The position numbers and the translations under genes were made by a program. From the IMG/VR virus record IMGVR_UViG_3300014166_000003, positions 1-62,340 of that record: a stretch of DNA of 62,340 bases; one strand, 5' to 3'. This document shows, piece by piece, positions 1-62,340 of the stretch. The notes below the pieces were generated by a model, which saw nothing but the letters and a program-made list of their open reading frames with translations, did no database searches and was not told where the DNA came from. Positions within the stretch are counted from its first letter, which is position 1, and each line of letters opens with the position of its first letter. Source of the stretch: a virus. Lineage: Duplodnaviria; Caudoviricetes.

Positions 1-470
1 TGCCGTGCAACGTGATCGTCACAGCTCACGTGAAGACGACGAACGATGATACAGGTGCGATCTATCGTGATCCGCTTGTCACCGGCAAAGATCTTCCGGA
101 GCTGATTCCACTGTGGTTCAGTGAAGCATATTACTGCGTCACTGGCTCGTCGGCGAGTGATCCAAAAGACAAGACGATTCAATACCTGTGGCAATTCCGG
201 CCGGATAAGAAGGTGCGCTGGGCGAAGAGCAGAATGCTGCCAGCAAACCATCCGTCACCGACGCTTGCAGGATACGTTGAGACTACGAGCAAGTTCACCA
301 AGTGGAAGGCTGCTGCAGACAATCTCACACCAACAGGTAAAGAGGATGCTGCAACGACGACAGCCGATATGAAAGCTGCCGCCACGTCGGTTGGCATCGA
401 TATGTCGAAGGCAAGTGCAAACGATGCCCCGGCACACGTGATCAACAACGGCAAGGCTGCAGGTGACTAG
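1..470 (+). CDS. AAA-family ATPase (AAA_24/Sak4-like), C-terminal part; 5' truncated by window edge
   Basis: ORF open from window start; IVTAH...PLVTGK...WFSEAYY...AKSR resembles the C-terminal half of phage AAA_24/Sak4-like ATPases; lies next to an SSB-like gene. Confidence 0.6.
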   Translation, partial: PCNVIVTAHVKTTNDDTGAIYRDPLVTGKDLPELIPLWFSEAYYCVTGSSASDPKDKTIQYLWQFRPDKKVRWAKSRMLPANHPSPTLAGYVETTSKFTKWKAAADNLTPTGKEDAATTTADMKAAATSVGIDMSKASANDAPAHVINNGKAAGD

Positions 471-487
471 GGCGGGCGCGAAGAGTT

Positions 488-515
488 TGGCACTCAAACT
501 GTAATACTCAAGCAT
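488..515 (+). promoter_or_regulatory. Phage promoter-like motif TGG-N10-GTAAKASTCAA (copy 1 of 4)
   Basis: TGGCACTCAAACTGTAATACTCAAG; near-identical copies at 37205, 59604 and 60626, each at the start of an intergenic gap or upstream of a gene. Confidence 0.55.
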
Positions 516-664
516 ATCGCATCGAGCCGCAAGGTAACAGCGAAGCGGCTAACAACAAACGAAGCGCAAGTGATAGCAGAACCGAGATAAGTACACGCGG
601 AGTACTGCGCAAGATAACCCAGCCTGCTGGGATACGGGCAACAGCGAAGCAGGCACGGCTTAAT

Positions 665-688
665 ACCACGGAAGGTCACACGGATGTG
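665..688 (+). promoter_or_regulatory. Two tandem CsrA/RsmA-type GGA hairpins in the SSB leader
   Basis: ACC-ACGGAA-GGT (665-676) and CAC-ACGGAT-GTG (677-688). Confidence 0.65.
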
Positions 689-746
689 GAAAGCAAATGT
701 TCAATAACAGAAACGTTCAATAAACCAAGGAAAGGTAACAAGGACC

Positions 747-1133
747 ATGCAAATTCAGCTACCCAAGAATCTCGATGAAGTCAAGGCGGGGTTTGATCCG
801 CTGCCAGAAGGTACGTACAAAGTGCGTGCCACGAAAGCGGATCTCAAAACGAGCGCGAAGGGCAATCCCTATCTCGCAATCACCTTCACTGTCATTGAGA
901 ACGACGCTGCGGAGTACAACAACCGCAAGCTCTTTCACAACGTCACGATCACCGACGAAACGATGGGATTCGTGAAGGAAGTGCTCGAAGCTCTCGGTAC
1001 TCCCTGGGACGGCAATTCGTTCGACACCGAAGACGTGATCGGCAACGAAGCACTCGTCTCGGTCAAAGTTCAGGCACGTGCGGACAATCCCGAACAGATG
1101 CAGAACGTGATCAAAAAGTTCGCTCGCGCCTAA
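747..1133 (+). CDS. DUF669-like single-stranded DNA-binding protein
   Basis: FDPLPEGTYKVR...SAKGNPYL.ITFTV...NRKLFHN...N.IKKF pattern; Shine-Dalgarno upstream. Confidence 0.8.
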   Translation: MQIQLPKNLDEVKAGFDPLPEGTYKVRATKADLKTSAKGNPYLAITFTVIENDAAEYNNRKLFHNVTITDETMGFVKEVLEALGTPWDGNSFDTEDVIGNEALVSVKVQARADNPEQMQNVIKKFARA

Positions 1134-1296
1134 CAGGCGGCTGCGTTCTTCCCGAAGTAGGTGCGGCTAGATTGAAACGGCTGGACTGAAAAAGGCGTCA
1201 GGGCCGCGAATAAATGCTGACGAAAATCAACGCGGACCACTTCACGCTAGACGCTATCTCACAAGAGAGTAAATGCACGATGCGTGCGGTGCGAGA

Positions 1297-1376
1297 GAAG
1301 TACGGCTTTCGTCCAACGGTAGGACGCTATCTCATAAGTGCCGAGATGGAAATGGGAGTTCGAATCTCTCAACTTC
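1297..1376 (+). ncRNA. tRNA-like element (degenerate; Met-type CTCATAA loop)
   Basis: D-arm GTCC-AACGGTA-GGAC, T-arm GGGAG-TTCGAAT-CTCTC and CTCATAA loop; anticodon and acceptor stems are non-canonical, with no adjacent CCA. Confidence 0.45.
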
Positions 1377-1416
1377 GTATGCCGCAGTCCACGGATGGAC
1401 ACAAACCGGCAGATGC

Positions 1417-1454
1417 GGGCAGCTTCACACGGATGTAAGAGCTGCCCATTTCTT
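1417..1454 (+). terminator. Terminator-like hairpin with a GGA loop
   Basis: GGGCAGCT...AGCTGCCC followed by ATTTCTT; loop contains AC-ACGGAT-GT. Confidence 0.5.
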
Positions 1455-1495
1455 ACAACACAGAGACAAAACAAACGATTGGAGTCAGGGAAGAC

Positions 1496-1795
1496 ATGTT
1501 CACATTGAAATTAGGTAGTCGGAAATTTCGGCTGGGACGCGGTCCGGTTGCAGCAACACTCAACGATGTGCTCAAGCATCGCATCGCCACAGCGGAAGAG
1601 CGATATGAGCAAGCAGCTCGCGACCGTGAAACCCAGCTCGATCAGGAAATCGAACTGCATGACCGGGCACTGCAGGCTGTCCAGGTCCAGTATGAAGAGA
1701 ACGTCGATGCGGCTTATCAGCGGCATGACGATGACGTCGTTGAACTGTTGGTGAAGCACGTGGACGAAGTGCTTACCGGAAAGGTCGGTAAATAA
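1496..1795 (+). CDS. Hypothetical coiled-coil protein
   Basis: ORF with SD (GGAG/AGGGAA), tightly packed in the operon. Confidence 0.7.
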   Translation: MFTLKLGSRKFRLGRGPVAATLNDVLKHRIATAEERYEQAARDRETQLDQEIELHDRALQAVQVQYEENVDAAYQRHDDDVVELLVKHVDEVLTGKVGK

Positions 1796-1796
1796 C

Positions 1797-2012
1797 GTGG
1801 GACTTCTGACAATACTCGGAATCATCTTTATCGTTCTGAAACTCGTCGGCGTGATCGTGTGGTCCTGGTGGTTGGTCCTGCTGCCGTTCGGCGCAGAGAT
1901 CATCGCCTGGGCGATTGCAGTGATCGTGTGGGCCATCGTCGGTTCCTATGCGCTGCAAGCGGTCAGCAAAGAGATGGCACAGGCAAACAAAAGAAATCCG
2001 TGGGGGCTGTAG
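1797..2012 (+). CDS. Small membrane protein
   Basis: LTILGIIFIVLKLVGVIVWSWWLVLLP, a common phage transmembrane motif. Confidence 0.75.
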   Translation: MGLLTILGIIFIVLKLVGVIVWSWWLVLLPFGAEIIAWAIAVIVWAIVGSYALQAVSKEMAQANKRNPWGL

Positions 2013-2014
2013 CC

Positions 2015-2344
2015 ATGAGCCTGCAATTCGACATTCTGCAAACAGAACAGAAGGAAACGCAGGAGTCAGCAATCGTGCTGACTTACTTCCTTGAAGTGGT
2101 CAACGTCAAACTGAAGGAACGGCATATCACGATTCATCCGGACGAAGCTTCTGCTCTGTATCAACTCCGGAAGCATGGTCGGTTCGGTCAGCGGCCGAAC
2201 GCAGGTGGTGGAGATCGAGAAGAGAAAATCTTCGATGCACTGCAGGGACCGATCGTGGCTGTGCTCGCAAAGATTGCAGCAACGAAGGTTGAGCCGATCA
2301 TCGCCATCGCGTCAGCAATACCCAGCGGCTTGGTGACTCCGTGA
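2015..2344 (+). CDS. Hypothetical protein
   Basis: ATG directly after the upstream stop; overlaps the next start. Confidence 0.6.
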   Translation: MSLQFDILQTEQKETQESAIVLTYFLEVVNVKLKERHITIHPDEASALYQLRKHGRFGQRPNAGGGDREEKIFDALQGPIVAVLAKIAATKVEPIIAIASAIPSGLVTP

Positions 2345-2559
2345 GCGAACGGACGTTTCATGTGACGGTCCAGTACGGAGCTGGACCACACTTCTTTATC
2401 ACAACCACACGCACGGCATTTGACAACGTGCTCAAGGCAAAAGTGCATGCTGAAGGCGAACAAGCCTCTCGAATGCTCGCATGGAAAAAGAACGGCGGGC
2501 GCGGTGCGAAACCGATCACGCGAGTGATGATGGTGCTGCTGGAAAGGGACAGCCGATGA
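2341..2559 (+). CDS. Hypothetical protein
   Basis: GTGA and ATGA coupling on both sides. Confidence 0.6.
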   Translation: MSERTFHVTVQYGAGPHFFITTTRTAFDNVLKAKVHAEGEQASRMLAWKKNGGRGAKPITRVMMVLLERDSR

Positions 2560-2942
2560 CAGTTAAGGCGCGAATAGACAACCTGCTTGCGTGCGTAGGT
2601 CTCATGCGTACTGATATTCATCAGTCGCGTATGCAGGCACGGGCTGAGCATATGGCATTCGAGAACCGTACGGACCGACAACTTGCGGCACAGAGACAAG
2701 AGAAAGCTGTTGAGGAAGCAGGCCGAATTAAGGATGAGATCCTCTCACAGTGGGGAAGCCTGCAGGTTCGTCGGACGCCAATGAAGGGCTACGTCGTCAT
2801 TCAATATCAAGTGGCCGAAGAGCTGATGCTCATGTATCAGGGCAACGATCAGGATCGAATCGTTGTGCTTGCACAGGCTGTGGGCAAGTACATTGAACGC
2901 GAGCTGCGTCGGACTCGGTTCTTCAACGTGGGGTATCGATGA
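2556..2942 (+). CDS. Hypothetical protein
   Basis: ATGA coupling with neighbours. Confidence 0.6.
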   Translation: MTVKARIDNLLACVGLMRTDIHQSRMQARAEHMAFENRTDRQLAAQRQEKAVEEAGRIKDEILSQWGSLQVRRTPMKGYVVIQYQVAEELMLMYQGNDQDRIVVLAQAVGKYIERELRRTRFFNVGYR

Positions 2943-3169
2943 AAGAAGGGTGGAAGCGGCTTCTAGGAGCAAAGAAGCGACACTTCTTCAATATTGACTA
3001 TCACTCACTGTGCAAACGGTGGATGACTTTCAATCATGTCGACAGCGATGACAACAACGATCACAAGGACAATTGCGTCGAATGTACTAGAAGGCTTCTG
3101 ATCTCGATCACGGAGCCGACGCAAAGTATGCAGGGCGAGCAGCGGAGCATTGATCCGCAACGACCTTGA
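2939..3169 (+). CDS. Hypothetical protein (H...C...CxxC, possible Zn binder)
   Basis: ATGA coupling; HFF...SLC...NCVEC. Confidence 0.55.
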   Translation: MKEGWKRLLGAKKRHFFNIDYHSLCKRWMTFNHVDSDDNNDHKDNCVECTRRLLISITEPTQSMQGEQRSIDPQRP

Positions 3170-3322
3170 CCGTTCCGCATGAACGCATGCCACAAAGGTC
3201 ACAGAGACGGGAAAACATTAGTGCGTTCTTCTATCCCGTAAAGAACGGTAACCGGTAACCAGTCCGGTCGTCCTGCTCCAATTTCCCGCACTTTGGCGGA
3301 TTCAAGGAAGAAACACATAGGC

Positions 3323-6046
3323 ATGGATGCCTTACAACTCACATCACAGCTTGCTGCCGGTATTCCTTCCACATATGGCATATCTCTAGCGAGTCGCCTG
3401 CTTCCGAGCAATGGTCCCACCAATGCAAAGATCGCAATAGTGGGCGACTTCCCTTCCCACCAAGACGAAAAGAAACGCGGATCACTCACGAGCTGGGCGG
3501 GCGTCGAGCTGGACAAGATGCTTAAGAATGTCGGCTTATCTCGTGGCGACGTCTACGTGACCGACTACATCAAGGTGCGTCCGCCGAAGAACAACGTGTT
3601 CGCCATGCAGCCTGGGCCATACGATCCAATGTGGCTGAACATGCTGCGGACCGAGCTGGACGCGGTCAAGCCGAACGTCGTTATCGCGCTAGGCTCTGTC
3701 AAACGGAGGAACGTTCCCCTCAACATCCTGTGTGGTCTGAATCCAGACGGTTCGTCGGCTGACGGATCGGGCAAGCTGCCGAACCTGAGCAGCATGAAGT
3801 ATCGCGGCAGCGTGCTGGAATCGACGTTCATACCTGGGCTCAAGGTCATTCCGACGATCCACCCGCAAGCAATCATTTCACAGTGGTCATGGCGGCAGCT
3901 TGTTGTCGCGGATCTTGAAAAAGCGAAAGCTGAAAGCGAGTTTCCGGATATCCGGAAACGGCCGCGAACGTTTCGCATCCGGCCGAAGTTCCGCGAAGTG
4001 ATCGACTACATACACGACATTCTGCGGTCACGTCGAGAGTACTGCGTCGATATTGAGCTGAAGGCACAGCATATCAGTTGCATCGGAATCGCGAAGTCGG
4101 CCGAAGACGCGCTGTGCATTCCATTCATCGAGCACGGTCAGCCGTATTGGAGCACGTTCGAGGAATACGCCATATGGCGTGCACTTGCGCAGCTCTTCGA
4201 AACCGACATTCCGAAGATCTTCCAGAACGGTCTGTTTGATTGCTTCTGGCTGTGGCTGCATGGGATCAGGGTCAACATGAAGAACATTTGGGACACCATG
4301 TTGATGTTCCACTTGTTGTACGCGGAGCTGCCCAAAGGTCTCGATACGCTGTGCTCGCTGTACACCGATCTACCGTATTACAAGGACGACACCAAGGCGC
4401 ACAAGTTCAACGTGCCGGACGAAGTGCTGTGGCGATACAACCTGAAAGACTGCCTGGGCACACACGAATGCAAACAGCATCTTTACGCCGCACTCAAGGG
4501 TTTCTCCGCTCCGAAAGTCTACCTGCAGAGCATCCGCAACTGGAATGTCTTGGGGCTGTACACCGACGTGATTCAACCCTTGATCGGCGAGCTGCTCACG
4601 ACCGAGCTGCGCGGTGTGAAGATCGATATCGCCAAGCGGGAAGAAGCATCGGAAGAGCTAACCGGCAAGATCGCAGCCGCACAAGAGCGGCTGAATGAGA
4701 TCGCAGGACACGCGCTGAACGTGAATTCTCCGCTGCAGCTCAAGGCATTCTTCTTCAAAGAGTGCGGGATCGAAGAGCAGGTGAACCGGAAGACCGGCAA
4801 GGTGTCGACGTCCGAAGAAATCCTGCTCAAGATGACCGACAGACTGAGTGCGGAACAACGCACACGCGAGGAAGCGGCAGCAAAGGCGACGAAGAAACGG
4901 AAGGCACCGAGCAAGCAGGTTGAGAAATGGGCGCGGGAAGAAACGGCACTGCGGGCAATACCCAATGTGTTGGAGATTCGCGGGCATAAGAAGATCAAGA
5001 AAACGTATCTGCAGGCACAGCTCGATCCGGATGAAAGAATCCGAACAAGCTATAACCCTGCAGGCACCGACTTCGGTCGTCTCGCATCGAGCAAAAGCCC
5101 TTTAGGTAGCGGCGGAAACCTGCAGAACATTCCGCCTGGGATTTGCCGTGAGATCTTTGTGGCTGATTCCTGTGAAAGCTTAGAGGGAGCAGCGCATTGC
5201 TATGACGTGCTGCCGACGATTCCGGTACGAGACAAGAAAGATCCGGACAAGATAAAGGAAGTACCGGCGTGGACGATCGATCCGCTGCATCCGCCGGACG
5301 TCTGTGTCAAAGATAGCTGCATGCTGTGGCTCGCGGGTGACTTGTCGCAGGCTGAAGCACGCATCGTTGCCTACATCGCGCCTGAAGCGAACATGATCGC
5401 AGCGTTTGAGAGTGGGCAGGATATCCACATCTACAACGCTTCGCTGCTCTTCGATCTGCCTTATGAATCGATGCATGGTGAGTCACCGGAACGATTCATC
5501 GCAAAGCATCTGGTGCACGCGTGCAATTACAAAGTCGGTAAGGCGCGATTCGCTGACACGGTGAACATCAAAGCGAGTATGCACGGTGTCAACGTGTTCT
5601 TCACACCGGAACGTGCGGGCGAAGTGATGCAGCTTTACTACACGAAGTTCAGTGGCATTCCTGCGTTCCATGTGTTTGTCGAAGAGCAGATCAAAAAGAG
5701 TCACATGCTGTGGAACCTGTTCGGTCGGCCGCACGTGTTCTTCGATCGTGCCGACGATAACGTCTTCCGCACTGGCTATGCCTGCATTCCACAAGGTACG
5801 GTCGCGGACATGGTCAACATCGGCTACGTGCGCGTGGCAAAACGATTCCCTGTGGTCCTGCAAGTGCATGACTCAATCACAATTCAGGTGAAGCCTAGTC
5901 AGGTGGAAGATGGGATGAAGGTCATGACCGACGCATTCAATATTCCGCTGAACGCACACGGCAAAGAATTCTATATCCCGATGGACTTCAAGATCGGTCC
6001 GTCATGGGAGAACGCACGAAAGATCAAACTGCCAAAGGCAGCATAA
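3323..6046 (+). CDS. polA: Family A DNA polymerase with N-terminal uracil-DNA-glycosylase-like domain and 3'-5' exonuclease
   Basis: UDG4-like motifs (IAIVGDFP, KVRPPKN, VVIALG, TIHP); Exo I/II/III (CVDIE, QNGLFD, YNLKD); GRLASS...NLQNIP; motif A DLSQAEAR; motif B RFIAK...NY; motif C LQVHDS. Confidence 0.93.
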   Translation: MDALQLTSQLAAGIPSTYGISLASRLLPSNGPTNAKIAIVGDFPSHQDEKKRGSLTSWAGVELDKMLKNVGLSRGDVYVTDYIKVRPPKNNVFAMQPGPYDPMWLNMLRTELDAVKPNVVIALGSVKRRNVPLNILCGLNPDGSSADGSGKLPNLSSMKYRGSVLESTFIPGLKVIPTIHPQAIISQWSWRQLVVADLEKAKAESEFPDIRKRPRTFRIRPKFREVIDYIHDILRSRREYCVDIELKAQHISCIGIAKSAEDALCIPFIEHGQPYWSTFEEYAIWRALAQLFETDIPKIFQNGLFDCFWLWLHGIRVNMKNIWDTMLMFHLLYAELPKGLDTLCSLYTDLPYYKDDTKAHKFNVPDEVLWRYNLKDCLGTHECKQHLYAALKGFSAPKVYLQSIRNWNVLGLYTDVIQPLIGELLTTELRGVKIDIAKREEASEELTGKIAAAQERLNEIAGHALNVNSPLQLKAFFFKECGIEEQVNRKTGKVSTSEEILLKMTDRLSAEQRTREEAAAKATKKRKAPSKQVEKWAREETALRAIPNVLEIRGHKKIKKTYLQAQLDPDERIRTSYNPAGTDFGRLASSKSPLGSGGNLQNIPPGICREIFVADSCESLEGAAHCYDVLPTIPVRDKKDPDKIKEVPAWTIDPLHPPDVCVKDSCMLWLAGDLSQAEARIVAYIAPEANMIAAFESGQDIHIYNASLLFDLPYESMHGESPERFIAKHLVHACNYKVGKARFADTVNIKASMHGVNVFFTPERAGEVMQLYYTKFSGIPAFHVFVEEQIKKSHMLWNLFGRPHVFFDRADDNVFRTGYACIPQGTVADMVNIGYVRVAKRFPVVLQVHDSITIQVKPSQVEDGMKVMTDAFNIPLNAHGKEFYIPMDFKIGPSWENARKIKLPKAA

Positions 6047-6069
6047 CAAAGGAAGGGCAAAGAAATCTC

Positions 6070-6441
6070 ATGGAAGAGATACAGCAAGAGCAGCAAGCAG
6101 AACCACGCCGAATGAAACTAGCCTACGTCGCTGGAAAGTACCGCAGCAAGACCGAGTACGGTGTGCACGACAACATTCAACGGGCCGAGAAGGTCGCGCT
6201 GAGATATTGGGCCAGGGGGTATGCCGTGATCTGTCCGCACAAGAACACAGCCTATTTCGGTGGCTTTGCCGGTCTGAACGACAGTGTGTGGCTTGATGGA
6301 GATCTGGAAATGGTTCGTCGTTGCGATGTCGTAATCATGATGCCGGATTGGGAAGACAGCGTCGGCGCGTGCACTGAACTGGCTGTGGCGAAGGCGTACG
6401 GCAAAGAGATCATCTACGATGACTCAGATCTCTATTGGTAG
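6070..6441 (+). CDS. DUF4406/DUF1937-like (nucleoside 2-deoxyribosyltransferase-fold) protein
   Basis: AYVAGKY...ICPH...DLEMVRRCDVVIMMPDWEDSVGACTE. Confidence 0.75.
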   Translation: MEEIQQEQQAEPRRMKLAYVAGKYRSKTEYGVHDNIQRAEKVALRYWARGYAVICPHKNTAYFGGFAGLNDSVWLDGDLEMVRRCDVVIMMPDWEDSVGACTELAVAKAYGKEIIYDDSDLYW

Positions 6442-6530
6442 ACAGTCGGCGAACGAAAGCGGAATCGATAATCTGCCGGACAGGGAAGTCTAAGCAGACA
6501 TAACTTAAACGAAGGAACATCAAGGACGAA

Positions 6531-7886
6531 ATGAGAGAACGATCACTCGGTAACGACAAAACGTGGCTTCAAGGATATATGGAGTACACCAAAGAATACG
6601 AATCCCCAATGCTCTATCACCAATGGGTTGGCTTAATCACGATGGCTGCATCGTTGCGCAACCGAGTCTATTTGACTCGTGGTGCTGCAATCCATCCGAA
6701 CCTGTACGTGGTGCTCGTCGCGGGCACGGCTACCGTACGCAAGAGTACGGCAATCAAACAGGGCACAGACCTGAGCAAACAAGTACCGGCAGTCAGACAC
6801 TATCGTGGCACGATAACCGGACCGTCACTGATTCAGAGCATGCGGTCAGACGTGCCCACAAGCAGCGACAAGCGAGTAGCGAAGAAACCTGCGCAGGAAG
6901 GAACAACGATCAACCTGAACAGCGTGGCAGGCAAAAGAGAAGACAGCCTGTTTCTCGTGAACGATGAGATGTCGACGTTCATGAACGAAGCAACGCGAGA
7001 CAGCTTGGAAAGCAATTTGACGCAGCTATGGACCTGCCAACCTGATTGGGAGTACAAGACAAAGACTCGTGGCAGCGCGTTCCTTGAGAACACATGTCTG
7101 AACATGCTGCTGGGTACGAATCCCCGCTGGCTGTCGAAATCGATTGGCGAAGATTCGTTCGATGGCGGCTTTGCCGGTCGCGTGATCTGGCTGTTTCAGA
7201 GTGAGCCCAGGCAGCGGAATGGCTGGATCAAACATGGTCCAGAGCGCAAAGATCTGGAAGCACGTCTTGTCGAAGATCTCGTGCACATGTCCGAGCACAT
7301 TGCGGGCGAAATGGGCATCGAGGATTCGATCCGCGAAGAATTCAAGCTGTGGGACGAAACACGATCGAGGGATGTGGCAACGTCCAGGATGGTCGGCTAC
7401 AACGAGCGTAAGCCTGAGACGGCGCTAAAGCTGGCAATCCTGCTGAGCATCAGCGAGAGTGATGAGCGGATCGTGCGCGAGCGTCATGTGCGAGCTGCTT
7501 GGGACATGTTGAAGACGATGGAAGCCTATATGCCGTTTGCATTCCGCTATATCGGAACGGAAGACGCGGCTATCGGCGAAGAGATCTTAAACCTGTTGCA
7601 AGAACATCACGGTGAAATGCTGCAGCGTGATCTGCTCAAGAAAGTGAAGAACAGGCTGCGGAACGGTAAGAAGCAGTTTGAGGCGATACTCGATCTGCTC
7701 GACTTCATCGGCGACGTCTCATACAGCTCAAGCGGCACTGATCCGCATGCAATCATCTGCCTGGGAAAGAAGCAGACAGAGCAAGCCAACCAGACAACGG
7801 ACCTGACGCAAAGCTTGATGTATCGAGCGGGCGCGGCCGGTGTATCGGTCGTCGACGAAAACGACGCTGAGATCATCGGTGATTAA
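6531..7886 (+). CDS. DUF3987-like AAA+ protein (putative replicative helicase/primase-associated)
   Basis: PNLYVVLVAGTATVRKST (Walker A-like), LFLVNDEMS (Walker B-like), GGFAGRVIW, C-terminal wHTH-like region. Confidence 0.7.
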   Translation: MRERSLGNDKTWLQGYMEYTKEYESPMLYHQWVGLITMAASLRNRVYLTRGAAIHPNLYVVLVAGTATVRKSTAIKQGTDLSKQVPAVRHYRGTITGPSLIQSMRSDVPTSSDKRVAKKPAQEGTTINLNSVAGKREDSLFLVNDEMSTFMNEATRDSLESNLTQLWTCQPDWEYKTKTRGSAFLENTCLNMLLGTNPRWLSKSIGEDSFDGGFAGRVIWLFQSEPRQRNGWIKHGPERKDLEARLVEDLVHMSEHIAGEMGIEDSIREEFKLWDETRSRDVATSRMVGYNERKPETALKLAILLSISESDERIVRERHVRAAWDMLKTMEAYMPFAFRYIGTEDAAIGEEILNLLQEHHGEMLQRDLLKKVKNRLRNGKKQFEAILDLLDFIGDVSYSSSGTDPHAIICLGKKQTEQANQTTDLTQSLMYRAGAAGVSVVDENDAEIIGD

Positions 7887-7944
7887 TCGAGCGGCCAGGG
7901 TCTAAGAAAGTAGCCTTGGTTTGCGAACAGCGGGCAGGAACCAC

Positions 7945-8202
7945 ATGCGACATATCTCAAAGTATCAACGTGCTTGTGGTTCCTGCAACGTGCCAGTCCC
8001 CGAACAACCTGCCTCTTCTTCCATCCTTACGAACATACAGGCTCAGTCATGGTGCCCAGGCTGCGGTGCGTCACTCTGTGAAGCGTGCTTCCAGACGAGT
8101 GGACCGATGTGCCGAGACTGCTGGACTGATGGTCAAAGAACCAGAAGAAGATCTCAGGATCTCCAGCGACTTGTTAAACAGTTTTCGGATATTTGCGGAT
8201 AG
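7945..8202 (+). CDS. Cys-rich zinc-finger-like protein
   Basis: Four CxxC pairs; start position uncertain. Confidence 0.45.
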   Translation: MRHISKYQRACGSCNVPVPEQPASSSILTNIQAQSWCPGCGASLCEACFQTSGPMCRDCWTDGQRTRRRSQDLQRLVKQFSDICG

Positions 8203-8212
8203 AATTGCGGAT

Positions 8213-8244
8213 ATCACGGCCGTGTGAATTAACACGGCCGTGAT
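8213..8244. terminator. Hairpin between convergent operons
   Basis: ATCACGGCCGTGT-gaatta-ACACGGCCGTGAT, 13-bp perfect stem at the junction of + and - gene blocks. Confidence 0.65.
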
Positions 8245-8246
8245 CG

Positions 8247-8789
8247 TTATTGGTTGGACTGTGCTCGCATCATCATGTCGGTCTTTTTGGCGGAACCGGC
8301 AGATGAACCGAAGTAGTAACTGATGATCGCAATCCAGGCTGTTCCCAGCGAGCCCAGCATTCCGATCAGAATGTCATGTGCGCCTGCTGGAACGGTGTGG
8401 TAGCTCATTAGGGTGAGCAGACCGAAGAAGCCTGCAGTGACGCTTATGGCGAGAATGGCAGGCACTTTGTCCTTGACGGCAATCTCTCGTGCTCGCGCAT
8501 TCGAACGGTCTTGGTCGACCAATTCTTCCATCTTTGCGGCCGAGTCGAAACCGAGCTTCGCCATTTGGATGGAAAAGTCCTGATCAGCTTGTTTCAGTTT
8601 GAGTAGCGCATCGGGATCTTTGGTTGTAGCAAGTGCGACGGCATCGCTAATGTCTTCGGCTTTGCTGGGCGGATCGATGCCGAGTGCTTTGCCGACAGCA
8701 TTAGCTGCCATCGAACCAAGCGGTCCACCGAGACTCGCTGCGGCTGATAAAAAGGGGAACGCTGTTTTGAAAATGTCTTTGAAACCCAT
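8247..8789 (-). CDS. Putative holin-like membrane protein
   Basis: DQDRSNARARE followed by two TM segments and YYFGSSAGS, typical of phage holin-like proteins; last gene of the late operon. Confidence 0.65.
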   Translation of the reverse strand: MGFKDIFKTAFPFLSAAASLGGPLGSMAANAVGKALGIDPPSKAEDISDAVALATTKDPDALLKLKQADQDFSIQMAKLGFDSAAKMEELVDQDRSNARAREIAVKDKVPAILAISVTAGFFGLLTLMSYHTVPAGAHDILIGMLGSLGTAWIAIISYYFGSSAGSAKKTDMMMRAQSNQ

Positions 8790-8838
8790 ACCCTTACTTT
8801 GACTTCGGCAAGGGTATGGAATTTATGGCTATGGAAGG

Positions 8839-10026
8839 TTAGAACGCAGACGATGTGACAATGGTGCGCGTTGAACCAGTGTCACGAACATTGAGAGAGC
8901 ATGTACGTGCCGGACTCGTACCAGTACAGCTTACCCACCAATCACCATCGCGCAGTGATCCAGGTGTGCCCAACGATGACGTTATCTTGCTGGCTGTTGT
9001 GGTGTCACCGACGACAACACTGTCGACTGCGTCCAGGCCGATAAGGGGTACGTTCGCACTGTTGACGAAATTGCGAGCGTTCAAGAATGTTAGGTTGGGC
9101 AGGCGAATGATTCCTGCCGTGGCAGGCGTGCTGCCCAATTCAATCGTCGAGCCCGCATACAGTGTCCGAATACGTTTCGATCCACTGCCGATATCCTGAC
9201 TGTTATCGTTGACCGGCGCAAAAGTCGTGTGAAAGACAAGATTGCCTGTATTGTTGTAGATGTAGGCATTCGACCCATCGTGACCGAGCGCAGCGTACTT
9301 CGGGCCAGTCGTGCTACCGTACACACGAAACTCTTGTGCGTTCGTGCTGTTCTTCAACGCCAGAACATTGGAAGCGTCTCGAACTAGGATTGCGTCTGCG
9401 CCGAGCACCACGCTTGTTCCGAAATATCCAGATCGGACTTGCACCCCGCTGCGCCCAAGATCGTACACGTTGTCAGACGCAGGATACATGGCATAAGGAC
9501 CAATCGCTGAATTGCCGATGACCCATCGAGCCGCATTGTTTGTATCCAGATTCAACACACTGTCGTCCACAGTCCGCAGAATCAGTGCTCCGGTCTGTGA
9601 ATAGATACGTGAGTCTGAACCATCGTGCAACAGTTGCAAGTACTTCGGTCCAGTCGTGGTTCCATATACACGCAAGGTCTGAGCATTCGTGCTGTTCTTG
9701 AGTGCCAGCGTGTTCGCTGCACCATCACGAACCAGGACCGTGTCACCATTCCAAGTTAGTGATGCGGCTGAATCGAGCTGCAGGGCTGTGCCCGATATCG
9801 TCAATGGCACCACGGTTGTGCCGAAGCTGCCATCGGCCGACGTGTTCTTCTCAAGTGTGATGACACCACCATTAAGCTTCCATCGCCAGTAACCACCACC
9901 AGAGATCGATTGATCCGTTTCGCGAAACGTGGCAACGGGAGCCGTACCCTGGAATTGTCCAAAGGACATGGAAGGGGTAAGCAGAAGCGACAGAGCCAAT
10001 ACGAGAGACAGGAAAGATCGAATCAT
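8839..10026 (-). CDS. Tail-fibre-like protein with N-terminal signal peptide and internal duplication
   Basis: P..DN.YD.G....R fibre-type repeats; duplicated LALKNSTNAQ..RVYG.TTGPKY block; MIRSFLSLVLALSLLLTPSMSFG leader. Confidence 0.65.
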   Translation of the reverse strand: MIRSFLSLVLALSLLLTPSMSFGQFQGTAPVATFRETDQSISGGGYWRWKLNGGVITLEKNTSADGSFGTTVVPLTISGTALQLDSAASLTWNGDTVLVRDGAANTLALKNSTNAQTLRVYGTTTGPKYLQLLHDGSDSRIYSQTGALILRTVDDSVLNLDTNNAARWVIGNSAIGPYAMYPASDNVYDLGRSGVQVRSGYFGTSVVLGADAILVRDASNVLALKNSTNAQEFRVYGSTTGPKYAALGHDGSNAYIYNNTGNLVFHTTFAPVNDNSQDIGSGSKRIRTLYAGSTIELGSTPATAGIIRLPNLTFLNARNFVNSANVPLIGLDAVDSVVVGDTTTASKITSSLGTPGSLRDGDWWVSCTGTSPARTCSLNVRDTGSTRTIVTSSAF

Positions 10027-10622
10027 TATGATGCCCTTCTGTAATATGCGATAAGGTCGTCACCACTCACGGGAGCGAAATCAAGTGTGAGATTCACACC
10101 TGCACGACTGAAGCCAGAACCTTCAAGTAGTGTGACAAAATGCCCGCTGCCAACAGCGCGATAAAACACGATGACGGAGTTCCCAAGCGGTGTTGAAGCA
10201 ATCGTGAATGCCGTATTCACACCGTTCTTTGTGCCAGCTACGCTTTCTTTCTCAACGTGGACACCGGTTGTATCGGCTGCAGGCGTCGCTATACCTGTGA
10301 TCAGAAGGTCCTGGATAGTCTGAGATGCGGGGCTTGCAGGTAGCGAGAAATTACCGAGCTGCTTGCTGACAGCGACTCCGTCGATAGTGACGTCAACTTG
10401 TGCCGTGTAATAACGCGTTGCGGGAATCGCATCGCTCGTACTTTCGAGAACAATGCTGAATGCACCGGTACTCGGACTGATCGTCGCGCTTTCGGCCTTT
10501 GGAATCGTGATATCACCATTCGAGTCAATGAACCAGTCATTGAGCGTGAAGCTGATCGTGCCGGACGTTGGAAACTCGTTCTGAGAATCTTCGATCACTC
10601 CGGTGATTGTGATTTGTGCCAT
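10026..10622 (-). CDS. Tail/baseplate accessory protein
   Basis: Beta-rich N-domain plus C-terminal GTKNGVNTAFT...APVSGDDLIAYY module seen in phage fibre-associated proteins. Confidence 0.55.
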   Translation of the reverse strand: MAQITITGVIEDSQNEFPTSGTISFTLNDWFIDSNGDITIPKAESATISPSTGAFSIVLESTSDAIPATRYYTAQVDVTIDGVAVSKQLGNFSLPASPASQTIQDLLITGIATPAADTTGVHVEKESVAGTKNGVNTAFTIASTPLGNSVIVFYRAVGSGHFVTLLEGSGFSRAGVNLTLDFAPVSGDDLIAYYRRAS

Positions 10623-10625
10623 CCG

Positions 10626-10907
10626 TTACTGTCCCTGTCCTTTGCGTTCGAGCCGAGCGAGAATCTTTGCCTGCTCGACTTTTAGTCCTTCGATCTCACG
10701 TGTAAGCCGATCGAGCTTTTCTTCGCTGCGTTGCATCGATTCCATGAGCAGTCGACGGTCGGCCAAATACGGAGATTCGTTCTGGATCATGCTATGGACT
10801 TCCGTGCGCGATGGGAGCGAGTAGCCGAAAGAGATAACCGCTATCAGCGTCGTGAGCAGCACGCTGACAATGGCGGCAATGACAGGATTTGCAAAGCTTT
10901 TCGACAC
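10626..10907 (-). CDS. Membrane-anchored coiled-coil protein (lysis-associated?)
   Basis: One N-terminal TM helix plus heptad-rich C-terminus. Confidence 0.55.
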   Translation of the reverse strand: MSKSFANPVIAAIVSVLLTTLIAVISFGYSLPSRTEVHSMIQNESPYLADRRLLMESMQRSEEKLDRLTREIEGLKVEQAKILARLERKGQGQ

Positions 10908-10955
10908 ACTGACTCCTGCCTAATTCGACCGAGTCACCGACCGCATGTTGCAGGA

Positions 10956-11384
10956 TTATTTGCCTGGATTGCCGTGCTTTGTCTTGCGGAAGACGGATTT
11001 GCCATTCATCTGAAACTCAACATTCTCAAAGGTCCAGCACAGCTTGTCCGCTGCAGGAATCACATGCTCGACGAAGAGAGTGTCGAGAAACTCTTGGGAT
11101 AGGTCACGACGTGGATTGCCATCTGCTGTTTCAAAGAGTTCTTTGAAAAGTGGATCATTGATAACGACCTGGGCAAGCTTGTCTTTGCGGGCTGGGTCCA
11201 CGTGGAACTTACCAGTCGAATCGCATCCGCCGAAAGCGACGATAAACACAGCAAGACGGCCGACATAGTTGAGTTGGAAGGACACGACCTGGATGCAGTC
11301 GACTTCCAGGGCTTCTGCCGTACGTGTTGTTTTATCAGTGACTACGGCCATCATATCTATCGGTGAAGTCATGTGAGCATGCAT
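10956..11384 (-). CDS. Hypothetical tail-region protein
   Basis: ORF directly downstream of the tail tip gene. Confidence 0.6.
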   Translation of the reverse strand: MHAHMTSPIDMMAVVTDKTTRTAEALEVDCIQVVSFQLNYVGRLAVFIVAFGGCDSTGKFHVDPARKDKLAQVVINDPLFKELFETADGNPRRDLSQEFLDTLFVEHVIPAADKLCWTFENVEFQMNGKSVFRKTKHGNPGK

Positions 11385-11401
11385 ACGGTTTACTTAGACC
11401 G

Positions 11402-14400
11402 TTAGACGTAAAGAAGATTGTGCCCAGCTCCGTCGTCAAAGAGATTCACCTGCGTAAGCGAGCCGTTGATGTAGAGCCATAGCGGTGTGACCGTCGTGCT
11501 GCTCGTGGTGTCGATACGGAATCGCTCAGTCGAGTTCACGTATCCTTCAATGCGCGTCGAGTTGATGAATGCGAAGGATGTGTTGCCTGCGCTGATACCG
11601 AATCCGGAATTGACGAGAAAGTTCTTGCTGATAGCTTGTGGACCGGATGAGCTGACAGACAGCACTCCGGAACCGGCAGATGACAGTGTGACCGTGCCCC
11701 CACCACCACTATCTGTGAGTGACACGGATGAACTAGTACCTGCACCAAACCCAGCAGGACTGGAAAGTGTTACGAGCGAGCCGCTCAAACCTTGAATCGT
11801 GTTCGTGAGAATTTGCGCTGTCGCTGCTCCGCTTATGGGAATCTGCGTCAGCAGCGTGCTACCGCTATAGCAGCGCAAGCCGTTTGTTGAATCCAGCTCA
11901 ATGCGAGATCCGCTCGCTGCTGTTCGCAGCGTAGCTCCCGTGATCGTACCTGTTGCTGTGATCGTCTGTGCAAATAAATCCGTGACGTCTATCTTCGCGG
12001 CCGTGACAGCGTTTGCTGCCAGCTTGCTTGTGATGATCGAGTTGGCACTCAGCACATTGCTGTTCACACCAAACACGCCAACTGCCGGAACGAAGAATGC
12101 ATTCTGTGCCGTGTCCGCGATGTTCTGCGCTACACACATTAAGATCGCAGTATCTCCTGTCACACTTGAATAGGTCGTTGTCGTCTGCAGAACAGTTGTC
12201 GAGACGTTCTTGTCGAAATAGATATACGTGATCGCCGACATGTTGCCGGTGTTGCCACTGCTGATCGAATACGTCGTACCATCGGCAAGCTTGATTGTTC
12301 CGCTTGCCCAGGCGACGGTATCGTGATCGGAACCTGAGAACACGATATCCGTGTTGAAATTCTTCGCTTGATCCGTCAGTTTCGTTGCGGATACCGCGCC
12401 ATTCACGAGCTGCGTGACGTTGATCGAGTTCGCGCCCATTTCAGAGTTTGTGATACCTGCGAACGTCGCAGTCGGCGGTGAGCCGCTGACAGCACCTTCA
12501 CCAAGCAGGTTATACAGGGCAACCCAGCAATAGAGCGTTCCAATGTTGCTGCTGAAAACGAGAGATCGTTTACGTGTGCCACGTTCCTCGGTGAGCGCGA
12601 TGACTCCCTCGTTGATCAATGCGGGCGTCGTGAACTTGAGTTTCTCCCAAAAATGGTGACCGGCATTGTTGTTCACGATGTAGAACGTGCAGCCGGTGAT
12701 CGTTCGCGTCATACGCTCATACGGTGTCTCGATCACGAGCGTATCGTTCGTGTTCGATACGATCTTGCCCATGAAGAGCAATCCTTCATAGTCGAATGTC
12801 GGTGAGCCCGCACGCGTGGGATGAAACACGACGACGTCTTTGCCCGCATATGCGTTTATTGTCCAACCTGGATTGGGCGATGCCAAAATGCTCTGACTGC
12901 CAGCCATGAGCGTGCAAGTACGCGATGACGTAATGCTGTTGTACTGTGTTGTCGCAGTCGGCAGCGTCGACGAGTCGTGGATATAGACAGAGTATCCCCA
13001 ATAACTGCCGGTGTTCGTTGCGGGAATTTCCCAGCTCACTTCAAACTGATTGCCCGCAAGATATGTCGCTGTTGCGGCTGTCTTGATCTGCAGGTTATCG
13101 GGAGTGGGCGGAATGGCTGTATCTGTGCTCAGATTGTCACCGAAGTTAGTTGTCCTTGTCAGTGTTCCCGTATAGCTGGAATAACCGAACGCATTCGCCA
13201 CGCGAGCACGAAAATAATAGGTTCCAGGCTTGTTGACGGGAAACACGAGAGACGTCGGCGGTTTGTGCCCAATCTCGTGGTCATACAGAAGGGAAACGAA
13301 ACCACTGTCGGATGCGACTTGAATATGCGCCTTGAACACAGTGTTCCAGTTGGCAGCACCACCCGGCCGCTCGATACCGATCAGCCATTCGTACTCGTTC
13401 GTGTTGAATGAACCTTGGTTGCGAAGAACGCCGATCGTCGGTGCATCTGGTGTTGTCGTGTCTGTGCCCGCTGCATCCGGTGACGTGGTTGTAACTGGAC
13501 CGGCCGCTGAGCCTTCTGCATTAAGGATCGACATGCCGGTAACCCAATAGTAATAGGTCGTGCTGGCATCCACGCTCGCATCGACGAACAGCGTCCCATC
13601 CAGTGTGGCAATCTTTGTTGCTGTTGCGAAATTGTTGACCGTGTTCCGATATACCTGGAATGACTTAAACAGCTTTAAGTTGCTGCCGGTATATGGTGAC
13701 CACTTCAACGAGACAAGACCACTGCCGATAAAGATCTGCAGACTGCTGGGAGCAGGCAGCACATCGGTCATACCATCGACAAGTACAGCTTGCCGTGGAT
13801 ACACCGGACTGCCTGCCGCATCGAGTGTGTTTGGGTCAGGGAAGTGTCCTGACATAGGACGGCTGACAGCGACAAACCAGGATACGGCCGGAGGATTCTC
13901 GATCTCGTAATCGATCGTGGTGTTCGGATTGTTCAGCTCGATCACTTCGCGCCACTTCGATGTATCCGGTGCACTGCTTCCGTTGTCCGGTGCACGCAAG
14001 ATAATCACGGAACGAAAGTTCTTGGCTGGGCTGGGCTCCGTGTAATTGAACGTCAGGCGCGACGTCGGCTTATTGTTCCCGTCGAATGAACCACCCTCGG
14101 TGACGCTGAAGGCTGTAACAGCAGGCGGCTGTGCGTCGAGTGATGCGTTCGCGGCAATGCGCGTGAAGTTCGTGACCGTTATGGCCGTATCGTCATAGAT
14201 CGCATCGTTGTGCAACGTGGCTGTGATCTTGCGCAGAAAGACCGTTCCACCGTTCTGCAGATGCTCTGCAGTATCTTCGAAGTCGACTACGCGAAACATT
14301 GTTTCGAATGATGGATCAAGCAGATCATCGGTGACCGTAATCACATCGCCTTGTTCCAGGTCGCTGTCTTTATAGAACGTCTCGAATGTGATCTGCAGGT

Positions 14401-16474
14401 TGTTTGACAGACCACCCTGCGCAAACTCACCTGCCCGCAGAATCAGCGTTGCGATACGTGCTGCTTCATCCTGTGTGCTCGTTCCAGGCAGATCGACTGT
14501 CTTCGACACAACGCGCAGTGAGTTATCGCCGAAGATATCGCCGACCTGTTTCTGTGCGAAACGATCGGACACGACGAGCTGCACCTTTGCAAAATCCGTC
14601 TTGTCGATAAAGTTCACTCGGACTTCATTCGGGATTTCCGAGATCGGTTTTCTGGATTTAACGAGAGTGCTCTTGCCATCCTTCCACACGATGTTGCGAC
14701 TTGTGTTGCTGTTCGCTGAATAAGTTGAGATCGAAGACGCGGGACCGAGTTCTTTGATTTTCAATGTGCCGTCGATATCGAGGTAAGGCGGCAGGCAGTA
14801 CATCTGCAAACAGATTAGGCGAATCCAATCTTGGTAGGTCTTCTGATCGGTGACCACACCATTAAATGTCCAGCGTGGAACGAGCCCGCCGACTAATGTA
14901 TCGCTGACCGTGTCACTGTTGCGTGCGGCAATATCGACAAACGATTGCAGGTTGATGCGACCGATATCGATTCCACCACCCGCACGTCGACTCGTCATGA
15001 GATCGAGCAGAACCCAAGCGGGATTTGTCGTTGCCTTCCTGCTGTATGTGACAGCGTCGGAGTACACGCGCACGATACGGCCGTATTGAACATCGAACTG
15101 CCCATTGAAGTTTTGCGATGTGAAGTCGACGCCTGGATTGTTCTTCGTCGAGATCCGGAAAGCGACGCGAGCAGAGCCCCAATAAGCCAGCTTGTTTGTC
15201 GTGAAATCGGTGACAGCGGGGAAGAAGCTTGATCCAGGTTCCGGTGCATCCATCACACCGTTATAGATCTCATAGCCCCAGCCTGGACGCGGATCGTGTC
15301 GGTGTGCACCGTTTACAAAGATGCCCTGTGTATCGCTGTCGGCAATATAGGCATCGCTCGTCACTGCCTGGGATTCATTTGTGCCGTTCGTTGCGAGCGG
15401 ACCTTCGGCGATGATCCACAGCGTGCTTGTAAAATCCGTCCCATTGGGATTTGCCAGGACGAGAATCGGATCACTCACGCGGGCTTTGCCGTAGACGAGC
15501 GGAATGCGCCGACCATATGCTGAGTCGTTACCAGGATATGAGACACGATTCGCAGTCAGGAAGATGTGGCTGTTGCCGAGCTGCATCGGTTGATGTCCGG
15601 TGATCTGTGGAAAGCCGGTGAAGTAATTGCGATTGTTCCCGCCGACCATATCGCTGCTGTTGTTCCCGTACATGCCACGGGCTTTGCACTGATTGATCGA
15701 GAATCCGCAGTTGCCGAAGAGCGCCGTCGCACCAATGCTGTGGCTTGCGATAGTTGTACCGCGCTGAGCACGGACACCGGTCAGCGTATTACTGGACGCG
15801 GCAATAATGAGCAGTCGCTCGCTACCGATAATGAGTTCGTCACCGGTCACAACAAGCTGGCTAGAAGGCAGGGCATTAATATCAAAGGTGACAGGATCGG
15901 ATGTGCCATCGATAGCGGTTGCCGTGGTCGTCTTGAAGCCGATCGTCGACGTGCGCTGATACGGACACTCGAACCCATCGAAGTCCGTCACCGTTTGTCC
16001 GCTGTCTGATTTGCCGAATTCGTTGTTGCACTGGACGGTGATAGCACGCTTGGGAATATCGCTACGTGACGTTGGTGAACCGGCATATGCCGTGAGAGTG
16101 ACCTGCTCACCGGATAACTCGGTCAGCTCGTCGGACCACCCTACCCATTTCACATATCCCGCAGCAATCGAGTCGATGTACTCGATGATCTCGATCTTTG
16201 CTCCAAGGAATGATTCTGTCTGATCGATCAGAGTGATTGCATCGTCTGCATTCGCGAGGATGATCTGCACCTGGGATGCATCGTCGATCGAGAAGCCGAG
16301 TGAGCCAAGAGACAGCAGGCGAGCATCATACGTGTGACCGTCGAAGACAATGCCGCCACGCTCTGCCCAATAGCGGTAACCGCTCTGCAGCTTCACACGG
16401 ACGAGATAGAAGATTCCGGAGATCTGTGTTTTGTTGAGTTCAGTTAATACGGGCGCTGGAATTCCACGAGGCAT
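11402..16474 (-). CDS. Tail tip / host-specificity protein (hub plus FN3-like domains and fibre)
   Basis: 1690 aa; IPLVYG, TNPAWVLLD, PNEVRVNF hub motifs; FN3-like YYYWV/YYFRAR domains; ITSKLAANAVTAAKI repeats. Confidence 0.85.
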   Translation of the reverse strand: MPRGIPAPVLTELNKTQISGIFYLVRVKLQSGYRYWAERGGIVFDGHTYDARLLSLGSLGFSIDDASQVQIILANADDAITLIDQTESFLGAKIEIIEYIDSIAAGYVKWVGWSDELTELSGEQVTLTAYAGSPTSRSDIPKRAITVQCNNEFGKSDSGQTVTDFDGFECPYQRTSTIGFKTTTATAIDGTSDPVTFDINALPSSQLVVTGDELIIGSERLLIIAASSNTLTGVRAQRGTTIASHSIGATALFGNCGFSINQCKARGMYGNNSSDMVGGNNRNYFTGFPQITGHQPMQLGNSHIFLTANRVSYPGNDSAYGRRIPLVYGKARVSDPILVLANPNGTDFTSTLWIIAEGPLATNGTNESQAVTSDAYIADSDTQGIFVNGAHRHDPRPGWGYEIYNGVMDAPEPGSSFFPAVTDFTTNKLAYWGSARVAFRISTKNNPGVDFTSQNFNGQFDVQYGRIVRVYSDAVTYSRKATTNPAWVLLDLMTSRRAGGGIDIGRINLQSFVDIAARNSDTVSDTLVGGLVPRWTFNGVVTDQKTYQDWIRLICLQMYCLPPYLDIDGTLKIKELGPASSISTYSANSNTSRNIVWKDGKSTLVKSRKPISEIPNEVRVNFIDKTDFAKVQLVVSDRFAQKQVGDIFGDNSLRVVSKTVDLPGTSTQDEAARIATLILRAGEFAQGGLSNNLQITFETFYKDSDLEQGDVITVTDDLLDPSFETMFRVVDFEDTAEHLQNGGTVFLRKITATLHNDAIYDDTAITVTNFTRIAANASLDAQPPAVTAFSVTEGGSFDGNNKPTSRLTFNYTEPSPAKNFRSVIILRAPDNGSSAPDTSKWREVIELNNPNTTIDYEIENPPAVSWFVAVSRPMSGHFPDPNTLDAAGSPVYPRQAVLVDGMTDVLPAPSSLQIFIGSGLVSLKWSPYTGSNLKLFKSFQVYRNTVNNFATATKIATLDGTLFVDASVDASTTYYYWVTGMSILNAEGSAAGPVTTTSPDAAGTDTTTPDAPTIGVLRNQGSFNTNEYEWLIGIERPGGAANWNTVFKAHIQVASDSGFVSLLYDHEIGHKPPTSLVFPVNKPGTYYFRARVANAFGYSSYTGTLTRTTNFGDNLSTDTAIPPTPDNLQIKTAATATYLAGNQFEVSWEIPATNTGSYWGYSVYIHDSSTLPTATTQYNSITSSRTCTLMAGSQSILASPNPGWTINAYAGKDVVVFHPTRAGSPTFDYEGLLFMGKIVSNTNDTLVIETPYERMTRTITGCTFYIVNNNAGHHFWEKLKFTTPALINEGVIALTEERGTRKRSLVFSSNIGTLYCWVALYNLLGEGAVSGSPPTATFAGITNSEMGANSINVTQLVNGAVSATKLTDQAKNFNTDIVFSGSDHDTVAWASGTIKLADGTTYSISSGNTGNMSAITYIYFDKNVSTTVLQTTTTYSSVTGDTAILMCVAQNIADTAQNAFFVPAVGVFGVNSNVLSANSIITSKLAANAVTAAKIDVTDLFAQTITATGTITGATLRTAASGSRIELDSTNGLRCYSGSTLLTQIPISGAATAQILTNTIQGLSGSLVTLSSPAGFGAGTSSSVSLTDSGGGGTVTLSSAGSGVLSVSSSGPQAISKNFLVNSGFGISAGNTSFAFINSTRIEGYVNSTERFRIDTTSSTTVTPLWLYINGSLTQVNLFDDGAGHNLLYV

Positions 16475-16510
16475 ACTGTCTACTTAGACAGGCATCCTGC
16501 CGGGGAATCC

Positions 16511-16957
16511 CTATGCTCGCCACTCGCGAATGGAGATACCAGCGTTATACAGCTTGAGTCGAAACATTTCGCGGGTGAGTTTGTCTTCCTCGAAGCGGAC
16601 GAGATAGCGGCCGAGTACGTCAGCTCCCGTGAGATCGATCGTGTCCTGCTCGCCTGGATTATAGAAATAGAAGGCATCAAAGCTGCCGAGTCGCGCCTTA
16701 TAGAAATTCCACAGAACATTGGCGTTATGCGTGGCAGTCACTTCGTTCACGTGCTGCATATTGTGGATCTGAATCGTGAAGCGATTGATACCCTTGTAGG
16801 TCGCTTGGTTGCCTTCACCGTCTGAGCGCGGTCCCCACGAGAGATTCTTGTTCGCAAACTGTCCGAACCCATCACCGAAATCAACCGAATAGTTTGCATA
16901 GGTGATCTCGTGCTGCAGCGGATACCAAAGCTTGAGCGGAAATACTGCGATACTCAT
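16511..16957 (-). CDS. Distal tail protein (DUF2460/gpM-like)
   Basis: Lies after the tape measure gene; FYKARLGSFDAFYF...VRFEED. Confidence 0.7.
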   Translation of the reverse strand: MSIAVFPLKLWYPLQHEITYANYSVDFGDGFGQFANKNLSWGPRSDGEGNQATYKGINRFTIQIHNMQHVNEVTATHNANVLWNFYKARLGSFDAFYFYNPGEQDTIDLTGADVLGRYLVRFEEDKLTREMFRLKLYNAGISIREWRA

Positions 16958-19548
16958 TAGGATGCTCCCGACATGGTCACAGCAAGCCGAGCGCGTACGG
17001 ACGGACTTGTCTGCAATGTTTTCTCGGTGACCGCTGCAATCTGCCGCATGGCGCGAGGATCTTTCGTACCATCCATAACAACCACACCAGGACTGACAGT
17101 ATCGAGCCGATCAAGCTGCTCGCTAAGGCGGTCGACAGACGCAGCAAGCCCGTTCGAACCGTCACGTGGAGTAAGGAAGATCGTACGGTTACCGGGTGTG
17201 CTGCTTCCGTTTACTCCACCTGTTGTTGTCGCGGCACTGTTGGCCGAAGTCAGGTTACCGGCTACACCACGTAGCAAACCTGCAGCCGCTAATGCGCCCG
17301 CACCGGCAGCGAGCAGTGCAGCACCACGACCGAAATCACCAAAGATCATATGTGCTACACCAAGCACGAGTAGTTGCTTGCCGACAGCAACCAATACATC
17401 AGCCAGGATACCAATCAAACCCGCAGCCATTCGCTTGATCAGGGAAACCTGATTTTCCATGTGATGTGTCATGGACTCGAACATGCTCGTCCAGGCGTCC
17501 GACAGTGCGTTGAGCACGTGCGGCAGCAGCTCTTGAAACACTTCGCGGAATGATTGACCGAGCACGAACACGCGAATGATCAGCTCGCGCATAACATCTT
17601 GCATGCCGCGTCCATTGAAAATGAACTGCAGCATTTCCTGATTCACACGTCGTTGATCCGATGCAAGAATGCGCAGCTTGTCGGACAGCTTTTTGTACTC
17701 GTCGGAATCTGTTTGCTGTGCTGCACGAGCTGCTGTGAGATCCTTCATTTCCCGCGTGATCCGCTTGCTGGCTTCTGTCAGATCGGTGAATGTTCCGTTG
17801 AACATTTTGAAGTCCTGCAACAGCACCGTGATTTCATCGTGTGCGATTTGTGCACTGTTCAGCACATCATGCAGAAAGAACGCTTGATCTTTCGGTGGGG
17901 GCGGAAGCAATTCCTGAATCGGTAGGTTTACGATCTTGTTCAGGAATACTCCCATGTGGTCTAGTACTTTCTCGACGTCTTGAAAGTCTTTGATCATCGC
18001 CTGGGCAAGATCGACCTGCAGATGTGTTTTCAGGATAGCGAGTGCTTCTGCGGTTTGCTTTGGAAAGCCCTTTGTTTTCTCGATCGCGTCTTCGACACCA
18101 TCACGATACTTCGCCCACGCAACTGCAGCCGCATTGATGCTGCTTGCTACATCCTGTTCCATCTTGTGACGCAATTCTTTGACGAAGTCATTAACCCGCT
18201 TGAGTGCTTTTTCATCGGCACCACCTACGTTGAATACTTTGAGCCACTCCGTTCCAGATCGAGATAGCACTTCGAATTGCTTCCCAAGGAACCACTGCAT
18301 TGTGGCAAGCTCGTCGTTCACTTCATGTGCATCGGTGCTAAACGTTGTCAACATACCATGCTGTGCAAGGTTCAAACTGACCAATACAAAGGCCACTTCT
18401 GCAACCTGCTTGGAGATCTTCACAAGCGTACTGTTCGCGATTTGTTCCAACACGGATCGAATAAGAACGGTTACGCTCAGTATCATGTTTGACAATTTAG
18501 TCATCATGCTGAGTTGATTGTTTGTGCCGAACAGTGCTTCAACGAGTGCGAACACGCCTTTGAGAATCTGCTCAATGCTGATACCGAATTCCATCATCGA
18601 CGTCAGGATCGCTTGCGTGCTTGGAGCAAGGGAATCGAATCCACCTTTGATGTTTGCAATATCGGAGACAGCTTTCGACAACAGGTCTCGCCAGTAACGC
18701 AGGAAGTCGGTGACGATCTGAAAACCGCTGCCGGTCTGCATCACGATGCGATTGAGAATTGCAAGGTTACCAGCAATGGACGAGATCATACCTTCGGCCG
18801 TACCACCAAGGCTCTTTGATGCTTCGTCAATACCCTGGAACATAGTGCGCAACGATTCAAGCAGCGTGCCTGCCTGCTTCTGTTTCTCAAGCCATGCATT
18901 GAGATCGCCGACCTGGGCTTTGATGATCTTCGCCATAACATTGCCGGTTGTCGCCTGCCCACTCATGAGTGCGCTGATTTCTGAAACGATCTGTCGTTCT
19001 TTCTGCAGTCCACCTGTCAACGAGACCACGATGTTTGTCAGCAGTGCGGCAGTCTGTGCCGCTTCGTCCATGTTCTTCACGAACGAGAGACCACCACGCG
19101 CAACGAATGTCTGGAAGGCGAGACCGATATCCGTGGCACTCGCAACCGACGTTGATGCCAGCTCTGCGAACTTCATCATCATCTTTTCGGATGCTTTCGT
19201 CGCAACAGCAAATGAATCGCTCAGCGTCGGTCCGAAGGATGCAAAAGACGTGAGCAGTCCGGCCGTGTTGAAGATCTGTCGCTGCATGTCGTCAGCACTT
19301 TTGATTGCTGTGATAGCGAGATCTCGAAAAGCACCGGCAATCTTTTCAGGCAGCGTGACGAACACATTGAACGCGACCATGATCACGCCCATCGAGATCA
19401 GTGCTTTGGTCGCTGTCGCGATAGCCGCGTTCATTCCAGAGAACGCATCTTGGCCGTTTCTGCCTGCATTCTGCAGTTGCGTATTGACGTTCGCAGCACC
19501 GCTAACGGTAACCCGAACAACGACTTGCTGTGTAATGACTCTCGACAC
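16957..19548 (-). CDS. Tape measure protein
   Basis: 863 aa, Ala-rich and helical, follows the tail chaperone; hydrophobic segments. Confidence 0.85.
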   Translation of the reverse strand: MSRVITQQVVVRVTVSGAANVNTQLQNAGRNGQDAFSGMNAAIATATKALISMGVIMVAFNVFVTLPEKIAGAFRDLAITAIKSADDMQRQIFNTAGLLTSFASFGPTLSDSFAVATKASEKMMMKFAELASTSVASATDIGLAFQTFVARGGLSFVKNMDEAAQTAALLTNIVVSLTGGLQKERQIVSEISALMSGQATTGNVMAKIIKAQVGDLNAWLEKQKQAGTLLESLRTMFQGIDEASKSLGGTAEGMISSIAGNLAILNRIVMQTGSGFQIVTDFLRYWRDLLSKAVSDIANIKGGFDSLAPSTQAILTSMMEFGISIEQILKGVFALVEALFGTNNQLSMMTKLSNMILSVTVLIRSVLEQIANSTLVKISKQVAEVAFVLVSLNLAQHGMLTTFSTDAHEVNDELATMQWFLGKQFEVLSRSGTEWLKVFNVGGADEKALKRVNDFVKELRHKMEQDVASSINAAAVAWAKYRDGVEDAIEKTKGFPKQTAEALAILKTHLQVDLAQAMIKDFQDVEKVLDHMGVFLNKIVNLPIQELLPPPPKDQAFFLHDVLNSAQIAHDEITVLLQDFKMFNGTFTDLTEASKRITREMKDLTAARAAQQTDSDEYKKLSDKLRILASDQRRVNQEMLQFIFNGRGMQDVMRELIIRVFVLGQSFREVFQELLPHVLNALSDAWTSMFESMTHHMENQVSLIKRMAAGLIGILADVLVAVGKQLLVLGVAHMIFGDFGRGAALLAAGAGALAAAGLLRGVAGNLTSANSAATTTGGVNGSSTPGNRTIFLTPRDGSNGLAASVDRLSEQLDRLDTVSPGVVVMDGTKDPRAMRQIAAVTEKTLQTSPSVRARLAVTMSGAS

Positions 19549-19584
19549 TTAGACAAATACTCCGCTATCTTATTGGACTTCCGT

Positions 19585-19614
19585 TTGACACCTAAATCAT
19601 GACGGTGTTATGGT
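19585..19614 (+). promoter_or_regulatory. Sigma70-like promoter for the Imm-like gene
   Basis: TTGACA-N18-TATGGT with extended -10 TG. Confidence 0.45.
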
Positions 19615-19656
19615 TTGCTCGATTTGACGGCATTCGAATAAACGAGGGGGAACGGC

Positions 19657-19872
19657 ATGGATACGATGGTTGTCGGACTGGTGGGGCTCGCAGTGCTTGG
19701 ACTTCTGTATTTGTTGCCGACGATGCTCGCTGTGTACAAGAACAAGCGGAGCACAGGCGGTATCCTGGTTCTGAATCTGCTGCTTGGTTGGACAGGGCTT
19801 GGCTGGGTGATCGCACTCATTTGGGCAATCGTGCCCGACGTCGATTACATCGTTGTGCAGCGACCACGTTAG
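19657..19872 (+). CDS. Superinfection immunity protein (T4 Imm-like)
   Basis: YLLPT..A......ILVLNLLLGWTGLGWVIALIWA signature; SD GAGGGG. Confidence 0.88.
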   Translation: MDTMVVGLVGLAVLGLLYLLPTMLAVYKNKRSTGGILVLNLLLGWTGLGWVIALIWAIVPDVDYIVVQRPR

Positions 19873-20612
19873 CTAGTGTGGGCTCTGTGAGCGTATCCGA
19901 TCGGTCTCCCGCTCCAGCTCACGCTGCTTGTCTGCCTGCCAACGTGAGACTTCCTCATCGATCACGAAGAACGCATAATAATCATCCGCTTCGAGATCTT
20001 GACCGAACATTGATTTGTGCATCTTGAATAGTCGGTGCCGACGCATGTACAGCATTGCGAGCTGCGTTGCGTCGGCACCAAAGGTGTGCACGAGATCATC
20101 ATAATCTTCCTGCTCTGCATCGTCACCGTCCAGGCTGCTGGATGTGGATACGGCTGGACCGTCTTCGGAAGCATACTGAATCTCGTCTGTGTAGGAAGCT
20201 AAGAGGTAATTCGGATCAGACGATCGATAAATGACCGCTCGAATTACCCCTCGGATTTTTTTCCGAGTTCGGCTTCCTCTTCTGTGATGTAGTCCAGCAG
20301 TTGACGTGCGGCAGCAGCGCGATGCTCTGCGCCAAGATCGTCTTCAAAATACGTACGGAAATCGCCCAAAGGCAAATCGTCGTATCCATCAACACTCTTG
20401 ATGCAGGCATTCCAGATGTATGCATTCGCTGCAGTGAAGTCCGGCTTGAGCTGACCTTTTTCGAATCGCGCAGACAGCTTGCGATATCTCTCACGCTCGC
20501 GCATCGTCGGTCGACGAAACACATGCTTCAATTCGACATCGTCCATGCCTGCTTGATGAACGACAAAGACGATTGCAATTTCCTGTGGGACGTGTGCTTT
20601 TGAAAAACCCAT
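19873..20612 (-). CDS. Tail assembly chaperone, -1 frameshift-extended (GT-like) form
   Basis: The -1 frame from the A7 slippery site (20256-20262) is open to the stop at 19873. Confidence 0.7.
20244..20612 (-). CDS. Tail assembly chaperone (G-like)
   Basis: Between tail tube and tape measure genes; ends GGA AAA AAA TCC GAG GGG TAA. Confidence 0.75.
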   Translation of the reverse strand: MGFSKAHVPQEIAIVFVVHQAGMDDVELKHVFRRPTMRERERYRKLSARFEKGQLKPDFTAANAYIWNACIKSVDGYDDLPLGDFRTYFEDDLGAEHRAAAARQLLDYITEEEAELGKKSEG

Positions 20613-20661
20613 GTAAGAACCTTCCTTGGTCTATAAGATCGAACGTGTTGAGTAATGCAGG

Positions 20662-20688
20662 TAAGGGACCAAACTAGTTGGTCCCTTA
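20662..20688 (-). terminator. Hairpin after the tail tube gene
   Basis: TAAGGGACCAA-actag-TTGGTCCCTTA. Confidence 0.5.
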
Positions 20689-20695
20689 TAGATGA

Positions 20696-21709
20696 TTACA
20701 GTAGGTAGGCTGCGACTTGGCTTGTGACGGTAACCGTGATTGGAGTCTTCGATGTGGTCGTCGTCGCAAACGGCTTATACGTGACTTCGTTGACATTGCG
20801 AATGCCGTCGAATGAATCCTTCACGTTCGTGATCAAGCAGCGGGGGATTGCAATCTTGATGCTGTAGGAGCCGGAGACGCACTGTACTTCCACGTTCTTC
20901 AACGTGTTCGCCTGCCAGTCGGTCCAGTAAGCATCGCCCTTGTTACCCTGAACTTTGACCACCATCGACATGGATCGACCGCCGAAACGAAGTGTCGTCA
21001 AGTTGATACCGGCTGCAACCTGTCCACGGTTATCGGCACGATCTAGATTGTTATTCCAGGTGAAATCCCACGAGCGGAGCGATGCAGACGCATCGACCAC
21101 ACCAGAACCAGAGTTCGCAGTACCGAAGGTCGCACCCGTACCGTGCAATGGCGTGACTGGCTCTTTCGAGCTAGGAATAGAGAATGCGGCAGCGTCGGCT
21201 GCACTACCATCGGTGAAGAACGAGCCGGACATTCCCACGCGGCCACGATTCTGCACGCTCAGCTTGAATTCGTTGACGCACGCACCTTTGTATTTCTTAT
21301 AGGTCGCGGTATCACCCTGGACGACCTGCACGAGAGATGTAGACGGAAGCTGATCGGAAGACGTGCCATCCAAAGCCGTAATCGTGTGGACATACGGTCC
21401 AGCTCCCGAAGCACTATATGTACCAAGTGCCAGTGCCATTAACGCACCGGCAAGTTCCGGCGACGCATGGAATGAGAACGGAATCGTGACGTCACGAGCA
21501 ACCTGGATGTTGTAATTGATATCGTTCGGAAACTCGTGCCCTTTGATCAGTGCGTCATCGCTCAGCATTTCGATTGCGACTTCCGCCAAGCCCGGTTCGA
21601 CAAGATCGAAGAGCCTTCCGATATTCGCATCGAGTACGGCAGTACCGTACGCAGATTCCTTGTTGTAGCTCAAAACGAGCTTAGTAGACTGTGGTCTAAG
21701 ATTTGCCAT
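20696..21709 (-). CDS. Major tail tube protein
   Basis: KESAYGT N-terminal motif, Y.HTIT, YKGACVNEFKLS; gene position. Confidence 0.8.
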   Translation of the reverse strand: MANLRPQSTKLVLSYNKESAYGTAVLDANIGRLFDLVEPGLAEVAIEMLSDDALIKGHEFPNDINYNIQVARDVTIPFSFHASPELAGALMALALGTYSASGAGPYVHTITALDGTSSDQLPSTSLVQVVQGDTATYKKYKGACVNEFKLSVQNRGRVGMSGSFFTDGSAADAAAFSIPSSKEPVTPLHGTGATFGTANSGSGVVDASASLRSWDFTWNNNLDRADNRGQVAAGINLTTLRFGGRSMSMVVKVQGNKGDAYWTDWQANTLKNVEVQCVSGSYSIKIAIPRCLITNVKDSFDGIRNVNEVTYKPFATTTTSKTPITVTVTSQVAAYLL

Positions 21710-21718
21710 GTGACTCTG

Positions 21719-21892
21719 TTATTCCCCTTGCGCGTCTGCGCTCTCTGCTTGCTCGAAATAGCCTGTATCCAGCAGCGTGCTGGCAAGTCCTTCCGATACT
21801 TCGATATCGGTGTCCGGCATGATGTGCATTGACGGAAAGTCCGCCACGGACATGAAGTTGAACGGGCAATCAGCCTTAACGTGAAGCAGCAT
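21719..21892 (-). CDS. Small hypothetical virion-region protein
   Basis: IEVSEGLASTLLDTGYFE motif; start uncertain. Confidence 0.5.
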   Translation of the reverse strand: MLLHVKADCPFNFMSVADFPSMHIMPDTDIEVSEGLASTLLDTGYFEQAESADAQGE

Positions 21893-21951
21893 AAAAATCG
21901 AAAGATCTCCCAAGTTATTTGACCGTTAGGGAGTGCTGCTATTTGATAGGT

Positions 21952-22533
21952 CTAGCGGATGGTGACGGTTATGTGAGGATGCTGCGCTGTGATATCTCGA
22001 CCGATCTGCTGGGCAACTTCCGTAGCCACGCGCACACCGAGCCGATTCAAATTGACGACTCCGTTGTAATTCGTCAGCTCATTTCTCAGTGCTCGCGTCA
22101 TAAAGCGAACGGGCTCTTTTCTGCGCGTGATTGTATACGTGGCAGAACGAAAGATCGGACGATAACCCTGGACGGTAGTGCCATCAGAAAAGACAACGCG
22201 TCGCTTGCGCCGAATAAGTCCCATCTGCGTCCATTGTGTGAAAGCACGACGTAGCATGAGCAGCATCGCCTTCGCACCGTGTTGCGGTCGCAGCGGTCCA
22301 GTGACACCGTACTCTTCCCATATGATTGCGGGCGGATGGTTCGAATACACGTCACCATGTGTGAGGTATTGACTCGGTTGCTGAACCATCTGCTTGAGCG
22401 AATCTCGCGTTCGGCCGGTCTGCACTTTGAGATTGTTTCGTCCGCCACCGGATGCATATCGACGCGCAGATGCCCACACGTCGTCGGTTACTTCGTGTGT
22501 CCAGTGCAGATAAATGTCAGGTAGTGGAGGCAT
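21952..22533 (-). CDS. Neck/tail-completion protein
   Basis: Basic protein; LKVQTGRTRDS...EEYG...RFMTRAL; gene position. Confidence 0.6.
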   Translation of the reverse strand: MPPLPDIYLHWTHEVTDDVWASARRYASGGGRNNLKVQTGRTRDSLKQMVQQPSQYLTHGDVYSNHPPAIIWEEYGVTGPLRPQHGAKAMLLMLRRAFTQWTQMGLIRRKRRVVFSDGTTVQGYRPIFRSATYTITRRKEPVRFMTRALRNELTNYNGVVNLNRLGVRVATEVAQQIGRDITAQHPHITVTIR

Positions 22534-22535
22534 CG

Positions 22536-23012
22536 TTATGCAGGCTGCAGGAAGTGTGTTGAAAGCGTGATCGTCATTCGAGCTTGTGTACCGACCTGAT
22601 CACCATATGCCCACTCGATACCGTTCACCGACTCGACAGAGAATCCATCGTTCGTACCGAATGCGTTGTAATAGGAATTGATCGCTGTGGTACTGAGCAA
22701 AGCCGTGAGCGTCTCTTCGATCAAGTCGACACCGACAAGCGGATCGGCCGATCGGATGAACATTGCCAGGGTAATGCGCAGTGGCGTGAACGATCGCTGC
22801 GAACCCATGAGCGATTCGATGATCAGATCGGTTGGATCGAATTCCAGATACGCGACCTTGTTGCCATTTTCCTGCACTTCCGGTGCGAGCAGTGCGTATT
22901 TGACGGACTCGAATTTCGAGCTGATCGCAGTCGCAAGAGTCGTGAGCACAGTACGCAATCGTGACGACGGTGGAGTCAGCGAGCTGATCGTAGGTTGGAT
23001 TAAACCGGCCAT
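22536..23012 (-). CDS. Putative tail terminator / head-tail protein
   Basis: Position and size only. Confidence 0.5.
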   Translation of the reverse strand: MAGLIQPTISSLTPPSSRLRTVLTTLATAISSKFESVKYALLAPEVQENGNKVAYLEFDPTDLIIESLMGSQRSFTPLRITLAMFIRSADPLVGVDLIEETLTALLSTTAINSYYNAFGTNDGFSVESVNGIEWAYGDQVGTQARMTITLSTHFLQPA

Positions 23013-23401
23013 TATTGGTTGTTGTGGATATCCCGCTTGATCGCTGTGGTCAGCAGATCGGTGTCTTCTTCATAGATGGTCTTATCGGATTGCGTAAGCA
23101 CAGCGAATCCTTTTTGCCCGACTTTTCTCAATCGCTTGGCGAGTGCCTCATATTTCCCGCTGAGCGCGGTACGATCCGCGTTCTCTTCACCAGCTCGTAC
23201 CTGGGTGAACTTCATGAAGCGGGCACTCAGCGACTCACAAATGAAGATCGCAGCACGGCGCACATCGATTTTCATGGTGATCGCAGCCGATATCTCTTCA
23301 TCATAGATCAGCTTGTTGTTTGTGTCCGTATCGCCAATGATGAAGCGGATCTTGTCTTTGTCAGTCGGAAGTGTGTTGTCGTACGACCACGTTTGTGCCA
23401 T
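23012..23401 (-). CDS. Head-tail adaptor
   Basis: WSYD....TDKDKIRFIIGDTD...DEEI motif. Confidence 0.7.
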   Translation of the reverse strand: MAQTWSYDNTLPTDKDKIRFIIGDTDTNNKLIYDEEISAAITMKIDVRRAAIFICESLSARFMKFTQVRAGEENADRTALSGKYEALAKRLRKVGQKGFAVLTQSDKTIYEEDTDLLTTAIKRDIHNNQ

Positions 23402-23473
23402 CGCTTAATTAGACAGAAATTGACGGTAAAAATTGGTTTGCGCGTGTTCATGCGTATGTTATAGATTGCACTC

Positions 23474-24169
23474 ATGAAAACTCTCGTGATGTTGTTCATC
23501 ATCTTGTTAGGTTGCGTGCACGGCTACGGGACACCGACCGCTGTTGTCATTCATGTGCAGAACGGGATTCTCATTGGTGCGGACAGCGTGGATGTTGGTG
23601 GGACGTCTTATGACGTGCGTTTTGCTGCGCAAACATGCGTGGAGCTGTATGGCGGTTGCGAGCTGACTGAGAACCTGCCCTTCATACTCGAAGCGGATGC
23701 TCGTCTCGCATCACAGGCGCTATTGACTCAAGTGATCAATGGTCCGTTTGAGACCGCTCTATATCTGATCAAAGGATGCGAGACAGGACGCTTTAACGAA
23801 TCCTCATTCTGCGAGATCTATACACCGTTCGCACTCTTCACGTTTCGCAATTGGCGTGGAGAAGTTTATCCGGACAGCACGTATGTGCAGGTCGCCGACG
23901 CAAGTCTGTCGGCAGCTACATCCGCTCACTATGAAGTCGTGACCGTTGTGGATAGTCCGAACGATTTTCCGATGGGACCACCGAACACGAATGGTGTGAC
24001 CTGGGCGGCTTGGGTACGATCAGCACAGCAAGGTTCCCAAGATCCGTCAAGCCCACCACAGAATGCTATTACAGCTCCGGAACCATCGAACCTTGCTGTG
24101 CTGCTTATTGCTGCCGCAGGATTATTCTGCCACGCCTACCGTACCCAGCAGAGACAGGTTGGAAACTAG
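23474..24169 (+). CDS. PEP-CTERM sorting-domain surface protein
   Basis: N-terminal signal peptide; C-terminal APEPS, hydrophobic helix and basic tail (YRTQQR); Cys-containing core. Confidence 0.8.
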   Translation: MKTLVMLFIILLGCVHGYGTPTAVVIHVQNGILIGADSVDVGGTSYDVRFAAQTCVELYGGCELTENLPFILEADARLASQALLTQVINGPFETALYLIKGCETGRFNESSFCEIYTPFALFTFRNWRGEVYPDSTYVQVADASLSAATSAHYEVVTVVDSPNDFPMGPPNTNGVTWAAWVRSAQQGSQDPSSPPQNAITAPEPSNLAVLLIAAAGLFCHAYRTQQRQVGN

Positions 24170-27107
24170 CAGCATTGCTCGTGATGCTGCTCGCTGTCAC
24201 AGTGACATTGCGACTCACGATTGATGCCGTTGCTCCGATCACGAATTGACCTGTGATCGTTGTGCTGTTTACAACGACCACATTCTGCACCGTGATGCCC
24301 GTACCGCTGATTGCAACCGAGCCCCCCGTTAAGTTCGTTCCCGTAATCGTGAACGCAATTGTTGACGTCTGGTAGCCGGATGATGGCGTGATACTCGTGA
24401 TCGTTGGATCGCTGGATACGTTGATCGTGAAATTCACTGTAGTGCTATCACCTTCGGCTGTCTCGACTCGCACCGTACGCACGCCTGTTGCAGCACCGGC
24501 TGATACCACAAGGTCTGCTGTGATCGTCGTGTCACTCACGACAACTAAGTTCGATACAGTGATGCCAGAACCGGACACAAGAATCGTCGGTGTGTCGAAC
24601 GTGAAGTTCGCACCTGACAGTGTCACGGACGTCGTGTGATTCTGCGTGCCCACGTTCGGCGTGATGCTCGTCAAGCTGGGAATAATCGGTGAGACAGACA
24701 TTGCCCCGATGTTTGGCAGCGTGCCAAAGAACACACGATTTCCGCTCGAATCTTTATACAGATAGACCGGATCACTCGGTAACCATGTGAGTGCTCGATC
24801 CAGGCCGATTTGATTTGTGCTGTAGTTGATCGTGGTGATCTGTGCGATGTTGGTCACATTGCCTACTGCAATCCAGTCAGCTTGTACTGGACTATCATCC
24901 GGTCCCCAACCCGCCTGGAAGAATGCAGCATCACCGACTGTCAATGTCGTACTCGATGCACCAGAACCGACCGTGTTGGTCAAATGTGAGCCGGTTGAAT
25001 TCGCAGGTGACGTATCCCGCAGATGAAAGTCTGTCGAGCTGACAAACTGCGGATCAGTGCACTGTCTGCCCTGCAGGGCATTGCCTACGAATGTCTCGGA
25101 TGTGAATGGTGTCGTCCAGGCTGCGCCGGTCAAACCAACGGTGCACGAGCTGCCTGGATTCACGCTCAAGAATCCCAAGTTGCTGCGGGCAACATTGTCG
25201 TCGTCCTGCAAGTGATCGATTCTGAATGTCGCAAGCGAATATCCGGAAGCCGACAAGTTTGTTTGCGTCGCAGAGCCGGTAGCCGTGCCCGATACTGAAG
25301 TGCCCGTAATCGCTCCGGAACCGTTGACTGTCGTCACCGTGATGATCAGATCATTATCGGGGCTTCTTCCACCAAGAGCACTGCCAAGAATCTTCCATTG
25401 ACCATTCGCAACATATCCAGAACCGGCCGTATGGATCGACACCATGTAGGTTCCTGCCGACTCCGTGACATCATATGTTCCGCTCGTACCATTCATCGCG
25501 ATTGATACAATCGTGTTTGCTGTACAGCTCAGACCATCCGCACGTCGAGTTATGCCCGTTACAGCACCACCCGATGTCGTGAGATCGAATTTGATGCTGC
25601 CACTACGGCAAGGTGCACCGCTAGCCGATACGTTATTAGTGTTCGCGTAGCCAGCACCACCCGCTGTGAGTGTTCCGTCAAGCAGTCTGCCTGTACCGAA
25701 CGAATACAGCTTGAGTGCAAATGTGTTCGTTACTGCGTCATAGTGCAAATTGTTGATGTAGGATGCATGCTGAATTGCGTCCAATACGGAAGCTGATTGT
25801 GCATTCTCGACACCACAGATATAGAAGTCCGCGTCGCTATTGCCAGCATTGATGCGCAGCCGATCATTTGCATTATAGCCAGAACCCTGATCATGCAATG
25901 TGACCACGGTGACCGCGCCACTGGCAACAATATCGACAGTCACACCCGAACCACTGCCGGTAAGATTTGTCGTCGTCACGGGAGTAGAAGACGTGGTGTA
26001 TAACGTGCCTGCAGTGCGTGGCGCAGATTGTGTGATCGCAGTGCTGCAACCTGACGTACTACCGACCGAAGATGCTGCACCTGTAGCAACAAATGCCGAC
26101 GAGATAGCCGTGTTGTTATAGACCTTTGTATATACTCCGGACTCGCCGCTGGACGTGCAACAGTTTTGAACCCAAAACCCTTCACCACCCTGCACGATAT
26201 TGTAGCGACCGATCATGTAATTGACACCGCCGCATGATGCCGTCGCATTGGATAGGATGAAGTGCTGTTGAGCCATGCCAACAGTCTCTTTCCTGGTATT
26301 CCCTTCGATCAGAATGTAGCTCGATCCAGGGGTAATCGATGACTGGCAGTCGATCTGTGCACCGTCAATGTGATTATTCGGCGAATCATAGTTAGGGGAA
26401 TCGTGGAAGTAGTTGTTGCGCCATACGGTATAACTGCCCTTGAAATTCGTATAGTCGCCGACTCCGGACACATCGTTGTTCTGAATCAAGCTGTGGTCGC
26501 ACCACAACTGAAAGCCGCTCTTGCGTCCACCACTGCCATTTACCCAAGGGGAACCAGCATTCAGAATCGTGTTGCCGTCAAAAATGCTATCGCTGCACGT
26601 GGCCGTAGTGAAGCGGATGGCTGCATTCGCTGACAAGAAATCGTGAATGAGATTGCCTTCAACACGAATATGATTCGTACCGCTACCGGCTGATAAGATC
26701 CGATCTGCTGCTGTGTCCGTGAAACCAGAGCCAGTGATCTCGAACCATTTGATTCGGATGTGGTGTCGACCGGTAACAATGAAGTTGCGCACCTTGGCAT
26801 TCGTTCCACCGTTGACCGGAGCAGCAGCACCCTGGTATGTAATGTATCCAAGAACCGCGTCGCCATCCACTGCGGGTGTGAAGCTGGAACCGAAGGTTGA
26901 TCCAACAGCCATGATAACGGTGTCACCCGCCGCAACAGCCGGTGAGCCTGTACCGTTGGCTCGACTGAGATTCTGCCAAGGATGGGTTGCGTCACCGTTG
27001 TTGGCGTCGAGCCCTGTGTTGCTATCGACGTAGTATGTCGTCGCCCCGAAGGTCAACGAGGACATTCCGAGCAGGATGAAGAGGCAAAGAAAGAGTTTCT
27101 TAAACAT
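24105..27107 (-). CDS. Large secreted-type protein: right-handed beta-helix (pectin-lyase-like) plus fibre repeats and two IPT/Ig-like domains
   Basis: Signal peptide then ATTYYVDS..G.D.N.G...PW; AGDTV; Asn-ladder repeats; G.GY repeats; P.(L/I)TSITP..G domains. Confidence 0.75.
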   Translation of the reverse strand: MFKKLFLCLFILLGMSSLTFGATTYYVDSNTGLDANNGDATHPWQNLSRANGTGSPAVAAGDTVIMAVGSTFGSSFTPAVDGDAVLGYITYQGAAAPVNGGTNAKVRNFIVTGRHHIRIKWFEITGSGFTDTAADRILSAGSGTNHIRVEGNLIHDFLSANAAIRFTTATCSDSIFDGNTILNAGSPWVNGSGGRKSGFQLWCDHSLIQNNDVSGVGDYTNFKGSYTVWRNNYFHDSPNYDSPNNHIDGAQIDCQSSITPGSSYILIEGNTRKETVGMAQQHFILSNATASCGGVNYMIGRYNIVQGGEGFWVQNCCTSSGESGVYTKVYNNTAISSAFVATGAASSVGSTSGCSTAITQSAPRTAGTLYTTSSTPVTTTNLTGSGSGVTVDIVASGAVTVVTLHDQGSGYNANDRLRINAGNSDADFYICGVENAQSASVLDAIQHASYINNLHYDAVTNTFALKLYSFGTGRLLDGTLTAGGAGYANTNNVSASGAPCRSGSIKFDLTTSGGAVTGITRRADGLSCTANTIVSIAMNGTSGTYDVTESAGTYMVSIHTAGSGYVANGQWKILGSALGGRSPDNDLIITVTTVNGSGAITGTSVSGTATGSATQTNLSASGYSLATFRIDHLQDDDNVARSNLGFLSVNPGSSCTVGLTGAAWTTPFTSETFVGNALQGRQCTDPQFVSSTDFHLRDTSPANSTGSHLTNTVGSGASSTTLTVGDAAFFQAGWGPDDSPVQADWIAVGNVTNIAQITTINYSTNQIGLDRALTWLPSDPVYLYKDSSGNRVFFGTLPNIGAMSVSPIIPSLTSITPNVGTQNHTTSVTLSGANFTFDTPTILVSGSGITVSNLVVVSDTTITADLVVSAGAATGVRTVRVETAEGDSTTVNFTINVSSDPTITSITPSSGYQTSTIAFTITGTNLTGGSVAISGTGITVQNVVVVNSTTITGQFVIGATASIVSRNVTVTASSITSNAASFQPVSAGYGRRGRIILRQQ

Positions 27108-27109
27108 TG

Positions 27110-28648
27110 TTAGTGCCCACCTAAGATGCCGCGAGCACCGACCGAGACATTCGGCTGTGCGAATGCACCAAGTTCATCCCACGAGATCACTATTCCAGAA
27201 CCAGTGCTGTCGCGGAATAGCGGATCGACATAAAGCGTCGTGCTCGCTACACCGACAAGCAATCTGCCACGCAGCACAGACTTAAATGCGGGTGTGATGG
27301 ATGCTTCGAGTTTCTGCTTGTTTGCATTCGTGAATCCGCCAGTGCCAGTCCAGCTATCCGTGTCCGCTGTCCAGGCAACACCCGTACCGTCAAATGGTGC
27401 AGCATTACGACCACTTGCAAGCGTGCCCTGTGGGAAGCTTGCATTTGATCCGTATTCGATCTCGTACCAGACATCACGATTCGTCAACGCTGTGGCATTG
27501 TCGCGAATGATACGCAGGCCAGCAGTCAGTGCCGACGTTGTCGCGCTCCACCGCATTTGCCACGGCAGAGTAAAGGGCTCGCTCTCATTGGCGGCTGCGG
27601 TCGTAGTAACACTCCAAGACAGGTGCGTTCCATCGATCGCCGCACCAAGATCGGAATAGATCGATGTGTTCGTGGTCAGAGAACCGAGTCGGTTGTAGTA
27701 TTCGAATGCCTTGAAGTTGTTCGTCGTTGAAACATTCACCAGAGTCAAGTCACCGGCATTACCGGGCCATGTGCCAGTCTTAAGCCCCGGTGTAGAGCTG
27801 AGTTTCACATTGCGCAGGATGACGTGCCCATTGAGATTGGCAACGTTGAAATAGTTTCCACCACTCGTATTGAAAGTGCTCAAGTCCGCGTCGATAACAG
27901 TCAGGCGGCTGGACAGCGGGTTACCGGCCGATGAAGTCAAGAACAGCGTGGCTGGCTTGCTCGCACCGGCATAGGCGATTGTCGGATTCGAAATCACGAC
28001 TTCTGCACCACGAACCTGAATCGCGAATGCTGCTGTATTATTGGCGATGTTGAAGGTGCAATCTTTCAGGCGGATATAAGGAAACGGATTGCTCGTGCTG
28101 GCACCGGAACCAAGATTAATGCTTACAGAGCCCGTGCCCGGTGTGTCGAATGTGCAGTGATCGCATTCAATACCGACACGAGACTGGCTCGCCACGAGGT
28201 TGGTTGCAATGTTGACCGTGTTTGAAGTGCTTGAACCGGAGTTCGCCCCGATGGTCATGCCGTATAGATAAAGCTTCTGTGCTCCCGTTCCGGCAACGGT
28301 CATTGTGAAAGTGTTCCCCGGATGAATCTGCGCACCGGCTGCACGAGCACTGCCCGCACACGCGCCCACACCGCTTTTCGTCACCGACAAGATCGTCAGA
28401 TCGATGTTCGATGGCGCATCCCATGACGTATTCGCGGCAGGTGTCTCAGCGTAGGCACTGTCGACATATAGAATGTCGTTCGCACCTGCGATAGCCATCG
28501 CAGCGACAACCGTCGTCTTTGCTTTCGCCCATGTTGAGCCATCGCTGTTGTCTCCGGTCGTTGCGACACAGATAGCTGCAGCATTCGCATGGGCGATGCT
28601 GCAGAACAGAACAAGGCTAGCCAGTAGCAATCGTGTAAAAAATCTCAT
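27110..28648 (-). CDS. Secreted-type beta-helix-like virion-region protein
   Basis: Signal peptide MRFFTRLLLASLVLFCSIAHANA; GDNSDGSTWAKAKTT; beta-rich. Confidence 0.65.
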   Translation of the reverse strand: MRFFTRLLLASLVLFCSIAHANAAAICVATTGDNSDGSTWAKAKTTVVAAMAIAGANDILYVDSAYAETPAANTSWDAPSNIDLTILSVTKSGVGACAGSARAAGAQIHPGNTFTMTVAGTGAQKLYLYGMTIGANSGSSTSNTVNIATNLVASQSRVGIECDHCTFDTPGTGSVSINLGSGASTSNPFPYIRLKDCTFNIANNTAAFAIQVRGAEVVISNPTIAYAGASKPATLFLTSSAGNPLSSRLTVIDADLSTFNTSGGNYFNVANLNGHVILRNVKLSSTPGLKTGTWPGNAGDLTLVNVSTTNNFKAFEYYNRLGSLTTNTSIYSDLGAAIDGTHLSWSVTTTAAANESEPFTLPWQMRWSATTSALTAGLRIIRDNATALTNRDVWYEIEYGSNASFPQGTLASGRNAAPFDGTGVAWTADTDSWTGTGGFTNANKQKLEASITPAFKSVLRGRLLVGVASTTLYVDPLFRDSTGSGIVISWDELGAFAQPNVSVGARGILGGH

Positions 28649-28674
28649 ATTTAGTTGGACCGTTGAGGCAGAAA

Positions 28675-29364
28675 CTATTTAATTTGCAGGTCGACGAAGA
28701 TGCCCGCAGGCGCATTCGAATTGTCCGTAGGAGTGCAGACGATCGGCGATGTACCGCCCCCGCCCGTGACGGCAAAACCCATGCCCGTGGGATAATCGCC
28801 AGTAATCGGAATGGTTAGCGTGCGGATAAAGCCGCCGTCAGCAGTTGACGCTGAGCTGGACGCGGGAATCGTATAGCTTGTGATATAGCCAGTCGCACTT
28901 GTCGGATCAGGCGTCGTGCCCAAGTTGTACATGCGCAAACAGGCAGGCGTCGTAGTCGGATTGCGAACATCGAAACTATAGACGGCCGTCGCTCCGTTCT
29001 TGCAGAGCGTGGCATTCGTGCTCGCTGTCGTCGGTGCTTTATAGCAGCCGGTCGTACCACCGGTAACCGTTGCTTCCGGCAGAACAGGAATAGGCGTCGT
29101 GTCCTGCGCTGCGTCACGAATCGCCGTCAAGATATCTGTTAGTGCCTGGGTTAAGTCAGCCGGTACGGGCACACCGTTGGTAACACCCTGAATAGCAGGT
29201 GCATTCGTTCCGCTGACACCGGCTGCTGTAACTGATCCAGACTTGCCGGTCGTCGGATCATAGGTAATGGAACGCGTCTGCCCGAATGCGACATTGTCGA
29301 CCGCGCCCGCCATGAGTATGACGAGCGCGATTAGAGCAAGACGAATCTTGTTTGAAATCTGCAT
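28675..29364 (-). CDS. Secreted-type virion-region protein (beta-sandwich C-domain)
   Basis: Signal peptide MQISNKIRLALIALVILMAGA...AFG; STNATL.K.G...LRMYN....P...YTIP. Confidence 0.65.
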   Translation of the reverse strand: MQISNKIRLALIALVILMAGAVDNVAFGQTRSITYDPTTGKSGSVTAAGVSGTNAPAIQGVTNGVPVPADLTQALTDILTAIRDAAQDTTPIPVLPEATVTGGTTGCYKAPTTASTNATLCKNGATAVYSFDVRNPTTTPACLRMYNLGTTPDPTSATGYITSYTIPASSSASTADGGFIRTLTIPITGDYPTGMGFAVTGGGGTSPIVCTPTDNSNAPAGIFVDLQIK

Positions 29365-29390
29365 TTATTGCTCCGCTGTCGATTCGATAA

Positions 29391-29732
29391 TTAAGTCAGG
29401 TCGAACCAGAGAATGTCCCAATTCAGTGCTGCGCCATTGATTGCACCGACAGTCGTGTTCAAGAACACGAACCGAATAGTATCCGTAGACTGAACTTTGA
29501 TCCCTTTCAGAACCAGACCTACTTCCAGTGCGGGAATCGACGTCGGGAAAACCAGGTCGCCCGCAGCCACACCGGTTACTGTAACGTCCACCGTTACCTC
29601 AGCACCGGCAGTAGCGTTAGCCGGATCGACCGAGACAGTCGCCGACTTGATTTTCTTGATGAGAGTGCCCCCGGAACCGACAGTAACCGGCCCAAGTTTG
29701 CCTTTGCCTCGAAGTAATTGATGAATTGCCAT
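29391..29732 (-). CDS. Head decoration/fibre-like protein
   Basis: VTVTGVAAGDLVF...DTIRFVF.N motif; immediately downstream of the head genes. Confidence 0.6.
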   Translation of the reverse strand: MAIHQLLRGKGKLGPVTVGSGGTLIKKIKSATVSVDPANATAGAEVTVDVTVTGVAAGDLVFPTSIPALEVGLVLKGIKVQSTDTIRFVFLNTTVGAINGAALNWDILWFDLT

Positions 29733-29741
29733 GTGTCCTAC

Positions 29742-29987
29742 TTAGCTCGCTTTCTCTTTCTTTTCTGCTTTGACGGCTTGTGCCTTTGCCTGTTGACTGA
29801 CCTTTGGCTCGATAACCAGAGAGGTAAGAGCAGGTGCAGTAGGCGGAACAGAAACCGGTGCAACGTGCGGAGTGATGTATCGATAACGAATCAGCTTGTC
29901 TCGGTTCTTCCACGAGGAAGTGTCAACAATCGCGCCCGCCTGCAATAGAACGCCGTCTGCTTCAAACGGCCGAAGAACTTTGTCCAT
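29742..29987 (-). CDS. Hypothetical protein after the capsid gene
   Basis: SD AAGGA then ATG; KVLRPF...GAIVD..W. Confidence 0.55.
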   Translation of the reverse strand: MDKVLRPFEADGVLLQAGAIVDTSSWKNRDKLIRYRYITPHVAPVSVPPTAPALTSLVIEPKVSQQAKAQAVKAEKKEKAS

Positions 29988-30004
29988 ATCGTTCCTTTGT
30001 GAAA

Positions 30005-30035
30005 GTGCGGAGATCACCGTTAGTAATCTCCGCAC
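30005..30035 (-). terminator. Hairpin after the major capsid gene
   Basis: GTGCGGAGAT...ATCTCCGCAC followed by TTTC on the minus strand. Confidence 0.55.
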
Positions 30036-30068
30036 CTATCTGCGGTCACCAGACCACAGGTGGATTGC

Positions 30069-31028
30069 TTACGCGACCGCTCCGGAGAAGAAGTAGCCGA
30101 GATCGGTTCCGATGACTTTGTTGTCCCAAGCCATCTGACCTTCGATCCGGTCTGCTCTCTTGAGATCCATGCGGAAGCGGCTGAGACCAACCTGCTCGCC
30201 CATGACTTCGTTGACGCCAGTCCACTGGAAGATGTATCCAGCAGAGGGAGCCAGAAGACCGGGAGACGGGTTGCTGTAGCAGAGCAGTGCATGCTTGCCG
30301 TAGGCGAACGAGAATGCATCGGTCGCGCCTTCGTTTGCCGTGTTCTTGATCGCTCGTGCAACCAGGATGCGGTCCACTTCGAACATCTGCGCGAGCATTT
30401 CGACCGTGACAGTCTGCGAAGACGTGTACTTGATGCGGTCGACAATGTCAGGATGGTTACGCAGTTTGCGGAACACCTGATAGCCGATCACGAGAGTGTT
30501 CGGCATGAGACCGGTCACGCTCAGGATTGCTTCTTTACCGTTCTCGATATCTTCGATCGGATCGCTCCCCGCGGAGTCCGACCACACGGTGAAGTCCGAT
30601 CCGCCCGTTTTGTCCGTTCCCCAAACACTTGTGGTGAAGTATTCGGTAACAAACTGCAGCTCTCGCCGCATGAGCAAACGCTGCGTGACGAACTTGGTCG
30701 CATCCTGATCCAGGTTCAGCGGGCTGTCCGCGTTCTTGCGCGTCTGATCGCCGATGTCCTTGTGAAACGCATACACGTCGCACGAGTAGGACGAGGTCGA
30801 AAGCCCATAACCGCTGCCTTCGGACTCCGTTGCATCAGCTCGACGCTGCGCTTCATCCTTGAACCAATCGCCTTTGGCGTAGGTGAAATATTTATCGGTC
30901 TGCTTGGAGACCGGAATCGTGGGAAACACCTGACCGGCGATATAGTTCTTGTCGGCGTTCATATAGCCGATAGAGATATTGGTCAGGATACTGTCAATGT
31001 GAACGTCTTGCTGTGCCGGTTTAGGCAT
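30069..31028 (-). CDS. Major capsid protein
   Basis: VHID..LTNISIGY.N...IA..VFP.IPV.KQ..KY; WSD...SDPI.DI; PSAGY.F.W. Confidence 0.92.
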   Translation of the reverse strand: MPKPAQQDVHIDSILTNISIGYMNADKNYIAGQVFPTIPVSKQTDKYFTYAKGDWFKDEAQRRADATESEGSGYGLSTSSYSCDVYAFHKDIGDQTRKNADSPLNLDQDATKFVTQRLLMRRELQFVTEYFTTSVWGTDKTGGSDFTVWSDSAGSDPIEDIENGKEAILSVTGLMPNTLVIGYQVFRKLRNHPDIVDRIKYTSSQTVTVEMLAQMFEVDRILVARAIKNTANEGATDAFSFAYGKHALLCYSNPSPGLLAPSAGYIFQWTGVNEVMGEQVGLSRFRMDLKRADRIEGQMAWDNKVIGTDLGYFFSGAVA

Positions 31029-31099
31029 TGCTACTACCCCTTCTACTTTGCTTTCGAATCTTCAAACTGTGGGCACGACTTGCGTGCCCAATAGGACGA

Positions 31100-31492
31100 T
31101 TACGCTGCGCGATGCGGCGTGGTCGCATTCAGCAGGACGGTGACGAGTTCATTCGCCGAGCCCGCGCTGACTGCCTGCGCAACTACATATTTCGTGGTGT
31201 CGGTTCCAATCGTGAGCTTCACGGCTTTGCCGTTAGCATCGGTTCCGAGTAGGTCGCCAACTGCGATGGTTCCACCCGCGATGACCTTGCCGAGACCGGT
31301 AACTTGCACCTGTCCAGTCGCACCGGAAGCCGGTTTGTCGAGCAGGATGCCGCACGGAACATCGGTTGCCGCCGAGCAGACGTTGATCTTGCTGCCCGTT
31401 CCGAGCTTCACGAACAAGTACTGCTTTGCAGACAGGTCCGCTGCCGCTTCACGGCTGAGCTTCAATCCACTGTTTTCGTTATGCGTAGCCAA
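31100..31492 (-). CDS. Capsid cement/decoration protein (DUF2190-like)
   Basis: AAADLSAKQYLFVK...GIL.DKP..G...AGGTIAVGD....DANGKA; probable TTG start. Confidence 0.8.
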   Translation of the reverse strand: MATHNENSGLKLSREAAADLSAKQYLFVKLGTGSKINVCSAATDVPCGILLDKPASGATGQVQVTGLGKVIAGGTIAVGDLLGTDANGKAVKLTIGTDTTKYVVAQAVSAGSANELVTVLLNATTPHRAA

Positions 31493-31550
31493 TTTCTTTC
31501 TTTCTCCCTTCGGGCAGTTGCCCAACTTGCTTCGCCCTAGGGCGACTTAC

Positions 31551-32339
31551 TTATCGAGCTGTGCGTTCCGCGACGTACTCGCGATACAGCTCCGGATTCT
31601 GTTTGCCAGCCAGCACGAGCGCATCGCCCAGGTTCGTGGCTTTCTTGGCTTCGATCAGGCTCTTCGCGATACCGTTCAATTTCTGTTCCGCCGAACCGTC
31701 TTGTTCGTCGCTCGCGATTGATCCGCGTTCTTGCATCAAGCCGCTTTCCTTGATCACTTCGTTCGCAGCCTTGAGCACTGCCAGGACAGACTTCTGTTCG
31801 TCAGCCGACAGCTTCGAGATCGCTTTGACTACGGCCACGCGGGAAGCCTCGTCACCGGTCAGATGACTCATGTTCTCGCCCACGGTTTTCTTGAATTCCA
31901 CATCGCGTGCGATGGCTTCTGCTTTCGCAAGAGCCACGCGCTGATCCTCGAATTGCTTGCGGAATGCTTCGGGCAGGGTCTTCAAGAATTCCTGTTCCTT
32001 TTCCGCTTCGCTCTGCGTCGACTGCGCTGCAGCTTTTTTCAGCTCAGTGATTTCGGTCTGACTCTTCGTCAGCTCTGTCGCAGCAGCATCGGATGCTTCT
32101 TTAGCAGCCTTGAGATCGGTCGCTGCTTTCTCCAACTGAACGGACTGCTCGTCCAGCTTCACTTTGTGCTCGTCAAGCTGCTTTTGAAGTGCTGCGAGCT
32201 GTGTCTTGAGTTCTTCCATTTGTCTCTCTTCCTCTGTGTCGTTCTTAAACAGCGCAATGTGAGCATCGGGATTCGAGCCACGCTTGCACAGGTCCACTCG
32301 ATCAATCAGGAGCTTGGTTAGCTTGTGAATCTTGCCCAT
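31551..32339 (-). CDS. Scaffold protein with N-terminal protease-tail segment
   Basis: IDRVDLCKRGSNPDA segment, then coiled coil ending NPELYREY. Confidence 0.7.
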   Translation of the reverse strand: MGKIHKLTKLLIDRVDLCKRGSNPDAHIALFKNDTEEERQMEELKTQLAALQKQLDEHKVKLDEQSVQLEKAATDLKAAKEASDAAATELTKSQTEITELKKAAAQSTQSEAEKEQEFLKTLPEAFRKQFEDQRVALAKAEAIARDVEFKKTVGENMSHLTGDEASRVAVVKAISKLSADEQKSVLAVLKAANEVIKESGLMQERGSIASDEQDGSAEQKLNGIAKSLIEAKKATNLGDALVLAGKQNPELYREYVAERTAR

Positions 32340-32343
32340 CGTC

Positions 32344-32745
32344 TTACTGCCCAACCGGCTGACGTAATGCCCGCCCCTGAATCGAAAACATTTCGTAGTC
32401 GCCTGCTTTAACCTTTTCGAAGATGGCGTCGTCTTCGATATAGAAACCAACCCACCACCCTTGAGGCAGTGCAGTCTTCTCAAGCCCCATCGCTTCAAGC
32501 TTGTCGGGAGTCACGAAGAGTGATTCAACGAGCGAACCAACTGCGTCGCCTACGTGATCCACACCGCTCTTCCGAAATGCCAGATTGAAGAGATAGGCAG
32601 CGTTTTCAAGTTCGGCCGGATCGATCTGATCGTTATGGCTGTCGGTTATCTGCTCTCCGTCTTTGCGGACAGCTATATTCGCCCAACCGAAAACAAGGTT
32701 GCGTTGATCGTCTAGTTTCGTGATCCGAACTTGGTCAGTAGCCAC
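32344..32745 (-). CDS. XkdF-like prohead serine protease
   Basis: KLDD..NLVFGWA...D.HND.I...LE.AAY.F...H...GWWVG...FSIQG. Confidence 0.85.
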   Translation of the reverse strand: MATDQVRITKLDDQRNLVFGWANIAVRKDGEQITDSHNDQIDPAELENAAYLFNLAFRKSGVDHVGDAVGSLVESLFVTPDKLEAMGLEKTALPQGWWVGFYIEDDAIFEKVKAGDYEMFSIQGRALRQPVGQ

Positions 32746-32801
32746 TCAGTTAAATTCGACGCTACGGTGACTGAGTGTTTGATTTGTTGTCGGGGAATCT
32801 T

Positions 32802-34268
32802 TTAGACAATAGAATCGATATCGTCGAACGGATCACTCTTCGCAGTGGGCTGTGGTTTCTTCGGTGCAGCTCCACCGGCAGTGTTGCCGGTCTTATCACC
32901 TACCGCCCCGCCCGGTCCCATATTGGCAGGCTGCTGGATGACGATCGGCGTCGGCTTTTCGTTCGGACTCACCACACGAATATCTCGATCACGCGGACTC
33001 TCGACAAGCAGTGCCATCCGGCGCAAGCTGGCTGACATTTGTTCGTCAGGCTGCACAAGGCCGACACGTGCAAGCTTGAAGAGGAAATTAGACAGCTCCG
33101 CAAGATCCGGGGGAGTGATCCGCACCGGCTGCACGCGTGGAAGTCTCTTCAAGGACTTGAATTCGGGATTCAATGCAAAGAGACGCGGAATCGCGTAGCG
33201 ATTGATGACTTCGGTCACGCTGTTCATCCAACCGATGATGGAAAGCATGAACATGTCACCCTGGTTCTCACTCAATGCATAGCTGCCGGACTTTTCCATA
33301 CCAAGCAGCATGAATTGCGCAAGCACGCTCATGGCGATGCGCTTGTCATACCGATTGATAATCACGTCGACGTCGAATTGCCGTTTGCCGGGAGCACCGA
33401 TCAGATCGAACTTCCAACCCGGAGGCAGAAGTAATCCCTCTTGCTCGTCGCGATGGATATGGGAAATGACTTCTTTCGCCCATTCCTTGACGTCTTCATT
33501 CTCGCTATCGTCCAGATCGAATTCTTCGGGTGGAGTGAGAATGGGTAACCCAACTAGATCTCGCTCGACACCAATGCCTTCGAGTTCTTCGAAGGTCTTT
33601 TTGAAGAACCATGATCGGTAAGCACCGCGAAGGATCGAACGTCCTTCGGGATTGTTCTTCTCTATTCGTGCCCTGAATAAGAGAAGCTTTTCGATAGGAA
33701 TGAAAACCTGCTGCCACTTCGGCGGACCGAGCTGATAGAGCCCCTGAATGCCGCCAGTATCGTCAATCTTCCATTGAAAGACAGTCTCTTGACCACGGAG
33801 CGCGAACTTGCGCCAACCAATGCGGCCGTCGTCTTCATTGCTCGTGGAATTCTGTGCTGTCAGGTTGTCGCCACGTCGCACCTTGTAGATGATTTCGAAT
33901 GGCGCGAAGCCGTACTTCAACATCGACGTCATTTCAGAAACGAAGTCTTCCCAGGTGTGAGACATGTCGCTCATGCAGGACACGAGGAAATTGCCCGCAT
34001 CTTCGTCCTGTTTGTCTTCACCACCGGCAACGACCTGCCAGCTCGCCTGCAGGATGATCCGCTCGATAGCGAAGAGCATCGCCGACACGACTGCATCGTT
34101 CTCAGCCATTTCGCGGTACGTCTTCATACCGCGCTGTCCCTTTAACGGATTGAGAAACTCTTCCTGGACAAAGCCCTGATAGTGATTAAGACCGGAATAG
34201 CCAATCTCAGAGAATTCTTTCTTCGGTCCCTTTGGTCGTCCAGGTCCACGTGGTGTATCTTCGGCCAT
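32802..34268 (-). CDS. Portal protein (DUF935/Mu gp29-like)
   Basis: NPEGRSILR.AYR.W.FK; EGIGVERDL.GLP; I.RYD.RIA.SVLAQF; GSYALS. Confidence 0.9.
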   Translation of the reverse strand: MAEDTPRGPGRPKGPKKEFSEIGYSGLNHYQGFVQEEFLNPLKGQRGMKTYREMAENDAVVSAMLFAIERIILQASWQVVAGGEDKQDEDAGNFLVSCMSDMSHTWEDFVSEMTSMLKYGFAPFEIIYKVRRGDNLTAQNSTSNEDDGRIGWRKFALRGQETVFQWKIDDTGGIQGLYQLGPPKWQQVFIPIEKLLLFRARIEKNNPEGRSILRGAYRSWFFKKTFEELEGIGVERDLVGLPILTPPEEFDLDDSENEDVKEWAKEVISHIHRDEQEGLLLPPGWKFDLIGAPGKRQFDVDVIINRYDKRIAMSVLAQFMLLGMEKSGSYALSENQGDMFMLSIIGWMNSVTEVINRYAIPRLFALNPEFKSLKRLPRVQPVRITPPDLAELSNFLFKLARVGLVQPDEQMSASLRRMALLVESPRDRDIRVVSPNEKPTPIVIQQPANMGPGGAVGDKTGNTAGGAAPKKPQPTAKSDPFDDIDSIV

Positions 34269-34309
34269 CAGGTACTTAGACCACGGGCTGTGATAGGAAT
34301 ATGACGAGG

Positions 34310-35761
34310 CTATCGCTGATAGTCGAAGCGCGAGGATCGACGGCCGCTATAACCGCCTTGTGCCTTGAATAAGGCAGTCTTATTGAGTGTGCGGTTAATT
34401 TCCAGGAAGTTGCGGCTTGTGACTTCTGTCCGTGGTTTCGATAGCTCGTGCCCATAAGACACCGCAAGTGCATCGCTATAGTCAGGTGAGTCGTCACCTT
34501 TCCGCAGCATCTTGACCTTCGGCGTCACCTGGAAGATTCCGTCTTCGTTGGGTTCTTGCTTGTGCATCAGCAGATTCTTTTTGAGCTGATCACACGATTT
34601 CAGTGAGCGTAGTGAACCATCGCGCACAAGCATCGCGATATGGGAATAGGATTCTGAGCGATGATTGAAGTACATCTTCGGATCGCTGGCATCCCACGAA
34701 CCTTTAACCGGATATACGGCACGCATTTTGCGCCGACGTAGTGAAGACACAACACCGCCGCCAGGACCGACAGCGTCAACCAGGATCTTTCGATAAGGCG
34801 CGTATTGCTGAGCAAGACGACGAATTACGTCGGCATTCTTCTCTGTGTCGAGCCCACGCTTTGCGACAATGTCGATAATGACGTCACTGCGTCGGACGAT
34901 GAATACGCTTTCGCAGTTACCACCGTCTGCGACGTCAACGCCGATCGTGACCGGCACTTCCGGCACGCTTGTGTTCGGGTTATAGATCCGATCGACCTTG
35001 CGCGGATCGAACAGCACGTATGAGTCTTCATTCGGAAACTCGCCCTCGACTTTCGACAGCCACATCGCCGAGCCGCGCCCATACTTGGCTTCCATCAGCT
35101 TGATGTATGCTTCTTTAATCCCAGGATCGTGCAGGCAGTTGATATGGTGAGTGTGAAACAACTCAGGGTATTTATTGTGCGAGTCGTAGAACATGCCGGT
35201 AAGACGCACCGGATTGCCACACATTAGAATGTGTGCGTGACCTGTTGCCACAATACCGTCGATCGCTGCAAGGGCTTGATCGTCCATACCAGATGCTTCA
35301 TCGACGACGAAGAGCATGTGCTCAGCATGAAAACCCTGCAGTCCCTCACTGACGAATCCATCTTTGTTGCTTTTGCATGTGCGAGCGATAGCGAACCACT
35401 CTTCGGGATACGCCTTCATGAAGATCTTGGTCTGCGTCCACTGCAGGTGCTCTTGCAGCACCGGAGATTCGCGCATCCACCGGCTGCACTCTGCCCATAG
35501 CACGTCGAACAGATGATGCTCAGTGGGAGCGGTACAAGGAACTTTCGGAAATGGTTTCGTTGACAGAAACCAAAGGATTGCCCAGCTCTCTAAAGCCGTC
35601 TTGCCAACACCCGCGCCAGAGCGGACACTGATCGGCTTGATGCCACGACCGAGATCTTCGAGCACCTTGTCTTGCCAAGGCTTAGGTGTAGCGTGCAGAA
35701 CATCACGTACCCATTTGTTCGGATTCTTCGAATAGGCGCGGATCAGATTCGGCGGAAACAT
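34310..35761 (-). CDS. terL: Terminase large subunit
   Basis: Walker A VRSGAGVGKT, Walker B FVVDEASG, GNP motif, nuclease GVDVA and SPDYSDAL. Confidence 0.95.
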   Translation of the reverse strand: MFPPNLIRAYSKNPNKWVRDVLHATPKPWQDKVLEDLGRGIKPISVRSGAGVGKTALESWAILWFLSTKPFPKVPCTAPTEHHLFDVLWAECSRWMRESPVLQEHLQWTQTKIFMKAYPEEWFAIARTCKSNKDGFVSEGLQGFHAEHMLFVVDEASGMDDQALAAIDGIVATGHAHILMCGNPVRLTGMFYDSHNKYPELFHTHHINCLHDPGIKEAYIKLMEAKYGRGSAMWLSKVEGEFPNEDSYVLFDPRKVDRIYNPNTSVPEVPVTIGVDVADGGNCESVFIVRRSDVIIDIVAKRGLDTEKNADVIRRLAQQYAPYRKILVDAVGPGGGVVSSLRRRKMRAVYPVKGSWDASDPKMYFNHRSESYSHIAMLVRDGSLRSLKSCDQLKKNLLMHKQEPNEDGIFQVTPKVKMLRKGDDSPDYSDALAVSYGHELSKPRTEVTSRNFLEINRTLNKTALFKAQGGYSGRRSSRFDYQR

Positions 35762-36234
35762 TACGCTCCCGTGCTCTGCTGTGCTTGGTACGTTGGGAGA
35801 TGACGCAGGACGAGATCGGGATATTTCAGATTGCTTCCACCGTTGTACATCAGCAGCGCAGCTCGCACGTCACCCTTTGATCGATCGAGGCAACGAGCAA
35901 GCTTGCGGCAACCGAATTCAATACCTGTAGCCGGATCAAACAGCTCAGTAAGATCATCGCCGGCAAAACCTAACTCGCGAGCCGTCTGCCCCATGATTTG
36001 CATAAGACCGAACGAGAACGCACGCAACTGCATTTCAGTCGCCGACAGTCCTTTAAGTGGTGTGATGTATCGAGCGTAGAATACCGGTTCGTATCGAGCC
36101 GCAAAGACCTTCCAGTTAGCAGATTCGTGATGGCATATAGCACACACGAGCACAGGATCAAGCTTGTGCGCCTGCGCGATGTTGGTCGCAATACTGATCA
36201 GCGATAGTTTGATCGTATCGAATGGTGTGGGCAT
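35761..36234 (-). CDS. Lytic transglycosylase (SLT family), putative endolysin
   Basis: LVCAICHHES, FGLMQIMGQTARELGF, AL..YNGG. Confidence 0.88.
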   Translation of the reverse strand: MPTPFDTIKLSLISIATNIAQAHKLDPVLVCAICHHESANWKVFAARYEPVFYARYITPLKGLSATEMQLRAFSFGLMQIMGQTARELGFAGDDLTELFDPATGIEFGCRKLARCLDRSKGDVRAALLMYNGGSNLKYPDLVLRHLPTYQAQQSTGA

Positions 36235-37121
36235 TAGTCGAAATACCCCACAGCGCCCGTAGGATCATTTCGATGTGGGCAGGTGCAATCGTCGGCAGGA
36301 AGCTGGCATCGCCAGCAAAGAGGTTCGAGCGTGGGCTCGTGGACTCGGTTGGACTCTGATTCCCCTACTTCATTGTCCCCACGAGCCGCGCTCTGTGATT
36401 GACTATACACGTTGGATTCCAAACTTGTTGGGTCTGTGTCTTCACTATTGCCTTCTGTGAGTTGTGGCTGATCATCACGCACGATCTCTGCTTCAAGAGC
36501 TTCTTCAATGTCGTCAGAGCTAGCTTGCTCGTGTGCTGCGATGATCGATTTGCCGAGATCCAGGCTCGCTTCGACTTTCTTGTGCTCGATAGGCTTGTGA
36601 CCTGTTCGATCCAACAGGCTGTTGACGAGATCCACAAGAGTGCGGCCGGTCACTCGAACGACGTTCGTGACCATCTTGTCTGGATTATCCGGATCGACTA
36701 CGACGAATTCCGCACGACCTTTAGTGACGATCTGCTCGATAATCTTGATCGCAGGATCAGATAGCTGATTCAGTCGACGCTGCCGCTCGTCCTTCTGCCG
36801 GACTTCGATTTCTTTCTGTAGCTCAGCTTTGAAGAGTGGGCTGTTCGTGATCAATGAGAAATAACGCTCATTGAATCCGAGATCACGACAAATCTGCCGC
36901 TTGGTGTGTCCGTGGTACACAAGACGCAGGATGATTTCTCGATGACGCGGTTTGAGTGCAGACAGGTTGAAAGTGTCTTTGTTCGCGGAGTTCGGATTGT
37001 TTGACACACCGTTCTTCGGTTGAAAGCCGCGTGGACGCTTTGCCGGTACTTGTCCTTCGGATGCTTCGCCTGCTGGCTGCTCGTTACTCTCAGTGGGCTG
37101 TTCTTTGTTCTCGTCAGACAT
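36234..37121 (-). CDS. Terminase small subunit (probable)
   Basis: HTH-like region (RHREI...ICRDLG), LDRTG.K motif; first gene of the packaging operon. Confidence 0.6.
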   Translation of the reverse strand: MSDENKEQPTESNEQPAGEASEGQVPAKRPRGFQPKNGVSNNPNSANKDTFNLSALKPRHREIILRLVYHGHTKRQICRDLGFNERYFSLITNSPLFKAELQKEIEVRQKDERQRRLNQLSDPAIKIIEQIVTKGRAEFVVVDPDNPDKMVTNVVRVTGRTLVDLVNSLLDRTGHKPIEHKKVEASLDLGKSIIAAHEQASSDDIEEALEAEIVRDDQPQLTEGNSEDTDPTSLESNVYSQSQSAARGDNEVGESESNRVHEPTLEPLCWRCQLPADDCTCPHRNDPTGAVGYFD

Positions 37122-37284
37122 CGTGTCTCCGGTCACTCCTACTTCATTCGACCGATAGGCACGTTATCTATTTGACGTCAATAGCACATTAGTGGCAGGC
37201 ATCGTGGCATTCAAAGTGTAAGAGTCAATGCCCCCGGTGTATTTCGCATCGGCACAAGACACAGCACAAACGAGGAAACCAAGG

Positions 37285-39627
37285 ATGGAAGTTATCAAGC
37301 GAGATGGACGCAGGGAAGCGTTCGACGAGAAGAAAGTTCAGCGGGCAATCACGAGAGCACTGCTGAGCATAGGTCACGACGATTCAGCAGCCTGGGCGGT
37401 AAAAATCACCGCCTGGGCTCTTGACGTGATCGGTCAGTACCGATCAATTCAGGTGGAAGAGATTCAGGACATAGTGCAAGAGATTCTGCAGGAGAACATT
37501 AATGCGGAGACCGCACTCGCATACGTCAACTACCGCTTTCGACACCAAGCACTGCGCAATGCATCCGGTGAGCTAGACAAGCCAGATGACGTCCGCACCG
37601 TCAAGAATGCACAGCGGTACTTTCCGACCGAGATTCAAAAGCTGCAGTTTTACGACAAGTACAGCCGGTACGATCGTTCGAAGGGACGTCGCGAGACATG
37701 GCCTGAGACAGTCAGACGCGTATTCCACTTTCTGCAAGAAAACGTCGGAAGTTCCGGAACTTCCGGAAGTCTGTCGAACGGTGAGTGGGAAGAGCTGCGT
37801 GATGCTGTGCTCAAGCTGGACGTCATGCCGTCCATGCGCCTGCTGCAGATGGCTGGACCGGCACTCGAAGCACACGGGCACGTCGGCGCGTACAACTGCG
37901 CGTATCTCCCGATTGACTCGCTGACGTCGTTCGTTGAGCTGCTCTTCATCCTGATGCAGGGTACAGGTGTCGGCTACAGCGTGGAGTGGCAGAACGTCGC
38001 GAAGCTGCCCACGGTTCAGTATCAGCACCCGGAAGATATCGATTACCTGACGGAACACACCATCGAAGACTCGACCGAAGGATGGTGCAACGCGCTGCGC
38101 CTGGGAATCGAAACATGGTTCCAGGGACACGCTATCATTTTCGACTATTCGAAGATCCGCCCACAGGGAGCAGCACTTAACACGAAAGGCGGTCGAGCCA
38201 GCGGACCGCGACCACTGCAAGATCTGCTGACATTTGTGCGTGACACCATCGCAGACGCACAGGGACGTCGGCTGACACCGCTCGAATGTCACGAGATCGC
38301 ATGCTACTGCGGATACATCGTCCAGGTTGGTGGTGTCCGACGCTCCGCACTCATTTGCCTGTTCGACGATTGGGATTTGTCCATTGCTGGCTGTAAGCAG
38401 GGTGAGTTCTGGCTTGCAAAGCCGTGGCTCGCAATGGCGAACAACAGCGCAGTGTATGAAGGTCGGCCGACCGTTGCGAACTTCCTGCACCGCTGGGCGA
38501 ACCTGATCGACGGACAAACAGGTGAGCCTGGGATATTCAACCGTGAACAGGTGTGGACGTCGCTCGAAGCAAGATCGCATAAGCGCGTGACGCTCGACGA
38601 GTCTACTGGATGGGCGATTGCATTCGGCACGAATCCATGTGGAGAAATCATTCTGCGTCCACGGCAATTCTGCAATCTGACGATTGCTGTCGCTCGACCG
38701 GCCGACACGATCTTCGATCTCAAACGCAAGATCCGACTCGCGACTATCCTGGGCACGGTGCAGAGCACGCTGACCGATTTCGGTTATCTGGACACGCTCA
38801 ACCAAGATTGGAAAAAGAATTGTGAAGAAGAAAGATTGCTGGGCGTAGACATAACGGGAATCCAGGACAATCCCGTGCTGCGCTATCGATCATCTGCGCT
38901 CTGCTTTCCACCACAGGACGACGTACGTCAGGTTCCGCTGAATCAAATGTACCGTCGTGATGCACTCAGCATGCTGCGCGATTACGCAGTCAGCATGAAT
39001 CAGGTGTACGCAAAGCTGTTTGGCATTCCGGAATCCGCGTCCGTCACATGCGTAAAACCGTCCGGCAATTCCTCGCAACTGCTCGATACGTCCAGTGGAC
39101 TGCATCCACGTTTCGCGCCTTATTATATTCGTCGGTTCCGCATCGGCGCGTACACACCGATCGCAGCACTTCTGCGTGAGAGTGGCATTCCGTTTCAGCC
39201 GGAAGTCGGACAGACCTTGGAGAACGCAACCGTGCTCGTATTCGAGTTTCCCGTTGCTTCACCGAAGGACGCACTTACGCGCAGAGACATGCATGCCCAG
39301 GCGCAGCTTGAGAACTGGCTCGACCTAAAGCTGTATTACACCGAGCACAATCCGAGCACAACGGTCGTCGTAGACGACGATGAATGGATTGAAACAGCCG
39401 CATGGGTACATCGCGAGTGGCAGCACATCGGCGGGCTCACGTTCTTTCCGAAGGACGGCAATGTTTATCAGCTCGCACCGTATGAGGAAATCTCGAAAGA
39501 GCGATACGAAGAGCTGTCGAAGAACTTTCCGACTGTCGATTATTCGAAGCTCGTTCGGTACGAACACCAGGACGAGACGACAAGCGGTAGGGAATTCAAC
39601 TGCACATCGGGAGCGTGCGAGCTGTGA
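37285..39627 (+). CDS. nrdJ: Class II (B12-dependent) ribonucleotide reductase with N-terminal ATP-cone
   Basis: VIKRDGRRE.FD ATP-cone; YNCAY, GGVRRSA, GTNPCGEI, FCNL, TCVKPSG, C-terminal CTSGAC. Confidence 0.92.
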   Translation: MEVIKRDGRREAFDEKKVQRAITRALLSIGHDDSAAWAVKITAWALDVIGQYRSIQVEEIQDIVQEILQENINAETALAYVNYRFRHQALRNASGELDKPDDVRTVKNAQRYFPTEIQKLQFYDKYSRYDRSKGRRETWPETVRRVFHFLQENVGSSGTSGSLSNGEWEELRDAVLKLDVMPSMRLLQMAGPALEAHGHVGAYNCAYLPIDSLTSFVELLFILMQGTGVGYSVEWQNVAKLPTVQYQHPEDIDYLTEHTIEDSTEGWCNALRLGIETWFQGHAIIFDYSKIRPQGAALNTKGGRASGPRPLQDLLTFVRDTIADAQGRRLTPLECHEIACYCGYIVQVGGVRRSALICLFDDWDLSIAGCKQGEFWLAKPWLAMANNSAVYEGRPTVANFLHRWANLIDGQTGEPGIFNREQVWTSLEARSHKRVTLDESTGWAIAFGTNPCGEIILRPRQFCNLTIAVARPADTIFDLKRKIRLATILGTVQSTLTDFGYLDTLNQDWKKNCEEERLLGVDITGIQDNPVLRYRSSALCFPPQDDVRQVPLNQMYRRDALSMLRDYAVSMNQVYAKLFGIPESASVTCVKPSGNSSQLLDTSSGLHPRFAPYYIRRFRIGAYTPIAALLRESGIPFQPEVGQTLENATVLVFEFPVASPKDALTRRDMHAQAQLENWLDLKLYYTEHNPSTTVVVDDDEWIETAAWVHREWQHIGGLTFFPKDGNVYQLAPYEEISKERYEELSKNFPTVDYSKLVRYEHQDETTSGREFNCTSGACEL

Positions 39628-39629
39628 GC

Positions 39630-39830
39630 ATGCATCGTTGTTCCCAATGCAGTCCGATGGACCTGAGCAAGATCATTGATCAATTGATCGACGTGATTCA
39701 TCGATATGACGAAGCGGCCGACAAGTTCATTCAGAAAGTCGATAGCGGCCGTGCACGAAGCGTCGAAACATACAACGAACTGAAAGTCGCACGAGCGGCG
39801 AGTCGAATCTACGCGGAGGAAGAACCATGA
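39630..39830 (+). CDS. Hypothetical protein
   Basis: ORF coupled to its neighbours; KFIQKVDSGRARSVETY. Confidence 0.5.
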   Translation: MHRCSQCSPMDLSKIIDQLIDVIHRYDEAADKFIQKVDSGRARSVETYNELKVARAASRIYAEEEP

Positions 39831-40204
39831 GCTGTGACGTTTGTCTGTCCGGTGCTGATGCGGACAGCGAGTTCAACTATGACCGGCAGTACACAGCACG
39901 CAAAACATACACGTGCGAAGAATGTCGAAGCACCATCCAGGTTGGCGATACATATCGTCGGCTTGGCGGCAAGTGTGATGGGTACATGTGGCATGAGATC
40001 GTCTGCAAGCTGTGTCACGAGATCAACATGGTCTTCTCATGCGACAACGGCACGATGTGGGGCAACCTGTGGACGGACATTTACGACTACATCTTTCCCG
40101 ATCTGCGCGTGACCACACCCTGCTTCAACAAGCTGAGCATGCCCGCACGGGCAAAGATCACCGAACAATGGTGGAAATGGAAAGGACTTCAAGAACCACG
40201 ATGA
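39827..40204 (+). CDS. Zn-finger-like hypothetical protein
   Basis: ARK...CEEC...I..GD.Y...C.LC. Confidence 0.65.
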   Translation: MSCDVCLSGADADSEFNYDRQYTARKTYTCEECRSTIQVGDTYRRLGGKCDGYMWHEIVCKLCHEINMVFSCDNGTMWGNLWTDIYDYIFPDLRVTTPCFNKLSMPARAKITEQWWKWKGLQEPR

Positions 40205-40500
40205 GTACACACAAGTGGGAAGACATCAAACGACGAAAACCAGGACAACAAAGAAACCCGGATCGCATTCCGCTGATCGTAGCGATGCTTGAGCAAGCTT
40301 GGGCGAAATATCCGGATCTGCGGCTGGGACAATTGCTCGCGAACCTGGACAGGCTTTTCGACGAAAACCCGTTCTTCTATGAAGACTGTTCGCTGGAAAC
40401 CTGCCTCGACGCACTCGTGAACGAATGCGGAAACGATCTGAATGAATACATGCGACGGAGAAAGGAAGACAGTGGCAACAGTAAACGTACCGAAGAGTAA
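40201..40500 (+). CDS. Hypothetical protein
   Basis: RNPDRI...W...PDLRLGQLL, a common phage motif. Confidence 0.65.
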   Translation: MSTHKWEDIKRRKPGQQRNPDRIPLIVAMLEQAWAKYPDLRLGQLLANLDRLFDENPFFYEDCSLETCLDALVNECGNDLNEYMRRRKEDSGNSKRTEE

Positions 40501-40696
40501 TCCGAAAATGCCGTTCGGCAAGCATCGCGGGCAGTACGTCACCGAGCTGCCGGATGGGTATCTGTGCTGGCTCATGGAGACGATCTTTGATGACCTGGAA
40601 GGCGATTCATTGCGCGAAGCGATTTATGACGAGTACCAGAATCGCGGGCTCGCAGGGTCAGGCTTCGCTTACGAAGAAGATGAGGATGAAGATTGA
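40472..40696 (+). CDS. DUF3820-like protein
   Basis: MPFGKHRG....LP..YL.W. Confidence 0.7.
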   Translation: MATVNVPKSNPKMPFGKHRGQYVTELPDGYLCWLMETIFDDLEGDSLREAIYDEYQNRGLAGSGFAYEEDEDED

Positions 40697-40926
40697 CAAA
40701 AAAACGCTGCCGGGGGTTTGGGAGCAAGGAATGAGTCATGGGAAATGCCCCGGCAGCGGAACCTAAATCAACGTGAGAAATCGCAGATCGAAATAAGCAT
40801 AGGCACAGGTCATGCGAGCATGCAAGCAAAAGATCCAAAAATGCACATGGGAGAAATCTTCCACATGTGCGCAACCCGGTGCACAAAGCACACCGGACAG
40901 AGCATCACAATGACAGAAAAGGGGTA

Positions 40927-41319
40927 ATGACGGTAATGAGCCAAGGACGGCAAACAGCACGGGAAAAGTTCAATCTGCAAGAGTACCAAAAATGGACAAA
41001 GACGACCGAGAACGGCCGCGTCGCGTCGTGGGATTGGGAGCGGCAGCTCGCGTATTTCGGTCTCGGTATCGCGGGCGAATCGGGCGAAGTCGCTGAAAAG
41101 ATCAAGAAATTGTTCAGAGATTGCGAAGATCCGGACGGCAGCTTGGATAGCGGCTACCGCGAGATCATTGGCAAAGAGCTGGGCGACGTGCTTTGGTACG
41201 TGACTCGCATCGCATCCGTTGTGGGGCTCGACCTTCAAGATCTGTTCGAAGCGAACGTTTCGAAGATCGAAGATCGCAAAGCCCGTGGCACCATCGAGGG
41301 GAACGGAGACCATCGGTAA
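40927..41319 (+). CDS. MazG-like nucleotide pyrophosphohydrolase
   Basis: LGIAGESGEVAEKIKK...KELGDVLWY...N..K...R..RG.I.G.GD.R. Confidence 0.9.
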   Translation: MTVMSQGRQTAREKFNLQEYQKWTKTTENGRVASWDWERQLAYFGLGIAGESGEVAEKIKKLFRDCEDPDGSLDSGYREIIGKELGDVLWYVTRIASVVGLDLQDLFEANVSKIEDRKARGTIEGNGDHR

Positions 41320-41387
41320 TCGATTTCTCGCCGGTACGTTTCTCTCGGTGTTCTGCCAGCAGATCAAAGCACCGGGAGAAACAAACC

Positions 41388-42251
41388 ATGAACAAAGAGA
41401 AGGGATTTTTCGTCGAGCGTCGTGATTCCGCCTACAGACATATGACGCTTTCGTGTCCAGAGTGCTATCAATGCGGACAGTACACACAAGAACAAATATC
41501 CAACCTGCCTGTTGACGTCAATAGCCGCTCGACGGTAGCCTGTCTGTATTGCACATACCGGGGACCGATTGTGGATGCTGTAATCACAAACGAAACCTTA
41601 CCGCCGACTCCGTCGACTCCGACCGAAGCCCTGCCCACTGAAATCATCTATGATCAACGAAAACAAGTGTCGTCCATCATGACCGACTTCCTTGAAGCAA
41701 TCCACGACGCCGAGCACCGAACCAAAAAGCCCGCAGCACGCGACGTTGACGATCCATTTCCACACATCACGCAAATGAGCCATGACCATCAGGCATGGAA
41801 TTCGCATATCGCAGATCGTTCGGTCGGTGAGCTGTGCAATCTTGCAATAGCAGATGTTCGAAAGAAAGCCCCACCTGAGCTGCACAGGAAGTATGCCACG
41901 CTGCTTGATGCATGGGTTCGCACACGCAGTGTGAAGAAGCTTCTTGAGCACGAGAACGGTCTGCTGCTCACACCGAGTGCAATGCGTTTCAGCTCTTTCT
42001 GTACGGGCGACAACAATTTCCGGATAGTTGGCTCAGTCTTCATTACGTATCGCCCTGCTGTGAACAAACTAGTCACCTGGATTGCTGTCGCTGAAAGCCA
42101 CTACCGGGAGCAGGGTGAATTGTATGTGTGGGCAGAGCCCATTGAAGTGCAGCCATATATCGGCGGCATTGACAGGTACGGACAGCTCCGGGAGAACAGC
42201 CATGAAGAACACGGAAATCAATACGAAGTCAACTATGGAGACAACGCGTGA
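41388..42251 (+). CDS. Hypothetical protein with N-terminal Zn-ribbon
   Basis: GGGAG SD; CPEC...CLYC. Confidence 0.6.
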   Translation: MNKEKGFFVERRDSAYRHMTLSCPECYQCGQYTQEQISNLPVDVNSRSTVACLYCTYRGPIVDAVITNETLPPTPSTPTEALPTEIIYDQRKQVSSIMTDFLEAIHDAEHRTKKPAARDVDDPFPHITQMSHDHQAWNSHIADRSVGELCNLAIADVRKKAPPELHRKYATLLDAWVRTRSVKKLLEHENGLLLTPSAMRFSSFCTGDNNFRIVGSVFITYRPAVNKLVTWIAVAESHYREQGELYVWAEPIEVQPYIGGIDRYGQLRENSHEEHGNQYEVNYGDNA

Positions 42252-42435
42252 AGAGCGCAGAGGCTACGAGATCATCGAGACGGCCGAGGGTACGAAAGCG
42301 ATTCGCTGCCATCGCTGCGGACGCGTAAGCCATCATCCGGAAGACGTCACCAGGAAGTACTGCGGCTTTTGCCACATGTACCACGGGGACATGGACCTTT
42401 CCGAGAACTTCGAGAATTCTGACGAACGGCCCTGA
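42202..42435 (+). CDS. Small Zn-finger protein
   Basis: I.C..CG..S.HPED....YCG.CH. Confidence 0.6.
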   Translation: MKNTEINTKSTMETTREERRGYEIIETAEGTKAIRCHRCGRVSHHPEDVTRKYCGFCHMYHGDMDLSENFENSDERP

Positions 42436-42469
42436 TTCCGGACAAACAAAGAATGGAGGTTACAAAGTA

Positions 42470-43174
42470 ATGGCAAAACTTCTGTCCGAAGAGTTCTGGA
42501 CAAAACCCATCAGCGAGCTATTCGGTGTCAAAGAACGCCTGCAAGCACGCTACACCCCACCGAAACCTACAGCACTCACCGTACAAGAGGCAAAGCAGAT
42601 CGAAATACCGGGATACGGTGTGCTCACGCTGGAAGACGCGCTCGACTACAAGAAACGCACCGAAGATTTGAAGCTGGGAATCAGCTCAGTCGTCGGACAG
42701 CACATCACAAACGCCATCGCCACAGCGAAGTGGAAAACCTTCCTTGCAGAAAATGGCTGCACGATCTACGACAAGGTTCAAGTTCATCGCTACCTGCAAC
42801 GACGATGCCCCAACAATTACGCGCCCTGCTGGATCAATGCCGGTAGTGGTGCTGCCACTCGTCCGTGGTCAATGCTCTCGAATGGATCGGTGCTAGAAAA
42901 CCCATACGCGATGTCGATGACATACACAAAGGTCATTCCCATTGAAGTGCTTGAAATACTGGCAAAGCTGCGGGCCGATCTTTCAGTGCGGTCTGACAAG
43001 TACTCACTGCAACCGTTTAATGTGTATGTCAGTGACTTCGTGCAGACCGAAGCAATCGACGGCAAGTTCGATCCGTTTCTTGCTGTCGGCAATATAGGCA
43101 CAAATCACGCAAATCCGGATAACGTGTGGTTCATCATCGAACGCTGGGACGAGCCAGCATTCCGCATGCGCTAA
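42470..43174 (+). CDS. Hypothetical protein
   Basis: GGAGG SD; DPFL.V......IERWDEP.F C-terminal motif. Confidence 0.7.
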   Translation: MAKLLSEEFWTKPISELFGVKERLQARYTPPKPTALTVQEAKQIEIPGYGVLTLEDALDYKKRTEDLKLGISSVVGQHITNAIATAKWKTFLAENGCTIYDKVQVHRYLQRRCPNNYAPCWINAGSGAATRPWSMLSNGSVLENPYAMSMTYTKVIPIEVLEILAKLRADLSVRSDKYSLQPFNVYVSDFVQTEAIDGKFDPFLAVGNIGTNHANPDNVWFIIERWDEPAFRMR

Positions 43175-43178
43175 GTTC

Positions 43179-43209
43179 GCAGTCCGTAGTAAGCAGTCCG
43201 TAGTAAGCA
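43179..43209 (+). repeat. 14-bp tandem direct repeat
   Basis: GCAGTCCGTAGTAA x2 plus GCA, intergenic. Confidence 0.7.
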
Positions 43210-43248
43210 ATGCAGAAGTACACAGAAAGGAAGAGAGGTAATTTGACA

Positions 43249-43650
43249 ATGGATAGAGATAACAAGAACACGAACGTCGGCGGTAGTGGCGACAGCTACA
43301 AGGGGCAGAACCCGGTCAACAAGCAGATTGTTGACGCGAGCAAAGTGCCGAACACGTCGCTCAAGAGCCTGCACAGCATTCTGTTCGCTGAAGACAACGA
43401 CGGTCAGGTCACAATCACCGCAGACGGCACGCAGATCTATCACGGCGGTAGCTGGCAGGAAGCGAACATGGCACTCTGCCGCAGCTTCTACGGCATCGCC
43501 TACAGTGAGACCGGTGACAAGGAATTCGATCCGTCCAACGTCGATTGGTCGGCAGTCAAAGATCAATTCAACACCGATCCGCTGACCGCACTGCTGGCAT
43601 CGACAGGACTCGATGCATTCGACGATTCAGATATCGAGCAAGCTGCTTAG
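43249..43650 (+). CDS. Hypothetical acidic protein
   Basis: GAGG SD; long ORF. Confidence 0.65.
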   Translation: MDRDNKNTNVGGSGDSYKGQNPVNKQIVDASKVPNTSLKSLHSILFAEDNDGQVTITADGTQIYHGGSWQEANMALCRSFYGIAYSETGDKEFDPSNVDWSAVKDQFNTDPLTALLASTGLDAFDDSDIEQAA

Positions 43651-43651
43651 C

Positions 43652-43980
43652 GTCCCACGTGGGACCAACCGAGCTGTTTGACGGTCTGTTACGTCGTACC
43701 GTGGACGGTCTCTCTGTGACTAGGTCGGGCGGCTGAAAGCAGGGAAACCGGAGACGCTACTTCGGACGGATAAGTAACCGTCAGACGGATGCCTTTATGC
43801 CGTTGTCTGCGGCTGCTCGATAAATACGACGGCTTGCGACAACGGTGTGAAGGTAAAAACTCCGCACCACGTTCGGCTGCTGCCACGCTTCGTTAGTGGT
43901 TTTTCGGGGACGTGGTTTATAGCAGCCGAACAGCGGAGTGATCAACGCGAGTTGCCAACGCACATGTCGATGGGGGCTCG
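43652..43980 (+). ncRNA. Candidate structured non-coding RNA
   Basis: Consecutive stems 43675-85/43777-87, 43800-07/43838-45, 43859-65/43933-39 and 43871-81/43921-31. Confidence 0.45.
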
Positions 43981-44227
43981 TAATACAAGTGAAGGGAGAA
44001 CTAAATGTGCAACCATGACGCAAGACGCAGCGCACTTCATGTTGGTGAAGGCACATAATATGCTGCACTCGTCGGTCTTTCGATTTGAAAACTTCGACAA
44101 GGCCGTGACCTTCTTAGTATTCGTGGATCTGCTAGACAGACTCCACAGATGGATAGGCTTTCTGCACGCAGGTCTGCAGAGTGTAATGAGTACCATCGGC
44201 ATGCTTGGCATCAAGTAGAAAGCTTCA

Positions 44228-44254
44228 AGCCTGGGCGCTAGCGCCCAGGCTTTT
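44228..44254 (+). terminator. Rho-independent terminator
   Basis: AGCCTGGGCGC/GCGCCCAGGCT followed by TTT. Confidence 0.7.
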
Positions 44255-44318
44255 CGCAATGTGTGGCCCTTAAACGAGTTAGCACAATCGATAGAAATCG
44301 CAGGCAGGGAGACAACAA

Positions 44319-44717
44319 ATGGCAGTCGATACAAAAGAAACGACGAAAGAAGAGCCTAGCACGCAGCAAGCACACAAGCGGAAAGCAACTGAGCTGTGGG
44401 ACATTATTTCTGCTGCCGACGTTAAGCGGTACGCACTGCATTGCAACTGTTCGGGAGATAAGATGGAGACGCTCACCGGCTACGACGTTGCAAAAGGCTT
44501 TCCAAGTGAACAAGAGCTGCAAGAGCTGATCGCGCATCCAACACCGGCCATGAAGGCGTTCGCAGCACTTACCGAAAGCGTTCTCAACATAATGGCAGAA
44601 CGCACTGGCATCGCTGCTCCACCGTTAGTTGTCGTAGGTGCTGCGATGGCACTCGTCACGATCGCAAGCACGCTCAGGCACAAGTCGCTGCAGACGGGTG
44701 GAACCGAGGTTTCATAG
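44319..44717 (+). CDS. Hypothetical protein with C-terminal TM helix
   Basis: GGGAG SD; hydrophobic C-terminus. Confidence 0.6.
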   Translation: MAVDTKETTKEEPSTQQAHKRKATELWDIISAADVKRYALHCNCSGDKMETLTGYDVAKGFPSEQELQELIAHPTPAMKAFAALTESVLNIMAERTGIAAPPLVVVGAAMALVTIASTLRHKSLQTGGTEVS

Positions 44718-45359
44718 ATATATAATGATGAATCCCTATCTCGCTTGGAAATGGTTCTGGTTCAAATGGCCGTGCGGAGATTGCCAGCGTTCAGCCATGA
44801 AGTATGGTCTGCACTGGACAAAGCGTCAAGGTGAGTGGCACGTGTGGGGTTATGTCGATGATGCACATGGACTGTAGTGCACTGTGGAGTCCGTTGCTGG
44901 TAGTTGTCGGCGCATGGGCTGTCCTTGTGGCAGTGATTCTCGTTTACGAGTCGAGATGGGTTTTCGATCCATTTAAGCAGCGAAAGATGCGTCTTGCCTC
45001 GATTGTGCTGATGTTTGTGGCACTGTCTTTGTTCATGGTTCTGTATTTCGGTTAGGTTGTCGATCTCGTTTGGTTCGTAGGAGTGAATATGTTGCCTATT
45101 TTTCGTAGTACGTGGCAGATGGTCATGTACGTACTAGGCGTGCTGATCACCGTCTTGATTCTTTGCACGTGGATGTGATGGCATACGTGCTAGGTCGCTC
45201 GCTAGCGATGTTCATGGGATGTGTGGCAGGCGTGCTCGCTGGCATGGTTATGCGGCAGCATGCTGGATTAGGTGTCGTGATCGTAATCGTGCTCTTGGAT
45301 TGCGTTCGCGTGGTACGACGCGAGCGGCAAGATGACGAATAGAACAGAAAGGAAGACAA

Positions 45360-45725
45360 ATGGATCGACGTGGATTTCTTGGTGGTTTGATTGGCGCGGC
45401 AGTAAGCACGGTCGCTGCAAGCATGTTATATGACAAGGAACGTGCGCTATGGTTGCCTGGGACGAAAGCATTCTCGTTTCCGAGTGAGTCGAATGCACCG
45501 AAGATCGTGCCTGCTGGTGCGTGGATCGCCATTCGCCTAGACAAAACGGAGGTTATACCAGATGTGCTGTTTCCTGGGCGGTACTTGCTGCAAAGCGAGT
45601 GGCAAGCAGTCGAAGATCCATCGGTACGTGGGAAGTATATCCATTCATTTATCGATCCGCATCCCTTCGCCGACGCGCAAGCAAAAGTCTTCTTCGAGAA
45701 GAGACGACAAATAATAAAAGCATGA
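45360..45725 (+). CDS. Protein with twin-arginine (Tat)-like signal
   Basis: MDRRGFLGGLIGAAVSTVAA. Confidence 0.65.
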   Translation: MDRRGFLGGLIGAAVSTVAASMLYDKERALWLPGTKAFSFPSESNAPKIVPAGAWIAIRLDKTEVIPDVLFPGRYLLQSEWQAVEDPSVRGKYIHSFIDPHPFADAQAKVFFEKRRQIIKA

Positions 45726-45952
45726 CAACCTATGAACTAGCGAGCTGCGTCGTCGTTGTTAAGAACATGCTAGCAACCGGCACGATCACTACCGCTCAAG
45801 CAGTCTACACGTTGTGGGATCTGGTTATCGAAGCAAGTCCACTGCGCGATGTGATCTATAAACCAGGAACGTCTGTCGTAATCGACACGCTGTTGAATCG
45901 AGATATACAGACGCCAACAAGGCAAGCGAACAATCCAAAGGACAACACATGA
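45722..45952 (+). CDS. Hypothetical protein
   Basis: ATGA coupling on both sides. Confidence 0.5.
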   Translation: MTTYELASCVVVVKNMLATGTITTAQAVYTLWDLVIEASPLRDVIYKPGTSVVIDTLLNRDIQTPTRQANNPKDNT

Positions 45953-46230
45953 CACCAAAGATCGCACAGCAACCAGTACCAGAACCGTTTCAATGTCCAG
46001 ACTGCGGCAGCACGGACTTTTGGGAAGGTCCGCACGGCGGACTGTCAGTAAACTTCTGCTGCATCAAATGTGGTGCTCGCTTCAATGACATGGTCATGGA
46101 GATTCAGCGCACGGATGCAGAAGGGCACGAATGCGAAAGCTTTCCACGGTCCTATTCATACCGGCTGTGGAAACCACGAACGAACAAGTTGGGCGATGAT
46201 CACAGGCGTGCTTCCAAGGCAGGGAATTAA
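45949..46230 (+). CDS. Zn-ribbon protein
   Basis: CPDCG...EGPHGG...C..CG.RFN. Confidence 0.6.
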   Translation: MTPKIAQQPVPEPFQCPDCGSTDFWEGPHGGLSVNFCCIKCGARFNDMVMEIQRTDAEGHECESFPRSYSYRLWKPRTNKLGDDHRRASKAGN

Positions 46231-46476
46231 GTGATGCAGGACGACGACGTTAGTTCTTTAACGGAAACGATCAAGTTCATGCGCTGGACCTACCTATTTC
46301 TCGTCGTGATGTTCGTAGCCCAAGTATGGGTGACCGTGCACTATCGCAATCTCGCCGAGGAATGGCGAAAGGAAGCAGAACAAGCCCTCGCAACGAGCAA
46401 TCAGGGATTGGAAGTGGTGCACAATTGGGAACAGATGTATTCCGAGCTGGTTGTAGTGTGTGGGCAGGCACATTAG
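46231..46476 (+). CDS. Membrane-anchored small protein
   Basis: One TM helix plus coiled coil. Confidence 0.5.
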   Translation: MMQDDDVSSLTETIKFMRWTYLFLVVMFVAQVWVTVHYRNLAEEWRKEAEQALATSNQGLEVVHNWEQMYSELVVVCGQAH

Positions 46477-46480
46477 GTAT

Positions 46481-47044
46481 ATGAGCAGACTCGTCGACAG
46501 TAAGTCACACGCCGAGATCATTGCCTCTGTGCGGATACCGCAGCGTTTGAAGAAGCGTCCGAAGTATCACGGCATGGCTATTCCTTATACGACCTGGATT
46601 CATCCGGTCACTGGCATACCGGACTTCAAGGTGAACGATGAGAAACGTCGGCTGTGCGTGATCCGAGATCGAGGTTGCGCCATGTGCGGCGAACGAATGA
46701 ATGAGCTGATTTGTTTCATCGGTGGTTCCGAAGGGATTTGCGATGGCAAGCTGTTCATTGACGCAGGCATGCATCCGGCTTGTGCGCGGTATGCATGGCA
46801 GGTGTGCCCGTACATTGTTTACGGTCGAACGCATGCGCCAGTCCCTTACTACGAAGGTGCAGTCATTCACGTGTTTCGTGATGCGCCGATCTCAAAGCCG
46901 ACAGCGATGGGTTTGCTGACAACCAACACCTATCAGCCGGTAGTTGTTATCAACGAAGAAGATGGAACAGAGGACTTGTTTGTGAAAGCTGGCCCACCCG
47001 TGCAGCCAGTAGAATGGAAGCATTATGCAAGCACAGATCAATAA
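46481..47044 (+). CDS. Conserved-looking Cys/His phage protein
   Basis: PDFK...C.MCG...FIGG...MHP.CARYA..VCPYI. Confidence 0.65.
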   Translation: MSRLVDSKSHAEIIASVRIPQRLKKRPKYHGMAIPYTTWIHPVTGIPDFKVNDEKRRLCVIRDRGCAMCGERMNELICFIGGSEGICDGKLFIDAGMHPACARYAWQVCPYIVYGRTHAPVPYYEGAVIHVFRDAPISKPTAMGLLTTNTYQPVVVINEEDGTEDLFVKAGPPVQPVEWKHYASTDQ

Positions 47045-47261
47045 CGTCGATGATGCAATATTTGTACTGCTAAAGGAAATTGCCAGCATGAAAGCGCGTC
47101 AAGCGGTCAGCTATGAATGCCTGAAACACCTAAAAGAAATGAAAACGATTCTTTATGCGTTCGGCATCTATGATCCAAACACAGAGCGAGATTACGAACT
47201 TGCAAACATGTTGCGTCCGCACCTGGACGCAGTATGCAGCGAGCTGCAGTTGGGGGAATGA
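47025..47261 (+). CDS. Hypothetical protein
   Basis: Operon packing. Confidence 0.45.
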   Translation: MQAQINNVDDAIFVLLKEIASMKARQAVSYECLKHLKEMKTILYAFGIYDPNTERDYELANMLRPHLDAVCSELQLGE

Positions 47262-47635
47262 TGCCATTGCTGACAAAGACCGCGCTCAGGGACTTGCGCG
47301 AACGCAATAGGCGTATCTGTGCTGAATGCAATAACACAACGTTCGAGGACTACTGCAGGCAGTGCGATGAATTCTTTTGGGATGGGCATGTGATGCTAGC
47401 CAACGTGACGGTTCGAGAGATCGATCCGGAGAACCAACAAGAGATCCACGGCAGCGAAGAGATCAGGATCTACACGTGCTCGTGTATCAGTGAGCATCAA
47501 AACGCGAAGCATCGAAACTACCGTCTGCAGATCACAGAGCCCTGGAAGCATGACGCAGCGGTCAAGCGAGCGGGCGGAATCGATTGGGAAGTAATCAGCG
47601 ACGAGTCTTTGCCGAATGACATAGCGATACCGTAG
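47258..47635 (+). CDS. Zn-binding hypothetical protein
   Basis: CAEC...YCRQCDEFF..GH. Confidence 0.55.
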   Translation: MMPLLTKTALRDLRERNRRICAECNNTTFEDYCRQCDEFFWDGHVMLANVTVREIDPENQQEIHGSEEIRIYTCSCISEHQNAKHRNYRLQITEPWKHDAAVKRAGGIDWEVISDESLPNDIAIP

Positions 47636-47662
47636 ATCAGATTGCAGCACGGGGGGAGAACA

Positions 47663-48001
47663 ATGGCAACATACACAGAAAAAGACAAGGTCGTACCGAT
47701 CATCGTCGAGTACGGTGCTCGCGGGATCAAGAGCTATACCGAGGAAGAGCACCTTGAGTCGATCAAGCAGGCATTCATAGACAAGAAGGCTGATTTCATT
47801 ACGCTCGACAGCAACATAAACGGGCAGCAATTTCTTTCGGCGAATGTAGCCTGGGCGATGAACAAAGGTTGGCTGTACTGCAGCTCGTCGGCGGGCTATC
47901 CGGAAGATCAAGACGCGCAGGAAACCATATGGGCATTCCGGCTGACAGAGAAAGGCATCAAAGAACTCACTGATACTGAGCCTCAAGTCGTCGCGTCGTA
48001 G
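47663..48001 (+). CDS. Hypothetical protein
   Basis: GGGGAG SD; C-terminal FRLTEKG (wHTH-like). Confidence 0.6.
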   Translation: MATYTEKDKVVPIIVEYGARGIKSYTEEEHLESIKQAFIDKKADFITLDSNINGQQFLSANVAWAMNKGWLYCSSSAGYPEDQDAQETIWAFRLTEKGIKELTDTEPQVVAS

Positions 48002-48030
48002 GAACATTCGTTAAGAATAGGAAGGAAAGC

Positions 48031-48165
48031 ATGTTTATTTTTCAAATTGTCGGCGGATTGATCATGCTCGCGCTAGGCGTGAGCGGGCTCACACTGCTTT
48101 ACGGTTTGCTGAGCGGACCGAGACCACAGCACGCAGTACGTCGCAATCTGCGGCGAATCAAGTGA
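48031..48165 (+). CDS. 44-aa membrane peptide (below the ORF-track cutoff)
   Basis: AGGAAGG SD; MFIFQIVGGLIMLALGVSGLTLLYGLL followed by an Arg-rich tail. Confidence 0.5.
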   Translation: MFIFQIVGGLIMLALGVSGLTLLYGLLSGPRPQHAVRRNLRRIK

Positions 48166-48205
48166 TTCGAACGAAGTCGTGAACGAACAGCGGAGGGTAA
48201 GGAAG

Positions 48206-48475
48206 ATGGGAGCAGAACGAATACGCATGCCGTCATACACACCGCGTCCATTGAATCAGGAAGCAGCAAACAGTGATCCGCATCGCGAATACATCGGCGA
48301 TGGCGTATACGTGACGTTCGATAGTTTTCACCTTGTGCTTACAACTGAGAACGGCATACAGATCACAAACGAGATCTTCATCGAGCCCCAGGTCTGGTTG
48401 AATCTGACTGAGTACGTGAAGAAGCAGATCGATCGACGCAAAACAGAGATCGATGGAACAGGGCTAGCAGGATGA
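48206..48475 (+). CDS. Hypothetical protein
   Basis: YIGDGVY..FD....LT.......I..EP.V motif. Confidence 0.65.
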   Translation: MGAERIRMPSYTPRPLNQEAANSDPHREYIGDGVYVTFDSFHLVLTTENGIQITNEIFIEPQVWLNLTEYVKKQIDRRKTEIDGTGLAG

Positions 48476-48687
48476 CACCAACTGAAGCGATTGCCGATCT
48501 GCAGGCACAGGCCGATGAAGCAGATCGATTTCTTCTCAAGTCAGCCATTGTACGTGTTGAATCCTTGAAGACGGCACTCGTGCATATTCGCGACCTGAAG
48601 AAGCAGATAACTGCACTTGTCGATGCAGTAGGACGTGCCAAAGACGATGCAAGCCGCCAGCGATATCCGGACACTACGGGGCAATGA
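48472..48687 (+). CDS. Hypothetical protein
   Basis: ATGA coupling. Confidence 0.5.
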   Translation: MTPTEAIADLQAQADEADRFLLKSAIVRVESLKTALVHIRDLKKQITALVDAVGRAKDDASRQRYPDTTGQ

Positions 48688-49052
48688 AGTTCAAGGCACA
48701 GCCGTGGCAGCGGAACGATTACAACCGGCGTGCTCAGCGACGTTCGCAGGATGGGCAGCGTCCGCATCACAGGTGCTATCGCTTTCGTCAGCGGCTTACG
48801 GGCGTCGAACGGGTTGACCAAGATCAGTGGTTGTTCTATGGCGTGGAAGGCTGGACCTGTCTCGACTGCCAGAACTTTCAACCGGGCAGCTTCCTAAATC
48901 CATTTAAGACAGATGATGAAAACAAGATAGTCGAGATCAAAGCAAGGGACGTGACACCGCACGACGGACAGCCAGGACATGAAAACCAAAAAGCAGCTCG
49001 AAACAGCAATCAAGTTCCATCGTCACCTAGACAATTGCGAGCAATGTCATGA
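48684..49052 (+). CDS. Hypothetical protein
   Basis: ATGA coupling. Confidence 0.45.
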   Translation: MKFKAQPWQRNDYNRRAQRRSQDGQRPHHRCYRFRQRLTGVERVDQDQWLFYGVEGWTCLDCQNFQPGSFLNPFKTDDENKIVEIKARDVTPHDGQPGHENQKAARNSNQVPSSPRQLRAMS

Positions 49053-49185
49053 TCACCCGTTCGAACTCTGCACCACCGGCATCGATCTGCTCATTGCGGC
49101 CGTGTCCGCGATCGACAGCGTCCAGGAAGCGGAGCATCACGAGCTGCAGCCGGTGATCAGGCGCGATCCGCCAGCAGGCACTTAG
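48979..49185 (+). CDS. Hypothetical protein
   Basis: FH.HLD.C.QC...PF.LC..G motif. Confidence 0.55.
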   Translation: MKTKKQLETAIKFHRHLDNCEQCHDHPFELCTTGIDLLIAAVSAIDSVQEAEHHELQPVIRRDPPAGT

Positions 49186-49731
49186 CCGGGAAAAACGTCC
49201 TGGGAAGTAGCAAAAATTTTTTGGTTCTGTCAAGCTGGGACTCCGATTTATAGGTTGGCAGGGAGAAATTACCTGGATCGATAAAAAACGCGACGCGTTT
49301 GTCCACCACTAGAACGGTCCTGGGCGAAGCTATCTGTATGATTCTATGGATGTTAGCTTAAACCCAATGGAATCAGCAGATAGCCTGCCGCCGACTATCG
49401 GCCGTAGTCCGTTCGGCTATTGCCCGAACGGTCTGATCCGCATACCTCGTATGTTTTCAATAGGATAGCCTAGCAGGTCCGCTGCTCTGTGCTCATATTG
49501 TGCTCACCTGGAACCTGGACAGCCTAGCAGGTCCGCTGTGCTCACGAGATCATATGACGTGTTAGCAGCCGTCCAGGTGCCTGCACGCTGTGCAGGCTGT
49601 CACGTAGGCAGGAAACAGAGCCTATCCTATCTGTTTCAGTCCGCTACAAGGTGCCCTATATCGGGAGTGTCGGCAACACGTAGCAGGTGAGCAGCACAGA
49701 CCACAGGTCCAGGACAGCGAGCAGCAGGCTG

Positions 49732-50111
49732 TTAAAGTTTAGCTAGTATCATATGGGGTAGGGACACACTGCGCATGTGCGAGCAGATCATATGAGAGAC
49801 ACGAACAGATCATATATGAGAGGCACGAGAGACAGACACGAGAGAGAGAACCTATACGTAAGAGAGTGATACTTGACTAATTTAGTCAAGATTAACAGTC
49901 TAGCGTATAGGTTAAAACAACCTACATATATGATCTGTCTAATATGACTGCTCTGCTGTGATCTCGCTTCGCTATCTACGTTAGTAGACTGCTCTGTCGG
50001 CAGTCTGTTTGTCCGCTTATGTGCTCACGGCTGCGGACTACGCGTATAGGGCACGGCTGCGCAGTGTGGCGCGGTATGTCCCTACCTGATTTGATACTAG
50101 CTAAACTTTAA
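49732..50111. repeat. Large nested imperfect inverted repeat centred at 49881
   Basis: Core CTTGACTAA-t-TTAGTCAAG; arms 49849-58/49904-13, 49805-18/49925-38, 49765-75/50058-68, 49757-66/50077-86 and a perfect 20-bp pair 49732-51/50092-111. Confidence 0.85.
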
Positions 50112-50965
50112 GGACCTGCTCACCTGGACCTGACCGAACGTCGGCTGCTGCGCACCTGGACCTGGACCTAGAAAGCTGCTCACCTGGACGTCGGCCGACT
50201 CGCTACCAGGTGCTAAGTTAAAAACCCATAACTCGTTTAGAAAAGCAAAAGTGTTTCTATCAGATACATTTTTCTGTCTCATTTATGGTGCAGGTTTTCG
50301 GACAAACTAGCGGCCGATCGGACCTGGACACAGCGAGCAGCGAGCAGCCGACAGGACTGTAAGCAGCCGTGCAAAGTGTCGGCTGTCCTTACACTGCAAC
50401 ACACTGATAACAGAGCATGCGGCCGAATGTGTCGGTATACTTTACGAAAGCAGCGATAGGCCATATGAGCTATGTAGTGAATTGACGGCAATTAGCTTTT
50501 GGCGTCAATTGTGCTAGTAGTGTGCTTCACCTATGACGACACGAAACACAACGAAACAGAGCTACAAAGGCCGTCCAGACCTGGAATGGTTGCAGTACAA
50601 CGTCGACACTCTCGCAATTCAGCGAATTGCTGTCGACGAAAGCAGGCTGTCGGTTGTCGACTATCAACTTTTCGAGCAATCGCTTTTTGATCGTTTCGAA
50701 GCTTCCATGATTGGAATGAGCTAATGACTTTCAGGTTCAATATCGGCCGTTTCCAAGTCGCACTCAACAGAAGCAGTGTGACTGCTCGCTTTTCTGATCT
50801 CGTGTTCCTCATGCTGTCCATAAAACACGGGCTCAGAATTGACGTGCTGCCATTCTCGCAAAATGCGAGCAATCGTATTGCTCGCACTGCTGTCCAGGTC
50901 CAGGTTCCTTACACAACAAACAACACAACAAACAACGTTCGCTAACATCGGGAGATCACAAAACA

Positions 50966-52186
50966 ATGGCACATAACATCGCTTTTGACGCAGCAACGAA
51001 TCAACACATGGTTTTTACAGCAGGTCCGCTCCCTTGGCATAAATTAGGGCAAAACGTCCAGGATGCGCAGGATTGGCAAGCTGCCCGTCGACTCGCGCAC
51101 CTGGACTGGCAAGTTACGAAAGTACCAATGTACATGCATGCTTTCGTCGACGGCAAAATGCAGTCAGTCAAAATCCAGGATCACGTTGCCGTCATTCGTC
51201 AAGACACTCGCGAGCAGCTTGGAATTGTTGGCACGGGTTACGAGATCATTCAAAACGATTCGGCTTTTGCGTTCACAGAAGCATTGCTCGAAACAGGTGC
51301 ACTGTATGAGTCGGCCGGGGCACTTGGCAACGGTGCACGCATATGGGTACTTGCTCGCATTCCACAGGCTGATTTTACTGTCGGCAATGCCGATGCGCAT
51401 CGGACCTATCTGTGCTTTACCACATCGCATGATGGTAGCTTGTCCGCTGTCGTCAAGCTGACAGAAGTTCGCATCGTTTGCGAGAACACGCTATCACTGG
51501 CTCTGTCGGGATCAGGCAGCACGATGAAAATTCGTCACACTGCTAGCGCGAGTGACAGGCTACGTGCAGCACAGCGAATGGTCACGGGCACAGTCCAGAA
51601 TGCGCAAAGCATCGCAGAGAAAATGAACCTGCTAGCACGTCGACGTCTCACGCGTGACAGCATGACAGCGATTCTAGACAAGCTGTTTCCTGTGACTGCC
51701 ACGGCTGCAGAGTCGGCCGACGTTTCGAAAACAGGTCGACGGGCAAACATCATTGCCGACGTGCTCGCACTGTATGACAAAAATGACAATAACGCGTTTC
51801 CCGAACAGCGTGGGACAGCCTATAACCTGTTGAACGCTGTCACGAACTACACAGACCATGTTCGGACTGCTCGCGTTACGAACGGCAACGAACGGACAGC
51901 CGACAGTGTCGACGCAGCACGTGCAGAGTCGGCAATGTGGGGCACAGGTTCCAAGTTGAAAGAGTCGGCTTTTCAGATTATCGACACTCTGACAAAGGGA
52001 TCTGAAAGTGTCACGTTCGCTGTCAGCAGTGGCAGCACGGGCAATGAGAACAGCAGCAGCAACAGCAGCACGGCCGTTCTTGATGCACCTGTGGACACTC
52101 CCGACACAATTGACGATATCGCAAAAGCCGATACTTTCATCGCCGACGACCTGGAACGTTGGATTAAGGACACAGACGGGCAATAA
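50966..52186 (+). CDS. DUF932-family protein (LGT_TIGR03299-like)
   Basis: PWH.LG, Y..IQN..AF, ESAG.L.NG..IW.LA, SHDGS, RIVC.NTL..AL, IRHT, GTAY.L.NAVT.Y.DH. Confidence 0.88.
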   Translation: MAHNIAFDAATNQHMVFTAGPLPWHKLGQNVQDAQDWQAARRLAHLDWQVTKVPMYMHAFVDGKMQSVKIQDHVAVIRQDTREQLGIVGTGYEIIQNDSAFAFTEALLETGALYESAGALGNGARIWVLARIPQADFTVGNADAHRTYLCFTTSHDGSLSAVVKLTEVRIVCENTLSLALSGSGSTMKIRHTASASDRLRAAQRMVTGTVQNAQSIAEKMNLLARRRLTRDSMTAILDKLFPVTATAAESADVSKTGRRANIIADVLALYDKNDNNAFPEQRGTAYNLLNAVTNYTDHVRTARVTNGNERTADSVDAARAESAMWGTGSKLKESAFQIIDTLTKGSESVTFAVSSGSTGNENSSSNSSTAVLDAPVDTPDTIDDIAKADTFIADDLERWIKDTDGQ

Positions 52187-52283
52187 CCCGCAGATGGGGC
52201 AGACAGCCTAACAAGCTGTCCGCTTAATGCGACAGTCCAGGTCCAAAGTCCTGGACACAACGACACATCGGGAGATCACTACA

Positions 52284-52370
52284 ATGCATCGAGTCAACTT
52301 TACCCTAGCATGCGTATACGCTGCTGTTTTGTCGTTCACTGCTTCAATCGCGTACGCATTCTGCCGATAG
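52284..52370 (+). CDS. 28-aa hydrophobic peptide
   Basis: Preceded by the conserved ACATCGGGAGATCAC leader; MHRVNFTLACVYAAVLSFTASIAYAFCR. Confidence 0.5.
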   Translation: MHRVNFTLACVYAAVLSFTASIAYAFCR

Positions 52371-52426
52371 CAGCCGACAGCGAACAGCAAACAGCAAACA
52401 ACGAAACATCGGGAGATCACAGAACT

Positions 52427-53251
52427 ATGAACGTACGTAAAACCCGTTTTCCTGAATTAGGCTATACACAGCTTTCTACGGACCTGTGGCGCATTGTGTC
52501 CACAGACGGCAATCAATGTGTAGGTCCAGAATACAGAACGAAAGCAGAGCTACTCGCGGACCTGAGTCGGTATGCCACAGACTATGGCTGTAATCCCGCA
52601 TACGGACAGCAGACCACAGCAGCGAGCAGCGAGCAGCCGACAGAGCAGGTGCTAGCACCTGCTACAAAGGCACAGCTATTAGCAGACGTGCTGCTTCGCT
52701 TTGCCTGCGAGCAGGACGAACAGACAGCGAACAGCCTGCAGCACATCATAGACAGGCTGACAGCCGTATACAGTCACTATGAAATTGCTGCAGCCATTGC
52801 GCAGTCGTATGAGCATATTGCGACGCTCACGTTCCCTGATCCGGAAATGCCTGTGGTCTATCGCAAGCGAGCAGAACAATTCCGGAACCTTGCACGCAAT
52901 GAAAAGGAACAGCATAACGCGTGGGATATCAACAAACAGCCTGTGCCACTGTGGATATACTCGCTGGACTTCATTGTTCGCACTTCTGACGCATCATTTT
53001 TTCATATTCCGAACAGCTTTCAGCGTGAGATCACAAACGGCTGTAGCTGTGACACGTGCAAGTCAGGTGCAAGTCGGCCGACGTGGAACGTGCTAGCTGT
53101 GCCTTTCATCAAGAACCCAACGAAAGCAGGACAAAACACGCATACCTGGACTGTGCACGTGGGCAATATTCCGGAATTCGTGCAGTACTGCGAACAGGTC
53201 CGCAAACGTGCAGAACGGCCGACAGCGAGCAGCGAACAGCAGACGACGTAG
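52427..53251 (+). CDS. Hypothetical early protein
   Basis: The conserved leader motif fixes the start at 52427. Confidence 0.7.
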   Translation: MNVRKTRFPELGYTQLSTDLWRIVSTDGNQCVGPEYRTKAELLADLSRYATDYGCNPAYGQQTTAASSEQPTEQVLAPATKAQLLADVLLRFACEQDEQTANSLQHIIDRLTAVYSHYEIAAAIAQSYEHIATLTFPDPEMPVVYRKRAEQFRNLARNEKEQHNAWDINKQPVPLWIYSLDFIVRTSDASFFHIPNSFQREITNGCSCDTCKSGASRPTWNVLAVPFIKNPTKAGQNTHTWTVHVGNIPEFVQYCEQVRKRAERPTASSEQQTT

Positions 53252-53415
53252 CGAACAGCCTGCAGACGGGCAAACAGGCTGCAGCGATGCCCTACAGCCT
53301 GTTTGTTAATGCACTGTGACTAGGTCCGCAGTCCTAGCAGACAGAAAGCAGCCGACAGAGTCGACAGCCGACAGAGTCGGACACAAACAAGAACACGAGA
53401 ACATCGGGAGATCAC

Positions 53416-54171
53416 ATGAGCAGTTTTGACGAACGAATGAAAGCCGAACAGGCAGAAAAGGAACAGCGAACAGCACACCATGTGGAAGTACTGTCACAGG
53501 TGACGCGTTATGCTGGACTACGGGAGAATGGTTGGACTTTCCAGGTCCAGGACCACGATGGATTCAAACAGTATTACTTCGTGAATTCCACGAACGTACC
53601 GAACGGGAAACTCCACATTTCATTTCCGGATTATGGGAACGATAAGGACAAAAATACACTGTGGATATCCGGTATCTATCCACGTGACAGGCACGGCAAC
53701 GATTACACGAGCTATGAGAAAGAGCGGCCGTCTATCAAGTGCAGTGCCAGCAAGGCACCTGCAGCCATTGCGGCCGATATCATGCGTCGACTCATGCCTG
53801 ACTATCTCGCATTGCTGGACAAGGTTCAGCAGCGCATTGTGAGCTATCACAGCCGAATTGACGCGAAGTCCGCCATAGGTGCATTGCTCGCGAGCAGGTT
53901 CCCTACGCTGCTCACACTACGCGACACTACACGCGGATCAGATCACTACGGACAGCCGAACAAAGGCACAGACGTTCGGCTGTTCGCTTCTGACAAGTCA
54001 TTACGCGAGCATGGCTTACGTGTCGACATTCAGGTTGAAGTGAACGCGGATAACTGCAGCCGATGCGAGCTAACACTGTCGGACCTGGACAGCGAAACAG
54101 TGACAGCCGTGCTCACGCTGCTTTTACAGCGTGCGGCCGACAGCAGCGACACTGATAAATCAGCAGGATAG
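53416..54171 (+). CDS. Hypothetical early protein
   Basis: Conserved leader motif; I..S..K....IA.DI.RRL.P.Y. Confidence 0.7.
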   Translation: MSSFDERMKAEQAEKEQRTAHHVEVLSQVTRYAGLRENGWTFQVQDHDGFKQYYFVNSTNVPNGKLHISFPDYGNDKDKNTLWISGIYPRDRHGNDYTSYEKERPSIKCSASKAPAAIAADIMRRLMPDYLALLDKVQQRIVSYHSRIDAKSAIGALLASRFPTLLTLRDTTRGSDHYGQPNKGTDVRLFASDKSLREHGLRVDIQVEVNADNCSRCELTLSDLDSETVTAVLTLLLQRAADSSDTDKSAG

Positions 54172-54185
54172 CAGGCAGCGAGCAG

Positions 54186-54240
54186 TACTCTAGTGAATTG
54201 ATGGACTTTTGGCAGAGAACCCTATCAATTCACTAGAGTA
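54186..54240. promoter_or_regulatory. 17-bp-arm palindrome (operator or terminator)
   Basis: TACTCTAGTGAATTGAT...ATCAATTCACTAGAGTA. Confidence 0.55.
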
Positions 54241-54457
54241 TTGGAGTCGGCCGACGCGATTCCGGAACAGTCCTATTACTAGACCTATAGTGTCCTGATT
54301 TTTCCAGTGAGGCACTTGGAGCAAACGACAAATGAAAAGCAAAAGTCAGCCGACAACAGCAGCCGATATCGAATCCCACATGATGTGTATGGACTGCCGC
54401 TGCACGGTATGTCTGCAAGACACAACGTCAATAGACAGAACATCGGGAGATCAGAAA

Positions 54458-55873
54458 ATGAAGCACACTAAGAACATCGGACCACAGCTAGACAAGATAG
54501 TCGGACAGCCGAAAACAATGAAACATCCGACAGCAAACAGCACGTGGCGTAGTGAGTACAGACTGCCGTGCAAACGTCCAGGCTGCATCACAGACGACCA
54601 CAATGTAGAGACAGCCGAAAACAATCACAGCCACAGTCACCTAAGCAGTCCAGGCAGCGGAAAGCTTGAACGCAAAGCGAACGGAGATCTCGTTTATCAT
54701 GCCCCGTGGCAGACAGCCTATGCTAAGACGCTCACGCGCAGGACGCGCACATTCAAATCACCTGAGTTAAAAGCACGTGTTGACAAAACATCGGCTGCAG
54801 CCATTGAACGTATCGCGGCCGACATAACCACAGACGACGTACGCGCAACAGGACAAAACGGCCGTGCAGCCTGCGCAGGCTATGAAGTGCGAGCAACAGA
54901 CGGGCATCGGGCTCTGCTCATACCTGGACCTGGACGCAGCAGTAAGGACGAACAGCCGTTAGCATGGTTGGGAAGCTTGGAACGTCCGAAGCGAACATTC
55001 AGCGAATTCGAACAGGACAAAGAGTCAGCATGCTATGGACTCGCTGCGGTTATCGATGATAAGGAATTCCATCTGGCACTGCAGCGAGCAATGGTCATGC
55101 TTGACGGGCGTAAAGACAGGAATCACACTGTCGAGCTATTCGGCCGACGTCCTACGGGCACACTGACAGTACACAGTGCGAATTCGGACATAGGGACGTT
55201 CGACGGTGACGTCCAGGTGACTCTGACAGAGTCGCTATGGTTTGCTGCGGACCTGTACTACTTGGAAGTAGTCTGCGGACAGTGGCCTTTGCACGTATGG
55301 TTTAAGGACGACGAATCAGCTATTGTCTTTGAACCTGCAGATAAGTCATGGCGCTATGTGCTCATGCCGATACGTGGTAAAGCCACAGACGAGCAGTTAC
55401 AGGCTATCGAGCAGGACAACAGAGTCGAGACAGTCGAGCAGCCTGCGGAGTCGACAGCAGACGTCCAGGCACAGGTCCAGGTCCAGGTCCAGGCAGCAGC
55501 AGCAGCCTGCGAACAGACAATTCCTATGAGGAATGGTCCTGAAAATTCAACTCCTATCAGTTGTGGTCCTGAGAATTCGAATTCAGAACAGCCGATAACG
55601 GCCGAATCAAAAGCAGAAACGGACTTTGACTCTCGCGAGATCTTACCGCTAGTCGGGCTCAGTCACGAGAACAGGTATGAATACAGGGAAAGTCCCGACA
55701 ACTATGTGTACCAGTATGATTGCCTGCGTCGCGAAGCATTAGGCTACTTCTGTGCAATCGACGTCTGGTATAGGTCATTCGTCAACGCAAAGCCGAACGG
55801 TGTTAGCTGCTGGATTGAACCTGTGAACAGCGAACGTGCGAACAGCAAGCAGCCGACAATGGTGCACGCGTGA
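54458..55873 (+). CDS. Protein containing a partial DNA polymerase III beta-clamp-like region
   Basis: ATDGHR and terminal YVLMPIR resemble DnaN domains II-III; conserved leader fixes the start. Confidence 0.6.
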   Translation: MKHTKNIGPQLDKIVGQPKTMKHPTANSTWRSEYRLPCKRPGCITDDHNVETAENNHSHSHLSSPGSGKLERKANGDLVYHAPWQTAYAKTLTRRTRTFKSPELKARVDKTSAAAIERIAADITTDDVRATGQNGRAACAGYEVRATDGHRALLIPGPGRSSKDEQPLAWLGSLERPKRTFSEFEQDKESACYGLAAVIDDKEFHLALQRAMVMLDGRKDRNHTVELFGRRPTGTLTVHSANSDIGTFDGDVQVTLTESLWFAADLYYLEVVCGQWPLHVWFKDDESAIVFEPADKSWRYVLMPIRGKATDEQLQAIEQDNRVETVEQPAESTADVQAQVQVQVQAAAAACEQTIPMRNGPENSTPISCGPENSNSEQPITAESKAETDFDSREILPLVGLSHENRYEYRESPDNYVYQYDCLRREALGYFCAIDVWYRSFVNAKPNGVSCWIEPVNSERANSKQPTMVHA

Positions 55874-56301
55874 GCGAGCAGCGAACGGCCGACGACGTCG
55901 GGCGAAGCAAGTTGGGCAACTGCCCGAAGTGCAGCAGTCCTGGACAGCTATTTGTCCAGGACACAGCACAGCGTGCGCCGATCGTCGGACAGTCCAAGCG
56001 AGCACGCTACGTCGGGCATGTGATGCATGAGCATGCAAGCGGACAGCGCAGCACGTGCCTACTGACAAAGTCGGACGTTAGCAGGCTGCAGCCGACAACG
56101 TCGGACGTCGTCCAGGCACAGGTCCACAACAGCGAGCAGTCGACGTGCGATAATCTATCGGAGCAGCCGACAGCGACAGCAGACGAAACGAAAAGCGAGC
56201 AGCCGACAGCACAAGTGCAAACGGGGAAACAAAGCAGCCTATTACTAGGACAGGCAGTCCGAATTTTTCGGAACCTGTTCGGCCAAGCGACCACAAAATA
56301 G
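55870..56301 (+). CDS. Low-complexity hypothetical protein (SEQPTA repeats)
   Basis: GTGA coupling; CPKC...HEH...C. Confidence 0.4.
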   Translation: MSEQRTADDVGRSKLGNCPKCSSPGQLFVQDTAQRAPIVGQSKRARYVGHVMHEHASGQRSTCLLTKSDVSRLQPTTSDVVQAQVHNSEQSTCDNLSEQPTATADETKSEQPTAQVQTGKQSSLLLGQAVRIFRNLFGQATTK

Positions 56302-56325
56302 AATCAACAATCGGGAGATCAAAAC

Positions 56326-56880
56326 ATGAACACAACGATAAATGGTTTCACGGGTGTTATCGCAATGAGCAGAATCAAAGATGCGCATCGAGATCTGCAC
56401 TGGATCAGAAGCACGAATGGTTTCACGCTGGGCAAGTACTATCCCTTTGTGCGCAACACTGGAAACGGGGCAATCGTGCTGAATGATAACGGACATCCGC
56501 GATTCGTCATGCTCGACGGAAGCAAGTCAGCTCACATAATGTCGCGCAGTGGGGAAGCAGTTGGCCTGTTCTTTCCCGTCGACGTGGTGAAAGAACCATA
56601 TTGGTTGGACAGAGACAGCCTTGAAGTGCTCACGCTGGCGCACAGCGACATTTACGATCACATGATTGCGTTCAACGTGCCTATCGACAACCACGAGTCG
56701 GACCTGTATGTGCCCGTGACAGAGCTAACGGAAGCACTCGTGAACATGTACATGTTCAACTCAATCGTATCGCGCTTCACGTCCAGGTTGGACCATACGC
56801 AATGGTTCTGCATTCCGTTCGCATACACTCCGTTCTGGAAAGCACGACTCGACGCAGGCAAGATTGACAGCAACAAATAG
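56326..56880 (+). CDS. Hypothetical early protein
   Basis: Conserved leader; DNHESDLYV.......F.S......W..IPFAY.PFW. Confidence 0.7.
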   Translation: MNTTINGFTGVIAMSRIKDAHRDLHWIRSTNGFTLGKYYPFVRNTGNGAIVLNDNGHPRFVMLDGSKSAHIMSRSGEAVGLFFPVDVVKEPYWLDRDSLEVLTLAHSDIYDHMIAFNVPIDNHESDLYVPVTELTEALVNMYMFNSIVSRFTSRLDHTQWFCIPFAYTPFWKARLDAGKIDSNK

Positions 56881-56930
56881 AATGCGATAAAACAACAGAC
56901 AGAAACAATCGAACATCGGGAGACAAACAA

Positions 56931-57461
56931 ATGAATCGATATACGGGAAGCATCGAGATCTTTAATGGACGATTCGTCCGACAGCACAAGGCAGAAGTCC
57001 AGGCAAGCAATTGGCCTATGGCAGTGAAGCGAGCAGTGACGAAAGCCGTCAATGAAAACAAAGCAGCTAGCAGGAAACGGACAAAGATCGAGTCAATCAC
57101 AATCAAGCTGCAGCACGTCGGCCGCGTCACTCCCGCAGTCGGCGAAGATCTCAAGCAGGCAATGCGTGACGCAGTCAAGAAGTCGAGCACGGCCGGGGGG
57201 ACTACTCCTATCGGTTCCGGTCCTGAAAATTCAAGTCCTATCTCTTCTCGTCCTGGGAATTCAAAACCACCCGTGCCAACGCTGGCGAACGGAAAACCAC
57301 GCTGCCAAGATGTGCACCATACCGGCAGGCAGTGCGTGTGCGAGCATGGGCACACAACATCGCATTGGTATTCAACTGAGATCACACCGGAATCCATCAT
57401 GCCAGATGACAAGGTTGTGAGACGCATGTTTGATCGAATGATACAAGGCGGTGCGAAATGA
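56931..57461 (+). CDS. Hypothetical early protein
   Basis: Conserved leader; C.....C...GH...H motif. Confidence 0.6.
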   Translation: MNRYTGSIEIFNGRFVRQHKAEVQASNWPMAVKRAVTKAVNENKAASRKRTKIESITIKLQHVGRVTPAVGEDLKQAMRDAVKKSSTAGGTTPIGSGPENSSPISSRPGNSKPPVPTLANGKPRCQDVHHTGRQCVCEHGHTTSHWYSTEITPESIMPDDKVVRRMFDRMIQGGAK

Positions 57462-57739
57462 GCGAGAACAAACGCCATATTCCTAACACGCTGCGTCCTG
57501 ATATTTCGGAAACCAAACCTATCAAATATCGCGTATGGGTTGCGATTCCTATCGAGGTAGAAGAGTACGACGATATCCAGGCTGAGCAAGCAGCGATAAA
57601 GATTGCAAATATTGTGCTTCCTTTCGCAAAGCGAAAAGGCATCGTACATCCGATCATCAAGGCTGAGCGTGAGCAGCCGAAGATCATTTATCCTGTCGAA
57701 ATGTGGGATACGGACAACAAGAAATGGGGCGAGGTATGA
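57458..57739 (+). CDS. Hypothetical protein
   Basis: ATGA coupling. Confidence 0.55.
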   Translation: MSENKRHIPNTLRPDISETKPIKYRVWVAIPIEVEEYDDIQAEQAAIKIANIVLPFAKRKGIVHPIIKAEREQPKIIYPVEMWDTDNKKWGEV

Positions 57740-58053
57740 GCGGACACTTTGTAATCATCAAAGCATCGGGTGAAGTCGAGATCAAACCACGTGAAACAAG
57801 GCCGACGCTCGAAGAAGTACAGAAAGCTGTCGACGGCTACGTTCAGCTAATGCCACTAAAACAATTCGGCGGACGATTTAAATGGCACGGGGAACTTGCG
57901 CAGATGCTTGTCAACGAGGATGGACGTTCCAAGAATCTGCCACCGAACAAAGTCGCGACGCAACTGCTCAGAGACTTTAGCGAGCTATGGGGCAAAGACG
58001 TGCTGCTGGGTGACGTCGTGCTGCTCACGGGCACTTGCAGGTGGGGGAACTAG
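57736..58053 (+). CDS. DUF3846-like protein
   Basis: LEE.QK.V.GY.Q...VNEDG....L..N..AT...GDVV. Confidence 0.75.
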   Translation: MSGHFVIIKASGEVEIKPRETRPTLEEVQKAVDGYVQLMPLKQFGGRFKWHGELAQMLVNEDGRSKNLPPNKVATQLLRDFSELWGKDVLLGDVVLLTGTCRWGN

Positions 58054-58269
58054 TCGATGAGGCATAAAGGAGATAACGTGACAAATGAAAATGGCTACGT
58101 GATCTACCCCGACAGCATTGGCATCATGGATTTGGATGCTGCGAAAGCGAAAGCTGCTGAACTATCCGCCGATTCTGACGAGGAATACCGCATTGAGGAT
58201 TGCGGCACCGAGAAGGTTATCGCCCGGTTTTCACACGGCAAAGAGGTTTAGGAGATACTAAAGGAACAG

Positions 58270-58704
58270 ATGATTACTAAGTTCATCGAAGCGTGCGACG
58301 GAACAAACTTCAATTGGGGCAAGTTCATGGTCGCACGCTTCACAAACGAAGAGTTATCACGGCCGATACATGAACCTGTAGCACGGGCAATGCACGAGGC
58401 TGCAAAACGTCAGTATGGTCCATCACTGCTGAACACGATCGGATGGAATGCGCACTGCGTGCTTGTCTTCGATCTGCAGACGTGCGAGGGAGCGTCCTTT
58501 CGTCCAGGCGGATCAGCGCGAGCAGACCTGCAGAAGCATCAAGTATGGGTGTGTCCGATGTTCGAACCATTCTTGGAGTGGTTGTACAAACAGGATTTGA
58601 CGGACCTGGAAAAGCTGCCCGACTTTATCAACCTGGGTAACGTGCCCACGGCAATGTATGGGCATCGACGTCCAGGACCACACAGCAAGGATTCAAACGA
58701 ATGA
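58270..58704 (+). CDS. Hypothetical protein
   Basis: AAGGA SD; NWGKF...LV.DLQT.EGA.F.PGG....DL.KH..WVCP.FEPFL.WLY. Confidence 0.7.
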   Translation: MITKFIEACDGTNFNWGKFMVARFTNEELSRPIHEPVARAMHEAAKRQYGPSLLNTIGWNAHCVLVFDLQTCEGASFRPGGSARADLQKHQVWVCPMFEPFLEWLYKQDLTDLEKLPDFINLGNVPTAMYGHRRPGPHSKDSNE

Positions 58705-58955
58705 GCATCAAGCGTCCAGCTTTCATGGCAAAAGGCGAATATGCCGATGCCTACTGGTACGGAGTGGAATACATTCTGCTAGGACGTGCCTGCTCAATCA
58801 TCAACGATCTGCGAGCAGGCTTCGACGTGATTGAACGAATTCTGCCTGACGAAGAACAAATGGGCTACGATACGTTGTTCTTCATACGCCTGCATCTGGC
58901 GAACGAACGTCGGCTGCTCATGCAGCATTGGGACGGAAAGGGAAGGAAGATATGA
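58701..58955 (+). CDS. Hypothetical protein
   Basis: ATGA coupling. Confidence 0.5.
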   Translation: MSIKRPAFMAKGEYADAYWYGVEYILLGRACSIINDLRAGFDVIERILPDEEQMGYDTLFFIRLHLANERRLLMQHWDGKGRKI

Positions 58956-59422
58956 GCAGCCGACGTAAGAAGAAGCAGCAGCAGCGACCATCAATGGAAG
59001 AATTCATCGATCAGGTCACAGACGAAATACAGGAGACTGTCGACTGGCGCAGCGAAACAGGCAACCTGATTTGTGATTTCTGCTCACAGCCGAATCCGGC
59101 ATGGGTTGCGATCTGCGCACCGTATGATATCGACGTGCTTGGCACGCCACATCAAAGCGAGCCGGATATGGGCATCTGTGACGGCTGCAAGCAGCTTATC
59201 GAGACGAGCAACAAGAAAGGACTGCTCGACAGAGCGGTGTCGGCACAGAGTGCTCATTTCGACATATTCCTACGGAATGACGTCCTGACTCGACACGTAA
59301 TGACGAAGTTCCTGACGGATTTTCAAAATCGTTTTTGGGAAAGTTACATGGGTGAGATAATCCCGCAGACAGCCGACACGAAAGAGCAGGCGCGACAACG
59401 TCACCGGATGCACCGGGGCTGA
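58952..59422 (+). CDS. Zn-finger hypothetical protein
   Basis: CDFCS...P.W...C..C..LIE. Confidence 0.6.
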   Translation: MSSRRKKKQQQRPSMEEFIDQVTDEIQETVDWRSETGNLICDFCSQPNPAWVAICAPYDIDVLGTPHQSEPDMGICDGCKQLIETSNKKGLLDRAVSAQSAHFDIFLRNDVLTRHVMTKFLTDFQNRFWESYMGEIIPQTADTKEQARQRHRMHRG

Positions 59423-59686
59423 CGCACGCCATATTACTAGGACAGTGTGTCCTGATTTTTCGATTTGGCCGAGAATGCCGGAATAGGAATTAAAAAGGAT
59501 CGGTGCGTCTCCCGATGGCGGATTGTCGCGTTAGCGAATCCGTTTGATGCACCTTGAAGCAGGCACGTTGATACGAGCATGGACGCTGCCGGACTGAAAA
59601 GTTTGGCAGCAAAAGTGTAAGAGTCAATGTGCCTGCATTTGTTTTTGGGGACTTGTGCGGAGCACAACACACGGGAGATTGCCAAG

Positions 59687-60097
59687 ATGGCACGAAGAAA
59701 ACAGAAAGATAGGACCTATTTCCGCATACGTACGTTCCTCAATGCGGACCGCGCAATGCCGGGGATCTTACTCGCCAAAGTTACGCAGACCGAATACATA
59801 TCAGACCACGAAGGGCCGAGCTGCTTCACCGATACGGACATGACGATCGGCGATTGCGGTCGACAGATCAGCCTGGGCTTTGATGTTGACACCGAGCAGG
59901 AATATCGACGGGCGGTGCAGAAAATCAATCGGCTGGCGAAAGCGGTCGAAGGTATGCGCCAAGCACTCTTTGATGCGCACGAGCGCGTTCTCGAACTCAG
60001 AAAAGAGCAGAAGATCCGGCAGAAGAAACAGCAGAAAAGGAAGAAACAGGAAAAAAGGGAGAAAGAAGATCAGCCACGTCCGGAGAGCGGAGAATGA
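59687..60097 (+). CDS. Hypothetical protein with basic C-terminal tail
   Basis: GGGAG SD; I.DC.R.I.L.F motif. Confidence 0.65.
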   Translation: MARRKQKDRTYFRIRTFLNADRAMPGILLAKVTQTEYISDHEGPSCFTDTDMTIGDCGRQISLGFDVDTEQEYRRAVQKINRLAKAVEGMRQALFDAHERVLELRKEQKIRQKKQQKRKKQEKREKEDQPRPESGE

Positions 60098-60642
60098 GCC
60101 TTGTTGTGGTCACAAAGAGTGGTGCAGTCTGCAAAGGTTTCATGCGCCTGCCTGCAGACGATGGTCTCTACGAAGAGGGATTTTCGAACATCCAATCACG
60201 GGATCATTTTCTTGCTCGCGGCAAGAACACGATCAGAACACGAGAGAAGGTCGAAAAGCTGATCTATTTGCAAACCTACCACGCCGATCATCACGCGTAC
60301 CTGTTCGCAGGCAAAGATGCGAAGACGCTGCTGCACGTGCATTACAACGAGGGATGGATCATCGATGTGGTGAAGATCGGCAATGCGGATATCGTGCGTG
60401 AACGATTTGATCGGACGCAGGACTACAAAAAGCAGGATGACGTGTTTCGGGCAATGGTCTGGAAAGCGATGTTTCTCGCGAACATGGAACATGACGGGTG
60501 GTCGTTTCTGCAGCCTGCTCGCTTGCTAAGGGACGTCGTGCGGAATGGTGAGGCGCTGTGGCATTCAACATTCGTCAGCGTGGCTGCAGCGGAGCGCGAG
60601 AGTGATGCGGAGTCGGCCGAAAGTTTGGAACCCAACCTGTAA
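60094..60642 (+). CDS. Hypothetical protein
   Basis: ATGA coupling. Confidence 0.6.
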   Translation: MSLVVVTKSGAVCKGFMRLPADDGLYEEGFSNIQSRDHFLARGKNTIRTREKVEKLIYLQTYHADHHAYLFAGKDAKTLLHVHYNEGWIIDVVKIGNADIVRERFDRTQDYKKQDDVFRAMVWKAMFLANMEHDGWSFLQPARLLRDVVRNGEALWHSTFVSVAAAERESDAESAESLEPNL

Positions 60643-60731
60643 TACTCAAGCATGCCTGGGCGATTCGCCCAACAAACATCACACAGAAGAAAGACGTCGG
60701 CCATGACGGTCGATCAAAGGATTTCAAAGGA

Positions 60732-61127
60732 ATGAAGACGCCAAGAGTGTCGATACAAAAGCAACCGCTGATCGAAAAGCTGCCCAAGTGGGCACAGGAT
60801 CACATCCAGCAATTGACGAACGCAGTCGACTCGCTGAATGGCTACTTGCAGCAGGTGAGCACATACAAAGTGAACGGTCTGCCTGGGATCAAGTTCCACC
60901 TGGAACACGATGGACCCTGGTATACGGTGCCTTCAAATTGTATATGCATCTTTCTACCGAACGGAACACAAGTGCAGTTGAGAATCGATCATGACGTTGT
61001 CAACGGGCACCACATCTACGTGATGGCAGATCGTGGCGTGAGGGTGCAGGGCAGCTCGCATAACACGCTCGCGCTGATTCCAGAAGAGGGACCAATGAGC
61101 CGCGCACGAGTGGAGGAACAGTCGTGA
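60732..61127 (+). CDS. Hypothetical protein
   Basis: KLPKWAQ..I..L motif. Confidence 0.6.
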   Translation: MKTPRVSIQKQPLIEKLPKWAQDHIQQLTNAVDSLNGYLQQVSTYKVNGLPGIKFHLEHDGPWYTVPSNCICIFLPNGTQVQLRIDHDVVNGHHIYVMADRGVRVQGSSHNTLALIPEEGPMSRARVEEQS

Positions 61128-61360
61128 AAGATTTCATCTTGTTCTTCCTCGTGCAGGCGGTCAGCTACAGCATTCTGACTGTCAACTTTCGCGCTGTTGC
61201 TGCCGGTCATTTATCCGTGACACTCGTCACCGATGCACTAAATGCAACGCTCAGCTTTTTCGTGATAAGGCGCATCGCAAAGAGCGACGACTCTATCGTC
61301 GGCTGGCTAGGTTATTTGTTCGGTTCATTGGTCGGCACGACCATCGGGATGCTCGTATGA
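61124..61360 (+). CDS. Small multi-TM membrane protein
   Basis: Three hydrophobic segments; Y..G...GT..G. Confidence 0.65.
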   Translation: MKDFILFFLVQAVSYSILTVNFRAVAAGHLSVTLVTDALNATLSFFVIRRIAKSDDSIVGWLGYLFGSLVGTTIGMLV

Positions 61361-61926
61361 GCAGCGAACAACGAAAAACGCTCGTCGTGAATCTTTATGG
61401 CGGACCTGGAACAGGCAAGTCAACCACGGCAGCAGGTGCGTTCAGTCTGCTCAAGCGGCAAGGTGTGTCGGTCGAGCTGGTAACGGAATATGCAAAGGAT
61501 CTCGTTTGGGAAGGCTCGTTAGAGCTGCTTAATTCGAACCAGATTCATGTCTTCGCTGAACAGCATCGGCGCATGGTCCGGCTGCAGGGCAAGGTCGATG
61601 TGATCATCACGGACAGTCCGCTACTGCTGACACTCTTCTACGGCCGCACGAATGTGTCGGAATTGTTCAAGCAAGTTGTCGAGCAGGAAAATGATCGGTT
61701 CTGGAATCGAGATATCTTCCTTCGAAGGCGCAAACCATATCAGCAAGCAGGGCGCACACAGACCGAAGACGAAGCACGCTTGATTGACGACTGGCTATAT
61801 CAAATGCTGATTCGACGTGGACCGTACTACACATTTGATGCTGACGATGACGCAGCACAGTGTGTTGCAAAGGTCGTGAACCTCTGTCTCTCGCTACCGA
61901 TAGAACAGCAACAAATAACCGGCTGA
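61357..61926 (+). CDS. P-loop NTPase/kinase (AAA_28, NadR-like)
   Basis: VNLYGGPGTGKST, ELVTEYAKDLVWE, IITDSPLLL, GR.Q...EA. Confidence 0.85.
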   Translation: MSSEQRKTLVVNLYGGPGTGKSTTAAGAFSLLKRQGVSVELVTEYAKDLVWEGSLELLNSNQIHVFAEQHRRMVRLQGKVDVIITDSPLLLTLFYGRTNVSELFKQVVEQENDRFWNRDIFLRRRKPYQQAGRTQTEDEARLIDDWLYQMLIRRGPYYTFDADDDAAQCVAKVVNLCLSLPIEQQQITG

Positions 61927-61957
61927 GCCGGTACACAACAATCCAAGGAAGGAACAT

Positions 61958-62340
61958 ATGCCATATTTTGAATTTTTGACCGGGCAAGCCGGTACAGGGA
62001 AGACATACCAGATCAAGAAGAGAATAGAAGACGATCCGGAATACGCACTGCTCTGCGCAACGACCGGTGTGGCTGCAACGAACCTGGACACCGTCACATT
62101 GAACAGCACAATCGGCTACTATGATACAGACAGTCTGCGCGAAGCCAAGCTCAACGGTAGACTGTTCGGTCGGCTGCGGAACATTGCAATGGGTGAGAAT
62201 CGAGTGCGCAATATCGTGATCGACGAAGTCTCGATGATGGACGGTGAGCAACTCGACATTTTCCACGACGCGCTGATTGACTTAGAGCAGCGGATCAGCG
62301 GTGTAAGCCTGGGCATGATCTTGACTGGCGACTTTGCACA
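61958..62340 (+). CDS. RecD/Pif1-like SF1B helicase, 3' truncated by window edge
   Basis: Translates to FLTGQAGTGKT...LCATTGVAA.N...IVIDEVSMM...ILTGDFA. Confidence 0.85.
   Translation, partial: MPYFEFLTGQAGTGKTYQIKKRIEDDPEYALLCATTGVAATNLDTVTLNSTIGYYDTDSLREAKLNGRLFGRLRNIAMGENRVRNIVIDEVSMMDGEQLDIFHDALIDLEQRISGVSLGMILTGDFA

What the first reader, a model, noticed from the sequence alone, without database searches (positions are those of the whole stretch)
665..61953. CsrA/RsmA-type GGA hairpins on the ribosome-binding sites of the replication module: a candidate host-Csr-gated phage replication regulon
Seen in the sequence: short stems closed by C-G around an ANGGAN loop occur at or just upstream of translation starts. 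SSB leader: ACC-ACGGAA-GGT 665-676 and CAC-ACGGAT-GTG 677-688. Leader of ORF 1496: GTCC-ACGGAT-GGAC 1387-1400, AC-ACGGAT-GT 1427-1436 and GTC-AGGGAA-GAC 1484-1495, the last abutting the ATG. DNA polymerase: TTC-AAGGAA-GAA 3301-3312 and AGGC-ATGGAT-GCCT 3319-3332, with the start codon in the loop. DUF3987-like gene: GAC-AGGGAA-GTC 6479-6490 and TC-AAGGAC-GA 6520-6529. RNR: CC-AAGGAT-GG 37279-37288 on the ATG and ACGC-AGGGAA-GCGT 37308-37321. Helicase: TCC-AAGGAA-GGA 61942-61953. Further sites: 59576-59587, tail chaperone RBS (minus strand, 20619-20630) and tail tip leader (minus strand, GGC-AGGAT-GCC 16491-16501). The stems differ in sequence but keep their pairing. Established: CsrA/RsmA/RsmE dimers bind pairs of such loops and block the SD. 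Inference: most of these genes carry paired sites, so phage DNA synthesis may be translationally gated by the host Csr/Rsm state, or the transcripts may titrate CsrA. No csrA ORF is recognisable in this window.
Basis: partly seen in the sequence, partly recalled or inferred. Interest (0 to 1): 0.85.

Follow-up and report, generated by a model that had tools for sequence, protein, structure and literature searches.

The report
CsrA-type hairpins on phage replication genes
An uncultured soil phage places small RNA hairpins, shaped like the best known docking site of the bacterial translation regulator CsrA, on the start sites of about ten genes, most of them for DNA replication and nucleotide supply; this suggests that making these proteins is gated by such a regulator, though the host is unknown and binding is untested.

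Summary
All 15 listed sites exist as written. The 8-mer CANGGANG is not over-represented (25 and 11 on the two strands; shuffles 20.2 and 14.8). But on the sense strand 19 of 24 copies extend to a stem of 2 bp or more and 14 of 24 to 3 bp or more (1.5 expected, p about 1e-11). On the antisense strand the figures are 1 and 0 of 12.

Among 1019 classes of closing pair by loop, C-ANGGAN-G is the only outlier (Bonferroni 4e-8). Loops of 5 or 7 nt, or a change at any fixed loop base, fall to the base rate. About 120 other viral loci sit on the null.

Sixteen of the 24 sites lie within -115 to +30 of gene starts, and all 16 are stemmed. The one close relative shows the same start-site bias, with three compensatory pair changes.

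The shape equals the published high-affinity RsmE/CsrA site (PMC4005645). No csrA lies in the 93% of the genome assembled, and the host is unknown.

Reading: operators for a CsrA-family protein, probability about 0.5. This scan has noted similar hairpin sets in other phages, most of which carry their own csrA.

The parts
665..676 (+). Hairpin ACC-ACGGAA-GGT in the SSB (DUF669) leader, GGA at -77 of ATG 747
677..688 (+). Hairpin CAC-ACGGAT-GTG in the SSB leader, GGA at -65
724..736 (+). Heptaloop variant ACC-AAGGAAA-GGT over the SSB Shine-Dalgarno. Its class is not enriched, so membership is uncertain
1387..1400 (+). Hairpin GTCC-ACGGAT-GGAC in the non-coding stretch before ORF 1496, GGA at -103. 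Kept in the relative as GCCC-ACGGAC-GGGC (one compensatory pair)
1427..1436 (+). Hairpin AC-ACGGAT-GT (2 bp), GGA at -65 of ORF 1496. AC-AGGGAG-GT in the relative
1484..1495 (+). Hairpin GTC-AGGGAA-GAC abutting ATG 1496 (SD in the loop)
3301..3312 (+). Hairpin TTC-AAGGAA-GAA, GGA at -17 of the UDG-PolA ATG 3323. AC-AAGGAA-GT in the relative (compensatory U-A to A-U)
3319..3332 (+). Hairpin AGGC-ATGGAT-GCCT with the polymerase start codon in the loop. CGC-ATGGAT-GCG in the relative (compensatory G-C to C-G)
6065..6080 (+). Hairpin ATCTC-ATGGAA-GAGAT with the start codon (6070) of the DUF4406 / nucleoside 2-deoxyribosyltransferase-like gene in the loop.
6479..6490 (+). Hairpin GAC-AGGGAA-GTC, GGA at -47 of the primase (DUF3987) ATG 6531
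6520..6529 (+). Hairpin TC-AAGGAC-GA (2 bp) on the primase SD, GGA at -7
20619..20630 (-). Hairpin ACC-AAGGAA-GGT on the SD of gene 20244-20612 (position of a tail chaperone), GGA at -13. CC-AAGGAA-GG in the relative
37279..37288 (+). Hairpin CC-AAGGAT-GG (2 bp) overlapping the RNR start codon 37285
37308..37321 (+). Hairpin ACGC-AGGGAA-GCGT at +29 inside the RNR ATP-cone coding region. Its loop uses AGG, the rarest Arg codon (4.8%)
40940..40951 (+). Hairpin GCC-AAGGAC-GGC at +18 of the MazG gene start (ATG 40927).
59576..59587 (+). Hairpin AGC-ATGGAC-GCT, 106 nt upstream of ATG 59687 and upstream of a promoter-like motif. Role doubtful, and one or two such sites are expected by chance
60723..60736 (+). 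Hairpin TTCA-AAGGAA-TGAA (closed by A-U) overlapping the ATG 60732 of a DUF7239 gene
61942..61953 (+). Hairpin TCC-AAGGAA-GGA on the SD of the PIF1/Dda-like helicase gene, GGA at -11
30852..30863 (-). Hairpin TTC-AAGGAT-GAA 170 nt inside gene 30069-31028. May be a chance member
16491..16501 (-). GGC-AGGAT-GCC (5-nt loop) before the large tail gene. This loop class is at chance and the site is not kept in the relative

Best explanation
About 17-19 short RNA hairpins form one family of protein-binding operators. Each has a 2-5 bp stem closed by C-G and a hexaloop A-N-G-G-A-N. They lie in the 5' leaders and over the Shine-Dalgarno or start codon of about ten genes:
- SSB
- ORF 1496
- UDG-PolA
- the DUF4406 gene
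- primase
- RNR
- MazG
- the DUF7239 gene
- Dda-like helicase
- one tail gene

The shape is that of the high-affinity site of CsrA/RsmA/RsmE.

Inferred mechanism: a dimer of a CsrA-family protein bridges two sites 10-63 nt apart, one of them on the SD or AUG. This shuts out the 30S subunit, so translation of the replication and nucleotide module follows the level of free CsrA. The protein would come from the host, or from the unassembled ~7% of the phage genome.

Shown: the motif family, its strand and start-site specificity, its pairing into doublets, and its partial conservation in one relative.
Inferred: the binder, the sign of the effect, and the physiological signal.
For: 1. Specificity. 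On the sense strand 14 of 24 CANGGANG extend to at least 3 bp and 19 of 24 to at least 2 bp. On the antisense strand the figures are 0 and 1 of 12. C-ANGGAN-G is the single outlier among 1019 classes (p 4e-11; the next best is 0.0017).
2. Every departure from the CsrA-type shape falls to the base rate of 0.069: loops of 5 or 7 nt, a non-A at loop position 1 or 5, GAG or AGG in place of GGA. Other closing pairs extend in 1 of 16 (A-T), 0 of 23 (G-C) and 0 of 14 (T-A).
3. Calibration. In other viral DNA, 9 of 158 and 46 of 796 sites reach 3 bp. Genomes G002-G004 are at the null.
4. Place. 16 of 24 sites lie in -115..+30 windows that cover 17.4% of the genome. All 16 have at least 2 bp and 13 have at least 3 bp. 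Of 8 internal sites, 3 and 1 do (Fisher 0.0023). There are 7 pairs 10-63 nt apart against 0.48 at random.
5. The loop GGA is sometimes the SD, sometimes the G of AUG plus the next codon, and sometimes 65-103 nt upstream or +29 in the coding region. The constant feature is the loop-on-stem shape, not a ribosome signal.
6. Most hairpins are thermodynamically marginal. Isolated dG runs from +2.2 to -4.4 kcal/mol, and 10 of 18 have pair probability of about 0.2 or less in context. This fits an induced, protein-stabilised site better than a self-standing block (inference).
7. Replication in the relative G001 (polymerase 70% identical, intergenic DNA not alignable). Nine of 10 start-site copies have at least 2 bp (p 3.9e-5) against 3 of 16 internal. 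Three pairs changed on both sides.
8. [quoted passage not shown] Dimer bridging of sites 10-63 nt apart (PMC4066749, passages).
Against: - No CsrA (PF02599) is found in six frames of the window or of four related records.
- The host is unknown, so the presence of a CsrA is untested.
- Plain A(N)GGA counts per leader are not enriched: 7 of 75 genes pass simplified published criteria against 5.4 (sd 2.3) for shuffled leaders.
- In G001 the genome-wide count of stems of at least 3 bp is at chance (3 of 23, p 0.17), and ANGGAN ranks 41 of the loop classes there.
- With two sequences, covariation has no statistical power (114 and 256 of 500 shuffles reach it).
- Several sites (665, 677, 1387, 59576) lie far from any start. 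30852 is internal.
- My three literature searches turned up no precedent for CsrA control of phage replication genes.
- No Rfam Csr/Rsm family matches.
Confidence: 0.5

Rival explanations
1. The hairpins are operators for a different RNA-binding protein, phage-encoded and of unknown family. This would be analogous to T4 RegA, gp43 or gp32 translational repression of early and replication genes. The likeness to the CsrA site would then be convergent.
For: - The regulon is a phage-specific set of replication genes, as for T4 RegA (recalled knowledge; the T4 review PMC3014915 was seen only in a search listing).
- Most phage ORFs have no known family.
- No csrA is in the window.
Against: - No RegA, RegB or cold-shock domain is in the window (the RegA and RegB controls did not ring, so those two blanks are weak).
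- No RNA-binding Pfam or PHROG family appeared among the roughly 60 ORFs scanned.
- W and G001 keep the sites but share only replication and structural genes. A phage binder would therefore have to be one of those genes, or lie in unassembled DNA.
- The match to the CsrA consensus holds in every tested feature.
Confidence: 0.2
2. The hairpins act in cis only. They are small structures that tune ribosome access (showing or hiding the SD or AUG) or mRNA stability, with no dedicated binding protein.
For: - They sit at start sites.
- Five are predicted to form with probability at least 0.7: 6065, 37308, 6479, 1427, and partly 60723.
Against: - A cis-only role does not explain why loop position 1 must be A, positions 3-5 must be GGA, the loop must be exactly 6 nt and the closing pair must be C-G.
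- It does not explain why the GGA can be SD, start codon or neither.
- Most stems are too weak to matter on their own.
Confidence: 0.2
3. The transcripts act as a sponge that titrates host CsrA, rather than (or as well as) being regulated by it.
For: About 19 hairpin sites lie on abundant replication-gene transcripts. Three are in a roughly 360-nt non-coding stretch (1134-1495) and two in the 230-nt SSB leader.
Against: - No Rfam CsrB/RsmX/Y/Z-type match.
- By my own count read from the sequence printed, the non-coding stretch holds about 10 GGA in 361 nt. I estimate this as near what its composition gives.
- Sites are spread over many mRNAs, not packed into one RNA.
Confidence: 0.07
4. Chance, or a by-product of AAGGA-type Shine-Dalgarno sequences.
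For: - The 8-mer itself and plain A(N)GGA counts are at chance.
- The motif was chosen after looking at the sequence.
Against: - Bonferroni-corrected p of 4e-8 in a scan that did not presuppose the motif.
- The antisense control, and about 950 control sites in other viral DNA, sit at the null.
- The start-site bias recurs in G001.
Confidence: 0.03

Closest known systems
CsrA/RsmA/RsmE translational operators (E. coli glgC, cstA, pgaA; Pseudomonas hcnA; high-affinity consensus of Duss et al. 2014, PMC4005645)
   Same: - Hexaloop A-N-G-G-A-N directly on a short stem closed by C-G.
- One site over the SD or start codon and a second site 10-63 nt away.
- Stems of 2-5 bp that are weak on their own.
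   Different: - The targets are phage DNA-replication and nucleotide-metabolism genes, not cellular carbon, motility or secondary-metabolism genes.
- No CsrA gene is in the assembled phage DNA, and the host is unknown.
- Binding is untested.
- The published linear-motif criteria (at least 3 A(N)GGA sites) are not enriched here.
Hairpin regulons in phages that carry their own csrA
   Same: - ANGGAN-loop hairpins over ribosome sites of a dozen or more genes in uncultured phages, several of them from soil.
- The same closest known structure.
   Different: - Those notes place the hairpins mainly on late or virion genes and report a phage csrA or a CsrA-like gene.
- Here the set is the replication module and no csrA is found in 93% of the genome.
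T4-type translational repression of replication genes (RegA; autogenous control by gp43 and gp32). Recalled knowledge; the review PMC3014915 was seen only in a search listing
   Same: A phage-wide set of early and replication genes controlled at the translation initiation region. The polymerase start region holds a hairpin.
   Different: - T4 operators are AU-rich or gene-specific, not GGA hexaloops.
- The repressors are phage proteins. No homologue of these was found here (weak blanks).
Csr/Rsm sponge RNAs (CsrB, RsmX/Y/Z)
   Same: Repeated GGA-loop hairpins on RNA.
   Different: - No Rfam match.
- Sites are scattered over mRNA leaders, not packed in one small RNA.

Membership tests
CsrA/RsmA/RsmE binding sites | GGA presented in a hexaloop A-N-G-G-A-N placed directly on a stem | tested here: met
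   14 of 24 sense CANGGANG have at least 3 bp and 19 of 24 have at least 2 bp. Loops of 5 or 7 nt and altered loop bases are at the 0.069 base rate. Consensus from PMC4005645.
CsrA/RsmA/RsmE binding sites | C-G pair closing the loop | tested here: met
   14 of the 15 sense hairpins with at least 3 bp are closed by C-G. A-T, G-C and T-A closed ANGGAN extend in 1 of 16, 0 of 23 and 0 of 14.
CsrA/RsmA/RsmE binding sites | A site overlapping the Shine-Dalgarno sequence or start codon of the regulated gene | tested here: met
   GGA lies between -17 and +2 of the start for ORF 1496, PolA (two sites), DUF4406, primase, RNR, helicase and the tail gene. MazG has one at +18 and the DUF7239 gene one on the ATG.
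CsrA/RsmA/RsmE binding sites | Two or more sites per leader, 10-63 nt apart, for bridging by one dimer | tested here: met
   7 pairs at 10-63 nt against 0.48 at random (maximum 5 in 5000 trials). Distance rule from PMC4066749.
CsrA/RsmA/RsmE binding sites | At least three A(N)GGA sites and at least two pairs per leader (CSRA_TARGET-type criteria) | tested here: inconclusive
   7 of 75 genes pass my simplified version against 5.4 (sd 2.3) for shuffled leaders. SSB, primase and RNR pass; PolA does not.
CsrA/RsmA/RsmE binding sites | A CsrA-family protein present in the same cell | not testable with these tools
   Phage: no PF02599 match in the window or in four related records, but about 7% of the genome is unassembled. 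Host: not identified.
CsrA/RsmA/RsmE binding sites | Binding by CsrA, and translational repression that depends on the GGA | not testable with these tools
   Needs EMSA or ITC, toeprinting and reporter fusions.
Csr/Rsm sponge sRNA (CsrB, RsmX/Y/Z) | One small non-coding RNA densely packed with GGA hairpins, matching a curated family | tested here: not met
   Rfam at gathering threshold over the whole window, and at E up to 5 over 400-3400: no Csr/Rsm family.
T4 RegA/RegB-type phage post-transcriptional control | A phage gene of family PF01818 (RegA) or PF10715 (RegB) | tested here: inconclusive
   No match in six frames, but the control genomes hold neither family, so the blank is weak. Loop position 6 is never G among the 19 stemmed sites, so none of them reads GGAG. 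That RegB cuts at GGAG is recalled.

The most novel reading that the evidence does not exclude
A phage with no csrA of its own has wired its whole DNA-replication and nucleotide-supply module to the host's Csr/Rsm system, through high-affinity CsrA hairpins on each start site. The decision to replicate then reads the host's physiological state. Its nearest relative carries an integrase and an ECF-type sigma factor, so in that lineage the decision may be between lysogeny and growth. The accumulating leaders may in turn drain free CsrA.
Probability: 0.3. Interest if true: 0.8.

Novelty: new variant of a known kind. Interest (0 to 1): 0.66.

Why it matters
CsrA/Rsm proteins are known as global regulators of bacterial metabolism, motility and virulence. 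If a phage places textbook CsrA docking hairpins on its polymerase, primase, SSB, helicase, RNR and MazG start sites, phage DNA synthesis would be coupled to a host post-transcriptional signal. Three full-text searches found no description of such a link. The nearest was an indirect effect of csrA overexpression on prophage release in Salmonella (PMC12371270, passages read).

The case is directly testable with about 40-nt RNAs and any purified CsrA/RsmE. The conditional test used here asks whether CANGGANG extends into a stem, on the sense strand, at start sites. It is a simple screen, well calibrated on about 950 control sites, and could be run over all phage genomes.

Tried and rejected
- **More relatives for covariation.** The polymerase protein search found one protein at 70% identity (the G001 record), one at 45% (P0003) and the rest at 34% or less. 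Scans of IMG/VR with polymerase, primase and SSB alignments and with a DNA pattern of the polymerase start region gave only G001 as close kin. The metagenome scan gave one locus at 26% identity.
- **Host.**
  - tblastn of the polymerase against cultured phages gave at most 28.5% identity, with mixed hosts.
  - The RNR's best cellular matches are 43-44%, in two MAGs that hold no phage-like polymerase.
  - One of those MAGs (G006, unpublished) has a CsrA.
  - A search of 167 genomes of that MAG's phylum with the tail-tube protein found nothing.
  - The Atlas look-up of the PEP-CTERM protein gave only phylum-level leads: Pseudomonadota, Cyanobacteriota, Verrucomicrobiota.
- **Phage-encoded CsrA-like protein.**
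  - A regex for the G-x-x-AP signature found nothing CsrA-like.
  - ORF 50724-50945 (73 aa) looked faintly CsrA-like by eye. It has no PDB, Pfam, homologue or Atlas support, so I rejected it.
  - ORF 1496-1795, whose leader holds three sites, is predicted mostly helical by eye and has no family.
- **Linear A(N)GGA target criteria:** not enriched.
- **Population variation.** Contigs of three soil-metagenome runs are nearly identical to 400-8200, with one difference at 2872, so they say nothing about constraint on the stems. No RNA holder was listed.
- **L040.** The polymerase-type pattern upstream of an RNR homologue turned out to start a different small gene, and it has no stems.
- **Supplements.** Supplementary tables of PMC4066749 (predicted targets) were not seen. 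They do not bear on the counts here.

Full report
**What the window is.** The window is a whole IMG/VR virus record of 62,340 bp. It is classed as linear, and CheckV estimates it 93% complete.
- Genes run on + from 1 to about 8.2 kb and from about 37.2 kb to the end, and on - in between.
  - DUF669/SSB at 747-1133.
  - UDG-fused family A polymerase at 3323-6046.
  - a DUF4406 / nucleoside 2-deoxyribosyltransferase-like gene at 6070-6441.
  - DUF3987 primase at 6531-7886.
  - class II RNR at 37285-39627.
  - the N-terminus of a PIF1/Dda-like helicase at 61958-62338.
- MazG lies at 40927-41319.
- Near-identical DNA occurs in contigs of soil-metagenome runs from three studies.

**The observation.** All 15 sites are in the sequence as written.
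- Counting every hexaloop ANGGAN flanked by at least 3 Watson-Crick pairs gives 14 on the + strand and 3 on the - strand. In 300 dinucleotide-preserving shuffles (in 2-kb blocks) the means were 4.06 (sd 2.1) and 3.09, and none of the 300 reached 14.
- On the sense strand, 15 of 278 ANGGAN have such a stem against 4.6 expected. This ranks first of 256 loop classes.

**Where the signal lies.** The 8-mer CANGGANG itself is not enriched: 25 on + and 11 on -, against shuffle means of 20.2 (sd 4.5) and 14.8 (sd 3.8). C...G is also no commoner than other flanks. The signal is in what surrounds the 8-mer.
- Of 24 copies on the sense strand, 19 have at least one more pair and 14 at least two more. About 6 and 1.5 are expected (binomial p 4e-8 and 1.5e-11).
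- Of 12 copies on the antisense strand, 1 and 0 do.
- Fourteen of the 15 sense hairpins are closed by C-G.
- A scan of all 1019 combinations of closing pair and loop pattern on the sense strand finds C-ANGGAN-G as the only outlier: 14 of 24, p 4.2e-11, Bonferroni 4.3e-8. The next class has p 0.0017.
- Every departure from the shape falls to the base rate of 0.069: loops of 5 or 7 nt, a non-A at loop position 1, a non-A at position 5, GAG or AGG instead of GGA.

**Calibration on other DNA.**
- Three whole, distantly related phage genomes are at the null.
- Twenty loci of distant relatives give 40 of 158 sites with at least 2 bp and 9 of 158 with at least 3 bp.
- Ninety-seven unrelated viral loci give 178 and 46 of 796.

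**Where the sites lie.**
- Sixteen of the 24 sense copies have their GGA between -115 and +30 of a gene start. Such windows cover 17.4% of the genome. All 16 have at least 2 bp and 13 have at least 3 bp.
- Of the 8 internal copies, 3 and 1 do (Fisher p 0.0023).
- Seven pairs of sites lie 10-63 nt apart, against 0.48 for random placement (maximum 5 in 5000 trials).
- The genes concerned are SSB, ORF 1496, PolA, the DUF4406 gene, primase, RNR, MazG, helicase and one tail gene. A DUF7239 gene has a hairpin closed by A-U.
- The loop GGA plays different parts:
  - the SD (ORF 1496, primase, helicase, tail gene, PolA -17);
  - the G of the AUG plus the next codon (PolA, DUF4406);
  - the bases just before the AUG (RNR);
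  - positions 65-103 nt upstream (SSB, ORF 1496);
  - +18 and +29 in coding sequence (MazG, RNR).
- The RNR +29 hairpin lies in the conserved ATP-cone and uses AGG, the rarest Arg codon in this phage (4.8% of Arg codons in 13 long genes). This is an anecdote, not a test.
- The hairpins are weak on their own. Isolated dG runs from +2.2 to -4.4 kcal/mol. In a +/-40-nt context only five have pair probabilities of about 0.6 or more, and ten have about 0.2 or less.

**The relative.** Only one close relative could be found, G001 (IMG/VR, 41,986 bp). Its polymerase is 70% identical, and it shares the replication and tail modules. Its intergenic DNA does not align with the window by blastn.
- Genome-wide it shows no excess of stems of at least 3 bp: 3 of 23 on its + strand. 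ANGGAN ranks 41st there.
- When its sites are sorted by place, 9 of 10 start-site copies have at least 2 bp (p 3.9e-5) against 3 of 16 internal copies (Fisher 0.0008).
- Site by site:
  - both polymerase hairpins are kept at the same distances (AC-AAGGAA-GT and CGC-ATGGAT-GCG);
  - the first two hairpins before the ORF that follows SSB are kept (GCCC-ACGGAC-GGGC and AC-AGGGAG-GT);
  - the DUF4406 homologue has a hairpin on its SD instead of its start codon (AGCC-AAGGAG-GGCT);
  - the tail gene keeps CC-AAGGAA-GG;
  - the primase has GG-AAGGAA-CC, closed by G-C;
  - the SSB leader keeps only C-AAGGAT-G.
- Three of 13 pairs differ on both sides and still pair. With two sequences this has no statistical weight, and the shuffle controls say so.

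**What it resembles.**
- Duss et al. 2014 (PMC4005645; passages read) define the high-affinity RsmE/CsrA site as a hexaloop ANGGAX placed directly on a stem. The stem-loops they studied are closed by C-G.
- Kulkarni et al. 2014 (PMC4066749; passages read) summarise that one dimer bridges sites 10-63 nt apart, and that known targets have a site at the SD.
- The phage family meets each of these features.
- It does not stand out by the linear criteria of that paper. Seven of 75 genes pass my simplified version, against 5.4 (sd 2.3) for shuffled leaders.
- No Rfam Csr/Rsm RNA matches.

**Who binds.**
- No CsrA domain is found in six frames of the window, of G001 or of three distant relatives.
- No RegA, RegB or cold-shock domain is found (the first two blanks are weak because the controls did not ring).
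- No RNA-binding family appears among about 60 ORFs scanned.
- A 73-aa ORF that I thought faintly CsrA-like has no support.
- The record is incomplete:
  - Its left end (12-470) is homologous to the C-terminus of an AAA_24 protein of G001, not to the helicase that runs off the right end.
  - In G001 an ECF-type sigma gene sits just upstream of that AAA_24 gene.
  - The window has the promoter-like motif that G001 shares, but no sigma gene.
  - By my estimate from the gene lengths in G001, the gap therefore probably holds 2 kb or more, and could hold a csrA.
- The host could not be identified.
- W and G001 keep the sites while sharing only replication and structural genes. This mildly favours a host factor, or a binder encoded in unassembled DNA.

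**Earlier notes of this scan.** Searches report ANGGAN hairpin sets in several other uncultured phages. Some are soil phages thought to infect planctomycetes. Most of those sets are on late genes, and most of those phages carry their own csrA or a CsrA-like gene. These are unchecked AI notes. They made me look harder for a phage csrA here, without result, and they show that this kind of feature is not unique to this record. What differs here is the target set (the replication and nucleotide module) and the absence of a csrA in the assembled 93%.

**Literature.** Three full-text searches found no description of CsrA-type operators on phage replication genes. The nearest was an indirect effect of csrA overexpression on prophage release in Salmonella (PMC12371270, passages). 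A ΦKZ Grad-seq study mentions RsmA only for host RNAs in the 12 of 13 matching passages that I was shown (PMC8545117). I cannot claim that nothing is in print beyond these searches.

**Verdict.**
The hairpins have the exact shape, placement and pairing of high-affinity CsrA/Rsm operators. The binder, the host and the effect remain untested.
- My probabilities:
  - operators of a CsrA-family protein: about 0.5;
  - operators of another, unknown RNA-binding protein: 0.2;
  - cis-acting structures only: 0.2;
  - mainly a CsrA sponge: 0.07;
  - chance: 0.03.

Noticed in passing
window 52189-52253 (+): Match to the type-P5 twister ribozyme (Rfam RF02684): 52.3 bits against a gathering score of 37.6, E 5e-8, full model length. 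It lies between early genes 50966-52186 and 52310-53251.
   Followed up: no
window 1307-1372 (+): tRNA-like element: Rfam tRNA at 25.8 bits, below the gathering score of 29, and ARAGORN calls none. It sits in the roughly 360-nt non-coding stretch between SSB and ORF 1496, just upstream of hairpin 1387-1400.
   Followed up: partly
window 487-515 and 59603-59626 (+), and a variant near 37195-37227; G001 at 8031, 11418, 13522: Shared promoter-like motif TTGGC-N(8-12)-TGTA-NN-A-N-TCA upstream of hairpin-bearing genes in both phages. The ATGs at 37228 and 59627 lie inside it and are probably not gene starts. In runs X1-X3 a separate contig (7539 nt in X1) matches 479-515 with 3 differences.
   Followed up: partly
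L006 (G001) 9775-10431, 10498-11409, 888-2255: The relative encodes an ECF-type sigma factor (Sigma70_r2 and r4_2), an AAA_24 ATPase and a tyrosine integrase. The window has no sigma or integrase match. Its 12-470 fragment is the AAA_24 C-terminus, so the two ends of the record are different genes and the gap is probably 2 kb or more.
   Followed up: partly
window 50947, 52267, 52408, 53403, 54442, 56310, 56915 (+): Seven early-gene starts share the block (A)ACATCGGGAGA(TCA), 3-9 nt before the ATG. This is a second, different class of translation start site. ATC/GAT can pair around GGGA.
   Followed up: no
window, whole: Canonical SD words are scarce: AGGAG 10 on + and 5 on -, GGAGG 9 and 0, AAGGAG 1. 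Many structural genes start within a few bases of the previous stop (TAA-N-ATG type), which suggests translational coupling.
   Followed up: no
window 40442-40696 (+) and 23474-24169 (+): A small protein with a QSregVF_b domain (E 1e-7). Also a PEP-CTERM-like protein, by the Atlas feature search only, with no NCBIfam hit. Both hint at a Gram-negative host but do not identify it.
   Followed up: partly
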